DNA of 64,000 nucleotides, counting the filler, from Sanchytrium tribonematis (lineage: Eukaryota): NCBI GenBank assembly GCA_018985235.1. It is 11 parts of 11 records of this genome, joined end to end, with 100 filler letters (N's around TTAATTAATTAA, not from the genome) between each part and the next. Parts side by side here need not be neighbours in the genome. Positions count along the whole stretch, not along the records: positions 28,075 to 32,108 come from JADGIG010000768.1; positions 32,209 to 36,234 come from JADGIG010000769.1; positions 36,335 to 40,333 come from JADGIG010000770.1; positions 40,434 to 44,421 come from JADGIG010000771.1; positions 44,522 to 48,501 come from JADGIG010000772.1; positions 48,602 to 52,577 come from JADGIG010000773.1; positions 52,678 to 56,652 come from JADGIG010000774.1; positions 56,753 to 60,715 come from JADGIG010000775.1; 3 more parts are not named here. One strand, given 5' to 3'. Positions 1 through 64,000 of the stretch are shown in pieces. The notes beneath the pieces were generated by a model. That model worked only from the letters and a program-made list of their open reading frames with translations. It was not told where the DNA came from and searched no databases. Position numbers and translations under genes: made by a program. Every line of letters starts with the position of its first letter. Positions within the stretch are counted from its first letter, which is position 1.

Positions 1-1266
1 TGATTGCACAAGTGACTACTTTAGTGAAAGATGATACTCCAATGGTTCGAAGAATAATTTGCAAATTTTTGAGCGAAATTTTGCAAAGCACATTTAAATT
101 ACAAATGAATACTGATGAAATTATCACTGATATTCTGCTTCTAGCTAAAGATGAACAAGATAGTGTTCGATTGTTAAGTGTTGAAGGAATTACAACCATC
201 GCTCAAATTGGCAAAATTAGTGGATTACCTCTGCAAACACTAAAACAACTCATCAATGATAAATCATGGAGGGTGAGATATTGTGTTGCCCAACAATTGG
301 TTAAGTTATCGGACTACACTGATCCTACAGTTTTATTGGAAGATTTGCTCCCAACTTTGGTAAATAGCCTAAAAGACCATGAAGCTGAAGTCAGATTACC
401 GGCATGTGAAGCTTTGCCTGGAATTTGTGCCAAGTTGGAAAAAGACGTTATTTTGAATCAATTGGTGCCTATCGTAAAAGATCTTGCATCTGATCAAAGT
501 GCGCATGTAAGAGCTGCTTTAGCCAGCCATGTGGTTGGACTTGCACCAAAATTGGGAAAAGAAGAAACTATTGACCAATTATTACCAATTTTCTTGAAAT
601 GTCTTAAAGATGATAATTCTGACGTTCGCTTAAATTTAATTTCAAAAATGGACCAAGTTAATAGTGTTATCGGGATTGAGCTATTAAGCGAATGTTTATT
701 ACCTGCAATTGTGGAGTTAGCAGAAGATAAACAGTGGCGTGTAAGGCATGCTATGATTATGCATATTCCTCTTCTTAGCACACAATTAGGAAGCCAGTTT
801 TTTGATGAGAAGTTGTCTGATCTAGTTTATAATTGGCTCCAAGATCCTGTGAATTCTATCAGAACCATGACTTGTGATTGCGTGCTTCAGGTTATGAAAG
901 GCTTCGGTATTGAATGGGCCTTGACAAATCTTTTTCCAAAATTAATGCCATTAAAAAAATCGGAAAAATATTTATATAGATTAACATTTCTCCACGCGTT
1001 GACTGTAATATACATTAACTTAGTTGATCGGAAACGAATTGCCTGCACCTCAATTCAAACAACATGTTCTTCCAATATTGACGGAATTAGCTGCTGACCC
1101 AATTCCAAATGTCAGATTTAATGTTTGTAAGTGTTGTCAAACCTTAAAGGATAGCATTGTCAGTTCTCAATCGGTACCTGATATTCAGAATCTATTGAAA
1201 ACTGTCAAGGATGATTCAGACGATGATGTTAAATATTATGCGCAAAAGGCACTAGCAGCATTTTAA
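1..1266 (+). CDS. TPD3: Protein phosphatase 2A scaffold (A) subunit, HEAT repeats; 5'-partial, 2 exons (..1004, 1024..1266)
   Basis: Motifs DEQDSVRL, DKSWRVRY, DHEAEVR, VRLNLISK, LLPAIVELAEDKQWRVR and DPIPNVRFNV. ORFs 12..1097 and 1024..1266 are joined by a 19-nt intron. Confidence 0.95.
1005..1023 (+). other. 19-nt spliceosomal intron (GTAATATACATTAACTTAG)
   Basis: Removal gives ...FLHALT|LIGNELPAPQ..., restoring the PP2A-A C-terminal HEAT repeats. Confidence 0.9.
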
Positions 1267-1282
1267 TAAAATTTATAATTTA

Positions 1283-3907
1283 TTACACAATAGTCTTTGA
1301 GATTCTCTTGCATTCTCTTACAATTGATTTTGGTTGAATCTCTTGTAAATGAGAATCTGGATTAATAGGAATACTCAATACCCGGTTGTTGTTATCAGTT
1401 TTTAAAATAAAGGCGGAAGGGAAGCATCTGTAAAGTAGGGCTTCCGTCTTTTTTGCATTCATACACCGAAACAACTCGGTTTCTGGCTTACTAGAGAGTA
1501 AGTCAATTAACGACAGTTTTGCTGCCTCCCTAAGATCTTTCAGCATATTTTGAAGTATAACATCGGCAATTTCACCCGGGCAGAACCAAGAGCCAGCTAC
1601 ATCATGAATGCATCTTGGAAAGGCTTGAAATTCGCTATTATAACACACGAAATCTCCATTTAGATCGTAATAAGGATTATTATTAATTTGCTTTAACACT
1701 TTTGTAACTGCTGACTCTAAAGAATGCGGGGTGTTGGGATGTGGATTTGAATGGCAGAAAACAGACATGCAAGTTCGCTCTACCAAAATTTCACAATAAT
1801 TTAAAGGACCCGAGTTGAATTCAATAATATCATACATTAAATTTTGAGTTTTAGGTAATTGAGATAAAACTCCTTTTTGATTAAGTAAGGAAAAGACTGT
1901 CAGACAAGTCGTCTCAAATAGTGGATATCTATCCTTGCAAATGCTTAAATCTCTTCGATGTGCGACCAATTGCTTGAATATGTAGATCCATGCTTCCTTC
2001 GAAGCATCAATTGTGGCAGAAATATCCAACGATGAAAAATTTCCAGCTTTTCTCTTTAAAACTTCTACTGATAGTTTGCTACTTACATATTTAGGAGGAG
2101 GGACCAGATCCGGATATTGGGACTTGGACTGCTTTAAAGTTTGCTCTTTTTCCAACAAAGTATATTCACGATCTACCATTAAAACAAACTGATAAATGGA
2201 TTTCGAAGTAGTATCTGTGATCTCCAAAGCTTGCGTGGGAGAAAAAGGATTGATGCTTTTTAAAAACTTATTATCTAAAATTTTAGATCTGTAATTAGAA
2301 GGTAAAAGTTTGGCAATTTTACACAAGTATAATAATTTCGTGCTTTGCATCACAATTAAATTATCAGGCCAGGACATAGACGTCTCTAACTCCAACGCAA
2401 AATAATTAAGTTGTAAATGATGTACATGAGAAATAGGCAGTGGTAGATCTAATGACTTTAGTGTGTCTTTCAGTTCTTTGATGTTTGAATCTAATTTAAT
2501 TTCTGGAAATATAATCTTAGAGCTAGTGATATTAATGTCTTTAAAATGTACTGAGAGACATTTGTTGATGATTTCATGAATATCGTCATTATCAAAGCTG
2601 ACACAGACGTTAACAAATCCGTCTTTGAATTTTCTTTTTTCACAATTTTCACCCCACAATTGTATAAATGATGCAGCTTCTTTGGTATTAATTGGCGGAC
2701 CACGAAGCAACGGCGTTGGTTTCGATTTTAACAATACTTTGATGCAAATATTATTCTTGATGTCAATATTCACAATATTAATATAATCAATTGCCTTTTT
2801 CAACAATCTTTCGATAGCTCCAGCTAGGAAAAACTTGTATTCCCAAGTGTTAACTTTTGCACTACTATTGAAAAATGCAGGAACGCTTTTGGGAATATCA
2901 GCGAGGATAGTTGCGTCCCAATTTTCATAATATTTGTTAAATAAAGAATGCGGATCAATTTCGATACTATCATCAGCAAATCTACACTGCTGTTGCAAAT
3001 ATAAAAATTTGTTGATAGGGATTGCGTCAAAGCTTAAATGATCAAGCCTTAGAAAAGCGTATTTATCTTCAATTGTCCACAATGATGTATTATTATATAT
3101 TTTGCGCATGACGCATTTAAAAAACTGCAAAGAACTCATATTTTCGCCCAATTCGTTTGCAACTGAGTCTGCAAGATACGATAAGCTCGCACTTGAGATA
3201 CTTAAGCTTCTTTTCTTCACAAATGTCTTCAATAGTCGCAAAGCATCACAAAATCCCTCTGAATTCTGATACTTAAGAAACTTTTGGTTCACATCTAACG
3301 CAAATTGATCTTTTGCTAGAACATGATTGTAAAGCGGAGTGGGCGCTAATTTGGAATAGTCAATATCTGCTAATCTAACGTTGTTCTTCGTAGGAATCAA
3401 TCTAGATTTGCTTAGGCTTCCTTCTTCCAGCACAATTCGAAAAACAAAGACATTCATTTGTATAATTACCCGAGCGGTCCAACAAAGATGCGTTTTATCA
3501 ATGGTGAATTTTTGATTAAACAATTTCTCGAAATTCTTAATAAAAGATTCTAAATAGAAGTTTCGTTTGCAAATATAAGTAAAATTTGTATCATCTTTTT
3601 CATCAATTAATTCTTTCGATAGGAGCACCCCGATGTCGATTTCATAGCTACTTTTGCAGAGCGTATTTTGAACCCAACTTCCGATGGGAATGATATCATT
3701 TGGTTTTTGGAGCTTGACTTCTATATTCTGGGTCACAGTACACTGACAAAGATCGTCTAAAATGGCGTAAGTATTTCCCTTGATGTTAATCACTTTCGCC
3801 GTCAACTGCAACTGGTCAAATTTACTTTTTATCAATTCCCACTCTAAATTAATAGACTCTAGTTGTTCTTTTGACAGGTTTAATTGCTTTGATATTATTG
3901 AGAGCAT
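1283..3907 (-). CDS. UTP22: Nucleolar protein 6 / Utp22 (Nrap family), U3 snoRNP
   Basis: Motifs PTKNNVR, PTPLYN and RGP..FIQLWGE..EKRKFKDG are typical of Nrap. First ATG is at 3907. Confidence 0.85.
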   Translation of the reverse strand: MLSIISKQLNLSKEQLESINLEWELIKSKFDQLQLTAKVINIKGNTYAILDDLCQCTVTQNIEVKLQKPNDIIPIGSWVQNTLCKSSYEIDIGVLLSKELIDEKDDTNFTYICKRNFYLESFIKNFEKLFNQKFTIDKTHLCWTARVIIQMNVFVFRIVLEEGSLSKSRLIPTKNNVRLADIDYSKLAPTPLYNHVLAKDQFALDVNQKFLKYQNSEGFCDALRLLKTFVKKRSLSISSASLSYLADSVANELGENMSSLQFFKCVMRKIYNNTSLWTIEDKYAFLRLDHLSFDAIPINKFLYLQQQCRFADDSIEIDPHSLFNKYYENWDATILADIPKSVPAFFNSSAKVNTWEYKFFLAGAIERLLKKAIDYINIVNIDIKNNICIKVLLKSKPTPLLRGPPINTKEAASFIQLWGENCEKRKFKDGFVNVCVSFDNDDIHEIINKCLSVHFKDINITSSKIIFPEIKLDSNIKELKDTLKSLDLPLPISHVHHLQLNYFALELETSMSWPDNLIVMQSTKLLYLCKIAKLLPSNYRSKILDNKFLKSINPFSPTQALEITDTTSKSIYQFVLMVDREYTLLEKEQTLKQSKSQYPDLVPPPKYVSSKLSVEVLKRKAGNFSSLDISATIDASKEAWIYIFKQLVAHRRDLSICKDRYPLFETTCLTVFSLLNQKGVLSQLPKTQNLMYDIIEFNSGPLNYCEILVERTCMSVFCHSNPHPNTPHSLESAVTKVLKQINNNPYYDLNGDFVCYNSEFQAFPRCIHDVAGSWFCPGEIADVILQNMLKDLREAAKLSLIDLLSSKPETELFRCMNAKKTEALLYRCFPSAFILKTDNNNRVLSIPINPDSHLQEIQPKSIVRECKRISKTIV

Positions 3908-4037
3908 TCCCAAGTTTCCCCCAAATTTTGAGAAATAGTACAATTGTTTCAAATTATTGTTTTAATTTATTGCGACAAAATAAAATTCACTGCTTTCTGA
4001 TCTACAAGATTTGGGTTTAAATTTGTGGATGGTTTTA

Positions 4038-4137
4038 NNNNNNNNNNNNNNNNNNNNNNNNNNNNNNNNNNNNNNNNNNNNTTAATTAATTAANNNNNNN
4101 NNNNNNNNNNNNNNNNNNNNNNNNNNNNNNNNNNNNN
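4038..4137. other. Artificial contig linker (Ns around TTAATTAATTAA). Same linker at 27975-28074, 32109-32208, 36235-36334, 40334-40433, 44422-44521, 48502-48601, 52578-52677, 56653-56752, 60716-60815
   Basis: Ten identical 100-nt blocks with a six-frame stop core; genes are cut at their edges. Confidence 0.97.
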
Positions 4138-4454
4138 ACTTTGGGTGGTGAAGACTCAATATGAGTACTCCATTCCACTGGTTCGCCAACTTGATCATCA
4201 TCAATATCAATTTTCCGATTAGATATCACTTTGCCAACTTCCCGATCGGCAGCAAATATTGGAGCTCTATTTAGTGCATAGAGCGTCGATAAAAGAAGTT
4301 TATATTTTTGTACATTTTTAAGATTTTTTGGGAGCGGCTTTTGAGGAACGTTGAGGTTGGCAAATATTTCATCTCCAACTATACCCCTGCTGTATGCTTC
4401 CAAAATCCAATTGAGTGCATCGACTGACGGCGAGTCTTCCAGAGAGTCAGACAT
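4138..4454 (-). CDS. Hypothetical protein, 3'-truncated by contig end
   Basis: ORF from ATG 4454 (MSDSLEDSP...) is open to the contig edge and divergent from the importin gene. Confidence 0.45.
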
Positions 4455-4486
4455 TTCAAAACAATTTCCCCTGTAGAAAAACAAAA

Positions 4487-7157
4487 ATGTATCAACAACT
4501 CATAGATACACTCTATGGACCTTCATCAACACCTGAACAGAGAAAAGACGCAGAGATGCAACTTGTAGCATTTCAAAAATCAGATAACGGCTTAGCAAGT
4601 GTCGGCGAAATGCTGAAGGGAAATTTTAACGCTCAATTTTTTGGAATTATGACTATACAAGTACACTTAGTCACGACAAACTACACTATCTCATTTGAGG
4701 AGATTTTGAAAGTTTACGATGTAATTAAATCTTCGCCTCAATTTGTTATTCGTAAATATGCAGTTGTTTTAGCAACAGTTGGGCTTAAAACTATTCCAGA
4801 TGATTTTTTGAACAAGGTTTATCAGTATACACAGTCTGTACCGCTTGTTCTATTCACTGCTATGGATCTCGTTAATACAAGTGAGAAGATATATCAAATT
4901 CGGTTGAGAAACCACTCCATTATATTTTGCAAAAGTAATTCAAAATTTGTTTTATCTATTATTAACGAATGCCTTAACAGAAGACAGTATTGTGAAGAAG
5001 CGGTGGAAACATTTACTATTTGGCTTTCAAGATTTGAAAACACTGAAATTCAACAGCTTTATTCTTTATTATTAGATTTATTAAGAAGAAATGAAATTTT
5101 AGAACATGTGTCTGAGGCTATTTGTGGGATAGTTAGTGCGGTTGAAGGGTTTGAAGAAAGCATTGGTGATACATTGGTGCCTGAAATTTCTAGTCAGAAG
5201 GTGCTCGAATTGATCCGTTCACAATCCGATGACACAGAATCCTTTTTAAAGATTATAATGTCTGTTGGGGAAGAATTGACTAATTACCTTGTTAGAAACG
5301 CGCTAAAGCCTGAAGTTGATAATTATTTTCAAGTTCTAATGACAATAACCAATGCCCCTGGTACTTTCGGAATCGATGAAGTCATTAGTGAGGAAAGTTT
5401 GTTCATTTGGTCTTATATTCAAGAAGCTGTGACTGAGCCGTCAAGTCAATTGTGCAAATCCTTTGCTATTGACTATCCGGACTTTGACCCCAGTCGATTT
5501 GAAGTTCCTCAAATTATATTTCAAAAATTCGAATCTATTTTCAAAACATTACTTGTAGTCGCGCTGACAAAAATGGCTGCGGATCCGAAGTCATTTAGTG
5601 ATAAACCTAAAGATTTGTTGACTCAATTTATGACTTATCGTTCTACTCTTTGTGATACTGTGCTGGACGTTTACAAAATATGCCCCCAATATACCATGGA
5701 ATATCTGTATACAAATTTAAAGGAGCTTCTTTTTAATGCTCAAACTCGAGAGTCCTCAGTAGAATGCCTTTTAAGGTCTTTTGGGTTTTTGAGCGACTAT
5801 AACGAGGAAGACACTACAGTTTCAAAATTTTTTGAAGTAGAATTATTAAACCAGTCTATGCAACTTGCGAAAAATAATACTTGGACACATGTGCATCAGC
5901 AGTATTTGCTTTGTTGTGGGCACTATTCAATATGGTTCGAAAAAAACTCAGCCTTTGATCCTACTAATGTAATCAATTACACTATGACATTGCTTGAATT
6001 CTCAAAATACCAAAATACTTCCGTACAGGCCATAAAGGGTCTCTGTAGGTACTTACCCGAACGCATGATAAAATTTGCTGGCCCACTATTAGCAAATATA
6101 CCTCAGTTTAGCGACACCGTTAAAATCGGGTTACTGCAAGCTCTTTCAACAACGACATCCACACTTGGCTGTAATGAAAAATTAGACGCACTGCAAATTA
6201 TTTTGGTGAATATTCACCAAAATTTTTCTCAAGTCAAATTGCAAACTGACAACACCATTCTTTTGAAGTGGGCAAACGCTTTCACTGACGTCGTTCAGTC
6301 TTTTCCAAAGCTTTCTGAGTTGAAGCTGGCTGATAAAAGTCATTTAAATCCATTTTTAGTCATCTTGGATTCAAATATCTTGACTTGGATGCATTTTGTC
6401 TCCCAACTTCCATCTGATATCGAACTTAGTAATTGTTTTTTAAAAATTGTCGGGTTGTCTTCTCCATTAATTATGTTTGAATGGGAGGCACCATTAAAAA
6501 GTGCCACTCAAATGAGTGAATTTCTACATCAGTGGTGGTGCTCGAATTCTTGCAGTGAGATTCTTGGGTGTTATCAAAGAGTCATTAAAGCTTGTGATAG
6601 CAATTTTTTATATAGCTATAAAGCCGTTGCTTTAGATTATCTTTCCAAGATCTTACTAGACACGTCAAAATTCAGTATTTTTCACTAATTTAGATGACCC
6701 AGAAATTTTAATTGCCGGTCTTGAATCATTCGTATTTGTTATTAAGGACTTGGATCAGCTAAAACTTTCAGAACATGAAACAAAAGCCATTTTAAACAAT
6801 TTCCAGGAAATGACAATCTTTGGTTTAAAATCAAACTACAGGAATGTATGCGCTCAAGCCTTGACAATAGTTGAATCTAGCCATGCTTCTCCAAACCTCA
6901 ATTTAAATAGAAGCCTCAACCCATCTGTAATACTGCCTACAATATTTGAAGCATTAAAGCAATCTATGCCTTTAGACAAGTTTTTAATGACAAAAGCATG
7001 TCATTATATCCAAAATATTCTTAGACAGAACCCTGAACCTTACTTGATTTGCATCCCAAAGGACCTCAATTTTTCTAGCTTAGATATCAAATCAATCAGA
7101 CAGTCGTTGCTAATCTGGTCAGGAAGACCTTCGTTTGATTCTAGTTCATTTAATTGA
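4487..7157 (+). CDS. Importin-beta family karyopherin (importin-13/transportin-SR-like); 2 exons (4487..6674, 6694..7157)
   Basis: N-terminal LY..S.PEQRKDAEMQLVAFQKS/QFFG (IBN_N-like) and PGTFGIDEVISE..L..W motif. Frame is restored by a 19-nt intron. Confidence 0.8.
6675..6693 (+). other. 19-nt intron (GTATTTTTCACTAATTTAG) with CTAAT branch site
   Basis: Removal gives ...TSKF|NDPEILIAGLESF...LDQL, continuous with ORF 6750..7157. Confidence 0.9.
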
Positions 7158-7161
7158 TTTA

Positions 7162-9567
7162 TTAGGCTTTCCTCGAATCCTCTTTTAGAGAAACTGTCTT
7201 ATTGAAAACCACAGACGAAGATAATAAATCGTTCTTGACAGATTTAAGTTGGTTTTCAAAAAGAGCTGTAAAGTCACTACTTGGATCAACTTGATAATAA
7301 CCCATTCTAACAAATTGAAACTTTAATTTTTCAGTATAATAATGATGCTCTGCCATAGCAGTGGCAGTTAATTGGCATCTCTTGTATTCTTTAGTTGGTT
7401 TCCAATAACTATTGATACAAGCTTCTAGAGCGCCCAACTCTATTAGGCCTTTTTGTACATTAAGTGAATTGTAATTAATGTCGCTCAAGTAACCTTGAGG
7501 AACCAGTTGTTTGTCGCTTGGGTCAGGATGTTTGAAAAGATTGTCATAGTCATTAATGTCGACACTTATTGCGTGGGCTGGATTAACCCATTGAATATAA
7601 GATTTTAATTTTTCGTAAGGAATTTCCGGGTTACAATTTGGAAATGAAGGATCGTCATAGCGACACTCAAGGCCATCACCAGTCACTCGCACACAGGTTA
7701 TTGGGAAAGGAACTTGCAGTAACCCTACCGAGTAACCTTTTCGTAAGCGATAGAAATTTTCGTCGGCGTCCTCGACAAAGTCTGAGGTGTCAATTGCAAT
7801 TTCTTTTCCAAAGTACAAGGTTCTACTTAGATGTGATCCGTTTAACATCGAAACATTATCAATTTTAATTAAAAAGTCGTCAGGAACATTAATTAATTTG
7901 ATTTTTAATGGCTTTAACACGGCAAAACATCGCGGAGCCGTAGAATTTAAATGATCTCTAACAACTTGATCAAAACGAACACTTTCTATAGTGGTCAATG
8001 ATGTGGTCACACCCAACTGTCTTACAAAAGTATTTATAGCATCTGCAGGTACACCTCTTCTTCTGAGGGCAATAAGTGTAAATAATCTTGGATCGTCCCA
8101 ATTTTTGACTGCGCCGATCTTTACTAATTCAACCACTTTCCTTTTACTAGTAACTGTCCCGGTGATGTTTAATCTACCGTACTCCCATTGAACCGGTTTG
8201 TATAATTCTAAAGCATCTAAGATCCAATAATAGGATTCTCGCGCATGTACGAATTCAGTTGTACAAAGGCTATGAGTTATGTTTTCGACACTATCACAAA
8301 TGCAATGCGTAAAATCATAAGTAGGATAAATACACCATTTGTCTTTGGTTCTTTCATGGGTTTTGGACTTGATGATTCGATAAGCTACAGGATCCCAAAA
8401 ATATGGATTGGGCGATTGCATGTCCATCTTTAATCGCAAAGTAGCCTTGCCTTCCTCATATTTGCCATTTTTCATATTTTCAAATTCTAAGAGGGATTCC
8501 GAAATCGGCCTACTTCTATATTTAGAATCAGATCGTGGTCCCTTAGCTTCCCCACCTCTTTGCTCATACATTTCCTCTCCAGTTGAATGGTCGACATACG
8601 CCTTGTCTCGTTTAATCATTAAAACTGCAAGCTCATATAATTTATCAAAGTTGTCGCTTGAATGAGTCACCTTAAAAGGTTCAAAACCAAGCCACTGCAC
8701 CATCTCTAGGATGCCATCAAAATAAATCTGATCCTCGGCATCCGGATTTGTGTCGTCATACCGCAAATAACATTTTCCATTATGTAATTTAGCATATCCA
8801 AAATTTATATTAATTGCTTTCGCATGTCCCAAATGCAAGAATCCATTTGGTTCGGGAGGAAATCTTGTCATTACAAGGCCATTTGTTTCTTTTAAGTGCT
8901 GCTTCATTAAATCAGGATTGATTTGGGGATTTTGGCCAGCCTTATGTAATTTGGAAATATCACCTTCCTTCAGAAAATCAAATGGCCCCTTTTCTTCTAT
9001 CGATTTTTCAGACAACTTATGAGCGACCTTGGGTTTATAATTTTTCAAATTCTTGTCGATTATTTTCATCATCGCAGGAATGTTACCAAATCTTAAAAAC
9101 GGATCATTTCTGATTTCCTTTAAGATGACCGGCTTTAAATTAGGGACAGTGTTATTTTTTTCAATAACGCTGTCTACAAAGGTTTGAACTTGAGTATCCT
9201 CAATCAAGATACCGACTCCACACCTTTTCTTGATATCATCCAAACCGATGATATTATTTACCAAATTTTCAATAACAGCATAGTCATCATCTTGATCAAC
9301 AGGTATTTTAGACCTGAACTCTTTTATAATTCCGATAGCCTCATCAATTTGAACTCCACCACTAATTTTGCCTTCAAAAATAAATTTGACGATAACATTG
9401 TGAAGTATTGAATATGGGAAAGATTGAGAGCAAAGATTCATAACAAGCTTATGTTGGTCTGGTTGATGAAATTTAATGCTTTTTACAAGGCAATCTGAAA
9501 GATCTGCATTCTTCTCAGTCTCAGCTAATTTTGATTTTGAAAGTTTGAAATACGACAAATCTCCCAT
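7162..9567 (-). CDS. GLN4: Glutaminyl-tRNA synthetase
   Basis: TRFPPEPNGFLHLGH (HIGH), YPTYDFTHC, HSLCTTEF, QWEYGRLN, SKRK; eukaryotic N-terminal extension. Confidence 0.97.
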   Translation of the reverse strand: MGDLSYFKLSKSKLAETEKNADLSDCLVKSIKFHQPDQHKLVMNLCSQSFPYSILHNVIVKFIFEGKISGGVQIDEAIGIIKEFRSKIPVDQDDDYAVIENLVNNIIGLDDIKKRCGVGILIEDTQVQTFVDSVIEKNNTVPNLKPVILKEIRNDPFLRFGNIPAMMKIIDKNLKNYKPKVAHKLSEKSIEEKGPFDFLKEGDISKLHKAGQNPQINPDLMKQHLKETNGLVMTRFPPEPNGFLHLGHAKAININFGYAKLHNGKCYLRYDDTNPDAEDQIYFDGILEMVQWLGFEPFKVTHSSDNFDKLYELAVLMIKRDKAYVDHSTGEEMYEQRGGEAKGPRSDSKYRSRPISESLLEFENMKNGKYEEGKATLRLKMDMQSPNPYFWDPVAYRIIKSKTHERTKDKWCIYPTYDFTHCICDSVENITHSLCTTEFVHARESYYWILDALELYKPVQWEYGRLNITGTVTSKRKVVELVKIGAVKNWDDPRLFTLIALRRRGVPADAINTFVRQLGVTTSLTTIESVRFDQVVRDHLNSTAPRCFAVLKPLKIKLINVPDDFLIKIDNVSMLNGSHLSRTLYFGKEIAIDTSDFVEDADENFYRLRKGYSVGLLQVPFPITCVRVTGDGLECRYDDPSFPNCNPEIPYEKLKSYIQWVNPAHAISVDINDYDNLFKHPDPSDKQLVPQGYLSDINYNSLNVQKGLIELGALEACINSYWKPTKEYKRCQLTATAMAEHHYYTEKLKFQFVRMGYYQVDPSSDFTALFENQLKSVKNDLLSSSVVFNKTVSLKEDSRKA

Positions 9568-9645
9568 GTGTGAAAAATGAACTTTGATTGTGTCAAGGTA
9601 TAGGTTGAATTGGTAACAGTAAATCCAAGTAATATCTCAAATCAT

Positions 9646-9957
9646 TTATTTTTTCGATTTTTTGGCGGTTTTTGTTCCAGGAATCTTTTTCGGTGGTGCT
9701 GATTTACCTCTAGCAGCTCTCATTTTTAATTTTGCTTTCCGCTCTACCTCCGCTAGATCAGCATCCTCAATTCCCATCGCCTTATTAAGTTTTCTTTGTA
9801 ATGCTGGTTTTACAGTCTTAGGATACCATTGTACCAGTTTTTCACCAATTAGCGGTTTCCGAAGTACATTTAAACCGGATCTACCAACCGATGGATATGC
9901 ATGTTCCCATAATTTAGCTTGATATTTTGCAACTATTTGCTTTGCGGAATTTAACAT
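9646..9957 (-). CDS. RSM27: Mitochondrial ribosomal small-subunit protein mS33
   Basis: RSG..VLRKPLIGEKLVQWYP and RGKSAPPKK motifs. Confidence 0.8.
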   Translation of the reverse strand: MLNSAKQIVAKYQAKLWEHAYPSVGRSGLNVLRKPLIGEKLVQWYPKTVKPALQRKLNKAMGIEDADLAEVERKAKLKMRAARGKSAPPKKIPGTKTAKKSKK

Positions 9958-10017
9958 TTTCACCCCTCTGTTTTTGATGCATTCCAAATAGTATAAAACC
10001 TTGTTTCGAATTATTGA

Positions 10018-12489
10018 ATGTTACTGAGCGAAGATTTGATATTAATTAAAAATTGGATTGGCATCGTGGAAAATACACCATACTCCAGTGATGAAGATGA
10101 TGATGAAAGTGACAATGAAGATTGGGAAGATGATATAAGTTGCAAAAATATTCCATTAACGAAAAAAAGTAAACTGCAACCATACACTGTAGGCTGGCTT
10201 AGCCATAGAGCTTACCCGAAGACGTCTCATTCAGAAAATGACGTTCAACTACTAGATCGTGCGGTTTGCAAAGGCGATGTGGTGCAATACCAGAATCAGC
10301 TTGGCACGGTCCTGGATGTTCATTGCTTCTATGATGTTATGGACCATATGTGCTGGTTAGATCCAGAAAATGGAAATGAATTCATTTTGAAAAATGTGCC
10401 CTCCTCGGCGCTTTACAGAGATCATGAGTATTTGTTAAATGAGAATATATTCCTCGGAGATTACATGGGTACGTTAGAAGATTTATCAATGGATTGTATT
10501 GTTTGCATCAAGTATCTTGGATTCAGTTCCTTAATGCTAGTAGATGAGGATCTTTGTCAGCCAGTCGACAAGAAGTTTGATCTGAAATTTTCTACTACTC
10601 TTCCATCTCACGATAGGAGAATCGAAGTTGAATTTAAACATGGCTATAATCACTGCTACTCTAATTCATATTTGAATGAAGCTACCACTCCAGGTACATT
10701 TTTTGAATTACAGCCAATTTTAAATGCGGTAAAAAATAATAATTCTCGAGTTAAATTTCTTGATGAACGGCTGAAAAGCAAGCCGGTGCCCAAATGGATG
10801 ACTGAATTTGATAGCGAAGATTCTAGCGTCCAAGTAATCTGTTTGGGCTTGAAACCCAGGTTGGCTGAAGTAGAATGGGTTTTGAAAAATCCATTTTCCG
10901 TCGAAAATAGCTACAACCCTCCAGAGACTCAGCTTAATCTAGAAAATGAAATTGTTCATCAAAAGATTGTACCTTTAATACCTCTAAATCTTAGAAAGAA
11001 TTTTTTACCAGGAACTTATTGCAGAAAAGATAATGTTTACTATGAGGTCATAAATGTGAGAAGCTATGTTGACATTGAATTACAATCTAGTAAAATTGTC
11101 AAAGCGGTTAAGAGCACGGAAATTAAACCTACTTTATTCGTAAATGATGAAGACTACCTACCTTCAGATTTTGTAAAAAACAAAAATGATCCTGATTCAT
11201 TGGGAATTGTTATTGAGGCAAATGAAAAAGAAAGAGTGTGCCGAATCAGATGGTTTGAGGACGGTTACAATTTTGGAAAATTATTACCCGATATTCAAGA
11301 GATTAGTCTCTTTGATTGCAAGGATGGAGAAATACCTTTCATGATTACCTCTGGATGTTTCTTGAATCCCAACAATATTCCTGATAGCATCTGTAAAGAT
11401 TTAAAGTTACTTTGGTTCGGTGAAATCAATAATATTAGCAAAACTTCAGGCGCGTTAACGATTAAATTTCATAATGGCACAGAGCATATATTCGAACCAA
11501 ACGAAGTTGTTCCATTTATACCCGAACTTTTGGATTACTTTCGTAACGAAAACGAGGAATCTGAAGAAGATAACGAGGAGGATGAGTGGGAAACAGATGA
11601 AGAAATTGATGTAGACCCTTCAAAAAAATCTAGTCGAAACTCAAAAAATACCTCCAGATCTCAATCCAAAACAGTTTCACGATCTGAATCCGCTCAGGTA
11701 ATTCTGAGCCAAGAGTTGTTTCTTGACAATAGAGATTCAGAGAATCGTGTCTTGTTCGACGAGGACCCACCAACAGATCATCACTTCTTGAATAGCAGTC
11801 ATAAACACACTAAAAAATTGCTGAAAAGATACCAACACGAAATGCAATTATTAAAGTCAAATTTGGCCCCAGGAATTATAGTCAAATGCTACGAGTCTCG
11901 TATTGATTTGTATCGATGTATGATTATTGGGCCTCAGGAAACACCTTATGAAGACACATGCTTTTTCTTCGATGTGTATTTGGATGAAAGTTATCCATCT
12001 CAACCACCAATGGTCCATTACAGAAGTTTTTCAGATGGAAAACAATTAAATCCGAATTTATTTGATGAAGGGAAAGTTTGCATTAGTCTGCTAGGAACTA
12101 CAACCGGTGAAAATTTTGAAATGTGGAACGAGAAACAGTCATCTTTGTTACAACTATTTGTATCCATACAAGCGCTGATTCTGACAAAAGATCCTTTTTG
12201 GAATGAGCCACTCCATTGGCGACTTAAAGACTCTGCTGAAGGTGATCGTTCAAAGACATTGTATTTTGAGCGGACTGTAATCGGGTGTCTTATAAGTATA
12301 TCGAATATATTGAAAAATCCAATTGCAGGATTTGAAAAAGAAATCAAGCATCATTTTATTGAGCTAAAAGCGTTGAGCAAAACTCTTACAAGAGTAGAGC
12401 AATACCTTTCAAATGACCTCCCCAAGGGTTACAAATTATCACTCGAAAAAATCAAAAAAGATTTACTACTATTATCGGAAAAAGAATAA
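10018..12489 (+). CDS. UBE2O/BIRC6-type E2/E3 hybrid ubiquitin-conjugating enzyme
   Basis: C-terminal UBC domain (IIGPQETPYED..FFFD, LNPNLFDEGKVCISLLGT with catalytic Cys, LFVSIQAL); UBE2O-like N-terminus (LLDR..GDVV). Confidence 0.9.
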   Translation: MLLSEDLILIKNWIGIVENTPYSSDEDDDESDNEDWEDDISCKNIPLTKKSKLQPYTVGWLSHRAYPKTSHSENDVQLLDRAVCKGDVVQYQNQLGTVLDVHCFYDVMDHMCWLDPENGNEFILKNVPSSALYRDHEYLLNENIFLGDYMGTLEDLSMDCIVCIKYLGFSSLMLVDEDLCQPVDKKFDLKFSTTLPSHDRRIEVEFKHGYNHCYSNSYLNEATTPGTFFELQPILNAVKNNNSRVKFLDERLKSKPVPKWMTEFDSEDSSVQVICLGLKPRLAEVEWVLKNPFSVENSYNPPETQLNLENEIVHQKIVPLIPLNLRKNFLPGTYCRKDNVYYEVINVRSYVDIELQSSKIVKAVKSTEIKPTLFVNDEDYLPSDFVKNKNDPDSLGIVIEANEKERVCRIRWFEDGYNFGKLLPDIQEISLFDCKDGEIPFMITSGCFLNPNNIPDSICKDLKLLWFGEINNISKTSGALTIKFHNGTEHIFEPNEVVPFIPELLDYFRNENEESEEDNEEDEWETDEEIDVDPSKKSSRNSKNTSRSQSKTVSRSESAQVILSQELFLDNRDSENRVLFDEDPPTDHHFLNSSHKHTKKLLKRYQHEMQLLKSNLAPGIIVKCYESRIDLYRCMIIGPQETPYEDTCFFFDVYLDESYPSQPPMVHYRSFSDGKQLNPNLFDEGKVCISLLGTTTGENFEMWNEKQSSLLQLFVSIQALILTKDPFWNEPLHWRLKDSAEGDRSKTLYFERTVIGCLISISNILKNPIAGFEKEIKHHFIELKALSKTLTRVEQYLSNDLPKGYKLSLEKIKKDLLLLSEKE

Positions 12490-12500
12490 ATATTAGATTT

Positions 12501-13886
12501 CTAAGCAGCTGAGGGAAGCATACATGCAGATAGATTGTAATTTCCTCTATTTAAGCAATTTCTCATTACTAGTGATGCAAGCCATTGCTCGACGTTCTGA
12601 CGAGTATCATTTTGTCTACTAGCTTTTTCTAACCAATATATTGCAATTTCGTAATCAATTTCAACCCCATTTCCTCTTTCATAACAAAAAGCCAAATTAA
12701 TTTGGGCTGTTCCTAAACCTTGCTCTGATGCAATCAGATACCAAAATACTCCAACTTTTTCATCTTTCAAGATCCCACCAATTCCATTTGAGTAGTAATA
12801 GCCGAGCTTGTTTTGTGCTCCTGAATGTCCCTGCATTGCAGCCTTGTGATAATATTCCAACGCTAAATCCATGTTCTGCTCGCAGCCATAACCCATGGAA
12901 TATAAATATCCAAGATTATGACAACCCCAAGCATTGCCCGCGTTTGCTGCTTTCTTGTAGTATGATTCAGCAATGGCGTAGTCTCTGTCAACTCCATGAC
13001 CTTCTTCATACATGTATCCCAAAGAATTGCAAGCAAGAGCATTGCCTCTTCTTGCTGCTTCTTTATACCAAAAAATGGCTTCTTTTACATTTTTCTTTCC
13101 AGCAATTCCTTCTTCCATGTAATACCCTATATTGTACATAGCAACTGTCTCTTCTTTCTCAGCAGCACGTGTGTAGTAATGCAATGCTTTTTGGACGTTC
13201 TTCTCCAATCCTACAGCTTCTCCGTAACAGTATCCCAAAATGCCTTCACCTCGAGGATGCTCCGCATTTGCAGATAACATATACCAATTAACTGCTATAG
13301 TTTCGTCTTTTGAAAAAAATATTCCATCATGATAGAAAGTTCCAAGAACATATTGAGCTGATGGTTCGCAGTGGTCTTCTGCAGCTCCCACAATCCATTC
13401 CACAGTTTCATTGCCAGCTAATTTTGTATAGGCAAGGTATTTTTCAGAGAGTACTCTGCTCATTTTTACTTGAGGTCTTCCATATCGGTATAATGAGCAC
13501 AATCTTGCCATACCCAGCCCATGGCCACGATTAGCTGCTTTTTTGTAATAAGATTCTGCTCTTGGGTAACTCAATTTGGTACCAATACCAAATTCGCATA
13601 AAAAACCAGTAATGGCAGTGGCCTCTAAATGATTTTCACGAGATGCTGCTTTCATATAGGCGAATCCTCGTTTCAAATTCTTGTTGGTCGAATCAAATAA
13701 ATAAATATTCGCTAGTGCAAACAATTCTTCGGCATTATAGTCAAATATGTCATCATAAGTTGTATTAGGATAATAAGATAAGATTACTCGTTTAGAAAAT
13801 ATCCTTTGAATTTTCATGATCTTTAAAAGTACAGAACTTGTTTTAAAAGGCAAATTATTAGAGTTGACCCAATCATATCTATCCAA
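12501..13886 (-). CDS. Sel1-repeat protein (start codon uncertain)
   Basis: About 9 Sel1 repeats of the A...LG..Y..G.GV..D...A..WY..AA type. Confidence 0.9.
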   Translation of the reverse strand: MDRYDWVNSNNLPFKTSSVLLKIMKIQRIFSKRVILSYYPNTTYDDIFDYNAEELFALANIYLFDSTNKNLKRGFAYMKAASRENHLEATAITGFLCEFGIGTKLSYPRAESYYKKAANRGHGLGMARLCSLYRYGRPQVKMSRVLSEKYLAYTKLAGNETVEWIVGAAEDHCEPSAQYVLGTFYHDGIFFSKDETIAVNWYMLSANAEHPRGEGILGYCYGEAVGLEKNVQKALHYYTRAAEKEETVAMYNIGYYMEEGIAGKKNVKEAIFWYKEAARRGNALACNSLGYMYEEGHGVDRDYAIAESYYKKAANAGNAWGCHNLGYLYSMGYGCEQNMDLALEYYHKAAMQGHSGAQNKLGYYYSNGIGGILKDEKVGVFWYLIASEQGLGTAQINLAFCYERGNGVEIDYEIAIYWLEKASRQNDTRQNVEQWLASLVMRNCLNRGNYNLSACMLPSAA

Positions 13887-14016
13887 TCACATCTGCATTG
13901 AATCCACTTGTAAATTCACGCCATTGACATATTTTAATTCATGCTTAATTCAACTATAGCAATTCGTTATTTAAGCAGAGGGTTGACCACTTGACCCTTT
14001 AAATTTTTCTTACAAA

Positions 14017-14373
14017 ATGTCAGCATCCCATGTTGTAAGCTACTTATTAGGTTGCTCTACGGTTGGAGCCCTTGGGTATTTTTATTTAAGCGACGAATTT
14101 CAGGTGTATGCAAATTCGCTACTGAATACCTCAAAACATTTGCACTTGACAGCACACCAATTAAACGATGTAAGGAATAAAATGGACTTTATGGGAAACG
14201 CGATTGATTCACTCTCAATCACCAAAATGAGTAAACCACAAGTGCAGGAAGAGCTCAGATCTTTGAGAGATCTTGTGCATGATTACCACGTAGAATTAAA
14301 TCAATTGAATACAAAATTTAATGCAATGCAAAAAGAATTATTTTGGTTAAGCAATAAGGATAAGACCCAATAA
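14017..14373 (+). CDS. Small protein with N-terminal hydrophobic segment and coiled coil
   Basis: 118-aa ORF with AAAATG start that fills the intergenic space. Confidence 0.6.
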   Translation: MSASHVVSYLLGCSTVGALGYFYLSDEFQVYANSLLNTSKHLHLTAHQLNDVRNKMDFMGNAIDSLSITKMSKPQVQEELRSLRDLVHDYHVELNQLNTKFNAMQKELFWLSNKDKTQ

Positions 14374-14375
14374 AT

Positions 14376-15023
14376 TTATTCTTCCATTAGTTTTAGATCA
14401 AACTTTTGAACTTTTATGGGATGGTCAAGTTGTAATTTTTGATGTTTAAAAACAAGTCCACATGAAATTTTGTCGCCGTCTTTAACTGGTCCAACACCAC
14501 TTGGTGTGCCTGTTAAAATGACATCTTTCTTTTCCAAGGTCATGAACTGTGTGATATATTCTAATAATTCTGCACAAGAAAAAATTTGATCATTGGTATT
14601 TCCATCTTGCCTTATTTCCCCATTCACCCTTAGCCATAAATCAACATTGTCGGGATCAATTCCTTCTATAGTTTCTGATAAAGGGCAAAAAGTGTCGAGA
14701 CCCTTTGCCAATGTCCAAGGCAACTTGTTTTTAACAGCATGATTTTGGACATCTCGAAGTGTAAAATCAATTGCAACACCAAATTTGGAAGTTTTAAGAA
14801 CTTCTGAAGCTTGTTCTCTAGAGAGCTTACACAATTTTTGCTGAACGTGTATTGCTAGCTCGCATTCGTAATGTAGAGTGTGTCCAGCTGGCGCAATAAC
14901 AGTTTCGTTATTTGCAATAATACTGCTTTCAGGTTTTAAAAAGAAAAAGGGTATTTTCGGAATGGGATGGTTTAGCTCCATTGCATGCTTTTTGAAATTT
15001 CTACCAATAGCAACAATTTTCAT
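14376..15023 (-). CDS. Fumarylacetoacetate hydrolase family protein (FAHD1-like)
   Basis: KIVAIGRNF..H, FFLKP, LHYECEL, DFTLRDVQ, PWTLAKGLDTFCP, ILTGTPSGVG. Confidence 0.95.
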   Translation of the reverse strand: MKIVAIGRNFKKHAMELNHPIPKIPFFFLKPESSIIANNETVIAPAGHTLHYECELAIHVQQKLCKLSREQASEVLKTSKFGVAIDFTLRDVQNHAVKNKLPWTLAKGLDTFCPLSETIEGIDPDNVDLWLRVNGEIRQDGNTNDQIFSCAELLEYITQFMTLEKKDVILTGTPSGVGPVKDGDKISCGLVFKHQKLQLDHPIKVQKFDLKLMEE

Positions 15024-15065
15024 GACCTTGAAAGGATGATCTTGTAACGACGGAGATTGATTGCA

Positions 15066-15987
15066 ATGAGTTTCAATGGTATTTGTAGTAAAGTAGCTTT
15101 GTCTTTATGCAGTGTTTACGGTGACACCTTCAATAATTTGCCAGAATGTTATGCAAGAAATGCGGACTCGAATCACAAACTCGTTTTTAATCCTTCAACC
15201 TTGTTTTTACACATTGTTGTTTTTCTAACTGTGGCATTTATGATCTACCAAACAAATTTCAAGCAATGGGGAGCATCAAGGAAACAAATGTTGTTAATAA
15301 TGTCGCTATATCTTGTTTCCATATTCTTTGATTTGTTGTTATTGGGTCATCTCATCCCTGTTACAAATGCAGCTTTTAAGGTCTTTGTTGGATTTCAAAT
15401 TGGAGTTTGGTGCTCTTTATTTTGGTCAATATTTGTGTTAGGAATGATGCCTCTATTTAACATTGAGGATTTAAGAATTATGTCTTATATTACGACAGCT
15501 GTCATTGGATTAGTGGTTTCAGTCATCAGTATTTTGACCGCTTTTAATTCCGGGCCTTTTCGTTCAGCCACTCCAATTCTTGTATTCATATTTTTTTTAG
15601 TAGTCAATATCGTATTGGCTGCATTAACTATTTTGAGTCAAGTTTACGTCGTGTTGGCCAAAACTAATGACAGGTATTTATTAGGTATTGTGGGATTTGG
15701 TGTAGTATTTTTCTCTCTATCATTGATCTTGATGGCGGCCTCTTCGGGTGTTTGCACTGGGGCAAAACATTACGTATTCAAAATTTATATAGGTGGATGG
15801 CATTTTTTTCGCGACCGTTTTTAATCTTTTGACTCTTATGATGGTGTACAAGTACTGGGACTCTTTGAATCAACAAGAGGTGGAATTCGTCCGAGATGAT
15901 GATGACATTCAAAAGAAGAAGTCCGAATATTTTAATCACAGTGGTAGTACTAGCATGGCGAATTCACGTGAACCTCTGATGAGATAA
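15066..15987 (+). CDS. CHS7: Chitin synthase export chaperone; 2 exons (15066..15773, 15793..15987)
   Basis: SF.GIC....LSLC, P.CYARN, multiple TM helices, and C...KHY|VDGIFFAT..NLL..MMVYKYWDS after removal of a 19-nt intron. Confidence 0.9.
15774..15792 (+). other. 19-nt intron (GTATTCAAAATTTATATAG)
   Basis: Removal restores the conserved Chs7 motif KHYVDGIFFAT. Confidence 0.92.
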
Positions 15988-15998
15988 GCAATAAATAT

Positions 15999-16505
15999 TT
16001 ACTCTCTTTCAAAGGTTTTGTACAGCACGTAGGCATCTTTCGGCTCTATTTGATAATAATCTCTTACTATAGTATAACATATAAACCCATGTTTCTTGTA
16101 AAATTCTATGGCTGCTGTATTAGTGACCTGCACGTGAAGGTATATTGCTGAGACTGTTTGGAACTCTTTCTCGAAGTCAATTTTTTCAAGCATGAAATTG
16201 AGCATTCGTGAGCCCAAACCTAAATTTCTATAGTGTGTATCTACACCGATTATCATTAAGTAAACGTGAGTGCCTCCAAACGGTAGCAAAGAATTTTTTT
16301 GTATTCTACAGCACAAAGTGCCTATTAGGTTGTTTTTGAAAGTCAATCCAATTGACAGACTACCATGTTTTTCAACTACATCGGTATAAAATGATTTATG
16401 ATATCTAACTGGAAAAGTTTTGTGATTAAACATACGTAGTTTGTTGATATTAAATGGACTAAACTCAAGAATACCAAGTGACTTGAAATCAAACTCTTCA
16501 ATCAT
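15999..16505 (-). CDS. N-terminal acetyltransferase, Naa50/Nat5-like GNAT
   Basis: FPVRY...FY, YLMIIGV...YRNLGLGS, IYLHVQVTN..AI.FY.KHGF, YY.IEP.DA. Confidence 0.88.
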   Translation of the reverse strand: MIEEFDFKSLGILEFSPFNINKLRMFNHKTFPVRYHKSFYTDVVEKHGSLSIGLTFKNNLIGTLCCRIQKNSLLPFGGTHVYLMIIGVDTHYRNLGLGSRMLNFMLEKIDFEKEFQTVSAIYLHVQVTNTAAIEFYKKHGFICYTIVRDYYQIEPKDAYVLYKTFERE

Positions 16506-16588
16506 AAATCTGAGTTTCAGATTGTTGCACCAATCGATTTGAATTTAAAGATATTTAGCAATAGTGACTTGTTTATAGCTTATTTAAA

Positions 16589-17266
16589 ATGAATAATTGC
16601 CCATACTTTTTTGAGAAAATGTTAACCCTCGAAACAATTTATATGTTTGACAATGCGGAATCTCAATCAATTTTTCAAAGAACATTCAAAAAAACAAATA
16701 TTTCAAAAGATGTGGAATTAAATAATGCAATTAACAAAGATTCAGAAGATTATTTAAATGGCTTGACCGATTATCAAATATTACAATTGAAAAAAGAAAT
16801 GCAAGGAATGATCAGTGACGATTTAAACAAAAAACTCTCAGATAACACTAAAAAATCGGAAGAAACAAAAGAAAATATAGTTATAGATCAAGAGAAACTG
16901 GATGTCGTCAAAGAAAAATATAAATCATTTTGGGAAAAGCCCACTAAGTCTAATCCTTTTCTTGAGAGCTTTGATCTACCTACCATATACACTGAGGACC
17001 AATTGTTGACTGCAATATCATCCAATGAACCAACCTTAATAGCACATTCTTTAGGAGAGCTAATCAGTATCGGAGTGACAAATTGGGATGTTTTGACTAG
17101 TCGACTTTTGCCGCTGCTTGTTCACCGAAGTAAGATGGTCCGATTCAGGGCTTACGATATTCTTTATATTTACGAAAGTTTGCCTGTTATGATTATTGAA
17201 TTACTTCAGAAGAGTACGATAGACGGCCACCTCACAAAAGAAATTCTTGCCGAATTGCAAAGTTGA
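16589..17266 (+). CDS. Hypothetical protein
   Basis: 225-aa ORF; no family recognised. Confidence 0.55.
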   Translation: MNNCPYFFEKMLTLETIYMFDNAESQSIFQRTFKKTNISKDVELNNAINKDSEDYLNGLTDYQILQLKKEMQGMISDDLNKKLSDNTKKSEETKENIVIDQEKLDVVKEKYKSFWEKPTKSNPFLESFDLPTIYTEDQLLTAISSNEPTLIAHSLGELISIGVTNWDVLTSRLLPLLVHRSKMVRFRAYDILYIYESLPVMIIELLQKSTIDGHLTKEILAELQS

Positions 17267-17346
17267 ATATTGCATACCTATATGCGAAATTTCCAAAATA
17301 AACCCTATATGGTTTCTAAGATCGTATCGTTTATCGATATCAAAGT

Positions 17347-17892
17347 TTACTCAAAATCGTAAATTGACTTTTTTTCACCATGTTTCTTCTTTTCTCTGTG
17401 AGTGTTCAAATGACTGATTGATTCATAACTTTTATCACAACCAGGGAAATCACAATCGTAGATTCTCTCAATCTCTGTAAATTTTCTTCGGTGTCTCTTT
17501 GAAAAGTCGGTTCGATGCTTATATTTGGGCTGTTGCAATTGCTGCATATTTAAGTCGACAACATCTGTGTACTGATATATCGGGGACGGAATGAAGTTCA
17601 TATATTGGGTGTCGGGTGAAGCATAGTAATATTGTGGTGACGCATTCATGTCGGTGATGTTCGGAGTAGGGTAAGCATTGGGGACGTCAATGTTATTATA
17701 TAGGATGTTCGGTGAGATGATTGTGGTTTGATACTGCTGTTCTGCTTCTTGAGGCTTTGGACAGGGAGAATTAACGATAGCATCCTCAAAATTTTCAGGG
17801 ATGTCATTACATATAATTTCTAATCCAGCCAGATCCATATAATTGGAATACATTTGGTTGAGGGAAGTCATAGACTCAGGGACGCGCGTCAT
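17347..17892 (-). CDS. C2H2 zinc-finger protein
   Basis: RRKF.EIERIYDCDFPGCDKSY....HLNTH...KKHG (fungal C2H2 type) after a low-complexity N-terminus. Confidence 0.85.
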   Translation of the reverse strand: MTRVPESMTSLNQMYSNYMDLAGLEIICNDIPENFEDAIVNSPCPKPQEAEQQYQTTIISPNILYNNIDVPNAYPTPNITDMNASPQYYYASPDTQYMNFIPSPIYQYTDVVDLNMQQLQQPKYKHRTDFSKRHRRKFTEIERIYDCDFPGCDKSYESISHLNTHREKKKHGEKKSIYDFE

Positions 17893-17987
17893 GTTTTAAT
17901 ATCTCGAGTCCCGAATTGAATTCGGATAAAATTCGGAAAAGCATCATGTGATCCCGATGCAGCCAAACTTTTACTTGAAAATATGTT

Positions 17988-20405
17988 TTATTGAAAACTC
18001 AATCCTTTTCTGACAGCACAAACTGAGTCAACAATGACTGCATCGATCCCATGTTTAGTTTGAAGTTTGGAATAGACTAAATCATTGTTCTTTTTTCCAT
18101 AAGAAAATAAAAGCAGACCAGTTGATTTGACCTCCTTAATTAGCTTTGGGGAGATAATTAAGGGTTCATTAAACGTAACGATGCCCATAAGCCCTAATGT
18201 TTTAGCAAAACGAACAGCTGCCTGCAGACTATTTAAGCGTATATCTTGAAAATTTGTAAAGCCAGAGTCAGTTAAAAAGAATATTGGAAAATGAGGTTGC
18301 TTCATATTTAACATTGTACAAACCTCAGGATGAAAAGATGAAAATATAACTGGCCTTGTCTTGCAGTGCTCATATACGCATGTTAGTACTGAATCAATGA
18401 ATGAATTTAAGTCAGTGCAAAATATGCCTTCCTCCATAACTTCGTCATGGTTAGGATATTTCACTTCTATGTTAAAGCCAACATGAGATGGCACCATTTT
18501 GAAAGCATCTTCCAAAGTCCCAAAAGGTGTTTTTATGACTGTATTTAAAAATGCTTTATGCTTTTCTTTAGGAGTTCTTGTCGCTTTCCTACCCTTGACT
18601 TTCTCCATCACCTCAAAACTTTTAGATTTTAAAGATTGTGAGTACTCATCATCACTTGCATAGCCTTCTTCGTTCGAAATAAGTGTTTGAAATTCAGCTT
18701 TTGTAAGTCCATTTATAGGAATTTTTACTCCAGTTTCTTTGACGATAAAATCATGATATATAACTGGAACTAAATCTTTTGTTACTTGCACATCAAACTC
18801 AATGTATTCAGCCCCTAGATTTGCGGCTGTCACAAAGCTTAATATGGTATTTTCTGCAACATGTAATCCTTTTCTCGCCTTGTCAGCTCCGTTTCCACGA
18901 TGGCCAATGATTCGAACTTTCAATTCTTTCCAATAAGAATTCTGAAAATCGTGTATGCTTGGATGAATAAATGGATTTATAACTACTACTTGAACAGTTA
19001 TTAAACCAACTGCACGATCATTTTTGAATAATGGTATTTGAGTCGTCATTCTAGGTGCATTATATATAACATGTTTGTTAATAAATAATGATGATAAAAA
19101 CAAAGCACCAACACCAATGCATTTGTCTGAGAATATTTTAAATTCAACTCTTTGATCCGCTGGATTGAGGCAGGTAAACGAAAGAGGATCAATTGTGTGT
19201 TTATCTTGTATTGGCAACGCAACAAATTCAACTTGTTCATTAATTGAAATTTGCATTTGCAGAGCCAAATCAAACGCATTCGAATCAAAAAAAACAACAG
19301 GATCAGATTTGTCTTTTTTATCAACAGTCCCCACAATAATCTGGACAACAGAATGTTCTTTTAAAAAAGGGTGTCCATAAGATCTGTGTATTTTGCAAGA
19401 CTTTTTTTCCAGAGCCATACTTTTGGGTGATAACATTGTATTTGGACTTGTTGTCGAACTGGAGTCACTGTCCGCGTCTTCTACTTCTGGATGGAAAGAA
19501 TCTTTTATCAAATTGCAAATTTCCGTAAAGCCGCGAAATGAGGCATGTTCGAGTGCTGTCCAATTAAACGGCCCCGCCATATTTAGTTTGACCTCTTTTT
19601 TCAATAACATTTTAGCGCACTGTATTGAATTTTCTTTTGCAGCGATCATTAATGGAGAATAATCCTTGTAAATTTGATTCACATTACAGTAAGGTAACGC
19701 CAAATTTAATATTTCTGGTTTATCATATAGGCAGCATGAGTGCAAAAAACTCGGTGGAAACATGCTAGGTTTAAATTTTGGCTGACTGATTAAGCTTTTT
19801 AAAATTAAAGACTTTCCCAATTTGATTATTGCTTCCCAAGAGTCTTCCTCAATCACAAAGTGAGCATCGAGAAATTTTAGAAATAGATCGACATTGCCTT
19901 GCTGGACCGAATAGAATATTGGAAAGTGGCCCAATCTGTCTTTTGTATTCCAGCCGTCTCCCAATTCTAAACGCTGATCAGAAAGCAATCCATTATAGTG
20001 ATATCTTGTACGATTTAGGCGGTCAATTTCATTGCGATTGAAGAATTCAGACAGTGATGTTGGATTGGTATTAAATTCCATAGATCTGAACCATATAAAA
20101 CTTTCAACAAAATATCTAAGTTTTGCGGTCGAGTCGTTATCGATCTTGTACAAAATTTTGGCGATTGCCTGTCTGGTCAAACAGATGAATAATTTGAAGT
20201 TTTTTTGATATACAGGGTCGCATATAAATGGATAAATATGTAATTGAGACAGGATAAATGAATCCACTCTTGCTATCTCTTCTTCAAGCTTGTCGAGAGT
20301 CATTTTTTCGCTCAATTTCATCAAATGCTTTAATTCTTCATAGTCCACTGCAAACAATTGAAATTCAGTAGGAATTCGCAGCAGATACGTTCTACCAAAT
20401 TTCAT
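17988..20405 (-). CDS. GDE1: Glycerophosphocholine phosphodiesterase (SPX-ankyrin-GDPD)
   Basis: MKFG...DY..LK (SPX), ankyrin repeats, IIGHRG.G, ENT..SF..A, EFDVQ.TKD..PVIYHD, FNIEVKYP. Confidence 0.93.
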   Translation of the reverse strand: MKFGRTYLLRIPTEFQLFAVDYEELKHLMKLSEKMTLDKLEEEIARVDSFILSQLHIYPFICDPVYQKNFKLFICLTRQAIAKILYKIDNDSTAKLRYFVESFIWFRSMEFNTNPTSLSEFFNRNEIDRLNRTRYHYNGLLSDQRLELGDGWNTKDRLGHFPIFYSVQQGNVDLFLKFLDAHFVIEEDSWEAIIKLGKSLILKSLISQPKFKPSMFPPSFLHSCCLYDKPEILNLALPYCNVNQIYKDYSPLMIAAKENSIQCAKMLLKKEVKLNMAGPFNWTALEHASFRGFTEICNLIKDSFHPEVEDADSDSSSTTSPNTMLSPKSMALEKKSCKIHRSYGHPFLKEHSVVQIIVGTVDKKDKSDPVVFFDSNAFDLALQMQISINEQVEFVALPIQDKHTIDPLSFTCLNPADQRVEFKIFSDKCIGVGALFLSSLFINKHVIYNAPRMTTQIPLFKNDRAVGLITVQVVVINPFIHPSIHDFQNSYWKELKVRIIGHRGNGADKARKGLHVAENTILSFVTAANLGAEYIEFDVQVTKDLVPVIYHDFIVKETGVKIPINGLTKAEFQTLISNEEGYASDDEYSQSLKSKSFEVMEKVKGRKATRTPKEKHKAFLNTVIKTPFGTLEDAFKMVPSHVGFNIEVKYPNHDEVMEEGIFCTDLNSFIDSVLTCVYEHCKTRPVIFSSFHPEVCTMLNMKQPHFPIFFLTDSGFTNFQDIRLNSLQAAVRFAKTLGLMGIVTFNEPLIISPKLIKEVKSTGLLLFSYGKKNNDLVYSKLQTKHGIDAVIVDSVCAVRKGLSFQ

Positions 20406-20506
20406 GTTTGAGATGTCGCAATCAGGAAATTTTGGATCTTGTGACTTAAAACAGTTAAATTTATTTCAAATTTGACAGATCACTTTTCTTTACAGGCGAT
20501 AAAACC

Positions 20507-20824
20507 TCATTTATCAATTATTTTTGATTCTTCTGAGCGTGCCTTAATTCGCTCTCTTAAAAGTTGCCTTGCAATTGCAAGATTTTGGCTTTGCGACCTT
20601 GTCGAGTGACATTTAATATTGATATCATCATAAATCAATTGCACACAATTATTTCTTTTGTTTACATTTTGACCACCAGGTCCACTGCCTTTGATAAAAT
20701 TAACAACTAACTTGTCCTGATTAATTACTTCTGCATCTTTTTTTATACTTGTACCCAAGTGAAGTCTGTTGAACATTTTAAGTTTAGTCCATTTAAATTT
20801 TTTAAATAAAATTGATGATAGCAT
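20507..20824 (-). CDS. Mitochondrial RF-1-domain peptidyl-tRNA hydrolase (C12orf65/Pth3-like)
   Basis: FIKGSGPGGQNVNK..NCVQL, KCH.TRSQ.QN...AR. Confidence 0.88.
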   Translation of the reverse strand: MLSSILFKKFKWTKLKMFNRLHLGTSIKKDAEVINQDKLVVNFIKGSGPGGQNVNKRNNCVQLIYDDINIKCHSTRSQSQNLAIARQLLRERIKARSEESKIIDK

Positions 20825-20919
20825 GTGTTTTATCCGTTATAATTTAAATTTTATGAATTTGTAAGGCTTAAATAAGTAGAAATATGATGTTCGGATTCGA
20901 TTTATTTATACACAAAAAT

Positions 20920-21486
20920 CTAATCAAATCCCAAAACTTTACGTCTCTGAATTTTGACTCTTTCAACCAAGACTTGTTTTTTACCAGTTGCTGAAAGCCC
21001 ACACGCTCTAAGAATATCCTTGAGTTCAGACACAGTGATGTCTTCGAAATTGATTTTCTCTAAAACCTTTTGCATATGTTGTTGTTTTGACATTTTCTTT
21101 TGTGCGGGAATAGGTATCTGTGGGGATCTGTATTCCATTGGTAGTTGTGGGCTTATCATTGGAGACGTAGGTAATTGTGGGGAATGTAGTGAATGCACTG
21201 GTGGAGATGAATGCATCAATTGTGGAGACTCCATTGGATACCCCTGTTGGTGTTGATAGTAATTATTATAGTAATCAAAATGCATATCAACTGGGGGTGC
21301 GCTCAACGGAGCATCGTAAGTCATAGCAGACTGTTGGAATGTTGTAATGTATGGCCCCGCACTCGACGGTTCGGCATAATTGGAATAAACTGGCATAAAT
21401 GAAGTATCAACCGTCAATTTTCTTGGCTCTGATTGATTCGGATATTCCCATGTGGGGCTCTGTAGGTACGACTCATTTGGCAACAT
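20920..21486 (-). CDS. SAP-domain protein
   Basis: C-terminal ITVSELKDILRACGLSATGKKQVLVERV after a P/Q/S-rich region. Confidence 0.85.
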   Translation of the reverse strand: MLPNESYLQSPTWEYPNQSEPRKLTVDTSFMPVYSNYAEPSSAGPYITTFQQSAMTYDAPLSAPPVDMHFDYYNNYYQHQQGYPMESPQLMHSSPPVHSLHSPQLPTSPMISPQLPMEYRSPQIPIPAQKKMSKQQHMQKVLEKINFEDITVSELKDILRACGLSATGKKQVLVERVKIQRRKVLGFD

Positions 21487-21695
21487 TTGGGTGTGTTTGA
21501 TCTCCGACTGCTTTTGAATTCAATAATGATCCTTCGTCCAATCAAACGGCATTTAATATATCACAAGTGATTTTTAACAAATCGAATAACCTTAAGTTCC
21601 TTGTAGAGCTCTATGTTGTGAATTCTCAAGACAAGAGTTTTAAATTTCTGGTTTTGGCCATAATTTGGAGTGTAATGTTTCGTTGAAACAATTTT

Positions 21696-22733
21696 ATGCA
21701 AAAATCACCCGCCTATTTGTTTAATGGATTAAAAATGAAATCGAAGAATCTTCAGAGAACAAATGCATTGTTGCTACTTGACACAATTAGCGATGTTAAA
21801 AATGTGGACTTAAATCTTAAATTTGTAGAGACATTATTTTCTTTGGACTTTCATTTTGACGAATTTTCACTCATTTGTTTATTCTTCATGACAGAAAATA
21901 CCGGTGCTATTAAATTAGCAATAGGTGAAGGAGATTTTTTCAAATTTTTACGCAGAATTATAAATTATACAAACACTGAGTTGGAATATCAAACATATTT
22001 GGGTAAAACGATTCAAAAAGTGAAACATTTACCCACCACTGTCAATGAGTTACTAATATTGACACTTTGCGCTATATGCTCGATACATGATGTACAGATT
22101 TTGATAAGAATGCAGGCAATTCTAAAAACACTTAATATTATACCTTTTTGTGAGATTCATATAAAACGTTTTCCGGATCTAATACTTCATTTGGTTGAAT
22201 TTTTGAATTTGGAATGTCTTGAAATGCAGCTAACTTTCACAAAAAATGAAATGTTGATGACTGATGTAATAGGGTTTTTAAATTCAAAGTATTTCCAGAA
22301 TTCTCTTAAAGCTTTGATTAACATCAGCAGTGGAAATGTAGTCGCTGTTGAATCGTTGACCTCTCGAATTGATTTTAATCATTTGTATGAACAAATGCAA
22401 ACTGATTCTCATAAAAATATTATTTTAGGATTTCTATTGAATATTTTAGAATACCAAACAATTCCAATTTCAGAAGCAGATATAGAAAACTTCATAAATT
22501 TGTACAATTCAAAATCAAAAATTATACAGGATGACAAATCTCATTTACTTCTATTTGAACTTTTATTTCTTTGGCTTGTTTATCATGATGTAGTTGCAAT
22601 TGATAGATTTACAAATGTATTTGTCATTGAAGATACGCTGGAAGGAATTCATGCCATGACTCAAATGCAAAATCGAAATTGGGATTCAATTCACAGTTTG
22701 GTAAATCAAATTAATTCAATTCTTGAAAAGTAA
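21696..22733 (+). CDS. Helical-repeat protein, possibly Wapl/Wpl1-like
   Basis: LKALINIS..N and ILGFLLNILE resemble WAPL-domain motifs; divergent. Confidence 0.5.
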   Translation: MQKSPAYLFNGLKMKSKNLQRTNALLLLDTISDVKNVDLNLKFVETLFSLDFHFDEFSLICLFFMTENTGAIKLAIGEGDFFKFLRRIINYTNTELEYQTYLGKTIQKVKHLPTTVNELLILTLCAICSIHDVQILIRMQAILKTLNIIPFCEIHIKRFPDLILHLVEFLNLECLEMQLTFTKNEMLMTDVIGFLNSKYFQNSLKALINISSGNVVAVESLTSRIDFNHLYEQMQTDSHKNIILGFLLNILEYQTIPISEADIENFINLYNSKSKIIQDDKSHLLLFELLFLWLVYHDVVAIDRFTNVFVIEDTLEGIHAMTQMQNRNWDSIHSLVNQINSILEK

Positions 22734-22742
22734 ATTAGTAAT

Positions 22743-22955
22743 TTATTCAATAGGCAAATTAATTATGACATATTCTTCTTCCAATAGTCTAATCTGGTCT
22801 TTACTTTCGACATAGTGCAAATTTGCTTCTGAACCACATCCTACCGTTCTTTGTATTCTAAAAGTCTGAGTAGACTGATCATTCAGTGACGATGATTTAA
22901 ATTCAGATGGAAAATCAAACAATGCGTTCTGAGGAAAATCAAAATCGGGGGACAT
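22743..22955 (-). CDS. Small hypothetical protein
   Basis: AAAATG start and GAATAAA stop context like neighbouring genes. Confidence 0.35.
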   Translation of the reverse strand: MSPDFDFPQNALFDFPSEFKSSSLNDQSTQTFRIQRTVGCGSEANLHYVESKDQIRLLEEEYVIINLPIE

Positions 22956-23134
22956 TTTATTTGTGACCGCAAGTGATTGATATTTGTAGTCTGTAAAATT
23001 AATGGCAATCCAATCAAATTACCCAATCACTTTGATCCGCAGGATTATCCCAAACCTTCGTTTATTAGCACAATAAGTTGCTACCTTTAGAATTTAAATA
23101 AACTAAATTTCAACCTTTCTTTTGTCTATTCTCC

Positions 23135-25743
23135 ATGTTAGAAATCTCATTTCAAAATTTTTCATTTCATCCTGTTTTTAAACTATGCCATCCTGGTATT
23201 AAAGCTAGTGATGCTGATCTAGAACAAACTGGCACTGTTCTATTGGATGCCACCGAACCACTTGTCATGGCGATCACCGGAGAATATGAACAAGATCCTT
23301 CACAATTTCAATCTGATATCCACTGCGTTAATAGTCTCATTAATACTATTGTTAAAAACACTCATTCAATTTATCAATATCTCGAACAAAATAAAAGTAA
23401 TATTGCTAATCAATCGGAACTTCCTCAAATCCACCATGAACCACTTTTACAATATCTCATTAAAACATTAGCAAATTACTATTTATATTTCTTCCTCATT
23501 CAAAACAACAATGTTGATAAATTATTTCCGAATTCGATCAAGTTTATTTGGATTGATACATTTACAGAAGAATCTCACGAGCAGTCTGCATGGGCATTTG
23601 AAAAAGCAAATTTGCTTTTTAACTTTTCTCAATTGCAATACTTGATAGGCTTTGTAAAATTAAATAGCAAAAATAGTAACGGCGTTGCCGTGGGAAACTC
23701 AATTGGAAAGGAATTGCGTCAAAGTTTGATAGCCATGAAACCATATAATCATTTTTATCATGCTGCTCATATATCCAATTTTATAAAAGTCAATTTTCTA
23801 CATGCGCCTACTGATGATATGCAAGGTTACGCCGTGGATGGTTTTGTGAGTTACTTTTTAGGATTGGCCCAATTACAAATGCTACAAAATTGTAAGAAAT
23901 TGGCATTATGTGTAAAATTATGCAAAGGAGCCCAAAGTTATTTTGAGAAAGCTACCGAGATACCCGTTCTAGCATTGTCAAACGATGTAAAGATATTAAA
24001 TGCGTTCTCAAATATATACAAAGCACAACTTGCAGTAGAACAGGGAAAACATGGCGAGCGGATCGCTAGATTGCAGAATGGGCTTTCTATTCTAAAAAGT
24101 GTTTCTTATACGAAAGAGTTTCTTAAGTTGTTGCAAGATGAAATTAAAAGTGCAATCAAAGAAAATGATGTCGTATATCATGAAGCAGTACCAAAAATAG
24201 ACGAGTTGCTGGAAATTGACGAAGTAAAAGCAGTTTCTTTGGAAGAATCAAAAGGCGTGACCACAATTGATAACATTATTGAGAGCTTTGGCGGCAAAGA
24301 TGTTCTACAAGCTAGTCTTAAATCATTCTTAGCTCAAAATAATAATTCGAAGTCTTTATTTACAACTCTGGTTCCTTTGCAAGTTGTGGAATCTGCTAGT
24401 TTATATTCAGAAAAGGTTTCAGATGTTGTTCGGGAAATTCAAGGTCAAGTTGATAATTCGGACGCACTATTTGAAAAATGGTTGAGTGAGAATCACGTTT
24501 TGATGAGAATCAAACGATTTGAGAGAAGCAATATTTCTACGGGTTCTGCCTCAGATCATTTTGACTTAAAGTCTCTCCAATCGAGACTCAATGATATAGG
24601 CAAAAGTGAAAGTGAAATTAAATTAAATGAGCTTACATCTACATTCACCTCCACGAAGCAAAAAACTGAGCAAACTATATTCAGATCTTCAACTTTACTT
24701 CAACAGGAATCTCCCAATGACCCAACACTTTTGGCGATATTTCGGAATAACATCGATAGCTTGAAGGACTCGCTGGCTCAAGCCTCTAGGAATGATCAGC
24801 TTATATTTACGCATATTTCAGAATTTCACAATACACCTTCTTTATATCTTTGTTTGACTAATAGAATTAGTATTGACAATTACTTAAATAGTTTGTTTCC
24901 CAAGGAAGAACCTTCACTTATACAGGTTGGAGACGTGAGTCCAAAATTAAATGTTGTCAAAGAATCGTTGGAAAGTTGGTATCAATTGAAAAAATCGAGA
25001 GAATCTGTGTTGAATGATCTCAAAGATAAGGTAAATCTATTCTAATGTAGGCACAAAAAGATACTATAAATTCACAATTATTGAGCTTTAAAGGCGACAA
25101 GGACTTGCTATATAGCGCTGAGCTACAAAAGTACACACCATATAAAGCCAAAATCAATGAGTTTGAACTTCAGTGCGCCAAATTAGTTCAAAAAATCCAA
25201 AAGAGTTGGAATGACTTGCTTTCTACAAGCTTTCGTCAAACCGAGTTAGACCGCAAATCTTCAGATCAAAAATACACAGATATTCATACGAAACTTTTGT
25301 CCTCGGCTGATTTGTATATGAGTGCTAAGGAAAATTTATCTGATGGTTTATCGTTTTATGCGGATTTGCAGTCTGAAGCTGATAAGGTTTTAGCTGCGTT
25401 AGAAAATGCAGTTAACAGCAGGTCATTTCAAAGAGGGCATCAGCCTAACCAGAAATTTCAAGTCTTTCAGAGTTCTCCTACCAGCTACCAGCCGCCTGCT
25501 GTAAACTTTCAACAACAAGCATATCCGTCCAGTCTAGATAATCAATTTAGCCAAATGAATATCCAAAGCGAACAGCAAATGCTTATGAATTATATGCAAG
25601 GAAATCAACCTCAACATTCTCAACAAATCAACCAGAATTCAAATCCATATGCGACCCAAAATATTAAACCGCTGCCGTCAGTGCCAAACCCATATGCAAA
25701 ACCTTTTTCGCCGACAGATGGACCACCTTTGCCCCCCAAATAA
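23135..25743 (+). CDS. BRO1: BRO1/ALIX family protein (Bro1, V domain, Pro-rich tail); 2 exons (23135..25030, 25051..25743)
   Basis: F.W.DTF, AFEKANLLFN, FLHAPTDD, HGERIARL, KENDVVYHE.VP, LVPLQV.ESASLYSE, GLSFY.DL. Confidence 0.92.
25031..25050 (+). other. 20-nt intron (GTAAATCTATTCTAATGTAG)
   Basis: Removal gives ...DLKDK|AQKDTINSQLLSFK..., in frame with ORF 25081..25743; CTAAT branch site. Confidence 0.92.
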
Positions 25744-25805
25744 AATAGTTCACCAATCAACGCACTAATTTTTTATTTAAAAAGTAATTTCATCATCTTT
25801 TGAAC

Positions 25806-26057
25806 ATGAGCGATCAATTGACTATCCAACAACTTCAAAACTTGAAAGGTGAAATTCAGAGCAAGCAGGGAGGTTTGGCTAACGGATTAAATGATGTGCC
25901 ATTGTCAGTTTTAAGAGAAGCTGTAATGTCTAAAGGCGATAAAATAATGACACCTGAAATTAAAAAACAGCTTGAGGGAATAACTCAACAGAATGAGACC
26001 GAGCAACGAAAATACTTAACAGACTTAATTGCTAAGATCTCAAAAAGCGAGCAATAA
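25806..26057 (+). CDS. Small hypothetical protein
   Basis: 83-aa ORF from ATG 25806, ending in CAATAAA. Confidence 0.55.
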   Translation: MSDQLTIQQLQNLKGEIQSKQGGLANGLNDVPLSVLREAVMSKGDKIMTPEIKKQLEGITQQNETEQRKYLTDLIAKISKSEQ

Positions 26058-26083
26058 ATTATCTCATTAATCCTTGAAACTCA

Positions 26084-26509
26084 ATGATTTTATTAGCCGT
26101 AATCATTACTGCTCAATTCTGTCCAGATGTTTTTGATCCAGTTTGTGTCGATGGGACCACATTTTCAAATAGTTGCAAAGCTCAAGTAGCTGGCTTTAAT
26201 GTGACCACTAAAGGTGCTTGTAATGATGTATTTGTTTTACCACCCTCCATTCCTGACAATTTACCATCATTGAACAGCACAAACAATCAATCTTCAAATA
26301 ATACACTAAACGCAAGCTTGAATACCAACTGCTCCTATAATCCTGTCTGTTATAATGGCACAACTTATGAAAGTGAATGTTTGGCAAAGGAAAAAAATAT
26401 TACAGATTATGTCGATGGAAATTGTGCTAACAAAAGAGATAGCTCAAATTTTGCTAACACAGTTTTTGTTGGATTATTATCTGCTTCCACGCTATTCAAT
26501 TTATTATAA
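26084..26509 (+). CDS. Secreted, probably GPI-anchored protein with two Kazal-like domains
   Basis: Short signal peptide; CPDVFDPVCVDGTTFSNSC...GAC and YNPVCYNGTTYESEC...GNC; hydrophobic C-terminus. Confidence 0.85.
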   Translation: MILLAVIITAQFCPDVFDPVCVDGTTFSNSCKAQVAGFNVTTKGACNDVFVLPPSIPDNLPSLNSTNNQSSNNTLNASLNTNCSYNPVCYNGTTYESECLAKEKNITDYVDGNCANKRDSSNFANTVFVGLLSASTLFNLL

Positions 26510-26514
26510 ATTTA

Positions 26515-27237
26515 TTACTTTTTAAAATTCATTTGCTGCATTATCAACTTTTGGTTTTCTATAATGGTTTTTTCAAGTGAAATAGAAGATTCTTTCAAGA
26601 ATTTCATGTCAGTTCTTAATTCTTCTATAATTTGTTTTACAGTGATTTGCTGATCCACATTAGAGAGTAATTGACCTTCTTTAATGACATTCAGTCTGTC
26701 AATCAATTTGGGCAGCATACTTTTTATAGGACTGTATTTTTGATATATTTGGGAGAGAGACTGTGCCTTTGATAGATCTGCCATTTGCGGATTGGCTAAT
26801 AGTTTTTCATTTTGTTGAATAAATTTGGCCGCTTGCTGAATCGCATGTAATTTTGGAAGCACATCTATAAATTCAGTTCCAACTTTGTGTTCTAATGATT
26901 TTAATCGATCTTCTAGACCCAAGTACTTATGATTTTCAGTGTGGGGCTGTAGTTGAATTTTCTGAATTTCTTCAAGCATAAGATCGGCGCGATGATACTG
27001 CTTCTTAGCCAATATACTATTCACGTCCATGTCACTAAGACTGCCAAGTTCAGCGAAATGTTTCTTGATCATTTCTTGATTTACAATTCTTGAGCTAAGA
27101 TTTGCTTGCAATTCTCCTTTTATAATGTCTGGATTTGGTAGTGATGGTGTGGTATCCATCATATCAGGTTTTTCAACTATATGACTAAAGACATTTTCCG
27201 CATTTACATCTACATATTCAAGATTTTCAAATTTCAT
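26515..27237 (-). CDS. Coiled-coil protein, possibly a shortened dynamitin (dynactin p50)
   Basis: N-terminal KFENL..VD....VF, LEDRLKSLE..VG, LPKLIDRL and C-terminal IIEN resemble dynamitin. Confidence 0.55.
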   Translation of the reverse strand: MKFENLEYVDVNAENVFSHIVEKPDMMDTTPSLPNPDIIKGELQANLSSRIVNQEMIKKHFAELGSLSDMDVNSILAKKQYHRADLMLEEIQKIQLQPHTENHKYLGLEDRLKSLEHKVGTEFIDVLPKLHAIQQAAKFIQQNEKLLANPQMADLSKAQSLSQIYQKYSPIKSMLPKLIDRLNVIKEGQLLSNVDQQITVKQIIEELRTDMKFLKESSISLEKTIIENQKLIMQQMNFKK

Positions 27238-27257
27238 AGGAGAAATTTAGAAACTTG

Positions 27258-27896
27258 ATGTTGAAAAGATTTGCACGCAGATTATTTATACAAGTGGAAG
27301 AGACTCCCAATATTGATGCCCTTAAGTTTAAACCGGGACAAACCGTTACTGAACATGCCCAAGATGTTAGTCGATCAAATTCTCAAATTTCTCCGTTAGC
27401 AGAATATTTATATCGTATAGATGGTGTACAAGGCGTTTATTTCGGTCCAGATTTTGTCAGTGTGACCAAAGATAATGCTTCTCAATGGACAGTCTTAAAA
27501 CCAATGATATTCAGCACTCTTACTGAATTTTTTACTTCCAAGCAGCCAATCTATAATGACCCTTCAACTTTAGGAAACGATACACAAATCTTAGAAACAG
27601 ATTCAGAAACTGTTAAAATGCTCAAAACACTGATCGCGGATCGAATCCGCCCATATATTCAGCAAGATGGGGGAGATATTAATTTTGTAGGCTACAAAGA
27701 TGGTGTTGTTCATGTTAAATTGCAAGGTGCTTGTAAAACATGTTCATCGTCTACAATTACTTTGAAAAGAGGGATTGAATCTATGATGAAGCATTATGTT
27801 CCAGAAATCAAATCAGTTGAACAAATTGAAGATGAAGAAGAATTGATAGCAAATTCTGCTTTTAAAAATCTCGAGAAGAAGTTGGGTGAAGTGTGA
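27258..27896 (+). CDS. NFU1: Mitochondrial Fe-S scaffold NFU1
   Basis: LFIQ.EETPN..ALKF.PG, RIRP.IQ.DGGDI, LQGAC.TC.SS..TLK.GIE. Confidence 0.96.
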   Translation: MLKRFARRLFIQVEETPNIDALKFKPGQTVTEHAQDVSRSNSQISPLAEYLYRIDGVQGVYFGPDFVSVTKDNASQWTVLKPMIFSTLTEFFTSKQPIYNDPSTLGNDTQILETDSETVKMLKTLIADRIRPYIQQDGGDINFVGYKDGVVHVKLQGACKTCSSSTITLKRGIESMMKHYVPEIKSVEQIEDEEELIANSAFKNLEKKLGEV

Positions 27897-28074
27897 ACTA
27901 GAATCATAACTAATTAAAATAAAAAGATATTAAGTTGACAACAGTGATTGAAAGCAAGGAGGGTGCCCTGAAACNNNNNNNNNNNNNNNNNNNNNNNNNN
28001 NNNNNNNNNNNNNNNNNNTTAATTAATTAANNNNNNNNNNNNNNNNNNNNNNNNNNNNNNNNNNNNNNNNNNNN

Positions 28075-28734
28075 TTAGTGGGCCATTAAATACTATTATA
28101 AATGCAAAAACCGTGTATTTAAGACGTAATTCTCTAAGTGGCACCATTCAATTACAACAGCCTGTTTCTTTAGACATTAAATACAATCAGATTACTGATG
28201 TGACTATTAATGATGACAGCGCATTAACATATTGTATTGTAGACAATAATCTCTTAACACCCTCTTTCATGTTAAAATCATTTGCTTATTTATGTTCTGG
28301 AATATCCAATACAATGGGTATTAGCAGTCCATCTGCCACATCTATTCAGAAATCGAGCACGGATTCGAGCACAGATTCGACCACATTGACACTAAAATCA
28401 ATGAATGATAAAACACAAGAGACACCTATAACTAGATTATTACGTATTTAATACTCATATAGGACCCATAAAATCCACGGTACAACTTACATCCATTTCA
28501 ATTTGGTCAAAATCAGCTTCAAACACGGATAAATGGATTCAAATTCAAACTACTACAAAATTAATTGCAGTAGTTAATATGCCACATGTTCAATTGACAT
28601 GGAATACATCTTGGCAATCTATATTGAGATGTGTCATTAATTTACAATTATTGACAATTTTGAGTGTAAAATACCATTCTAAAGTAAAATCAAGACAAAC
28701 TCACAAGTTGGGTACACTTCTATCAATTTACTAA
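28075..28734 (+). CDS. LRR receptor-like protein, 3' part (last LRR, Cys cap, S/T stalk, TM); 5'-truncated; exons ..28443 and 28463..28734
   Basis: Family C-cap P..L.I..NQI.DV.I.D...LT.C.VDNN.L; after a 19-nt intron the frame runs to a hydrophobic segment and basic tail (ILRCVINLQLLTILSVKYHSKVKSR). Confidence 0.8.
28444..28462 (+). other. 19-nt phase-1 intron (GTATTTAATACTCATATAG) before the TM exon
   Basis: Contains an in-frame TAA; removal opens about 90 further codons. Confidence 0.85.
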
Positions 28735-28867
28735 TAAATGAATATATATGCATTTGTAAATTTATACTTGATTTTCGGATGATCAAAGATCAGTCAAGTG
28801 ATTTATGATGCAATGATCATCACACATGTTACATCATGTGAATCTATCAAATAATCCCCATCTGACA

Positions 28868-29366
28868 ATGTTGTGTCTCATACTTCTCTTTGCAAATACA
28901 ATCCAATTCACAATATCCAATTTAAATTCAAATTTCAAATTCGATATTCAAATCGGCAAATATGATGCATTTTGGACATCCACACATGAGCCATTAGACT
29001 ATCAACACAAGACATATACATTCAACATACGTAATCACCATCAAATCATCATTAAACAGCCATTTCCCATTGGTGATTCAAAATAGTCAGCATGAGATAG
29101 AAATACATGTAGATGGTAAATTATTAAATGATAAATGGATGTATTTTTATAAAATTGGATTTTATGGGGAATGGAACGAGAGTCGATTAGAAATGGGTGC
29201 ATTTATGAATGAATTAGAAAAACATGTGAATATTGGGGATGAATTATGGGTGAGAGTCAATAAATGTGTACCATTTCTAGTAAAAGTGGGAGAAATAAAG
29301 AGAAATGCCATTTATCATGCCATTCATGGTGCTACAAGTAGTCGAATGATGTTTCCAGTAAAATAA
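28868..29366 (+). CDS. Hypothetical secreted protein split over two frames
   Basis: Signal-like MLCLILLFA; ORFs 28826..29086 and 29070..29366 overlap and the junction is unresolved. Confidence 0.35.
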
Positions 29367-29400
29367 ATCAATGAATATACACGACAACCAAATTTACTAA

Positions 29401-32108
29401 TCAATGTGACTGCATTGAATAAATCATTGAATTTGGTTTTTTGGGTCTATTTTTACTCTTTTTCAGTACGTAATTGCCATAAAATAATCCTGCTAAAAGT
29501 AAAACATCCATGGATACTCTCAATCCCATTTGGATTGTTAATTGGACAATGGAAACCACTGGCGCACGAAACACTGTTAAATTGCTGAATACAATATTAG
29601 CAGTGGTTGATTGGCTGGATAATGTGGCATATCTTACTGATTCAAAGGCACTACTGGCTGTAGAAGTAGTAGATGCTTTGTGAAATACCCGTGTGACGAC
29701 TAAATGAGTAAAAATAACTTGATTTGACTAATGTCTCATTTAGAGCAATACTACTATCAATCATGCTACTTGATGATTTCAATTTACTAGATTCTTGAAT
29801 AAATTGACTTTTGGCTGTGGTTTCGACTGTAGTGACTGCAATTTGCAATTTTGAAGATGGCGTTGTCAAATAAAGCTGTTTACACATGGTGTAGTTGGAG
29901 ACATAAGAACTGTTTAATAGAGCATTAAATGATAAATCACAGTCTGTCAACAAAGTCGTATTTTGCACTTGAACTTCATAAATAGACGTATTTCCCAAAA
30001 TTAAATGTGTGGGTTTCTGTAATACAATCATGTCGTTGAAGAAGTTGCCTTCATTGACTGTATTACCCAATACGACATCATTTAAAGAAGCAGGAAATGG
30101 GGGCAATGGACCTGTTAGAAAATTCCCCTGAATTCGCAATTGTTGTAAATTGGGTGGTAAAGTAGGAAGTTTGCCCGTCATATTACATCCAACTAATTGA
30201 AGCACTTTTAATGTGCTAGGCAATTGAGGGATCGTCTGATTTAAATTCAAATTGCTGATTATCAAAACCTCTAATCCTTCAAACAATGTAGGCAATTTGC
30301 CATCAATGTTGGTATAAACTAATGCGATTTCTTTGATATGTGTGGGCATGTTATCTGGAAACCTGGTGCTTTGGTTGTACATTCCAAAAATGTACAATTT
30401 CTCTAAAGATGGAGGAATATCTGACACTGAAAGTGCAAACCCATCCACAGTTTTGGCTTTATCATATCCATTTATGTATAAAGCAGTTACATTTTGCCCT
30501 ACACACTGTATGTATAGATCAAATTCACAGCAATTGGCATCTATTCCTGTTGAAGTGAGAATTCCCATTTTTTGAAACATTCTTAATACATACGAGCAAG
30601 AATTGAGGACAGGAGATACTGTATTCTTTTGAATGTCGTGTTTACAATTTATCAAGTTGGTTAAATTGCCTACTGCAATGTTATTCAGTGAAACATCACA
30701 ATCAGGAATATTAATTTGACTCAAAGTTGAGATTTTGTCAATCAAATTGTTTCTAAAGTTAAACATGCCACTACCAGCTGTCACAAATGTAGACAAATCA
30801 ATAATACCTTTGATATTATTGTTTCTAATATCAATTCCATTTAAAATGCTTCCCTTTAATCCATTTTGCACAGAATCAAAATTGTTGTTGGCTGCCGATA
30901 AAGTCGTTAATTTACTCAAAAGTGGGATTGTTCCAGTCATTTGGTTGTTACTAATGGATAGGGTCACTAAACTGGCCGGTAATTTACCAGAAATAGGCCC
31001 TGTGAGAAGATTATTGGACAAATTCAATTCTGTCAATTTCGTGAATTTGGTAAAACTTGGAACAATGCCTGTGATGCTATTTACATGCAAGCCTAAATAT
31101 GTAATTGTTGCTGGTAAAAGAGCTGTATTGATTGAACCATTGAGCCCTAAACTATTCAAATCCAAATAAGAAATTCTATTTGCTGAACAAGCCATATAAC
31201 CAGAATTGTCACAACAGTTGCTACGACTTGACAAGTAACTGTAGATTCCTGGGTTTGTCAAATGTATATTCAATTGCCTCAAAAATGAAATGAAATTCGG
31301 ACAATCAGTTGAAGCTGGAGATGTTTTGTAAATAAACGAACAGCGAGTAGCAAGTTGTGAGACACCAGGTTGCATTGCCGTGTCAAAATAATCATAATCG
31401 ACATTGCAAGTTGTCAAATTTTCACCATGTGGCAAATACAATCTATCAAAAGTGTTGTAGCTGAGTGACAACGAGGTAATATTTGGAGAAGAAATCGTCA
31501 AATTACCAGAGAATCTATTATATGACAAATCAAGAGTCTTGATAGATTTAAAGTCCATTGGAATGGTACCAATGAAATTGCAAAATGACAAATCTACAAA
31601 TTCCACCTTGGATGGTAAATATCCCAAAACATTGGTTTTCGGAGAATTACACTTGTGAAATGTGACCTGTGTCAAATTTTCCGCTTTAATTGGCAACACA
31701 TTGTCAACGCAATGATTCATTTCAACCACTTCCAGAGAATTTGGTAAAATGGGCACGACTTCCTGGTCATAACAATAATATCGAAACACTGTTAGATTTG
31801 GAAATGTTTTAAATGCCAAAGTAATAGGAAAGGATTGCATTAAATTCAAAACTTTCAATGTGTCTGGTAAAGATTTAATGATCATTGCTTTATAGCTGTT
31901 ATTCAAGTCCAAAACACGTAGTTTTGGAGGTAAATGAATCTCTGGATAAGTTCTTCTATCCGCATCAGCATCTGTAATGAATCCCCAATACAATTCTACT
32001 ACTCTTTCATTCTCACAAACTACTCCAACTCCAAAACAACAATCCAATTCATATTGAATAAAATACTCTGTAAAAGTATATTTAATATCCAAATCTAATT
32101 CCAATTGA
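29401..32108 (-). CDS. Multi-cassette LRR receptor-like protein with TM; 5'-truncated; exons ..29719 and 29699..29401
   Basis: Three Cys-capped LRR modules and an S/T stalk; after a 19-nt intron it reads ...GLRVSMDVLLLAGLFYGNYVLKKSKNRPKK...SH*. Confidence 0.85.
29700..29718 (-). other. 19-nt phase-1 intron (GTTATTTTTACTCATTTAG) before the TM exon
   Basis: Removal bypasses TAG at 29651 and opens the frame to TGA at 29401. Confidence 0.82.
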
Positions 32109-32219
32109 NNNNNNNNNNNNNNNNNNNNNNNNNNNNNNNNNNNNNNNNNNNNTTAATTAATTAANNNNNNNNNNNNNNNNNNNNNNNNNNNNNNNNNNNN
32201 NNNNNNNNTATTATCAAAA

Positions 32220-32531
32220 ATGAAATTGACTGTGAACATGGGCCAAGAAAAGGAGGAATATGAAATATCAAATTATTTGCCAACTGTGCTATATGGAGGT
32301 GTCAATGCCATTATTTTAGACAATGGCAATTTTCAATTGAGTTATAAAGATCAAAAAATTAAATTCAAGTTGGAATTTGTGGCCCAAAGGGGGTTATTTA
32401 AATATTACAAATTGATCGATTCTGTGCGACTAGATTTATATAAGAAATCTACTTCATTAGCGACATACATGATTAGCCATGCAACACATGACTCAAATAC
32501 TAAATTAAAAATAATAAATTTCATATATTGA
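32220..32531 (+). CDS. Hypothetical protein (possibly 5'-truncated)
   Basis: 103-aa ORF at the contig edge. Confidence 0.4.
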   Translation: MKLTVNMGQEKEEYEISNYLPTVLYGGVNAIILDNGNFQLSYKDQKIKFKLEFVAQRGLFKYYKLIDSVRLDLYKKSTSLATYMISHATHDSNTKLKIINFIY

Positions 32532-32618
32532 GTAAATTGATTTTGCAACGAGTTCATTTATTTTAACACGCTTGATTGGTGCAAATCAAATAAATATCCT
32601 TCGTCATCCCCAACATGA

Positions 32619-33086
32619 ATGACATCGTATTTAGAAGAAGGAATCAAATACTATGAGCAAGAGAACTATGAAATGTCAACCTATTATTTCAAATTAGCGA
32701 GTGATTTGCATGATCCATCGGGATTAGTGCTATATGGCGTTGCATTAATCCATGGACAGGGCTGTTTAAAGAAGCCAGCATTGGGGGTAGATTATTTAGA
32801 GCGCGGTATACACTATAGTTTATCACAGCTAAAAGGGAATCCGAAAATCAGTCAGGCAATTCGGGATGAAATTGCATTGAGTTGTTTTGAGTTGGGACAT
32901 TGCTACGAGAATGGCGTGGGATGTCGTAAAAGATCTGTACAAGCTGCTTTATACTATGAAGTGAGTGCCAAGTTGGGAGATTTGAATGCTGTTGAGAAAA
33001 TACAAAAAATGTATGAAAAAGGAATTGGAGTGAAAAAGAATAAGGAAAAGAGTTTATTTTATGAGCATTTATTAAAACAGCAATAG
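32619..33086 (+). CDS. Small Sel1-repeat protein
   Basis: LYGVAL.HG.GC, FELGHCYENGVGC, MYEKGIGVKKNK. Confidence 0.85.
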   Translation: MTSYLEEGIKYYEQENYEMSTYYFKLASDLHDPSGLVLYGVALIHGQGCLKKPALGVDYLERGIHYSLSQLKGNPKISQAIRDEIALSCFELGHCYENGVGCRKRSVQAALYYEVSAKLGDLNAVEKIQKMYEKGIGVKKNKEKSLFYEHLLKQQ

Positions 33087-33092
33087 TAAATA

Positions 33093-33746
33093 TCATATAT
33101 CCTGATTTACCTTTGGTTTCCTTCTATTTTTCTTTTTAATTTGTTTTGATTTGCAACTCAATGGATTTGCTCCTTTAATTTCTCGTCTTTTGGGCATTTT
33201 GCCTTTATATCCCAAATCATTAAATTGGGGATGCTGTACATCATCTATTTGATAATTATCTACCAGATTCTTTTCAAACTCAGTCAATTCTACTCGTTTT
33301 TGACTATCAATTTCAGTTGCATTCTTTTTTGCCAATTTACTAATTTGTTCAATCACTAATGTGCTCTGATTAAAATATAGGAATGGAACGCATTTAGTCT
33401 TACTTAATTCTTTCCTCTTGTCATAATCCTGAATACACAATATCCCATTCAAATTATCAAAACAATTCTCAGAATGTACTTCATTTTTACAATCATACGC
33501 TAAATATTGACGCATTTCTTTCTTAACAGTCTTATCTATATGTAAATGTTTACTACATTTCAATGTGGATATCTTAATAGGTTGCTGAATAGAAGTAGAA
33601 ATCAAATGTTGCAAATCCAATTGATGTTCTAAACAATAAGAAATCACAGAATGATGCAGAAAAACCCTTAATGGTAGTTCTAATTTGAATATAAAGGTGT
33701 AAAACGAGATGATTTTCTTCATTTGTTTTGTTCGAGTTACTTTCAT
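33093..33746 (-). CDS. UTP23: rRNA-processing protein Utp23 (PIN-like)
   Basis: MKVTRTKQMKK..SFY start, C..H..C Zn knuckle, C.QD...RK, VP.LY, KGANPLSCK.K. Confidence 0.85.
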   Translation of the reverse strand: MKVTRTKQMKKIISFYTFIFKLELPLRVFLHHSVISYCLEHQLDLQHLISTSIQQPIKISTLKCSKHLHIDKTVKKEMRQYLAYDCKNEVHSENCFDNLNGILCIQDYDKRKELSKTKCVPFLYFNQSTLVIEQISKLAKKNATEIDSQKRVELTEFEKNLVDNYQIDDVQHPQFNDLGYKGKMPKRREIKGANPLSCKSKQIKKKNRRKPKVNQDI

Positions 33747-33959
33747 TTTTAATGTTTTATCCTCAAAAGGAGTCATTTGGAAACTCGTTTTATTCACAAT
33801 TTAATTAGTCAGGCAATGTTCTACATGTAGATCAAATTTACTACAAAAGTTCAATTTGCCAAATTGATCCCATTGGTCTAATTTGTACTTTGTCGTAAAT
33901 TAGATTGATTCTGATTGGATTTCCAATCATTTTGAATCACTGATGCCCGTATCATTAAA

Positions 33960-35939
33960 ATGACTAAAGAACACTCTCCTCTGATTAAATCATTCCAATA
34001 TCTGACCATCATCAATTTAATAATCACAAAATTATTATTTTTATATCTACAGCCATTCAATTGGTTATCCCTCTTAGTATTCCCATCTATATTCATTTAT
34101 GACATTCCATATATGATTATTTTGTATTTATTACTACAGAAAAGTGCATGGTATGCCATTTTAGTGATTTGGCAAATTGTCATTTATTCTATTTCCACAT
34201 TATTCATGCTTGAAAGTGGTCAATTCTTCTCATGGAATCTAATAGATGATATTTTACACCATTTCACATCCATGATGATGATTTCCATTGATAAATGGCC
34301 CATATTTGTGATGATTTTGATGTCAAATCTCATTATTTTCACATTAATCTATTTATATGTCTCTAAATATAGTCAATATACCAAATTACATGATGGATAT
34401 AATGATATGGATACTAAATCAAATCCAATCCTCAATTTAAAGGTATTTGCACTCGCATATGTCTTTTTATGTGTTTTGCCATTTATTTGGCATTCCAAGT
34501 CTCATTCTGACATTATTTATAGAAATGAAGTCATGACAGCTGATTATTATTTCATCAAGACACTATTTGCATCCCATTATGGCCATGCTCACAATTTACC
34601 CAATTTTACACTCAAAAATGCAACACATTCAAATCCAATGAATATGACCAGATCTGATAAATCCATCTTTAAAAATGTATTATTTTTATACATGGAATCT
34701 GCTAGATCTGATATGATCCCATTTAATCCCAATAGTGAATTTGCTAAAAAATACATCCCAAACACCCATTTAACCCCGTTTTTATCCAATTTATTCAATT
34801 CTGACTCATCTGTTCGTGTAGACCATATGAAATCTGTCTCTAGTTACACCATTAAATCATTAATGAGTACCCAATGTGGCATCTTTCCATTACCAGTGGA
34901 TATGAATGTAGAATTCAAAAATACACCTTATTCCAAATGTTTCCCACAAATCTTGACAGAATCCAATTTTACAACCACCCATATACAAGCTAGTGATGAT
35001 CACTTTGATTCACAATATCTGACTATCCCACAACAAGGTTATTCTGATAAAATAGGATTAATTGACATGTATGATTATTTCGTAGATAATGGGTTGAAAG
35101 TACCCCTAAAAGTAGGTTATTTTGGATATGATGACCATTATAATCTACAATTCTTCAACCAGACCATTCAAAATAGCATGAAATCAGGTAAACCATGGAT
35201 GATTTCAAGTATTACGAATATCATGCACAATCCATTTAAAACACCAAACAATTTCAAAGATAAGCACTATGACAATGATCCATTGAATAATGCAGAATTA
35301 AATGCCATTCGATTCACTGATGAATATATCCAGCAAGTTTTTAAATTAATTGAAAATGATGAAAATACATTAGTGGTTTTATTAGGGGATCATGGGATAG
35401 CGATGGGTGAACATGGCAAGTATGGAATGGGTGAAATTGAATATAAAGAAGTATTTGATGTACCCTGTTTATTTTATAGCGCGCATCCCATTTGGAAATC
35501 ACAAATTGCCCCTCGTTTGAGAACCAAATTAAAATTCAATTCAAATCCAGTCATGGCTATTGATGTCATTCCCACCTTGTTGGATTTACTACATTTGACA
35601 AGTGATAATATAGATGATAATTTACAAGAGAATGGACCAGATTTATCAATATTTGATGGATTGAGTTTAATGCGAGATTGTAGAGATTGTAGAGATATGA
35701 GTGCTAGTTTCTGTAGTCCTGGGAGATATTGTGTGATTATCAGGTATTTAGAGTATAAATTGATCACCATGCGGGATGGGGATGATTATTTTGTGGATTT
35801 GAATGTAGATCCATCAGAAGACCAATTGATACCGATAGAGCAATTAAATGGACATGAATTGGATGTAGCACATCGAATGAAAGCATATTCAAATGAATTA
35901 CAAGATAATATTAAACAGAAATGGGGATATTCCGAATAA
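33960..35939 (+). CDS. Membrane-anchored alkaline-phosphatase-superfamily protein (LtaS/sulfatase-like)
   Basis: About 5 N-terminal TM helices; NVLFLYMES, TP.L, YTIKSL (Thr nucleophile position), H.PF, GDHG, IDVIPTLLDLL, DL..DP.E. Confidence 0.85.
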   Translation: MTKEHSPLIKSFQYLTIINLIITKLLFLYLQPFNWLSLLVFPSIFIYDIPYMIILYLLLQKSAWYAILVIWQIVIYSISTLFMLESGQFFSWNLIDDILHHFTSMMMISIDKWPIFVMILMSNLIIFTLIYLYVSKYSQYTKLHDGYNDMDTKSNPILNLKVFALAYVFLCVLPFIWHSKSHSDIIYRNEVMTADYYFIKTLFASHYGHAHNLPNFTLKNATHSNPMNMTRSDKSIFKNVLFLYMESARSDMIPFNPNSEFAKKYIPNTHLTPFLSNLFNSDSSVRVDHMKSVSSYTIKSLMSTQCGIFPLPVDMNVEFKNTPYSKCFPQILTESNFTTTHIQASDDHFDSQYLTIPQQGYSDKIGLIDMYDYFVDNGLKVPLKVGYFGYDDHYNLQFFNQTIQNSMKSGKPWMISSITNIMHNPFKTPNNFKDKHYDNDPLNNAELNAIRFTDEYIQQVFKLIENDENTLVVLLGDHGIAMGEHGKYGMGEIEYKEVFDVPCLFYSAHPIWKSQIAPRLRTKLKFNSNPVMAIDVIPTLLDLLHLTSDNIDDNLQENGPDLSIFDGLSLMRDCRDCRDMSASFCSPGRYCVIIRYLEYKLITMRDGDDYFVDLNVDPSEDQLIPIEQLNGHELDVAHRMKAYSNELQDNIKQKWGYSE

Positions 35940-36334
35940 ATTCAATTGATAATCAAAATCAACGACACAAACATCTGATTGTCAAGAAAGTTTGAATTTT
36001 GAATTAATATCAGACACTGTGACTTGGTAAATATAAATTCTCAGTCCATCTGATTGGCCTGATGAGCTTACAATAGACATAATAGAAATTGCCTCTTTCT
36101 TTTCAAATGATCTTCATTTTTTCCATTTCAGCTGCAACTCAACCCAATCAATCTAATGGTCTATCTATGATTGCCACTTGCATGGTAAGACATGCATCCA
36201 AATGTCATAGTGATAAAGATATGAAACCCGGAGTNNNNNNNNNNNNNNNNNNNNNNNNNNNNNNNNNNNNNNNNNNNNTTAATTAATTAANNNNNNNNNN
36301 NNNNNNNNNNNNNNNNNNNNNNNNNNNNNNNNNN

Positions 36335-38088
36335 GATGATTTAGTGGCAATTGATGTTAACTTGGTAGCTGTTAATCTGGTGAAAATTGCTCTAGTTGGC
36401 ACTACTGGATTATATTCTGTCAAATTGTCATGTTTACAAATTGGCAATAAATTGTCTAAATTGTTACTTTGTGCTAACATATTGAAACTAATGTCACAAC
36501 TAGTTAATGAACTGGTATCTTGGACTATAACATCATGAAATTGATTGTTGGAAATAAGCAGCGTATTTGGATCATTCAACTTTAAAACACCTGAAAATGA
36601 ATTTCGTGAAATTTCAACTCTTTTCAAATTGATTGTTGCAGAAGCATCAATATTTCCAGAAAAATTGTTATCTGTTATAGTCAATTCTTCAAGTGATGCA
36701 GGAAGTTTTGGAATATTCCCACTTAAATGGTTATTATTCAGATACAAAACTTGAATATTTGGAGGGAAAACAATTTGTGATGCATTTCCAAATCGATTGC
36801 TTACAATCGCAACATAAGAAAGCTGAGTACTGCTAAGATCTGGTAAATTATTAAAATTGCCACCACCCATGAAAACAGCTTTCAATGATTTAGGAAATGG
36901 TGGAAAATCACCTGTAAAATAGTTATTGGCATATCTGGCTTCTTCCATATTTTTAGAGAATTTAATTGGCCCCGTTAAATATAAACTCTCTATAGACAAA
37001 TATTTTAGATTGTCAGGTAGATCTGGAAGCTGTCCAGAACATTTTGTATTTATAAGCTCCAGCCATTGCAAATTTAGTGGCAATGTCACATTTTTTAAAT
37101 TTCCAAAGATATTAGTAGTATGGAAATTCGCCTGTATCAACTGAGATGGCCATACAATATCTTCGATATTGCTGTTAATTTGAGTCACATCCACGCCGAA
37201 ATATTGCAATGAATCTGGCATATTTTTAATTTGGCCTTTAATTTGATTGAAGCCCATGTAAAACTCTTTAATACCATTTGGAAGTTGAGGAAGACCATCA
37301 GTAAATCTGTTAAATGAAAAGTCTATAAATTCAATTGCATTGGGAAATGGTAAAGTCAAATTTGTGAATTGGTTCACAGTGACACTGAAAATTTTCATTT
37401 GAGGTGGCAGCAGAGGAATTGTACCTGACAATCGATTATTGCCTAATTGCAATGTTTGCAACGTATTTGGCAATTTACTCAATGTTCCAGAAAGACCAGA
37501 ACCAATGGCAGAAAATGTAACCAAATTATTTGGCAAATTTGTTGGAAATGGCTGAGTAAATGTGTTTCTATCCGCATTGAAATCAGTCAATGCACTAGCT
37601 GAGCTAAAGTCACTAGGAAAACCTGTAAATCTATTGTCAGAAACATCCAAATTTAAAAGATTTGAACCCAACGAGGGAATATTTCCAACAAATTGATTTG
37701 ATCGGAGAAAGCATTCTTGAATTGATTGCGGTAGTTTCTGAATGGTCCCACTAAATTGATTGTTGTTCAAATACATAAATTGGATTGAATCTGGTAAATT
37801 TGTGACATTTCCCGTTAATTTGTTGAAACTTAGATCCAGATTCATTAAACCATTTGGAATATATTCACCCTTGAGAGTGCCATCTAGTCCCAAAGCACTC
37901 CAGTAAATATTTGTCACTGTGTTTGCGAATTGACAAGAAATTCCTGTTAATGAGCTTCCCGCGCAACAATTTGCTTGAATATTTGAAAATTTTGTTGGTT
38001 GTACTTTATCCATGTTCAAACCCAGTGCTAATTGAATAATGTTTTCACAATCTGTTAGTGCGTGTCGCAGACCCATTAAGAGCATCAT
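36335..38088 (-). CDS. LRR receptor-like protein, 3'-truncated
   Basis: Short signal peptide, DC...CC...C N-cap, about 20 LP..L..L.L..N.F.G.IP repeats, C-cap LTSCDISFN...ICKHDNL, T-rich stalk. Confidence 0.9.
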
Positions 38089-38207
38089 TTCATAAAATGG
38101 GACACGTCAAATTTTAAACAAATTTTAGCAAATGTGATTCGCTTCAAAATTAGAAAATTCTAAAATGGCTACAAATTGGCACAACGCGAAAAATGTGATT
38201 TTATTTT

Positions 38208-40226
38208 TTATACAGAGTGCTCGATTCTTTGTTTGACTTTGCGCACAAATGGTGTTTTAACGACCACCATCCCTACTATAAATGCATTGATTGTAAAATG
38301 AAGGGCATAAATCAAAAATGCATCCAATGTGCTTCTGATTAAAATGGATTTTGGAGTGAATTTGTGTTCAAATAGTGTTTCTGTTGACGAATATTCAATC
38401 CTTGAAATAATTTCTTCATAATTCATGCTGTAGCTTGTAATATAAGCCATTTTTGTGTTCATATTGACTATATTTCTAGTTCTTATAACAGGTTTTGTGA
38501 TATTTGGAGCAATTGTACTAATTATCTGTGTATATTCCATTGAAGTGACTGGATAATAAGTTGCCAAATTATCGTGTTTACAGATTGGCAATAAATTGGA
38601 CAAATGAGGTGAATTGGCAAGTAAATTACCACTCAAATCACAGCTGGATAATTTAACAATATCTTGCACCAAAATATCGTTAATTTGATTATTAGAAATA
38701 TCAAGAATCATAGGTTGTTTCAAAAGAATGGTTCCTGAAAATAAATTGCCTCCTGTTTCTAAATCGACTAGAGCATCAGGAAGAGTCAGTGAACCACTAA
38801 ATTGATTGCCAGTCACAATTAGTTTCTGTAATTGAGATGGTATTGAAATAGTGCCATTGAAATGATTATCCAATAAATGAATTTCAATTAATGTGCTTGG
38901 AAGTGCAAGTATTCGACCAAATAATCGACAATGGTCTAAATTAAGCATTGTCAAACTACTTGAAAAGTTGAATAGTTGATATTTACCATAAGAATACCCT
39001 GTATTTAGACTCAGAAAAGCCAATGAATTTGGCAAATTTGGAAATGGACCTGTGAATGCATTGTAGTCATATACAGCACTTTTTTGAGCTGGAGAGAATT
39101 GAATGGGTCCAATTAATCCGAGTGATTGTACATCCAGAACTTGAATCCTTCCCATTGAGCGGGGAAGAGTTCCAAAACAATTTGAATTTGCCAAATATAA
39201 TTCAGTCACAATTAATGGGATATCCCAAGTAGACAAATTCCCACCAATTTGAGTCTTTTGAATACTTACTCTTGCTAAATTTGGTGGCCAATTAATAGCA
39301 GTGATATCTCCCAGAAGTGGATTAAATTCCAAATTTGCAAATACAATTGGATTTGGCCAATTGATGGGGATTTGACCATGAATATTGTTGTTATTTATTG
39401 AAATGGCTGTTACGGTGCTTGGGAGAGGTGGAAATGGGACATTTAATAAGTTATTGTTGCAATCTATTGTCTGAATGCTATTTGGAAATGGGAGTGTCCA
39501 ATTGGTTAGTTTGTTGTAATTTAGGGATAAATAAGTCAGTAGGGGAGGGAGTAATGGTATAGTTCCATTTAATTTGTTAAAACTAATTTCTAAATTGGCT
39601 AATACACCTGTAAAAGTTGGTACATTTCCAGTAATTTGGTTATCTGTCATTTTTAAATGTTGAAGTGAAGTTGGCCAATTTTGGGGCATTGACATTGCAA
39701 TTTGGTTGTTATTCAAAATGAATTCAACTAATTGAGTGCATGATGTGAAATCAATTTGAATTGTGGCTAATTGGTTGTAAGACATTGAAAATCTAATGAT
39801 TTGAGAATTTAAATTTGGTAAAGTGCCTGAAATTTGATTGTGGTCTGCATAAAAGAGTGACAATGAGTTGGGGAATCTATCTATTGTTTCACTGAGTAGA
39901 TTGTTGGATAAATAGATATTCTGTAGGGTATTTGGAAGTCCGGAAATGGAGCCAGTAATTTGGTTGTTTGAAATGTCCAAAGTGACCAGATTGGGTGGCA
40001 ATTTAGACCCGTCAAATACACCAGTGAGTCCCAAACCACCCCATTGGATAGATGTAATGGTATTGGATGAGCAAACAACACCAGAAACAGTACCAGTGCA
40101 GCAATTTGATTGGATTTGATTGTAAATGGCAGATTGAGCTTGCTGTAATCCGATAGATGTAGCAAAATCAAGTAGTTTAGTACAATCTTGTATTACTGCA
40201 AATGACTGAATCGCAACAACAAACAT
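38208..40226 (-). CDS. LRR receptor-like protein with in-frame C-terminal TM (no stalk intron seen)
   Basis: Same architecture as its tandem neighbour; ends ...FTINAFIVGMVVVKTPFVRKVKQR. Confidence 0.9.
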   Translation of the reverse strand: MFVVAIQSFAVIQDCTKLLDFATSIGLQQAQSAIYNQIQSNCCTGTVSGVVCSSNTITSIQWGGLGLTGVFDGSKLPPNLVTLDISNNQITGSISGLPNTLQNIYLSNNLLSETIDRFPNSLSLFYADHNQISGTLPNLNSQIIRFSMSYNQLATIQIDFTSCTQLVEFILNNNQIAMSMPQNWPTSLQHLKMTDNQITGNVPTFTGVLANLEISFNKLNGTIPLLPPLLTYLSLNYNKLTNWTLPFPNSIQTIDCNNNLLNVPFPPLPSTVTAISINNNNIHGQIPINWPNPIVFANLEFNPLLGDITAINWPPNLARVSIQKTQIGGNLSTWDIPLIVTELYLANSNCFGTLPRSMGRIQVLDVQSLGLIGPIQFSPAQKSAVYDYNAFTGPFPNLPNSLAFLSLNTGYSYGKYQLFNFSSSLTMLNLDHCRLFGRILALPSTLIEIHLLDNHFNGTISIPSQLQKLIVTGNQFSGSLTLPDALVDLETGGNLFSGTILLKQPMILDISNNQINDILVQDIVKLSSCDLSGNLLANSPHLSNLLPICKHDNLATYYPVTSMEYTQIISTIAPNITKPVIRTRNIVNMNTKMAYITSYSMNYEEIISRIEYSSTETLFEHKFTPKSILIRSTLDAFLIYALHFTINAFIVGMVVVKTPFVRKVKQRIEHSV

Positions 40227-40433
40227 GAAATTGGTTACAAAATGACATGAGCACGTTTTGAATTGTAAACGAAGAATATGATTTGTCAATTAATTAGAAC
40301 ATTCTACAATGGCTAAAAGATGCAATTCGCGATNNNNNNNNNNNNNNNNNNNNNNNNNNNNNNNNNNNNNNNNNNNNTTAATTAATTAANNNNNNNNNNN
40401 NNNNNNNNNNNNNNNNNNNNNNNNNNNNNNNNN

Positions 40434-41654
40434 ACCAAATACTTGTGATGTAGAAATGGCTGTATTGCTACTTAAATTGGTGATAGATTTGTTATTTAAA
40501 TCTGTTTCAAATGTAATTTGATTTGGACCATCAAATCCCAAATAATTGAGATATTCCAGTAATTTTGATGGATTTAAACTGGCTAATTTGTGGAATTCGG
40601 CAAGGAATTGTTGTAAAGTGCAATTATCTGTAATTAATGGATTTGGACACACTTGAAATAAATCTTGTAAATCAGCCAATTCTAACATGCCATCTCTATC
40701 TAGATCATATTTAAGGAATAAATCAGTTAGAAATGAAATGCCTTTGGGTGATAATTCCGTATAATCACAATTAGGGATGGGAGGATGTAAATATTCATCC
40801 CTGAGAAATAATTCATTGGAATATCCGAATTTCCTGAGTATAATCCATGTCGTTTCAACTCTACCACGCTGTATAAATAGCTTATTTAAATATAAGAATC
40901 CATCTAATGTCACTGTTTCATTTTGCAAATATTTTGAATTATATTCAGAAATGGCATCTTTAATGCCCTGTAATTCTAATTTCTGTAGTGGATTACCAAA
41001 CACCTTTTCTTGAAAGTAGTTCAGATCCTCATCTGATAGAAATCCGTCTTTATTTGAGTTCACTAGAGTGAAAATGCGAATTAAAGCATCTCTACAATCT
41101 GGCTTTAATTGATGAGATTTATGGTCATATAAGACTTGTGTGGGATATAATACTGCTTTTTGTGCAAAATAGAAGCATTCTGATATATTTAAACTCATTT
41201 TTGAAGACGTGTCAATACCAACTTCAATTTCTTTAAATTCATTCATTAATGGGCTTAATAAATCTTCTAAATTATCATTACTGAGTTCCTGATCTCTTAA
41301 ATCTGATTTAGTACCACACAATATAATTGGGACATTAATGCCTAACCGTCTAAAAAGTGGTAACCAAAATGAAGAAATGCGATCAAATGTTTCTGGATCT
41401 ACGACAGAATAACAGAGTATAATGGCATTTGCTTTCTTGATTTCTAATTCTAGTTGTGCTCTATTTTCCATTTTTGAGCTAGAATCAATGATATCTGTTC
41501 TGCATTGCTCAATGGAATGTTCACTGGGAATTTGTACTTTTGGGATTAAATGAGGCAAATCTTCTATAAATGTGCTATGAATAAATGAAGAGATGAGAGA
41601 TGATTTACCTACAGATTGGTCTCCAACGAGAATAATTCGCAGAGATTTCAACAT
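40434..41654 (-). CDS. GEM1: Mitochondrial Rho GTPase Miro, 3'-truncated
   Basis: GDQSVGKSSL, FWLP, CFYFAQKAVLYPT, EF hands, FIQRGR.ETTW..LRKFGY, ELSP.G..FL..LF. Confidence 0.95.
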
Positions 41655-41907
41655 CAGATCCGTGTTTGAAGTCAAGTCGGCAAAAATCACAGATTTATGA
41701 CATCTGTTTTTATGGCACTCAATTAATTAGGTCATAAGACAGGTATCTCACAAATGAAAAGTCTGTCGAATATTCATTTTTCCTTGGCCGTGTTTGGCTT
41801 TGTTTGCAAAGTGCTTGTGAATTCACTGTGATTGGAAGGCAAACCTTGCAATTCAATCACGCGACTTGTACCGCCATTAAAACGTGAGTCATCCCTTTTT
41901 ATTAGAA

Positions 41908-42105
41908 ATGGATATTAATTATGAAGCATTAAAATTGTTTATGGGCATTGTCATATTTATATCACTAGCCATCCTTGTTATTACTGTTTATATGCGTCAC
42001 TACTTTGTTAAAAACAAGAAAATGCCATTCAATAGATACACGGATGACTCGTATGTAGATCAAGAAAAAGCAAAATCAACCCCAAGCAATTTTTGGGTGT
42101 CCTAG
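41908..42105 (+). CDS. Small single-TM hypothetical protein
   Basis: ATG 41908; hydrophobic LFMGIVIFISLAILVITVYM followed by basic residues. Confidence 0.5.
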   Translation: MDINYEALKLFMGIVIFISLAILVITVYMRHYFVKNKKMPFNRYTDDSYVDQEKAKSTPSNFWVS

Positions 42106-42114
42106 TCGTATTTA

Positions 42115-43248
42115 TTAATAAAGTGGAATTCCAGCACGCATACAAATACTTTTAGGATCTTCTACTTTTAAGTCTTGCCCTAGAACAACGCATGTAGGGG
42201 GACAATTCAACATTTGTGAAATAGCATCTTTGACGTCTTTTTTGGATACTTGTCGAATATACGCTTCAATTTCTTGATTAGAATATATTTTATCAGAATA
42301 CTTTAAGGATTTCCCCATAAATTCACACAATTTATCAGATTGTTCTAAAAATGTAAATTGTTTGGAAAGTGTTTGATTTTTAGCCCTTTCTAATTCATCA
42401 TTTTCAATATCGTATAATCTCATTAATTGACTGAATAGAAGTGTAAATGCTTGTTGCTTTAAATTAGATTCTACAGCCATTGTAATTCCAAATAAACTCA
42501 GTTTTTCATATTGGATTAATTCACAATCGACGTGTTCTATACCTGGTACATGGCATAATAATTGATATAATCTGGAATAAATACCTTTTCCTGGTCCGCC
42601 TGCTGAAAATGAACTACCTCCACCCAAAATGGAACTTAATACGGAGAATACAAACATTTGTTTGCTATTTATTCCACAAATTGGGAAAACAACAGAGAAA
42701 TGAGTCAATTCTAATTCATCTAATGGGGATAATATAGGTGGCTGATCCATTTTTATTTTATTGCTACCACCGTAATATCCTAATTGATTGTCAATTTGAA
42801 TCTTCTTATTTCCAAAATGTGATACATCTGGCAAATCATGTCCTACAGCACTTATGACCCCATTTCTCGGAAATAGATACTTCGTGGCATATTCTTGAAC
42901 GTTGTCTAAAGTGATATCTTGAGTAGAATGTAGTAACCTTTGTTGAAATGCCAAATTATGAATTTCTTCTTTCATTCTCTTTTTTGCATTCCATTTCAAT
43001 TCTTTTAATTCATAGTTGATAGCATCTATAGATTGCTTGAATTCGGATGCATTAAATCCTCTTAATACGGCATTTAATGCTGTTTGAGTGTCTTTTAATG
43101 ATGTTGCAAATGAAATACTGTCATAATATAGTTGGGATTGAATGTCATTGTAAATACATAATTGTAGTATTTTATTATACTTGGAATTGGGTAACTTTTG
43201 AAGATATAATAATTTTGGAAAGATGCCAAATTGTGCAATTTGTTTCAT
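42115..43248 (-). CDS. MAS2: Mitochondrial processing peptidase alpha subunit (divergent, short N-terminus; start uncertain)
   Basis: Glycine-rich loop LGGGSSFSAGGPGKGIYSRLY; ELERAKNQ. Confidence 0.88.
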   Translation of the reverse strand: MKQIAQFGIFPKLLYLQKLPNSKYNKILQLCIYNDIQSQLYYDSISFATSLKDTQTALNAVLRGFNASEFKQSIDAINYELKELKWNAKKRMKEEIHNLAFQQRLLHSTQDITLDNVQEYATKYLFPRNGVISAVGHDLPDVSHFGNKKIQIDNQLGYYGGSNKIKMDQPPILSPLDELELTHFSVVFPICGINSKQMFVFSVLSSILGGGSSFSAGGPGKGIYSRLYQLLCHVPGIEHVDCELIQYEKLSLFGITMAVESNLKQQAFTLLFSQLMRLYDIENDELERAKNQTLSKQFTFLEQSDKLCEFMGKSLKYSDKIYSNQEIEAYIRQVSKKDVKDAISQMLNCPPTCVVLGQDLKVEDPKSICMRAGIPLY

Positions 43249-44607
43249 CCGTGTCAAATGAAAAGATTTTGAGAAACGGCGATGGAGGAGAACATAGTGC
43301 AATTACTTACGCTAATACTTGCATTATGAGCATAATAATCTTATACTGGGGATCTTATACAGTAAACTAATTTATAAAGTTTCATCCAATTTTTTCAAAC
43401 AAAATCTGAATCAAGAGTCTTATTTCTATTTAAATCAAGCGTGTAAATGGTCGAACATAGTGTAAGGAATACAAATTATGCATTTATTAATTATCTAATT
43501 ATCTTTCAAGGGATCATAATGAGTATTTTCTTCAGTTTCTTCTATATTCGGTTGCTGGTTCATCATTTCGTGGATCTTTTGAACAATGGGATGCCGTATA
43601 GACTGACCATTTGGATATTGAACAAATGTGGGCTTATGAGGCAGTTCATCCATTGATCTTTGACTTAATGCGCCGTATCCTGCTTTATTTGGATTAGGTT
43701 TCTTTGGTTTTAATTCATCCTTTCTTTCTACCATGAGCATAGAACGATTGAATGGAATGAAATAGTATGGGACGACTCGAAGGAGTATTAATACGCTCCT
43801 TTCCCGAATACGACCCGAAATGACTGATGGCAGAAAATGTTGGATCGCGCTTAAAACAGTCAACTTTGAGCCAAATTAGAATTGTCAAGTTTAAAGTGTA
43901 TTCAGATGGTAAAACGCAGTTGTTAATAAAGTGTAATAGACTATCGAAGCTCTGCATTTCCCAGTAATAGATTTTTTTAGTGAAAATTTGACCCGATCCC
44001 GAATTCGATTTCAGACGCAGGAGATCGTCGATAGATGTTTTACGTCGCCATATTGACTTGAAATGGAACCATTTTAAGATTGATTTATCACTAAAATAGT
44101 TATTCCACTGCGTTGGCGGTCTATCCTTAAGTCAGACGAGCATATTTAAGACTCTGTCCTTTAGCAAAAGATTTTTGTTTTGGAATTTATAAAGTAAATT
44201 AAAGTGGAATCGCTTAAAAGAGCTCAAATTAGCAAAGATTTAAGTATTAGGCGTCTTATTTTCATAAAAGCGAGTAAATTTATTAAGTATTTGAGTGACT
44301 TTTCCATATCTTACTTATTTCTTCATCTTTTATTGGGCTATACGACCGTGGATCATTCCTGTTGCTCATCATGACTTGTATGTCATGAATAATTGGATGT
44401 CTAATTGACTTTAAATCTACANNNNNNNNNNNNNNNNNNNNNNNNNNNNNNNNNNNNNNNNNNNNTTAATTAATTAANNNNNNNNNNNNNNNNNNNNNNN
44501 NNNNNNNNNNNNNNNNNNNNNAATGTCCCCTCACAGAATGTTCCACTTCCTGTTTATCCACCATTACCCGTCAAGAACAACAATTAAAATCAGCCACCAT
44601 TTGCGAC

Positions 44608-45585
44608 ATGGCAAGTTCATTAGCGTATCAAGTATTCCAACAAACCACTGCATTTATCCGTAAAATGCAACGATTTCTATGTAATCGTAAAATGGTCAAA
44701 TTTGTCAATCATTTAAAATCACATACGACTAAATTGATCAAGGCATTACCTGGTGGTGAATTGGCTTTATGGGGTTTAGAAACAGTTGCTTTGGGATTGT
44801 CTTTTGGTGTTGGAATTGCTAAAGCATTTTTAGAAGATGTGCACAAAGATAAATCTAGATTTGGGAGTGACTATGGCAGTAGATCTATTGGGGGTGACTA
44901 TAGATCCCCTTCAACATTTGGTAGAAGCAGCTTAACAGGACGACCATCTGATATGTATGACAGTGGCAGTGGCAGAACACCTGGCAGTTTACGACCAAGT
45001 AGCAGTGTCACAGGACAAAAATTTGATATGTATGGTCGACCAATTCGCAGTAGTGGTAGATTATCTGTTAAGAGCAGTCATCTTGACGATGAAGACGGTG
45101 TAGGTGATTCAGACGACGAAGAAGAAGAAGATGATGATGATGATGAAGATGGTGAAAATGAATTTGGTCCTGACTCTGTCCCTCTCCGCAAGAGACAAGT
45201 TGAAATCACCCCACAATCCATTTTAACAACTGCTGCATTTGTACAAAATGTGACTGAAAGTGCAGATAGAACAGATGATTTTGGAGTCACAGGTCAAGAT
45301 GTAGAAGCAGAAGAACTGAAATTACAACAAATTGGAAAAGATGCTGAAAATCATGGTCAATTGGCTGTGATTGCACAATTAAAAGAATTATTTAGATTGG
45401 TAGAAGTGATTGAGAAATTACCAATTGAACAACAATATGCATTAATTGATAGTAAAATCTTTGGACAGGGGATTATGGGATTTAAACCCATTGTGGTGAT
45501 GACTGTGTTTGTGCCATCGTATAAACAATATATGAATGCGACTATTTTAAACAAAGTAGAATCAGATATCACAGCGACACAATAA
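44608..45585 (+). CDS. Hypothetical protein with G/S/R-rich and acidic tracts (may be 5'-truncated)
   Basis: 325-aa ORF ending CAATAAA; no family recognised. Confidence 0.6.
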   Translation: MASSLAYQVFQQTTAFIRKMQRFLCNRKMVKFVNHLKSHTTKLIKALPGGELALWGLETVALGLSFGVGIAKAFLEDVHKDKSRFGSDYGSRSIGGDYRSPSTFGRSSLTGRPSDMYDSGSGRTPGSLRPSSSVTGQKFDMYGRPIRSSGRLSVKSSHLDDEDGVGDSDDEEEEDDDDDEDGENEFGPDSVPLRKRQVEITPQSILTTAAFVQNVTESADRTDDFGVTGQDVEAEELKLQQIGKDAENHGQLAVIAQLKELFRLVEVIEKLPIEQQYALIDSKIFGQGIMGFKPIVVMTVFVPSYKQYMNATILNKVESDITATQ

Positions 45586-45734
45586 ATTTATTATGGAAAT
45601 TGTTGTTTTTTAGCTTGTGTAATGTGTGTTTTATTTTGTTTTATTGACGTGTACAAGGGGATATTTGTGAGACTATGATGTATTTGCGCGACATTGAAGG
45701 ATGTATTTGAACAAATCGGGTCTACTGGAGGAGA

Positions 45735-46592
45735 ATGATTTGGAATTGGATGATTTACGCAAAATGTGTTGAAAGTAATGAATATATAAAACCAATTATA
45801 AGAGATCCAATTGGGAATGAAGATAGAAAAGGAGCCACTCAATTGAAATCATGTCCTGCAATTAAAAGCAATGCATTTAAATTGAATGAGGATGGATTTG
45901 AATTTGTGGGAAATTTATTAGAGGGTGAAGATAAAATATTCAACAATCGAGATATTGAAAATTTTACCAAGGACTTTGACCGAAAGACGTATCAGAAATA
46001 TGGTAGAAAAGTCGAAAAATTGATTAAATCGAGATCAGGGTTGAAAGTATTTTGTCACACCAATTTTATATTTCGAAATAATGGCCATGAACTCTTTCAC
46101 ATTCTGCACAAGGACCGAGTTCGTGCTTCCGTTATAAAATTAGACAACAAGTTTGGAAATTACAAGGAGTCCAATGTTTTAAGCGAAACAGAATTAGGAA
46201 TTTTAAATGAGTTTTTAGAAAAGGAGCAAGTTGTTGATAACATCAATTTATGGTTAAATATTGGCCAAATTATAAAACATTTTCCACTCGCATTTGTTCC
46301 AAAACAGCAAAGTGAACAATGTCCTATATCAGAGTTTTCTGCTTATTATTTTAAAGAAATGAAATTTGGAGATGCACTAATATTTGACGGTCATATCTAT
46401 CATGGAGCACTTCATCGTGAGACGATTGGCGACAATCAAAGAATTTCCTCAACCCCTTTGAGAACAGCAATTAGCTTTATTTGTGTAAAACTGCCAAATC
46501 ATATCATGGAAATTATCCAAAAATTAAAAACAAGTCACACTTATTGGAATTCTTTTAAACGTAAACTAAAACTGAAATTTAGCCCGGAATAA
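45735..46592 (+). CDS. Putative AsaB/CmcJ/NvfI-like Fe(II)/2OG oxidoreductase
   Basis: F.L...GFE, H.D, INLW, PLAF, YY..EM..GDALIFD...H.A and R.AIS match the family motif order. Confidence 0.6.
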   Translation: MIWNWMIYAKCVESNEYIKPIIRDPIGNEDRKGATQLKSCPAIKSNAFKLNEDGFEFVGNLLEGEDKIFNNRDIENFTKDFDRKTYQKYGRKVEKLIKSRSGLKVFCHTNFIFRNNGHELFHILHKDRVRASVIKLDNKFGNYKESNVLSETELGILNEFLEKEQVVDNINLWLNIGQIIKHFPLAFVPKQQSEQCPISEFSAYYFKEMKFGDALIFDGHIYHGALHRETIGDNQRISSTPLRTAISFICVKLPNHIMEIIQKLKTSHTYWNSFKRKLKLKFSPE

Positions 46593-46645
46593 ATCAAGAA
46601 TATTTTGAGAATTGTGGCTTGTAAACATATTTCATATCACGAAAC

Positions 46646-48176
46646 ATGAAATTTATTTTTCAAATTCTATTTCTCATTTTACATGCATCAGATTGTCAAA
46701 CGACTCTAGATTTCTTCATGTATTTAAATATGCATATCACAGATCCTGTTGAATTCAATTTAATTCCCCAAAATTGCTGTGATTATCAAAGTAATAGCAT
46801 TTATACGCCATATGACACACCCTATCATGATATAGTAATCAATTGCACAGCTACACAAGTCACTACAATACAAGTAATCAATTTAAATATTAACGGGTTT
46901 ATTAATTCAACCAGTTTACCCAAAAATATTAAAAATTTGATTATTTCTTCAAATCTTCAATTGACTACTTTGGTACCAAATGATTTGCCAGATTCATTAG
47001 ATTATCTTGATTTAGGTGGTAATAGTTTATATGGACCCATTCCGACTACATTACCAGTTAATTTGACTCAATTATCATTTAGTAACAATCATTTGACTGG
47101 AAATATCCCTAAAATGCCACCAAATTTAATCAAATTGTATTTGGACTATAATGATTTAAGTGGGGATATTCCAAATGATTTACCAAGTGGTTTACAGTAT
47201 TTATTGGTGTATTATAATCAATTTACGGGATCAATCAATCATTTGCCAGATACTTTAAAACAAGTAATACTGGATGTGAATTTATTCAATGGTACCCTTG
47301 ATCGCATCACCCGTCATGTTTACTATTTCTCCGTTAGTTATAATCTCTTGTCTGGTGAAATTACAGCTGATTTACCTGATAAATTAGACTTCTTGTCGTT
47401 GGATTATAATTTATTGACAGGGGTATTTCCACAGTCATTCTTGCAAGTGCCTAGTTTATATATCAATGACAATCCATTTACTGGTTGTTTTGATGTTGTG
47501 GTAGGGTGTACAACATGTTATATGTTTAGAAATCAATTTCGAGGTCCTATTGTCTTTCAAAAACCAATTAGTTTGGCTATTTTTGGCAATTTGATTACAA
47601 ATGTGACTATTATTGATAATTCTACATTAACTGATTGTGAATTAGATAATAATCCATTGTTAAATGCAGTTGGATTAGATCAATTACCATCCATTTGCAC
47701 AAAAACTAAGTTATTTGCGAATACAGGGTATATTTGTGCAAATAACCAAAGCAGCATTGTAAATAGTACTGTAAAAAGCATTTCACAAAGTCAGACAAGT
47801 GGGATTATTGCAGAATCTACAATTAAAAGTGTGACACCACATGAAATCACCATTGTGACACGTTCATTTGACTCATATAGGTCCTGTATTTGTTGCTAAA
47901 TCGACATCATTTGTAGAATATACAATTGATTTCTCATTAGAACCAGAAACAGAGTCATTTTCTTTAAGTTCAAGCAGTGTTTCAATGATTTTTGAAAAAT
48001 GGAGAGCCAACATATCCCCAATTGAATTAACTATTAGCATACCAGTGTTTGCTAGAATATTTATCAGTTTGGGATTAATTGTTTATGTGCTCACTGATAC
48101 TTTCACCTTGAAAAGGAGAAAAACAAAAGTATCTAAAAGTACTATGAACAAATCACTTGATATTTCAATAAATTGA
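46646..48176 (+). CDS. LRR receptor-like protein (signal-LRR-stalk-TM); exons 46646..47861 and 47881..48176
   Basis: Signal peptide, HASDC..CC..C cap, LRRs, C-cap, S/T stalk; TM PVFARIFISLGLIVYVL followed by KRRKTK. Confidence 0.9.
47862..47880 (+). other. 19-nt phase-1 intron (GTTCATTTGACTCATATAG) before the TM exon
   Basis: Removal gives ...IVTR|PVFVAKSTS, joining ORFs 46646..47899 and 47868..48176. Confidence 0.85.
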
Positions 48177-48234
48177 TTGTCAATAAATGTCGTCGAGATT
48201 TGTGGCTTGAAATATATCTATCACGAAACTTGAA

Positions 48235-48501
48235 ATGTTTTCATTCATCTTGTTTTTCATTTTACATGCTACAGATTGTAGTTTAACCATGACATTCTTC
48301 AAATCATTAAAGATGCATATCACAGATCCATCAGAATTCAATAAAATACCCCAAAGTTGTTGTAATTACCAAAGTACCAGCACATTTACCCCATATTTGA
48401 CACCACTCAGTAAAGTAGGTATTTTTTGTACTTCTGGTGCTGTCACTGCCATTCAAGTGATTAATTTAAATATTAATGGGGTGTTTAATGTATCTAGTAT
48501 C
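48235..48501 (+). CDS. LRR receptor-like protein, tandem paralog, 3'-truncated
   Basis: N-terminus is very similar to the 46646 gene (LHA.DC, MHITDP.EFN.IPQ.CC.YQS, IQVINLNING). Confidence 0.9.
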
Positions 48502-49982
48502 NNNNNNNNNNNNNNNNNNNNNNNNNNNNNNNNNNNNNNNNNNNNTTAATTAATTAANNNNNNNNNNNNNNNNNNNNNNNNNNNNNNNNNNNNNNNNNNN
48601 NTGAATTGCAGGTTGAAGAATGAAAGGAGATGGTCAAACAGTTGCGCAATTTCAGCCAATCAATTTATCTCACCAAACTTCCACCGGTGACTTGAATCCC
48701 CCTCAGCATTGACAGCGCTTGATGAATTACTTTCCACTGATAATCCATTACGAACGAATTTCGAGTGTTTTTCATTCTTGAAGGCATCGCAATACCCATC
48801 AAATGATTGCCAGTGGACATCATTTTATCAAGTAATTGATTGTATTTAATATGATGTAGTCCTCGAATATTTACAAATTCTAAATTAATGATTTGTTTTC
48901 ATAATCACGATTTCCACCATACTGATGAAAGTACAGAATATGACATCTAATATTCCAAGTTAATAAAATTTATCAAGTATGTGGCTTCAAAAATTCTTGA
49001 GATGATATTTGATGTAGTGTTTTGGAAATTGTTTTGCAGAATTTGACCAGGTTGGATATCACAATTCAAGTGATTCTGACTTATCTGGCACAGCCGGGTT
49101 CCTTTTTTAATTTGGGGACATATCTTGATTGGTTGTAGTAGTTGAATTTGCTTGTTTTGTAGACATTGTGGGTTATTCAATCGATGGTGCTGGTGATTCG
49201 GTTATTTTTAAGATCGTATTTGAGCTGATTGGGGTGATTCTACATCGTCAAGGATTTCTTTGCATGGTGATGGGGTACAATTTAATTCTTTTGGCTTGAC
49301 ATTTGTTGATGTCATTTTTTCACCAATATGGCATTTTAAGAAGTCGTAAGAGTCAGTCATCATGGATAATAGTGAAATATAGGATTCATCATTATCGTAA
49401 TTCAATTTATCCTCTTTTGTAAAACGGATTTGCAAAATTGATTTGATTTCCTCTTTGTTGATTTTACTCAGTATGGTCATTTTCATAGTGTCAAACTGTG
49501 TTAGGACGTCACTGGGATTTAATCAGCGATCAATTTTACCAAAAGTAATTTTGCTATCTTATTCCACGTTGAATGATTAGCACTATAGTTTCATGTGTTT
49601 TAGTGGTGCTTTAAAAATAATCTCGTTTGCTTTTAATATTAAAAATAGAGCAGGAAATGAAATTTTTAATATGGTTGCTGCAAAATTTGGGATTTGAGAA
49701 TTCACAATAACTCTACTACTGAAATAAATCTTTGTAGGAGAAATCAAGGGGAAGTCCAAACACGTACAAAAAGTTGAAGTGTCGGACATTTGATATATCT
49801 CCATTAGGTATCAATTCAATTTCTTCATAGAAGTCGTAATTGGTTCCTTTTCTACTAATAAATGCTTCTTGGATTTTAGTAAAGATTTTTCTTTTGTTTG
49901 GTTTTATGATTTTTGGTTTTAATCTTCCTTATAATAAATAGCGGCTATCAAATACGTATCATTAGTGCGGAATATCTTTTTA

Positions 49983-51292
49983 CCGTAGTATGCCAAATAG
50001 TTCGTACTAACCAAATAATTCGTAGTTCCAAATAATTCGGATTTTTGGTCCAAAATTGTCAATAATTCGCAGTAACCAAATAATTTGAAGTGGATGTAAG
50101 AGAAAAAAATAAATAATTTTTATGACAACTCCATTTCCTGTCGATGTTGTTAATCCATCAAGTAGAGGCGTTTATCACACTTATGATCTTAAAAACAAAA
50201 TTAAATTTTTAGATGAATATCATCTTGTAGGGAAAAACACGGCATTGTCACGTAAGAATTTCAATTTGACACATGTACCATTTAATACAATTGATTACTG
50301 GATCAAAACAGAAACTCAAATTCGTAACACTGCCAATTCATATACAAGGCGAAATGGTACAAGAAATAGGAAGAGATGTGCCGGTGGTGGTAGAAAACTC
50401 GTTTTAAAAGAAGGTGAATATGACATTTACAATCAAATAATTGAGATGCGAGATCAGAAAGTTCGTGTTACTCGCAAAATGGTATCTAGATTTGCTCTTT
50501 CATACGCGGAAAAAAATAACATTACTGGATTTAAAGCCACTTCAAAATGGCTGATTTTATTTTTTAAGATTCAATTTGTCATTAAGAAGATATTCCACAA
50601 TACAAACATTAGATGATGATGAAATAGTTAGAAGAAGTTTTGTGTATTTTAGATATTTGAAGCACACTTTCTTGAATGAGTTTGACACTTTGAAATTTCA
50701 AAATGTGATTGGCATGGATGAGACAGCTATTTATTTTACAAGTAGTCATACTTGTACTGTTGATGTGAAGGGAAAATCTAGTAATGTGGTAAAAGCAACA
50801 GGATTTGATTCGGACAGAATCACTTGCATTTTAGCCATCAAATCAGATGGTACTTTCTGTAAGCCAATGTTAATCTACAAGGGTGAGGAAAATGGTGTAC
50901 TGGAAAAATTCAATAATGTTTAAAATTACATTTCAAGAATTAATTGATAATGCCCCCATTAAAGAGATTGTTAAAACAGCAAAGCAGCTTGACAATGATG
51001 TAAATTCGCATTTCAATGTGCAAACAAAGCATACGACATTGTTAATGAGGCCAATGCAGATGATATTTCAGATTTTATTTGTGCATTTTGTGCAGCCGAA
51101 ATGATAAATTTGCAAGTGCATGTTTGTAAAGGCTGCAAATTACAGGTATATGGTCAGTCAATTGGTCGTTTAAAAGCAGACGGAATTTGTAGAAAGTGCG
51201 AATTTGAATAAATATTTGTGATGCCAAATTATTCGGATTTTTTCTCTCGAAATGTTAGTAATTCGCACTTCGAACTATTTGGCATACTACGG
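49983..51292 (+). mobile_element. pogo/Tigger-like (Tc1-mariner) DNA transposon, defective; 22-bp perfect TIRs, TA target duplication
   Basis: TA-CCGTAGTATGCCAAATAGTTCG (49983-50004) and CGAACTATTTGGCATACTACGG-TA (51271-51292); subterminal CCAAATAATTCG repeats. Confidence 0.92.
50122..51211 (+). pseudogene. pogo-type transposase (CENP-B HTH + partial DDE), frameshifted and internally deleted
   Basis: GGGRK, F.A...WL..F, then a frameshift near 50560 to LSLRR...Q, MDET.IYF, RIT..LA...DG...KPM.IYKG; the later catalytic D residues are absent. Confidence 0.88.
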
Positions 51293-51621
51293 TAGTAACG
51301 GATTTGGGTTAAGTTGGTTTTTGGATGTGGGATTTTGGGGATCTTCAGCCGGAGATGACAAATTGTTTGGTACCTCCATGTGTTGCATCTCACTCCCTAC
51401 CTCTGGGGAGTTTCTGAAACTCTGTTTTCTTGAAGATTCGTTTCATCCTCGTTCATGTTGTCACACACAACTTCTTCTGGAGTGTCAAACTCCATCACTT
51501 CGTGTCGTAGACTCTAAAATGAAAAGATAGATTAATTTATTGAGGGATCTCTTATTAAATAGCAGATCTAAATTTTGGATCCACATCCAACTAATTAATA
51601 AATGCCACATCCAATTTCAAT

Positions 51622-52577
51622 TCATGACATTCTGCCATCTTTCTCATCATTTGATTTCCATGGTATTACTTTTCTATAATTAACTCTTTGTAATAATCCA
51701 TGTTTGTTGATGGTGACAGTGTTATTTGTATGGCATTCTACAATTTTATAAGGACCTTCCTGTTGAGTATCCCATACAGATGTCATGTTTCTGTCTTCTT
51801 TACGCAATAAAATAAGATCGTTAATTTTAAATTGATGATTAATGCGTTTCTTATTGGTAAATTTTAAATCTCTTATAACAGATTGTGTAGGAGATTCAAA
51901 ATTCGTTTGTTGTTATTAAATTGAGGTAGAACCATGTCAAGTCCAAATATCATCTCTGATGGACTTTGATTGAGAGAAAAATGAATTGATGCTCTCAAAG
52001 CAAATGCGATTGGTTGTAAATTAATAAGCCATTTTTCTACTCCAATTGTACGAATCATTTGATTAATTGTTTGATGTACTCGTTCACAGACAGAATTTGC
52101 CGTGGCCATATAAGCTGTTGTTGTTGCTGTTTTAATTCCGTAAGCTTTTGTTAATTCCATCATTTCTTTACCAATTAATTCTTTTCCTTGGTCACTTACT
52201 AGTACTCTGGGACGAGGATAGCGACTAAACCACCCATCGTCAAGAGTATCACATATTGTAGACGCCGTATGATCCGAAAGAGGTATGAGCTCAATACATC
52301 TCGACTTTATATCGCAAATACTCAAAATAAAACGATATTCCACGCCATGCCTATCAGTGACTGTTGGTAATTTTCCTTGTATATCAATTGCAATTATTTC
52401 AAACGGTTGAATGTTATCATGGATTGTTGTTGGCCTTTAATTTGCCATATTGTTTACTATTTAATTTAGATGTTTTACATATTAAATAGTTATTGCAATA
52501 TCTTTTGGCATCTTTATAGAGTGTATCCCAAAATAATTTATGCTTCAAAATAGCAATAAATTTAGATTGTCCTGGAC
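51622..52577 (-). mobile_element. Ty3/gypsy LTR-retrotransposon integrase relic (frameshifted, cut by contig end)
   Basis: PFEIIAID, D..SR, SDQGKEL, ANS.CERVHQTI, W...L....FA.R, SP.EMIFG and GPY motif, in several frames. Confidence 0.9.
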
Positions 52578-52698
52578 NNNNNNNNNNNNNNNNNNNNNNN
52601 NNNNNNNNNNNNNNNNNNNNNTTAATTAATTAANNNNNNNNNNNNNNNNNNNNNNNNNNNNNNNNNNNNNNNNNNNNACAGCCACTAAATGCACTTGT

Positions 52699-54084
52699 TT
52701 AGCAACTCCAAAGGTCTTTCCACCAATAGTACCAGCAACGTGTGATCCATGGATCCAAATCTCCATTGACATAAATGACCTTATTGAGCAATTTAGTGGT
52801 CGAATATCTAGAATTCATCAATTCTGTGCGAGGGAGAGCCGGATTTGTCACATTTCCCAAAAGTTCTGGATATTGGCCGTCGCAGTAAGCTTCTCTACTC
52901 CATTTCTTAGTCAATAACTCTGTTCTCAAAGAATCTTTCTCTGGTGCGATTTGCCACCATCCAAATTGCGTGCAGCACTGATATCCCCATTTAATTGACG
53001 CATTTGGATCCCCAGCTTCTTCCGCAGTAGCAATTACAAACTTGATGTATTTAGCAATAAAATCGTCAAGGTTGGAGGAAGTGGATTTGCCTTTAAAGGA
53101 TCTTTTGTGCTTTCTTAGTTTTTTGGCAACTCTGCGGGAAGCTTTCTTGTTAAATCTATTCTCTTCCTCGTCATCTGAGCCATCATCTGACCAGTCGTCT
53201 TCACTGGGTGTGTAATCGGATTCATCTTCAGACTCATCCACGTCGCTTTCAGCATCAGATTCTTCAAAAACAGCACTTTCAGTCCCTTTACATAATTCGG
53301 CAACGTAGTCACTTGGGAAGTAGTTATACTGAATCTCACCAGACACAGCATATCCAAATGAGCTCAAAAACTCAACATCATCGATTTCGGTAGTTTCAAA
53401 GGTTTTCATTTTCCAACTGTCTAATTTCTTTCTATCTTCTTTTTGTACTCTGTCCATTTCTACAGTAGCTAATCTGACCATTCGGCGACATCCAGGTGGC
53501 AAAGCACGGGCTACCACTTGGTCGTATTCATAGAAATCTTCTTTTGCGTGTAATGGTGCGGAACTTGACCATCCTGTGTGGAACAATTCAGGGTACTTAC
53601 CAACTGTGTAGTGCACAAGGGAGCCAGAGTAACTGCCTCCAATAAGAATCCATTTCTTGGTTGGGCCAAAAGAATTTGCAAAAGTGGCTAAATCTTCTAC
53701 GGCTTCATCTGCAGTCACAAATTGAACTGGAAAAGAGCTATTCTCAGCGTAACCACGGTGTTCTACTCCATATTGTACAGCATTGAGTCGTTTGGCTAGT
53801 CGGCTGATGACAGAGTCTCCAGATTCTACACCTAGAGGCCCTTCTCCTCCAATATACAAAATAGCATATTCAGATTCATTTCGAGAAACTGAAGTACTAT
53901 AGTACGCTTGCTGCCATGTCTCTGCAGAGTTGGATTGAAAGTGACTCACTGGTTGAGTGAAATACTTGAACGGAGAAGCCTCCTGTCGCAAGATTTTCAT
54001 CTTCATTTGCTTTCTATACTTTAAATCTTCTGTATTGATCTTTTTCAAAATATCTACAGCAAGAACGAGAGAAAGAAGTTGCAT
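52699..54084 (-). CDS. Serine carboxypeptidase family S28 (PRCP/thymus-specific peptidase-like), aberrant C-terminus
   Basis: [26 protein letters not shown] nucleophile motif, [25 protein letters not shown]; lacks the downstream catalytic His region. Confidence 0.88.
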
Positions 54085-54280
54085 CAAGTGCTTCCCCAAA
54101 TGATTTCATCTGGATGGCAAAAGTGCGTCATTTGGATTGGTTTTATGCGTCATCAAACATCTCGTGACCGGGTCATTCATTCGTCATAATCACAACAACT
54201 TGTGCGAAAGGTTTTAACTTTGACAGGCACCAGCATTCATTCGAAAATTAATTCAAAATTGATAATAATCTCCTTGAATC

Positions 54281-54901
54281 ATGAGTTTGCCAAATGCGTG
54301 GTTGGTTAAAATACCAAAATTCTTACTAGAAGAATTCAATAACCAACAAAATGGCAAAAATTTAGGTGAACTAAAGCTTGAAGGTAAGCAGGGCACTTTA
54401 GAAATAGAACATCCCGAGCTTCCTCTAAAATATACGCTCAAAATTACAAATCCAAAAGCAGAAAACATGATTTCCTTTAATGAAAGCGGTGCCAAAGTCA
54501 ATATTGTAACTGAATGCACGCTGCAACCAGAATTAGATGAGAGATATCGACATATCATGAAGAAAAGAAAACTCGCATCACAATCCCAACGACAAAGTGA
54601 ATTTAGAGACAAAGAAATTAAACAGACTTATGAAAGAGACGGATTTAGTAAAGAAACAAAGAAGGGAATGCGTAAAGATGATGAAAAGAGAATTAGGCTG
54701 CCAGAAAAGCAAGTCATTGATTTATTATTCAGACTATTTGAACGATCCGAATACGCCAGTATGAAATCATTAGTAGAACAAACTGACCAATCCGCCTCAT
54801 ATTTAAAAGAAGTACTTCCTAAAATAGCAGAATTGATCAAACGTGGTCCGTATAATAGTATGTGGACCCTCAAAAATGAGTATAAACGATTAAAACAATA
54901 A
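54281..54901 (+). CDS. TFG2: Transcription factor IIF beta subunit
   Basis: WLVKIPKFL, EC...P, LFRLFE....S.K.L...T.Q...YLKEVL..IA.....GPY...W.LK.EY. Confidence 0.9.
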   Translation: MSLPNAWLVKIPKFLLEEFNNQQNGKNLGELKLEGKQGTLEIEHPELPLKYTLKITNPKAENMISFNESGAKVNIVTECTLQPELDERYRHIMKKRKLASQSQRQSEFRDKEIKQTYERDGFSKETKKGMRKDDEKRIRLPEKQVIDLLFRLFERSEYASMKSLVEQTDQSASYLKEVLPKIAELIKRGPYNSMWTLKNEYKRLKQ

Positions 54902-54919
54902 ATTTGTGTTCGATTGGGA

Positions 54920-55621
54920 ATGACACTCGGAGAACAATTGCATCAACTCATTGCCAAAAAACAGTCCAATTTATGTGTTAGTTTGGATTTGCCCACTTTA
55001 AAAGATGTCATTCAGGTGCTTGAATGGATCGGAAATGAGATTGTTGTCGCCAAATTACATATTGACACTTATCCTGATTTTACATCCGAATTAATGGAAC
55101 AAGTCATCAAATTAAAGCACCAATATAATTTCCTACTATTCGAGGATCGTAAATTTGCAGATATTGGCAATACGACTACTAAACAGTTAAAAGGCATTTA
55201 CAACATTGGAAATTGGGCAGATTTGATCACCGTACATGGATTACCTGGTCCTGGTATTATCAAAGCTGTTCATGAAGTGAATCCATTGTTAAAATGTTTA
55301 TTATTGGTGGAGATGTCAAGTGCAAATAATTTATTTAATCAAGAATACACGAATTCATGCATTCAAATGGCAAAAGACCATCCAGATCAAGTAGCTGGTA
55401 TTATTTCACAGCATAAATATGAGAATTTATTCACTTTTACACCCGGTGTGGCATTAGAAACAGGAAATGACAATTTAGGACAACAGTATAGAACCGTGGA
55501 ACAAGTCATGAAAGACGGGACTGATATTATTATAGTTGGTAGAGCCATTATCAGTCATTATCCAAATAAAGAAGCACTCATTTCTGCCACCAAAGCATTC
55601 AAATCAGCAGGATTCAAATAA
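54920..55621 (+). CDS. URA3: Orotidine-5'-phosphate decarboxylase
   Basis: KQSNLCVSLD, KLHID, FEDRKFADIGNT, TPGV...DNLGQQY, DIIIVGRAI. Confidence 0.97.
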   Translation: MTLGEQLHQLIAKKQSNLCVSLDLPTLKDVIQVLEWIGNEIVVAKLHIDTYPDFTSELMEQVIKLKHQYNFLLFEDRKFADIGNTTTKQLKGIYNIGNWADLITVHGLPGPGIIKAVHEVNPLLKCLLLVEMSSANNLFNQEYTNSCIQMAKDHPDQVAGIISQHKYENLFTFTPGVALETGNDNLGQQYRTVEQVMKDGTDIIIVGRAIISHYPNKEALISATKAFKSAGFK

Positions 55622-55638
55622 ATTTTATTTTTCAAAAC

Positions 55639-56481
55639 ATGGGTCTCTTCAAATCACTCGCACAACTCAGTCGATTTGATAAACCAGTAGGCACCTTGTT
55701 ATTATATATACCATGTCAATGGGGCTTATTTTGTACAAATGATCATTTATTAAAATATTCTTTATTATTTGGAATTGGTAGTTTTGCGATGCGCGGTGCT
55801 GGATGCACTATAAATGATTTATGGGATGTCAAATATGATAAACAAGTCACTAGAACTCGTAATCGACCTTTAGCAAGTCAATCCATCACTCAAAATCAAG
55901 CTATTGTTTGGGCAGGTGCTCAATCTCTAATAGGTCTCTCCGTATTGCTCCAATTACCATTTCAAACGCAATTAATTGCATTATCTAGTGTCCCACTTGT
56001 TCTGACGTATCCATTATTTAAAAGATTCACTTATTTCCCGCAATCCATTTTGGGTCTTACTTTTAATTATGGTGTTTTAGTGGGTTATTCCACGTCATTT
56101 CCAATAGATTTGAAATGTATGGGATTGTATTTGAGTGGGTGGTGTTGGACAATGGTCTATGACACGATTTATGCTCATCAAGATAAATTTGATGATTTGA
56201 AAATTGGTGTCAAATCGACTGCTTTGAAATTTGGAGAATCAAAGACGCCCTTGTACTCTTTAACTGTGGCCCAATTGGGACTATTGTGTGCTGCAGTCCC
56301 TAGTGCGTGGCAATTAAATTTGGTGGCCATGTTGTTTCAAAGTGGATTGATTTACAAAACGGATTTACAAAACACTCAATCGTGCCAGAAGGGCTTCCAA
56401 TACTCTATACTTACTGGTCTATTGATTGCATTGGGTATTTACAAGGCACATTCATCTGAAAAAGAGGAAAAAATTGAATAA
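55639..56481 (+). CDS. COQ2: 4-hydroxybenzoate polyprenyltransferase
   Basis: RFDKPVG, MRGAGCTINDLWD..D..V.RT..RPLAS, YPLFKRFT, YDTIYAHQDK.DD..IGVKSTA. Confidence 0.97.
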   Translation: MGLFKSLAQLSRFDKPVGTLLLYIPCQWGLFCTNDHLLKYSLLFGIGSFAMRGAGCTINDLWDVKYDKQVTRTRNRPLASQSITQNQAIVWAGAQSLIGLSVLLQLPFQTQLIALSSVPLVLTYPLFKRFTYFPQSILGLTFNYGVLVGYSTSFPIDLKCMGLYLSGWCWTMVYDTIYAHQDKFDDLKIGVKSTALKFGESKTPLYSLTVAQLGLLCAAVPSAWQLNLVAMLFQSGLIYKTDLQNTQSCQKGFQYSILTGLLIALGIYKAHSSEKEEKIE

Positions 56482-57311
56482 TCTTCAGAGAAATGAAATT
56501 TAATATTTTGCGCGCATCTGGTACAGACCATCAGCATCACAAGATGGACAATACAAATGTTTAAAAGCCACTTAATAAATATATTTGATTGGTCGACAAA
56601 AGCCACGTGCCGACGTCTTTTCTATATAAACAGAAGCGCGTCCCGTTTCGGGNNNNNNNNNNNNNNNNNNNNNNNNNNNNNNNNNNNNNNNNNNNNTTAA
56701 TTAATTAANNNNNNNNNNNNNNNNNNNNNNNNNNNNNNNNNNNNNNNNNNNNGTCATGATAGCGAGGTTTGTGGTTAAAACTCTTTGCCTGATTGAGTTG
56801 ATTTGATCGTCTCATATTTTGAGATTTACCATGGTGATGATTGATTGGGTGATCCATATGATTTAAAGGTGAGTGCAAGTTTGCCATATAAAATTGCAAA
56901 TCCCATTGTTTATATACTAAAATATTAATCTTGCACCAATCAAACGAGTCGCGAAGGATACAAAGCGGATAATCTGTGTGGTACTGGTAAATTGGTAAAA
57001 AGTCACCGGGTGATGAGAATTATATTCCCAAAGGAAAGTCAATGCGACAAACAATTTTGGAAACTCCATTAAATGACTAATGGCGGCAAAATACGGATAT
57101 ATTTCATCGCTTATGAGTATTAGGCGATTATTCACATATAAAGTTTAATTTGAGTCGATTCTTAAGTGGATTATCAAGACAACGGAATTATTTCAATGAT
57201 ACAGGAACTATTGGCTACTGCAAACTATTTATCTTATTAAAACTAATTTAAATAGTTTGATAACGGAATATTTGTTTCAATTTATTGGAATTTTCCGAGA
57301 ATCCATGAAAC

Positions 57312-58544
57312 ATGACCGATTGTTTGCCTGTCAAATCATGCTCAATTCAATTTGAAGAATTAGAAAACCAAAATTCCATAAGTGACAATCAAAGCGAATC
57401 TATGTTAAAAGAGAGATTTAAACAAGGCAAATCTATGCAGATTGTCAATCTTACATGGGACACGTGTAAAGATCAATTTGATATCTCCCTTGAAAAGGCA
57501 GAGTCTATGCATTTTATGGGACCTTCATTATCATTTATTTCAAATTGGAATTTTCCCAAATACATTTCTGATATTAAATCAGAGTATGATAATGAATTCG
57601 AGTTATTGATCAAATGCAACTACAGAATATCCAATTTGTCTGTGTCTTTGAAAGAAATAGAAGTTTTGGAATTGCTCTTTAGAAAAGATTCTTGCAGAAA
57701 ATATATTGAAAAGGCAGAGATAGATAAATGTACTGTTTTAGTTGTATTGCGTTTGGAGCTTTATAAAATCGAAAAGTTTACAAATCGTATACAAGACATA
57801 CAATTAAAATTAGGATTGAAACCAGAAATCAAACAATTTCCCACCACGCGTGAGCTTTACCAATTTCTTAAACTGCAATTATATGGGGAAGTAATAGATC
57901 CAAAATTACAAGAGGTAAGTGATTTTATAGATGGGATTGATATGTTACCACCAATAACTATTCCCAACGAATGGAAACAATTGAATAGGATAAGTTTAAA
58001 GCAAGCATCATTAAGTGATATGAAAAATGGCATTACTGAAAAATCACAAGCAATTGGTCAGCAGTTTTGGTTTCATGTTACCAGTAAAAGTCAGGCAGCT
58101 GCAATATCGACTTTTGGTATCATGACTCGAGTGGGGAATCGTAAAGCCGACTTTGGTCAAGGATTTTATCTTTGCGAAACATTGGTTGACGCGATATCTT
58201 ACGCTTTAAGCGAGACAAAAATAGGTGAAAAATCTATAATTCTTGTATACGATATCTCAGATATAGAAACTTATCAGGTGGGCGATGAAGAATTTAAAAA
58301 GATCCACCATTTTTTGTTCATGGATCGAAATGAATGTAGTCGCTGGATGAAACCAAACTTAAATTATAATGTCGGAGCTTTGATGGGTCCCATATCTGAG
58401 GATAATTCTAGATTTCAAGAGATTTTACGGAAAAATGAAAATATGGGTCAGCAAGTTTGTGTCAAAAATGACTTGGTCGCGTCAAAATTAAAACTGGTTG
58501 AAATTATTAGCTGGAAGAAGGAAACTGATGTCTTGGAGACATAA
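57312..58544 (+). CDS. Protein with C-terminal DUF3990-like (putative ADP-ribosyltransferase fold) domain
   Basis: WFH.T, DFGQGFYL, A..YA, GPI.ED and QQVCVK match the DUF3990 motif order. Confidence 0.6.
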   Translation: MTDCLPVKSCSIQFEELENQNSISDNQSESMLKERFKQGKSMQIVNLTWDTCKDQFDISLEKAESMHFMGPSLSFISNWNFPKYISDIKSEYDNEFELLIKCNYRISNLSVSLKEIEVLELLFRKDSCRKYIEKAEIDKCTVLVVLRLELYKIEKFTNRIQDIQLKLGLKPEIKQFPTTRELYQFLKLQLYGEVIDPKLQEVSDFIDGIDMLPPITIPNEWKQLNRISLKQASLSDMKNGITEKSQAIGQQFWFHVTSKSQAAAISTFGIMTRVGNRKADFGQGFYLCETLVDAISYALSETKIGEKSIILVYDISDIETYQVGDEEFKKIHHFLFMDRNECSRWMKPNLNYNVGALMGPISEDNSRFQEILRKNENMGQQVCVKNDLVASKLKLVEIISWKKETDVLET

Positions 58545-58719
58545 TTGATAAAGTAAAATAAATTTAAATTTGGAAATTTGATAATTTGATTACTGATAAC
58601 TGATGATTTATTCATATATTTTTGCCTTGGTAACCCGTTTTCATTTACTATATAATTTGTACATATATAAAAATTATTTTTGACGTCAAGTTGTACCTTT
58701 TGAATCAATCAGAACAAAA

Positions 58720-59610
58720 TTATCGGCGACATGCAATATTAAGGATTGGGTTCAAGTCATTATTCTCCAACATAAAATATCCAATGGTACCCAAATACGA
58801 ATGCATTGGATCTGGAAAGTCTTCAGCAGTTTTCCCAAAACCACCCATTGCACTTTGAGATTGGATTAAGAAATCTTTCAATTTTTGAATGTTAAGAAAT
58901 TCAAGACTTTTCAACATTTTCAAGGAAGCACCTACCCAAAATGAATAACAGGTATCACTTGGCTTATTCAATCTTCCATTGATTCCGCCATCTTTTTGTT
59001 GTCTCAAAATTAGCCACTTTTTTAATTTCCATTCATTTCTTGGATTTTCATTCAAGATCAATAATGATCCAATTGCACAGTAAGTGTAACCAGCGTGTGG
59101 TTCCATGTCATTCATGCTGTATCCACCTGTTAGATCCTGACAGTCATGTACAAATTTAAGGGTAAATGTCTTGATCGAGTTTAAATATTTATCTACTTGA
59201 TCAACTATGTTGTCATTCATCATTTTAAGTATTTCTAGACTAGCTAAGCAAGTGTATATAAATCTTAAGTCGTAATTTTGATCGTAGTTGTTAAATTTTC
59301 CGTAATTTAATTTAATATCAATTAGAATTCTATTGGCAGTATCATTATTAATATTCCATTTGTAATGGTATGCCATTGTGATATAGGCATAAATTCCACT
59401 GGTACTAGTAGTTTGTATCCATGGATGTGGAGATGAGGAATATTTTACAACTTCTTTTGGCAAAATGGATTCATCCTCTGATAATATAAACAATAAATTA
59501 TAAATGAATTGAACAATAGTGCTATAACTGTGAATACTTCTTTGATAAGCATTTGGCATCAATTGCAGGTGTTTTTGGCAATATTTTACAGTTTTTGCAG
59601 TTTCTAACAT
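58720..59610 (-). CDS. Protein prenyltransferase beta subunit (GGTase-I-like)
   Basis: DLRFIY, EPHAGYTYCA, RQ..DGG.NGR.NKPSDTCYSFWVGA, GGFGK....PDP.HSYLG. Confidence 0.92.
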   Translation of the reverse strand: MLETAKTVKYCQKHLQLMPNAYQRSIHSYSTIVQFIYNLLFILSEDESILPKEVVKYSSSPHPWIQTTSTSGIYAYITMAYHYKWNINNDTANRILIDIKLNYGKFNNYDQNYDLRFIYTCLASLEILKMMNDNIVDQVDKYLNSIKTFTLKFVHDCQDLTGGYSMNDMEPHAGYTYCAIGSLLILNENPRNEWKLKKWLILRQQKDGGINGRLNKPSDTCYSFWVGASLKMLKSLEFLNIQKLKDFLIQSQSAMGGFGKTAEDFPDPMHSYLGTIGYFMLENNDLNPILNIACRR

Positions 59611-59632
59611 GTTTCAAAAATATTGAAATAAT

Positions 59633-60715
59633 TTATTCGTCTTGTAAGTTTTGGTCCTTAATCCATTGAATAATCTGATGTGCATGATCATTGACCCACT
59701 TCAATTTCGCATTAGCATGTTCTAATCCTTCTTCTGCTGCCTTGTTTGCTAATGGTGGATTTGTAATATTTTTAAATCGACAATCTTTGTTGATAAACAT
59801 AGATTCAGCATCCAAAATCATAGATGGGCTAACCATAAATGATGTTATTGTTGTAATGAATCTATTAATTCCAGAAAACATACCGCCATTAAATTTATGA
59901 GACAATTTCTCATAATTATCTCTAAACCAAGTCCATGCAATCAAAGGACCCATTGGCGCGATAGAAGCTACCAAACTCATTAACCTAACGGCATCCTGAT
60001 TTCTAACATCATCACTAATACTCAAATCTAAAGTACGAACACTTAAATGGCCCTGTAAAGAAGAGGCCAAGGCAACCAACAATCTTTGTTTTTCTTGAGC
60101 AAATACACTCTTTTTGTATAATTCTAATACTTTGTAGTATTCTGGCTCATATCCATACATCACTGCTGCTTTTTGAGCAATTCCCATCAAATCAACACTC
60201 ACATCCGCATTTGCATTAAAAATCTCAAATGCTTGATCAATCACTAGCTTATCACCAACGCGAATAGCAGCATTTAATATCATATTCTGAAGTAATTTTT
60301 GAGCATGTTCGGTTTGCGTATTGTGCCAATTAAAATCTTTGCTGATATCTTTTAATAAATATCTCATGTAATATTTCAATTCGCTATAAAATGGTGAAAT
60401 TCGTAAAGCACCTTCAATCTCAGCAAATCGATTCAAAGCAGTAGACCAAACAATGTAATCTCTTTCATTCTTTAAAAATTTAGTTAATGCGAATAATCTC
60501 TCTGGGTGATCTGTTTGTCCCGTTAAAACAATAGCTAAAGCATCTTCTAAGAAACCCGCTCTGTCCATTGCACTCATGACATTTAAATCTTCTTCAAACC
60601 AGTCTTTTGCAACTTCGTACCACTCAAATGGCAATCCTACTCTATAAAATCCAGTTTGATCCACATTGCCTTTAATAATCCAATTTCCCTTGGCTTCTGG
60701 AATATGCACTTTAGT
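59633..60715 (-). CDS. M1 aminopeptidase, C-terminal ERAP1-like domain; 5'-truncated
   Basis: W.K.N..QTGFYRV, DRAG.L.DA, E.DY.VW, VRNQD, AW.WF..NY. Confidence 0.9.
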   Translation of the reverse strand, partial: TKVHIPEAKGNWIIKGNVDQTGFYRVGLPFEWYEVAKDWFEEDLNVMSAMDRAGFLEDALAIVLTGQTDHPERLFALTKFLKNERDYIVWSTALNRFAEIEGALRISPFYSELKYYMRYLLKDISKDFNWHNTQTEHAQKLLQNMILNAAIRVGDKLVIDQAFEIFNANADVSVDLMGIAQKAAVMYGYEPEYYKVLELYKKSVFAQEKQRLLVALASSLQGHLSVRTLDLSISDDVRNQDAVRLMSLVASIAPMGPLIAWTWFRDNYEKLSHKFNGGMFSGINRFITTITSFMVSPSMILDAESMFINKDCRFKNITNPPLANKAAEEGLEHANAKLKWVNDHAHQIIQWIKDQNLQDE

Positions 60716-60815
60716 NNNNNNNNNNNNNNNNNNNNNNNNNNNNNNNNNNNNNNNNNNNNTTAATTAATTAANNNNNNNNNNNNNNNNNNNNNNNNNNNNN
60801 NNNNNNNNNNNNNNN

Positions 60816-61369
60816 ACATGTAATTTGAACGGGATTTACACGGCTAGTGAAAGCACCTGTAGAATACTGACAATTGAAGAAATACTACATCCGATTGTAG
60901 CACCAACCACTGCTCTCACGACTGCAGCAAGCACCATAGGGGTGATGGCAAGTTCTGTTGAATCCATGGGCACGTTTTCTGAAGAAACAGTAGATTTGCC
61001 ATCAATGACAAAAGAGCTGACAATATTTCCATACTCATCCGATGTGGAAGACACCGAGGGTGATAACAAATTTAGTCGTACCACTCATTTAACGTAGGCA
61101 TTACTCGAACTTTTAAATCCTTTACTGAATTCAAGTCCATATTGATTTTCAACTCTACTTCCAAAGTACAATCCAATTCTACAGCCACAACTGTTATACA
61201 ACAGTATGTATGGACTGTCCAATCATTAAAGCTGTTTTGGTCTCCCATTATTACTTTAAAATTATGTTTTAGCACTTTGTTGATTGGGATGGTTTTGAGC
61301 AGAACGCCCTTCAAGAGTAATTTGAAAAGTAAGAAAAGACAAGAAATTACAATCCATCGGGCTTTTTAG
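60816..61369 (+). CDS. LRR receptor-like protein, 3' end (stalk + TM); exons ..61077 and 61098..61369
   Basis: Shares 136 bp with the downstream LRR gene; after a 20-nt intron it reads to TM ITLKLCFSTLLIGMVL and RTPFK..KSKKR. Confidence 0.82.
61078..61097 (+). other. 20-nt phase-1 intron (GTACCACTCATTTAACGTAG) before the TM exon
   Basis: The acceptor TAG is the in-frame stop; removal joins ORFs 60825..61097 and 61142..61369. Confidence 0.85.
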
Positions 61370-61438
61370 TTTGTACGAAATAAATTTGGTTAAAATGACT
61401 TTGAATTTGAAACTAGTAGGCCGAAAATATTCATTAGT

Positions 61439-63758
61439 ATGAATCTGAATGTAAAATCCATTTTAATACTTCATTTCACTACATTTACCCATATATTTGG
61501 TATATCCACAGATTGCCCAATCATTCTAGACTTTTTAAGAGGTTTAAATCTTCATTTAACAGATCCAATGATATTCCAAGGCATTCCGGGTTGGAATAGC
61601 GAAGTGCCCGCTGATTGCTGCAATTTGGCACTTCATACTGCATATGGCAATCTTGATATATCATGTACTGGCACTGGATCAAGTCAGCATGTCGCGTATT
61701 TACAGTTGGGAAATGTAAATATTAATGGGACCATTCAAAGTCAGTATATTTTACCCTACTTATTACAACTAGCTATTTACTCTACACCATTAAGTGCACC
61801 TATCCCCAGTGACTTGCCAAATACATTAAAATATTTGTATCTCCAAAATAATAAGATAAGCGGGGCAGTTCCAGAAACTCTACCCAGTCAATTGACCGAA
61901 TTACAAGTTAATGGGAATCAATTGTCGGTTTTACCGACTTCATTTCCTGTTGGTGTGACTCTATTAGCATTATATGATAACAAATTCACAAAAATGCCCG
62001 TTTTACCTCCCAATTTAATCACATTATATATTTACAATAATTTTATTTCTGACAGATTGCCGAATTCATATCCAAATACGCTGCAATGGATAGGTGCTCA
62101 AAATAATATGATTTATGGGACGATCCCGAATAACATAGCAAATACAGTCTATTATTTATATCTGGGTAATAATCAACTGCAAGGTGCGATTCCTGATATT
62201 CTACCAACTCAATTGAGATATTTTCAAGTTTCTAATAACCAATTGACCAATTGGCCAGCTTCCTTCCCTTCTGCTTTACTCTATTTGTATGTAGATGGCA
62301 ACAAATTTATAACATGGCCTAATTTACCACCGAATTTGTATGCTTTGTTTATCTTTCAGAATCTAATATATGATAAATTACCAAATTCACTCCCCAGTAC
62401 GTTGTCTTATATCGATGCATCTCATAATTTGCTATATGGCTCTATTCCAGTCCTGCCACCCGCGATTAATTACCTTGATTTGGGATATAATAATTTGGTT
62501 GGTGGGTTTCCGATTGTTCCAAACACTTTGGCATTTTTGGGATTAAATTTTAATTTATTTACAGGAAATTTGCCCAATCCATGGCCTACAGGACTAGGGG
62601 GCTTAAATATTAACCATAATTACTTTAATGGAAGTATTACGAATATCACGAAATCTGGATGGGATTTGTCGTGGAATTTGTTATCCGGAGGATTACCTAG
62701 TATTAATGTCTCACAAGGCAAATTTCCAAAACCCGTCACAGTAGAACTATCTCACAATCAATTATCTGGTGATATTGACTTGGGATATTCTACAATTAAT
62801 GATTTAAGACTAAGTTTCAACAAATTCGACAAATTTCCAAAATCATTGCCAAAATCAATCAATACACTTAAATTGGACAATAATGGAATGCCGGGCAATA
62901 TTTCTTATGATCTGCCAACTACACTCATCACCATTGACTTGTCAAACAACAATTTGACTGGCAATATCCCAAATGGCTCTAATTTCTATTTCAATGATAA
63001 TTATTTGGGTGGCAATTTGTCATTTCTAGCACCCTCTCAGCTATATTTACAGAATAACAGATTGAATGACGTGTTGATTAGCAATGCAACAGGGTTATCA
63101 AATTGTAGTTTGGCCAATAACCCAATGGCACCAGGAGTGTTTGGTAAAACATTTCAAAATCAATGCAATTTGAATGGGATTTACACGACTAGTGAAAGCA
63201 CCTGTAGAATATTGACAACTGAAGAAATACTACATCCAATTCTAGCACCAACCACTGCTCTCACGACTGCAGCAAGTACCATAGGGGTGATGGCAAGTTT
63301 GACAGCAGAATTATCAGCATCAACCCAGTCTCAAATACAATATTCCCACACTGATTCTTCCTCAATTATTACTGAAGTTACACGTACCTCAAGATTCCAT
63401 CTGGAAATCACCCCACAAATGAACTCACAAACTGTCGAAGAATTAGATAATCAATCAAATGCGATAGAATCTACTGTTAATCGTATCATCAATTCATTTA
63501 GGTCGAATTATAAAATTCACTTCAGCAACGAGTATTTTTGTAAACTCAACAATAGCGAGTTTTAAACAGGTACATGAATCCACAAAAATAGCTCCTATTG
63601 CTACAACGAAATGGGAATTCAAGTCTTACCAATTGAATGTATCGTTGATTGCTTTGTTCAAATTATGCTTTAACTTTTGCTTAATTGTTTTTATCATCAA
63701 GAGTATTGTAAAGAAAAACAAGAAACCACTCATTAAATATCAAATGAATGGATTTTAA
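61439..63758 (+). CDS. LRR receptor-like protein (signal-LRR-stalk-TM); exons 61439..63482 and 63502..63758
   Basis: Signal peptide, STDCP..CC..C cap, about 20 LRRs, S/T stalk; second exon ...LIALFKLCFNFCLIVFIIKSIVKKNKK...GF*. Confidence 0.9.
63483..63501 (+). other. 19-nt phase-1 intron (GTATCATCAATTCATTTAG) before the TM exon
   Basis: Removal bypasses TAA at 63563 and opens the frame to TAA at 63756. Confidence 0.85.
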
Positions 63759-64000
63759 AAAAGTAAAATTTGATTTATTCTCCCATTTTGATGTAAAATA
63801 TCACTTTAGGATGCTCTATTTGATATGTGATACTGCAAACACCACATAATGACTCTATAGCACCTTGTAATAACCCACACGCAAATTCAATATACTGCGT
63901 ATTATTCATTTGAATCGTATGAATCCATTTAAATTCATGATCTTCTAAAATAAAGGTATTCTTTCTATCTGTTTTTAAATGGGTGATATTCTTTTTAAAT

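What the first reader, a model, noticed from the sequence alone, without database searches (positions are those of the whole stretch)
28075..63758. Conserved micro-intron just before the membrane anchor of LRR receptor genes: candidate secreted/membrane isoform switch
Seen: five of the six LRR genes whose 3' end is visible have one frame break, always in the S/T stalk upstream of the TM helix. Each break is repaired by a 19-20-nt GT..AG intron (28444-62, 29700-18 minus, 47862-80, 61078-97, 63483-501). All are phase 1 and four split a CGN Arg codon. All carry A(C/T)TCAT where three of the four housekeeping introns have YTAAY, and two have weak GTT donors. No other frame-breaking intron occurs in up to 2.4 kb of upstream LRR sequence, and the flanking stalks are not alignable, yet position and phase persist. 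Because 19 and 20 are not multiples of 3, retention always stops translation before the TM, leaving signal peptide + LRR + stalk. Inference: regulated or leaky intron retention could make soluble and membrane-bound forms from each gene, loosely analogous to secreted versus membrane immune receptors. This could serve host recognition or decoy roles. The simpler alternative is an inherited, constitutively spliced ancestral intron.
Basis: partly seen in the sequence, partly recalled or inferred. Interest (0 to 1): 0.88.

Follow-up and report, generated by a model that had tools for sequence, protein, structure and literature searches.

The report
Inherited micro-intron in fungal LRR receptors
A family of predicted surface receptors in an alga-parasitic fungus carries one 19-20-base intron just before the predicted membrane anchor; it is likely an inherited intron of the kind found in the fungus's ordinary genes, and whether failure to remove it yields useful secreted receptors is untested.

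Summary
The five introns are real: right coordinates, 19-20 nt, phase 1, and removal restores stalk plus anchor. Deep source-run contigs span four of them without an indel. The window is unlinked contigs from a fungus whose nearest named LRR homologs are Sanchytrium tribonematis proteins. Family-wide, 22 of 29 genes with a visible stalk carry the intron at one homologous site (±3 codons), about 50 residues before the anchor. Seven lack it but keep the anchor; two are nested among intron-bearing genes, which points to clean loss. One metagenomic relative has a 19-nt phase-1 stalk intron, and 19 other members from other organisms have none. The special features fade: all four housekeeping introns are also 19-20 nt; all nine share GT[AT]…YTNAY.YAG; one LRR intron has a canonical TTAAC branch; retained tails are unconserved (2-49 aa). 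A modest point for leakiness: canonical branch in 3 of 20 LRR against 3 of 4 housekeeping introns. Best reading: one ancestral intron multiplied by duplication, spliced by default, possibly leaky; a selected isoform switch is unshown. New here: 19-20-nt introns in this phylum, and a conserved T-R-x-[IVF] motif at the intron site, kept in intronless genes.

The parts
28077..28734 (+). LRR gene g1, 3' part (cut by contig start): last LRRs, Cys cap, S/T stalk, exon 2 with weak predicted anchor
28444..28462 (+). 19-nt phase-1 intron, GTA donor, CTCAT branch, splits Arg codon
29401..32108 (-). LRR gene g2 (three-module ectodomain, 5' end cut by contig end), stalk, exon 2 with predicted anchor
29700..29718 (-). 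19-nt phase-1 intron, GTT donor, CTCAT branch, splits an Ile codon 3 codons upstream of the Arg of the TR motif
36335..38088 (-). LRR gene g3a, stalk cut by contig end; intron state unknown
38208..40226 (-). LRR gene g3b (P0121), intronless, with TR motif and predicted anchor
46646..48176 (+). LRR gene g4, complete: predicted signal peptide, N-cap, LRR solenoid, Cys cap, disordered stalk, exon 2 with predicted anchor
47862..47880 (+). 19-nt phase-1 intron, GTT donor, CTCAT branch, splits Arg of the T-R-P-V motif
48235..48501 (+). 5' end of a further LRR paralog, tandem to g4, cut by contig end
60816..61369 (+). LRR gene g5, 3' part: cap end, stalk, exon 2 with predicted anchor
61078..61097 (+). 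20-nt phase-1 intron, GTA donor, canonical TTAAC branch
61439..63758 (+). LRR gene g6, complete; its unspliced read-through is database protein P0001
63483..63501 (+). 19-nt phase-1 intron, GTA donor, TTCAT branch
1005..1023 (+). control: 19-nt phase-0 intron in PP2A scaffold subunit gene, TTAAC branch
6675..6693 (+). control: 19-nt phase-1 intron in a long ORF without a Pfam hit, CTAAT branch
15774..15792 (+). control: 19-nt phase-0 intron in Chs7, TTTAT branch; removal restores gap-free alignment to 3 intronless orthologs
25031..25050 (+). control: 20-nt phase-0 intron in Bro1/ALIX, CTAAT branch; Pfam V-domain runs 72-167 then 168-293 across it

Best explanation
These genes carry one 19-20-nt phase-1 intron at a homologous stalk site, likely inherited from a founder of the LRR family and likely spliced by default like the housekeeping introns, giving predicted membrane-anchored receptor-like proteins. 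Shown: the introns, their shared signals (GT[AT], YTNAY with branch A at -6, YAG), the constant second exon (T-R-x-[IVF], about 50 S/T-rich residues, hydrophobic segment, basic tail), and intronless paralogs. Inferred: spread by gene duplication, and precise loss in several paralogs, probably through spliced cDNA. Some passive retention is likely, as in other parasites with tiny introns, and would give anchor-less proteins or decaying mRNA as a by-product rather than as a controlled switch.
For: Family count (window plus the EukProt NODE series): 22 of 29 genes with a visible stalk carry the intron. 5 are read from DNA and 17 from the read-through residues of unspliced ORFs. All 14 anchor-less stalk-ending EukProt ORFs fit the predicted read-through pattern; the strict R..R form of the pattern gave 0 hits and the loose form 2 hits in 1,485 control positions. 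Seven genes are intronless with an anchor. Intron state needs 4-6 changes on two trees against about 11 for shuffled labels; P0130 lies in a starred clade with three intron-bearing genes and P0007 among intron-bearing genes. Exon 2 is 85-99 aa in the window, and 86-103 aa follow the TR motif in intronless genes. All 4 housekeeping introns are 19-20 nt with the same signals. GTA donors: 19 of 22 LRR, 4 of 4 housekeeping. The base before the branch A varies freely among paralogs (C, T or A/G), even within the g2 subfamily (g2 CTCAT; P0349 reads as a stop at that codon). Retained tails run 2-49 aa with no shared sequence. The 21 exon-2 variants examined from the source-run listings (lists were cut) add no stop, and no indel is listed inside the exon-2 coding stretches.
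Against: Canonical YTAAY/YTGAY branch in only 3 of 20 readable LRR introns against 3 of 4 housekeeping (Fisher p=0.035; tiny control, related introns). A 19-nt phase-1 stalk intron also sits in a family member of another organism (L004 1257-1275), so the site may be old and kept, in a genome with only about 0.1 intron per kb (4 in 40 kb). Published tiny-intron parasites splice poorly (E. cuniculi 81% of junctions under 50%; Mikrocytos 63% and 37%), so anchor-less transcripts could be abundant enough to matter. 17 of the 22 introns are inferred from protein read-through, not seen as DNA.
Confidence: 0.62

Rival explanations
1. Selected leaky or regulated retention: the intron is kept at this site with a weakened branch point because a share of unspliced mRNA yields secreted signal peptide + LRR + stalk proteins that act as decoys or soluble host-binding factors.
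For: Position fixed upstream of the anchor in 22 of 29 genes and in one other organism (L004). Non-canonical branch in 17 of 20. It is the only frame-breaking intron found in these genes, and the early stop lies only 193-283 nt before the normal one in the window genes, so decay may be weak (inference). Three EukProt ORFs end before the stalk (P0013, P0014, P0074) and could be natural anchor-less forms or broken genes.
Against: A fixed position follows from common descent. Every intron found here breaks the frame. Seven paralogs and 19 members from other organisms have an anchor and no intron. Tails are unconserved. L004 and g5 have canonical branches. In Paramecium, stop-generating introns have weaker signals and higher intrinsic retention without this being functional (PMC5663052, passages).
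Confidence: 0.2
2. Soluble ectodomains come from protease shedding at the conserved T-R-x-[IVF] motif; the intron merely sits in that motif's Arg codon. Retention, where it happens, would end the native sequence at almost the same place.
For: All 7 intronless genes of the S. tribonematis series and window keep TRx[IVF] 49-56 aa before the anchor (0.16 expected from shuffled stalks). They include deeply diverged members, where no splice constraint acts. The motif resembles the R-x-hydrophobic-x site of SKI-1/S1P subtilases (recalled, from no call).
Against: Only 2 of 19 anchored members from other organisms have it at that distance (0.35 expected). Common descent could explain part of the conservation. 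No protease was identified, and a paper search on S1P motifs in chytrids returned nothing. This reading can coexist with the best explanation.
Confidence: 0.15
3. The frame breaks are assembly indels or pseudogene lesions, and the GT..AG fits are chance.
For: Fragmented assembly of a repeat-rich family. L003 shows a real 1-nt frameshift in an LRR with no plausible intron.
Against: Deep contigs span four breaks without a gap. The same signature appears in 17 paralogs. The same intron type is validated in Chs7 and Bro1. Exon 2 stays open in the variant copies.
Confidence: 0.03

Closest known systems
Ultra-short spliceosomal introns of chlorarachniophyte nucleomorphs (18-21 nt), Mikrocytos (16-17 nt), heterotrich ciliates (15-16 nt), myxobolids (median 22 nt) and microsporidia
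   Same: Narrow length class, GT..AG, conserved internal signal, reduced parasite genome (PMC10245619 and PMC13644364, passages).
   Different: Here a non-microsporidian fungus with 19-20-nt introns, a clear YTNAY branch at -6 and very low density (about 0.1 per kb in the window). Not found described for sanchytrids in the two held papers that mention both words.
Plant LRR receptor-like proteins (Cf-9/TMM type) and LRR-RLK ectodomains
   Same: Signal peptide, Cys-capped LRR solenoid, juxtamembrane stretch, single anchor, short tail, no kinase. Best fold matches are plant LRR ectodomains and PGIP.
   Different: Only about 20% identity and TMq up to 0.56. Short 21-22-aa repeats, own N- and C-caps, long S/T stalk, and a moderately hydrophobic anchor ending in K-T-P-[FW]. 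A separate fungal family.
Secreted versus membrane IgM and soluble receptor isoforms by intron retention or intronic polyadenylation (recalled, from no call)
   Same: An intron upstream of the anchor exon, whose retention would drop the anchor.
   Different: Those systems have a conserved secretory tail and a regulated intronic poly(A) site. A 19-nt intron has room for neither, and the tails here are unconserved.
Lamprey variable lymphocyte receptors (recalled; one search returned no paper describing them directly)
   Same: LRR solenoid with caps, Thr-rich stalk, anchor; both soluble and bound forms exist.
   Different: GPI anchor and somatic assembly there; nothing here suggests either.

Membership tests
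U2-type ultra-short spliceosomal intron | GT..AG ends with a branch motif at fixed distance | tested here: met
   9 of 9 window introns fit GT[AT]..YTNAY.YAG with A at -6; L004 too
U2-type ultra-short spliceosomal intron | removal restores a conserved reading frame | tested here: met
   Chs7 against 3 intronless orthologs; Bro1 Pfam continuity; LRR exon 2 aligns with intronless paralogs
U2-type ultra-short spliceosomal intron | spliced junction seen in RNA | not testable with these tools
   see Tried and rejected
Regulated secreted/membrane isoform switch | retention removes the anchor and keeps the ectodomain | tested here: met
   translation of retained forms stops 2-27 aa after the donor in the 5 window genes
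Regulated secreted/membrane isoform switch | conserved isoform-specific C-terminal tail | tested here: not met
   tails 2-49 aa, no shared sequence beyond the intron's own letters
Regulated secreted/membrane isoform switch | splice signals distinct from constitutive introns | tested here: inconclusive
   donor no different (19/22 vs 4/4); canonical branch 3/20 vs 3/4, p=0.035, non-independent
Regulated secreted/membrane isoform switch | both mRNAs and both proteins present, ratio changes with condition | not testable with these tools
   needs RNA and proteomics
LRR receptor-like protein architecture | capped LRR solenoid ectodomain | tested here: met
   Pfam LRR_1; model pLDDT 83.7, stalk disordered; fold matches
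LRR receptor-like protein architecture | single transmembrane helix and short tail | tested here: inconclusive
   17-residue hydropathy 1.5-2.6 followed by basic residues; no dedicated TM or GPI predictor was run
Plant LRR-RLP family proper | sequence homology beyond generic LRR (LRRNT_2 cap, 24-aa repeats) | tested here: not met
   no LRRNT_2 hit for g4 or g6; plant hits about 25-30% over LRRs only

The most novel reading that the evidence does not exclude
An alga-parasitic fungus keeps a weak-branch 19-nt intron inside a conserved stalk motif, so that dozens of LRR surface receptors each also release a soluble ectodomain, by leaky splicing or by shedding at the same site: a minimal one-intron secreted/membrane switch applied across a host-recognition family.
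Probability: 0.2. Interest if true: 0.8.

Novelty: new variant of a known kind. Interest (0 to 1): 0.47.

Why it matters
Even on the conservative reading, two things are useful. First, this fungal lineage has 19-20-nt spliceosomal introns, close to the shortest known classes, and I found no description of them in the held papers. Second, the public S. tribonematis proteome was made by reading ORFs off contigs (PMC8371127 methods passage), so 17 paralogs seen here are recorded without their anchor and would be mistaken for secreted proteins. The LRR family is a candidate host-recognition repertoire of an algal parasite. If retention proved regulated, it would be the smallest known switch between bound and secreted receptors; one RNA-seq experiment decides it.

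Tried and rejected
No whole genome is held, so no genome-wide intron scan and no search for UPF1-3 or spliceosome genes. No RNA holder listed. No earlier findings by place, words or sequence. The ESM Atlas look-up did not complete. A metagenome scan with a broad alignment had no usable pattern; a narrower one gave 4 loci. Full-length profile searches were swamped by plant and other LRR proteins, so the family count is a sample, not a census. Dropped before the 22-of-29 count: P0013, P0014, P0074 (end before the stalk), g3a and the gene at 48235 (cut by contig ends). Dropped from the other-organism count: P0018, P0274, P0245, P0377 (end without an anchor; P0274 fits a 19-nt intron with TAA branch; no DNA to check), P0236 and P0372 (end inside LRR modules), P0351 (different C-terminus), P0254 (unrelated kinase). 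Candidate introns at 10694, 16046, 35460, 15093 and 38936 were set aside because they lie inside open, apparently intact ORFs. A CTCAT-specific signal was rejected. AATAAA-like hexamers lie near or after the normal stops in 4 of 5 genes; the scan gave nothing at the introns. Supplements of PMC8371127 were not opened and may bear on the claim that these introns and this family are undescribed. Work on aphelid LRR receptor expansions is recalled only; it was not among the 20 papers listed.
Full report
What the window is. The 64 kb are 11 pieces joined by N44-linker-N44 spacers, so the LRR genes with visible 3' ends lie on four unlinked pieces. GC is 33.7%. Genes are dense and include Chs7, the chitin synthase export chaperone, which marks a fungus. 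The closest LRR homologs are EukProt ORFs. Of the EukProt family members looked up, 12 are named Sanchytrium tribonematis and 1 Amoeboradix gromovi, and a Chs7 ortholog at 77% is also A. gromovi. The organism is therefore most likely Sanchytrium or a close relative (inference). No whole genome was available.

Observation. All five introns are at the stated places, GT..AG, 19/19/19/20/19 nt, phase 1, four in an Arg codon. Removal gives stalk, a hydrophobic segment and a basic tail. Contigs of the one run that holds this DNA, possibly its source and so not independent, cross four of the introns with no gap at depth 84-137. Of the exon-2 variants listed there, 21 of 21 examined add no stop (the lists were cut). 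Artefact is very unlikely.

Controls in the window. Four housekeeping introns were found in about 40 kb of coding sequence in 35 genes. Two are validated by homology. Spliced Chs7 aligns without a gap to three intronless orthologs, and the ALIX V-domain profile runs 72-167 then 168-293 across the Bro1 intron. All four are 19-20 nt. All nine window introns fit GT[AT]..YTNAY.YAG with the branch A six bases from the end. So frame-breaking length is the rule for introns found here, not an LRR trait. The g5 intron has canonical TTAAC at the branch position, which breaks the claimed CTCAT signature.

Family-wide test. The EukProt sanchytrid proteins were made with TransDecoder on genomic contigs (PMC8371127, methods passage and section 6 read), and P0001 is the unspliced read-through of g6. 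An unspliced phase-1 19-nt intron must read as [RSCG]-x5-[RS], and a 20-nt one ending in TAG as [RSCG]-x5-stop. All 14 anchor-less, stalk-ending EukProt ORFs show such a pattern. The strict R..R form had 0 and the loose form 2 hits in 1,485 control stalk positions. Three more came from the representative search. With the window's five, 22 of 29 genes with a visible stalk carry the intron, and 7 are intronless with an anchor. Three ORFs that end before the stalk and two genes cut by contig ends were left out. The read-through residues also report the signals: GTA donor in 19 of 22, and the base before the branch A is non-canonical in 17 of 20 readable cases (2 ambiguous), against 1 of 4 housekeeping (p=0.035; related introns, tiny control). 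Retained tails are 2-49 aa and unconserved.

One homologous site. The distance from the LRR cap to the intron varies widely, but the second exon does not: 85-99 aa in the window, with the anchor starting about 50 aa in for four genes. A T-R-x-[IVF] motif aligns at the site. The intron lies in its Arg in most genes and 3 codons upstream in g2 and g5. Two trees, on the C-cap and on the N-terminal part, need 4-6 changes of state against about 11 for shuffled labels, and 0 of 200 bootstrap trees allow a single change (short alignments, many open forks, midpoint root). P0130 sits in a starred clade with three intron-bearing genes and P0007 among intron-bearing genes, which points to precise loss. 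Independent placement at the housekeeping intron rate is negligible (a post hoc figure); descent explains position and phase.

Other organisms. A metagenome scan returned 4 loci with 5 family genes. L004 has a 19-nt phase-1 intron in the stalk with a canonical TTAAC branch, about 70 aa before the anchor; homology to the window's intron is likely but cannot be aligned. In all, 19 anchored members from other organisms are intronless, and four end without an anchor and cannot be judged without DNA. The intron is thus optional for the family.

An extra finding. All 7 intronless genes of the S. tribonematis series and window keep TRx[IVF] 49-56 aa before the anchor (0.16 expected), as do 2 of 19 elsewhere (0.35 expected). 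A motif kept without its intron suggests a protein-level constraint. It resembles a subtilase (SKI-1/S1P-type) cleavage site; that label is recalled and untested, and one search found no paper on it.

Protein. The g4 ectodomain models as a capped LRR solenoid with a disordered stalk (pLDDT 83.7). Its best fold matches are plant receptor ectodomains at about 20% identity. The anchor is only moderately hydrophobic (1.5-2.6), and no TM predictor was run.

Mechanism and odds. Most likely (0.62): one inherited intron, spliced by default, with passive leak. Tiny introns of reduced parasites are often poorly spliced (E. cuniculi, abstract; Mikrocytos, passages; microsporidia median about 25%, passage). 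In Paramecium most retention is judged error, and stop-generating introns have weaker signals (passages). Selected retention, 0.2. Shedding at the motif, 0.15 and not exclusive. Artefact, 0.03.

Novelty. Searches for 'sanchytrid' with 'intron' returned two papers, each with the word only in a reference title. Searches on tiny introns and on soluble LRR isoforms by retention showed nothing on this lineage in their listings. The library lacks most subscription journals, and supplements were not opened. The intron class and the receptor family look undescribed; the switch is a fair, cheap-to-test hypothesis, not a result.

Noticed in passing
window 1005-1023, 6675-6693, 15774-15792, 25031-25050: All housekeeping introns found are 19-20 nt with branch A at -6, very short for a fungus; not found described for this phylum.
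   Followed up: partly
window 15774-15792: The Chs7 intron is absent from three orthologs at 74-80% identity, including A. gromovi: a recent gain here or three losses.
   Followed up: partly
EukProt proteins P0001-P0012, P0025, P0109, P0138, P0142, P0317, P0335, P0349: Database proteins are unspliced read-throughs lacking the anchor, so intron-bearing genes of this proteome are mis-annotated at their C-termini.
   Followed up: yes
window 38208-40226 and paralogs: Conserved T-R-x-[IVF] stalk motif and a K-T-P-[FW] motif closing the predicted anchor across the family.
   Followed up: partly
window 29401-32108 (-): g2 has three tandem capped LRR modules; P0123 and P0236 from other organisms are also multi-module.
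   Followed up: no
window 60816-60950 and about 63150-63330: g5 and g6 share a near-identical stretch from cap end into the stalk, then diverge: recent tandem duplication or conversion.
   Followed up: no
window 50113-50923 (+) and 51873-52436 (-); L004 3-827: Tc5-type transposase fragments and a retroelement integrase (rve) in the window; an integrase-like ORF lies beside the L004 LRR gene. A possible source of reverse transcriptase for intron loss.
   Followed up: no
window 28075-32108 and 60816-64000: Many variants at about half depth in the laid contigs: two haplotypes or near-identical paralogs.
   Followed up: partly
L003 about 845: One-base frameshift inside the LRR region, not an intron.
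   Followed up: yes
P0351 (ENA): A 1,495-aa family member whose C-terminal part has further hydrophobic segments and a long charged tail, unlike the other members.
   Followed up: no
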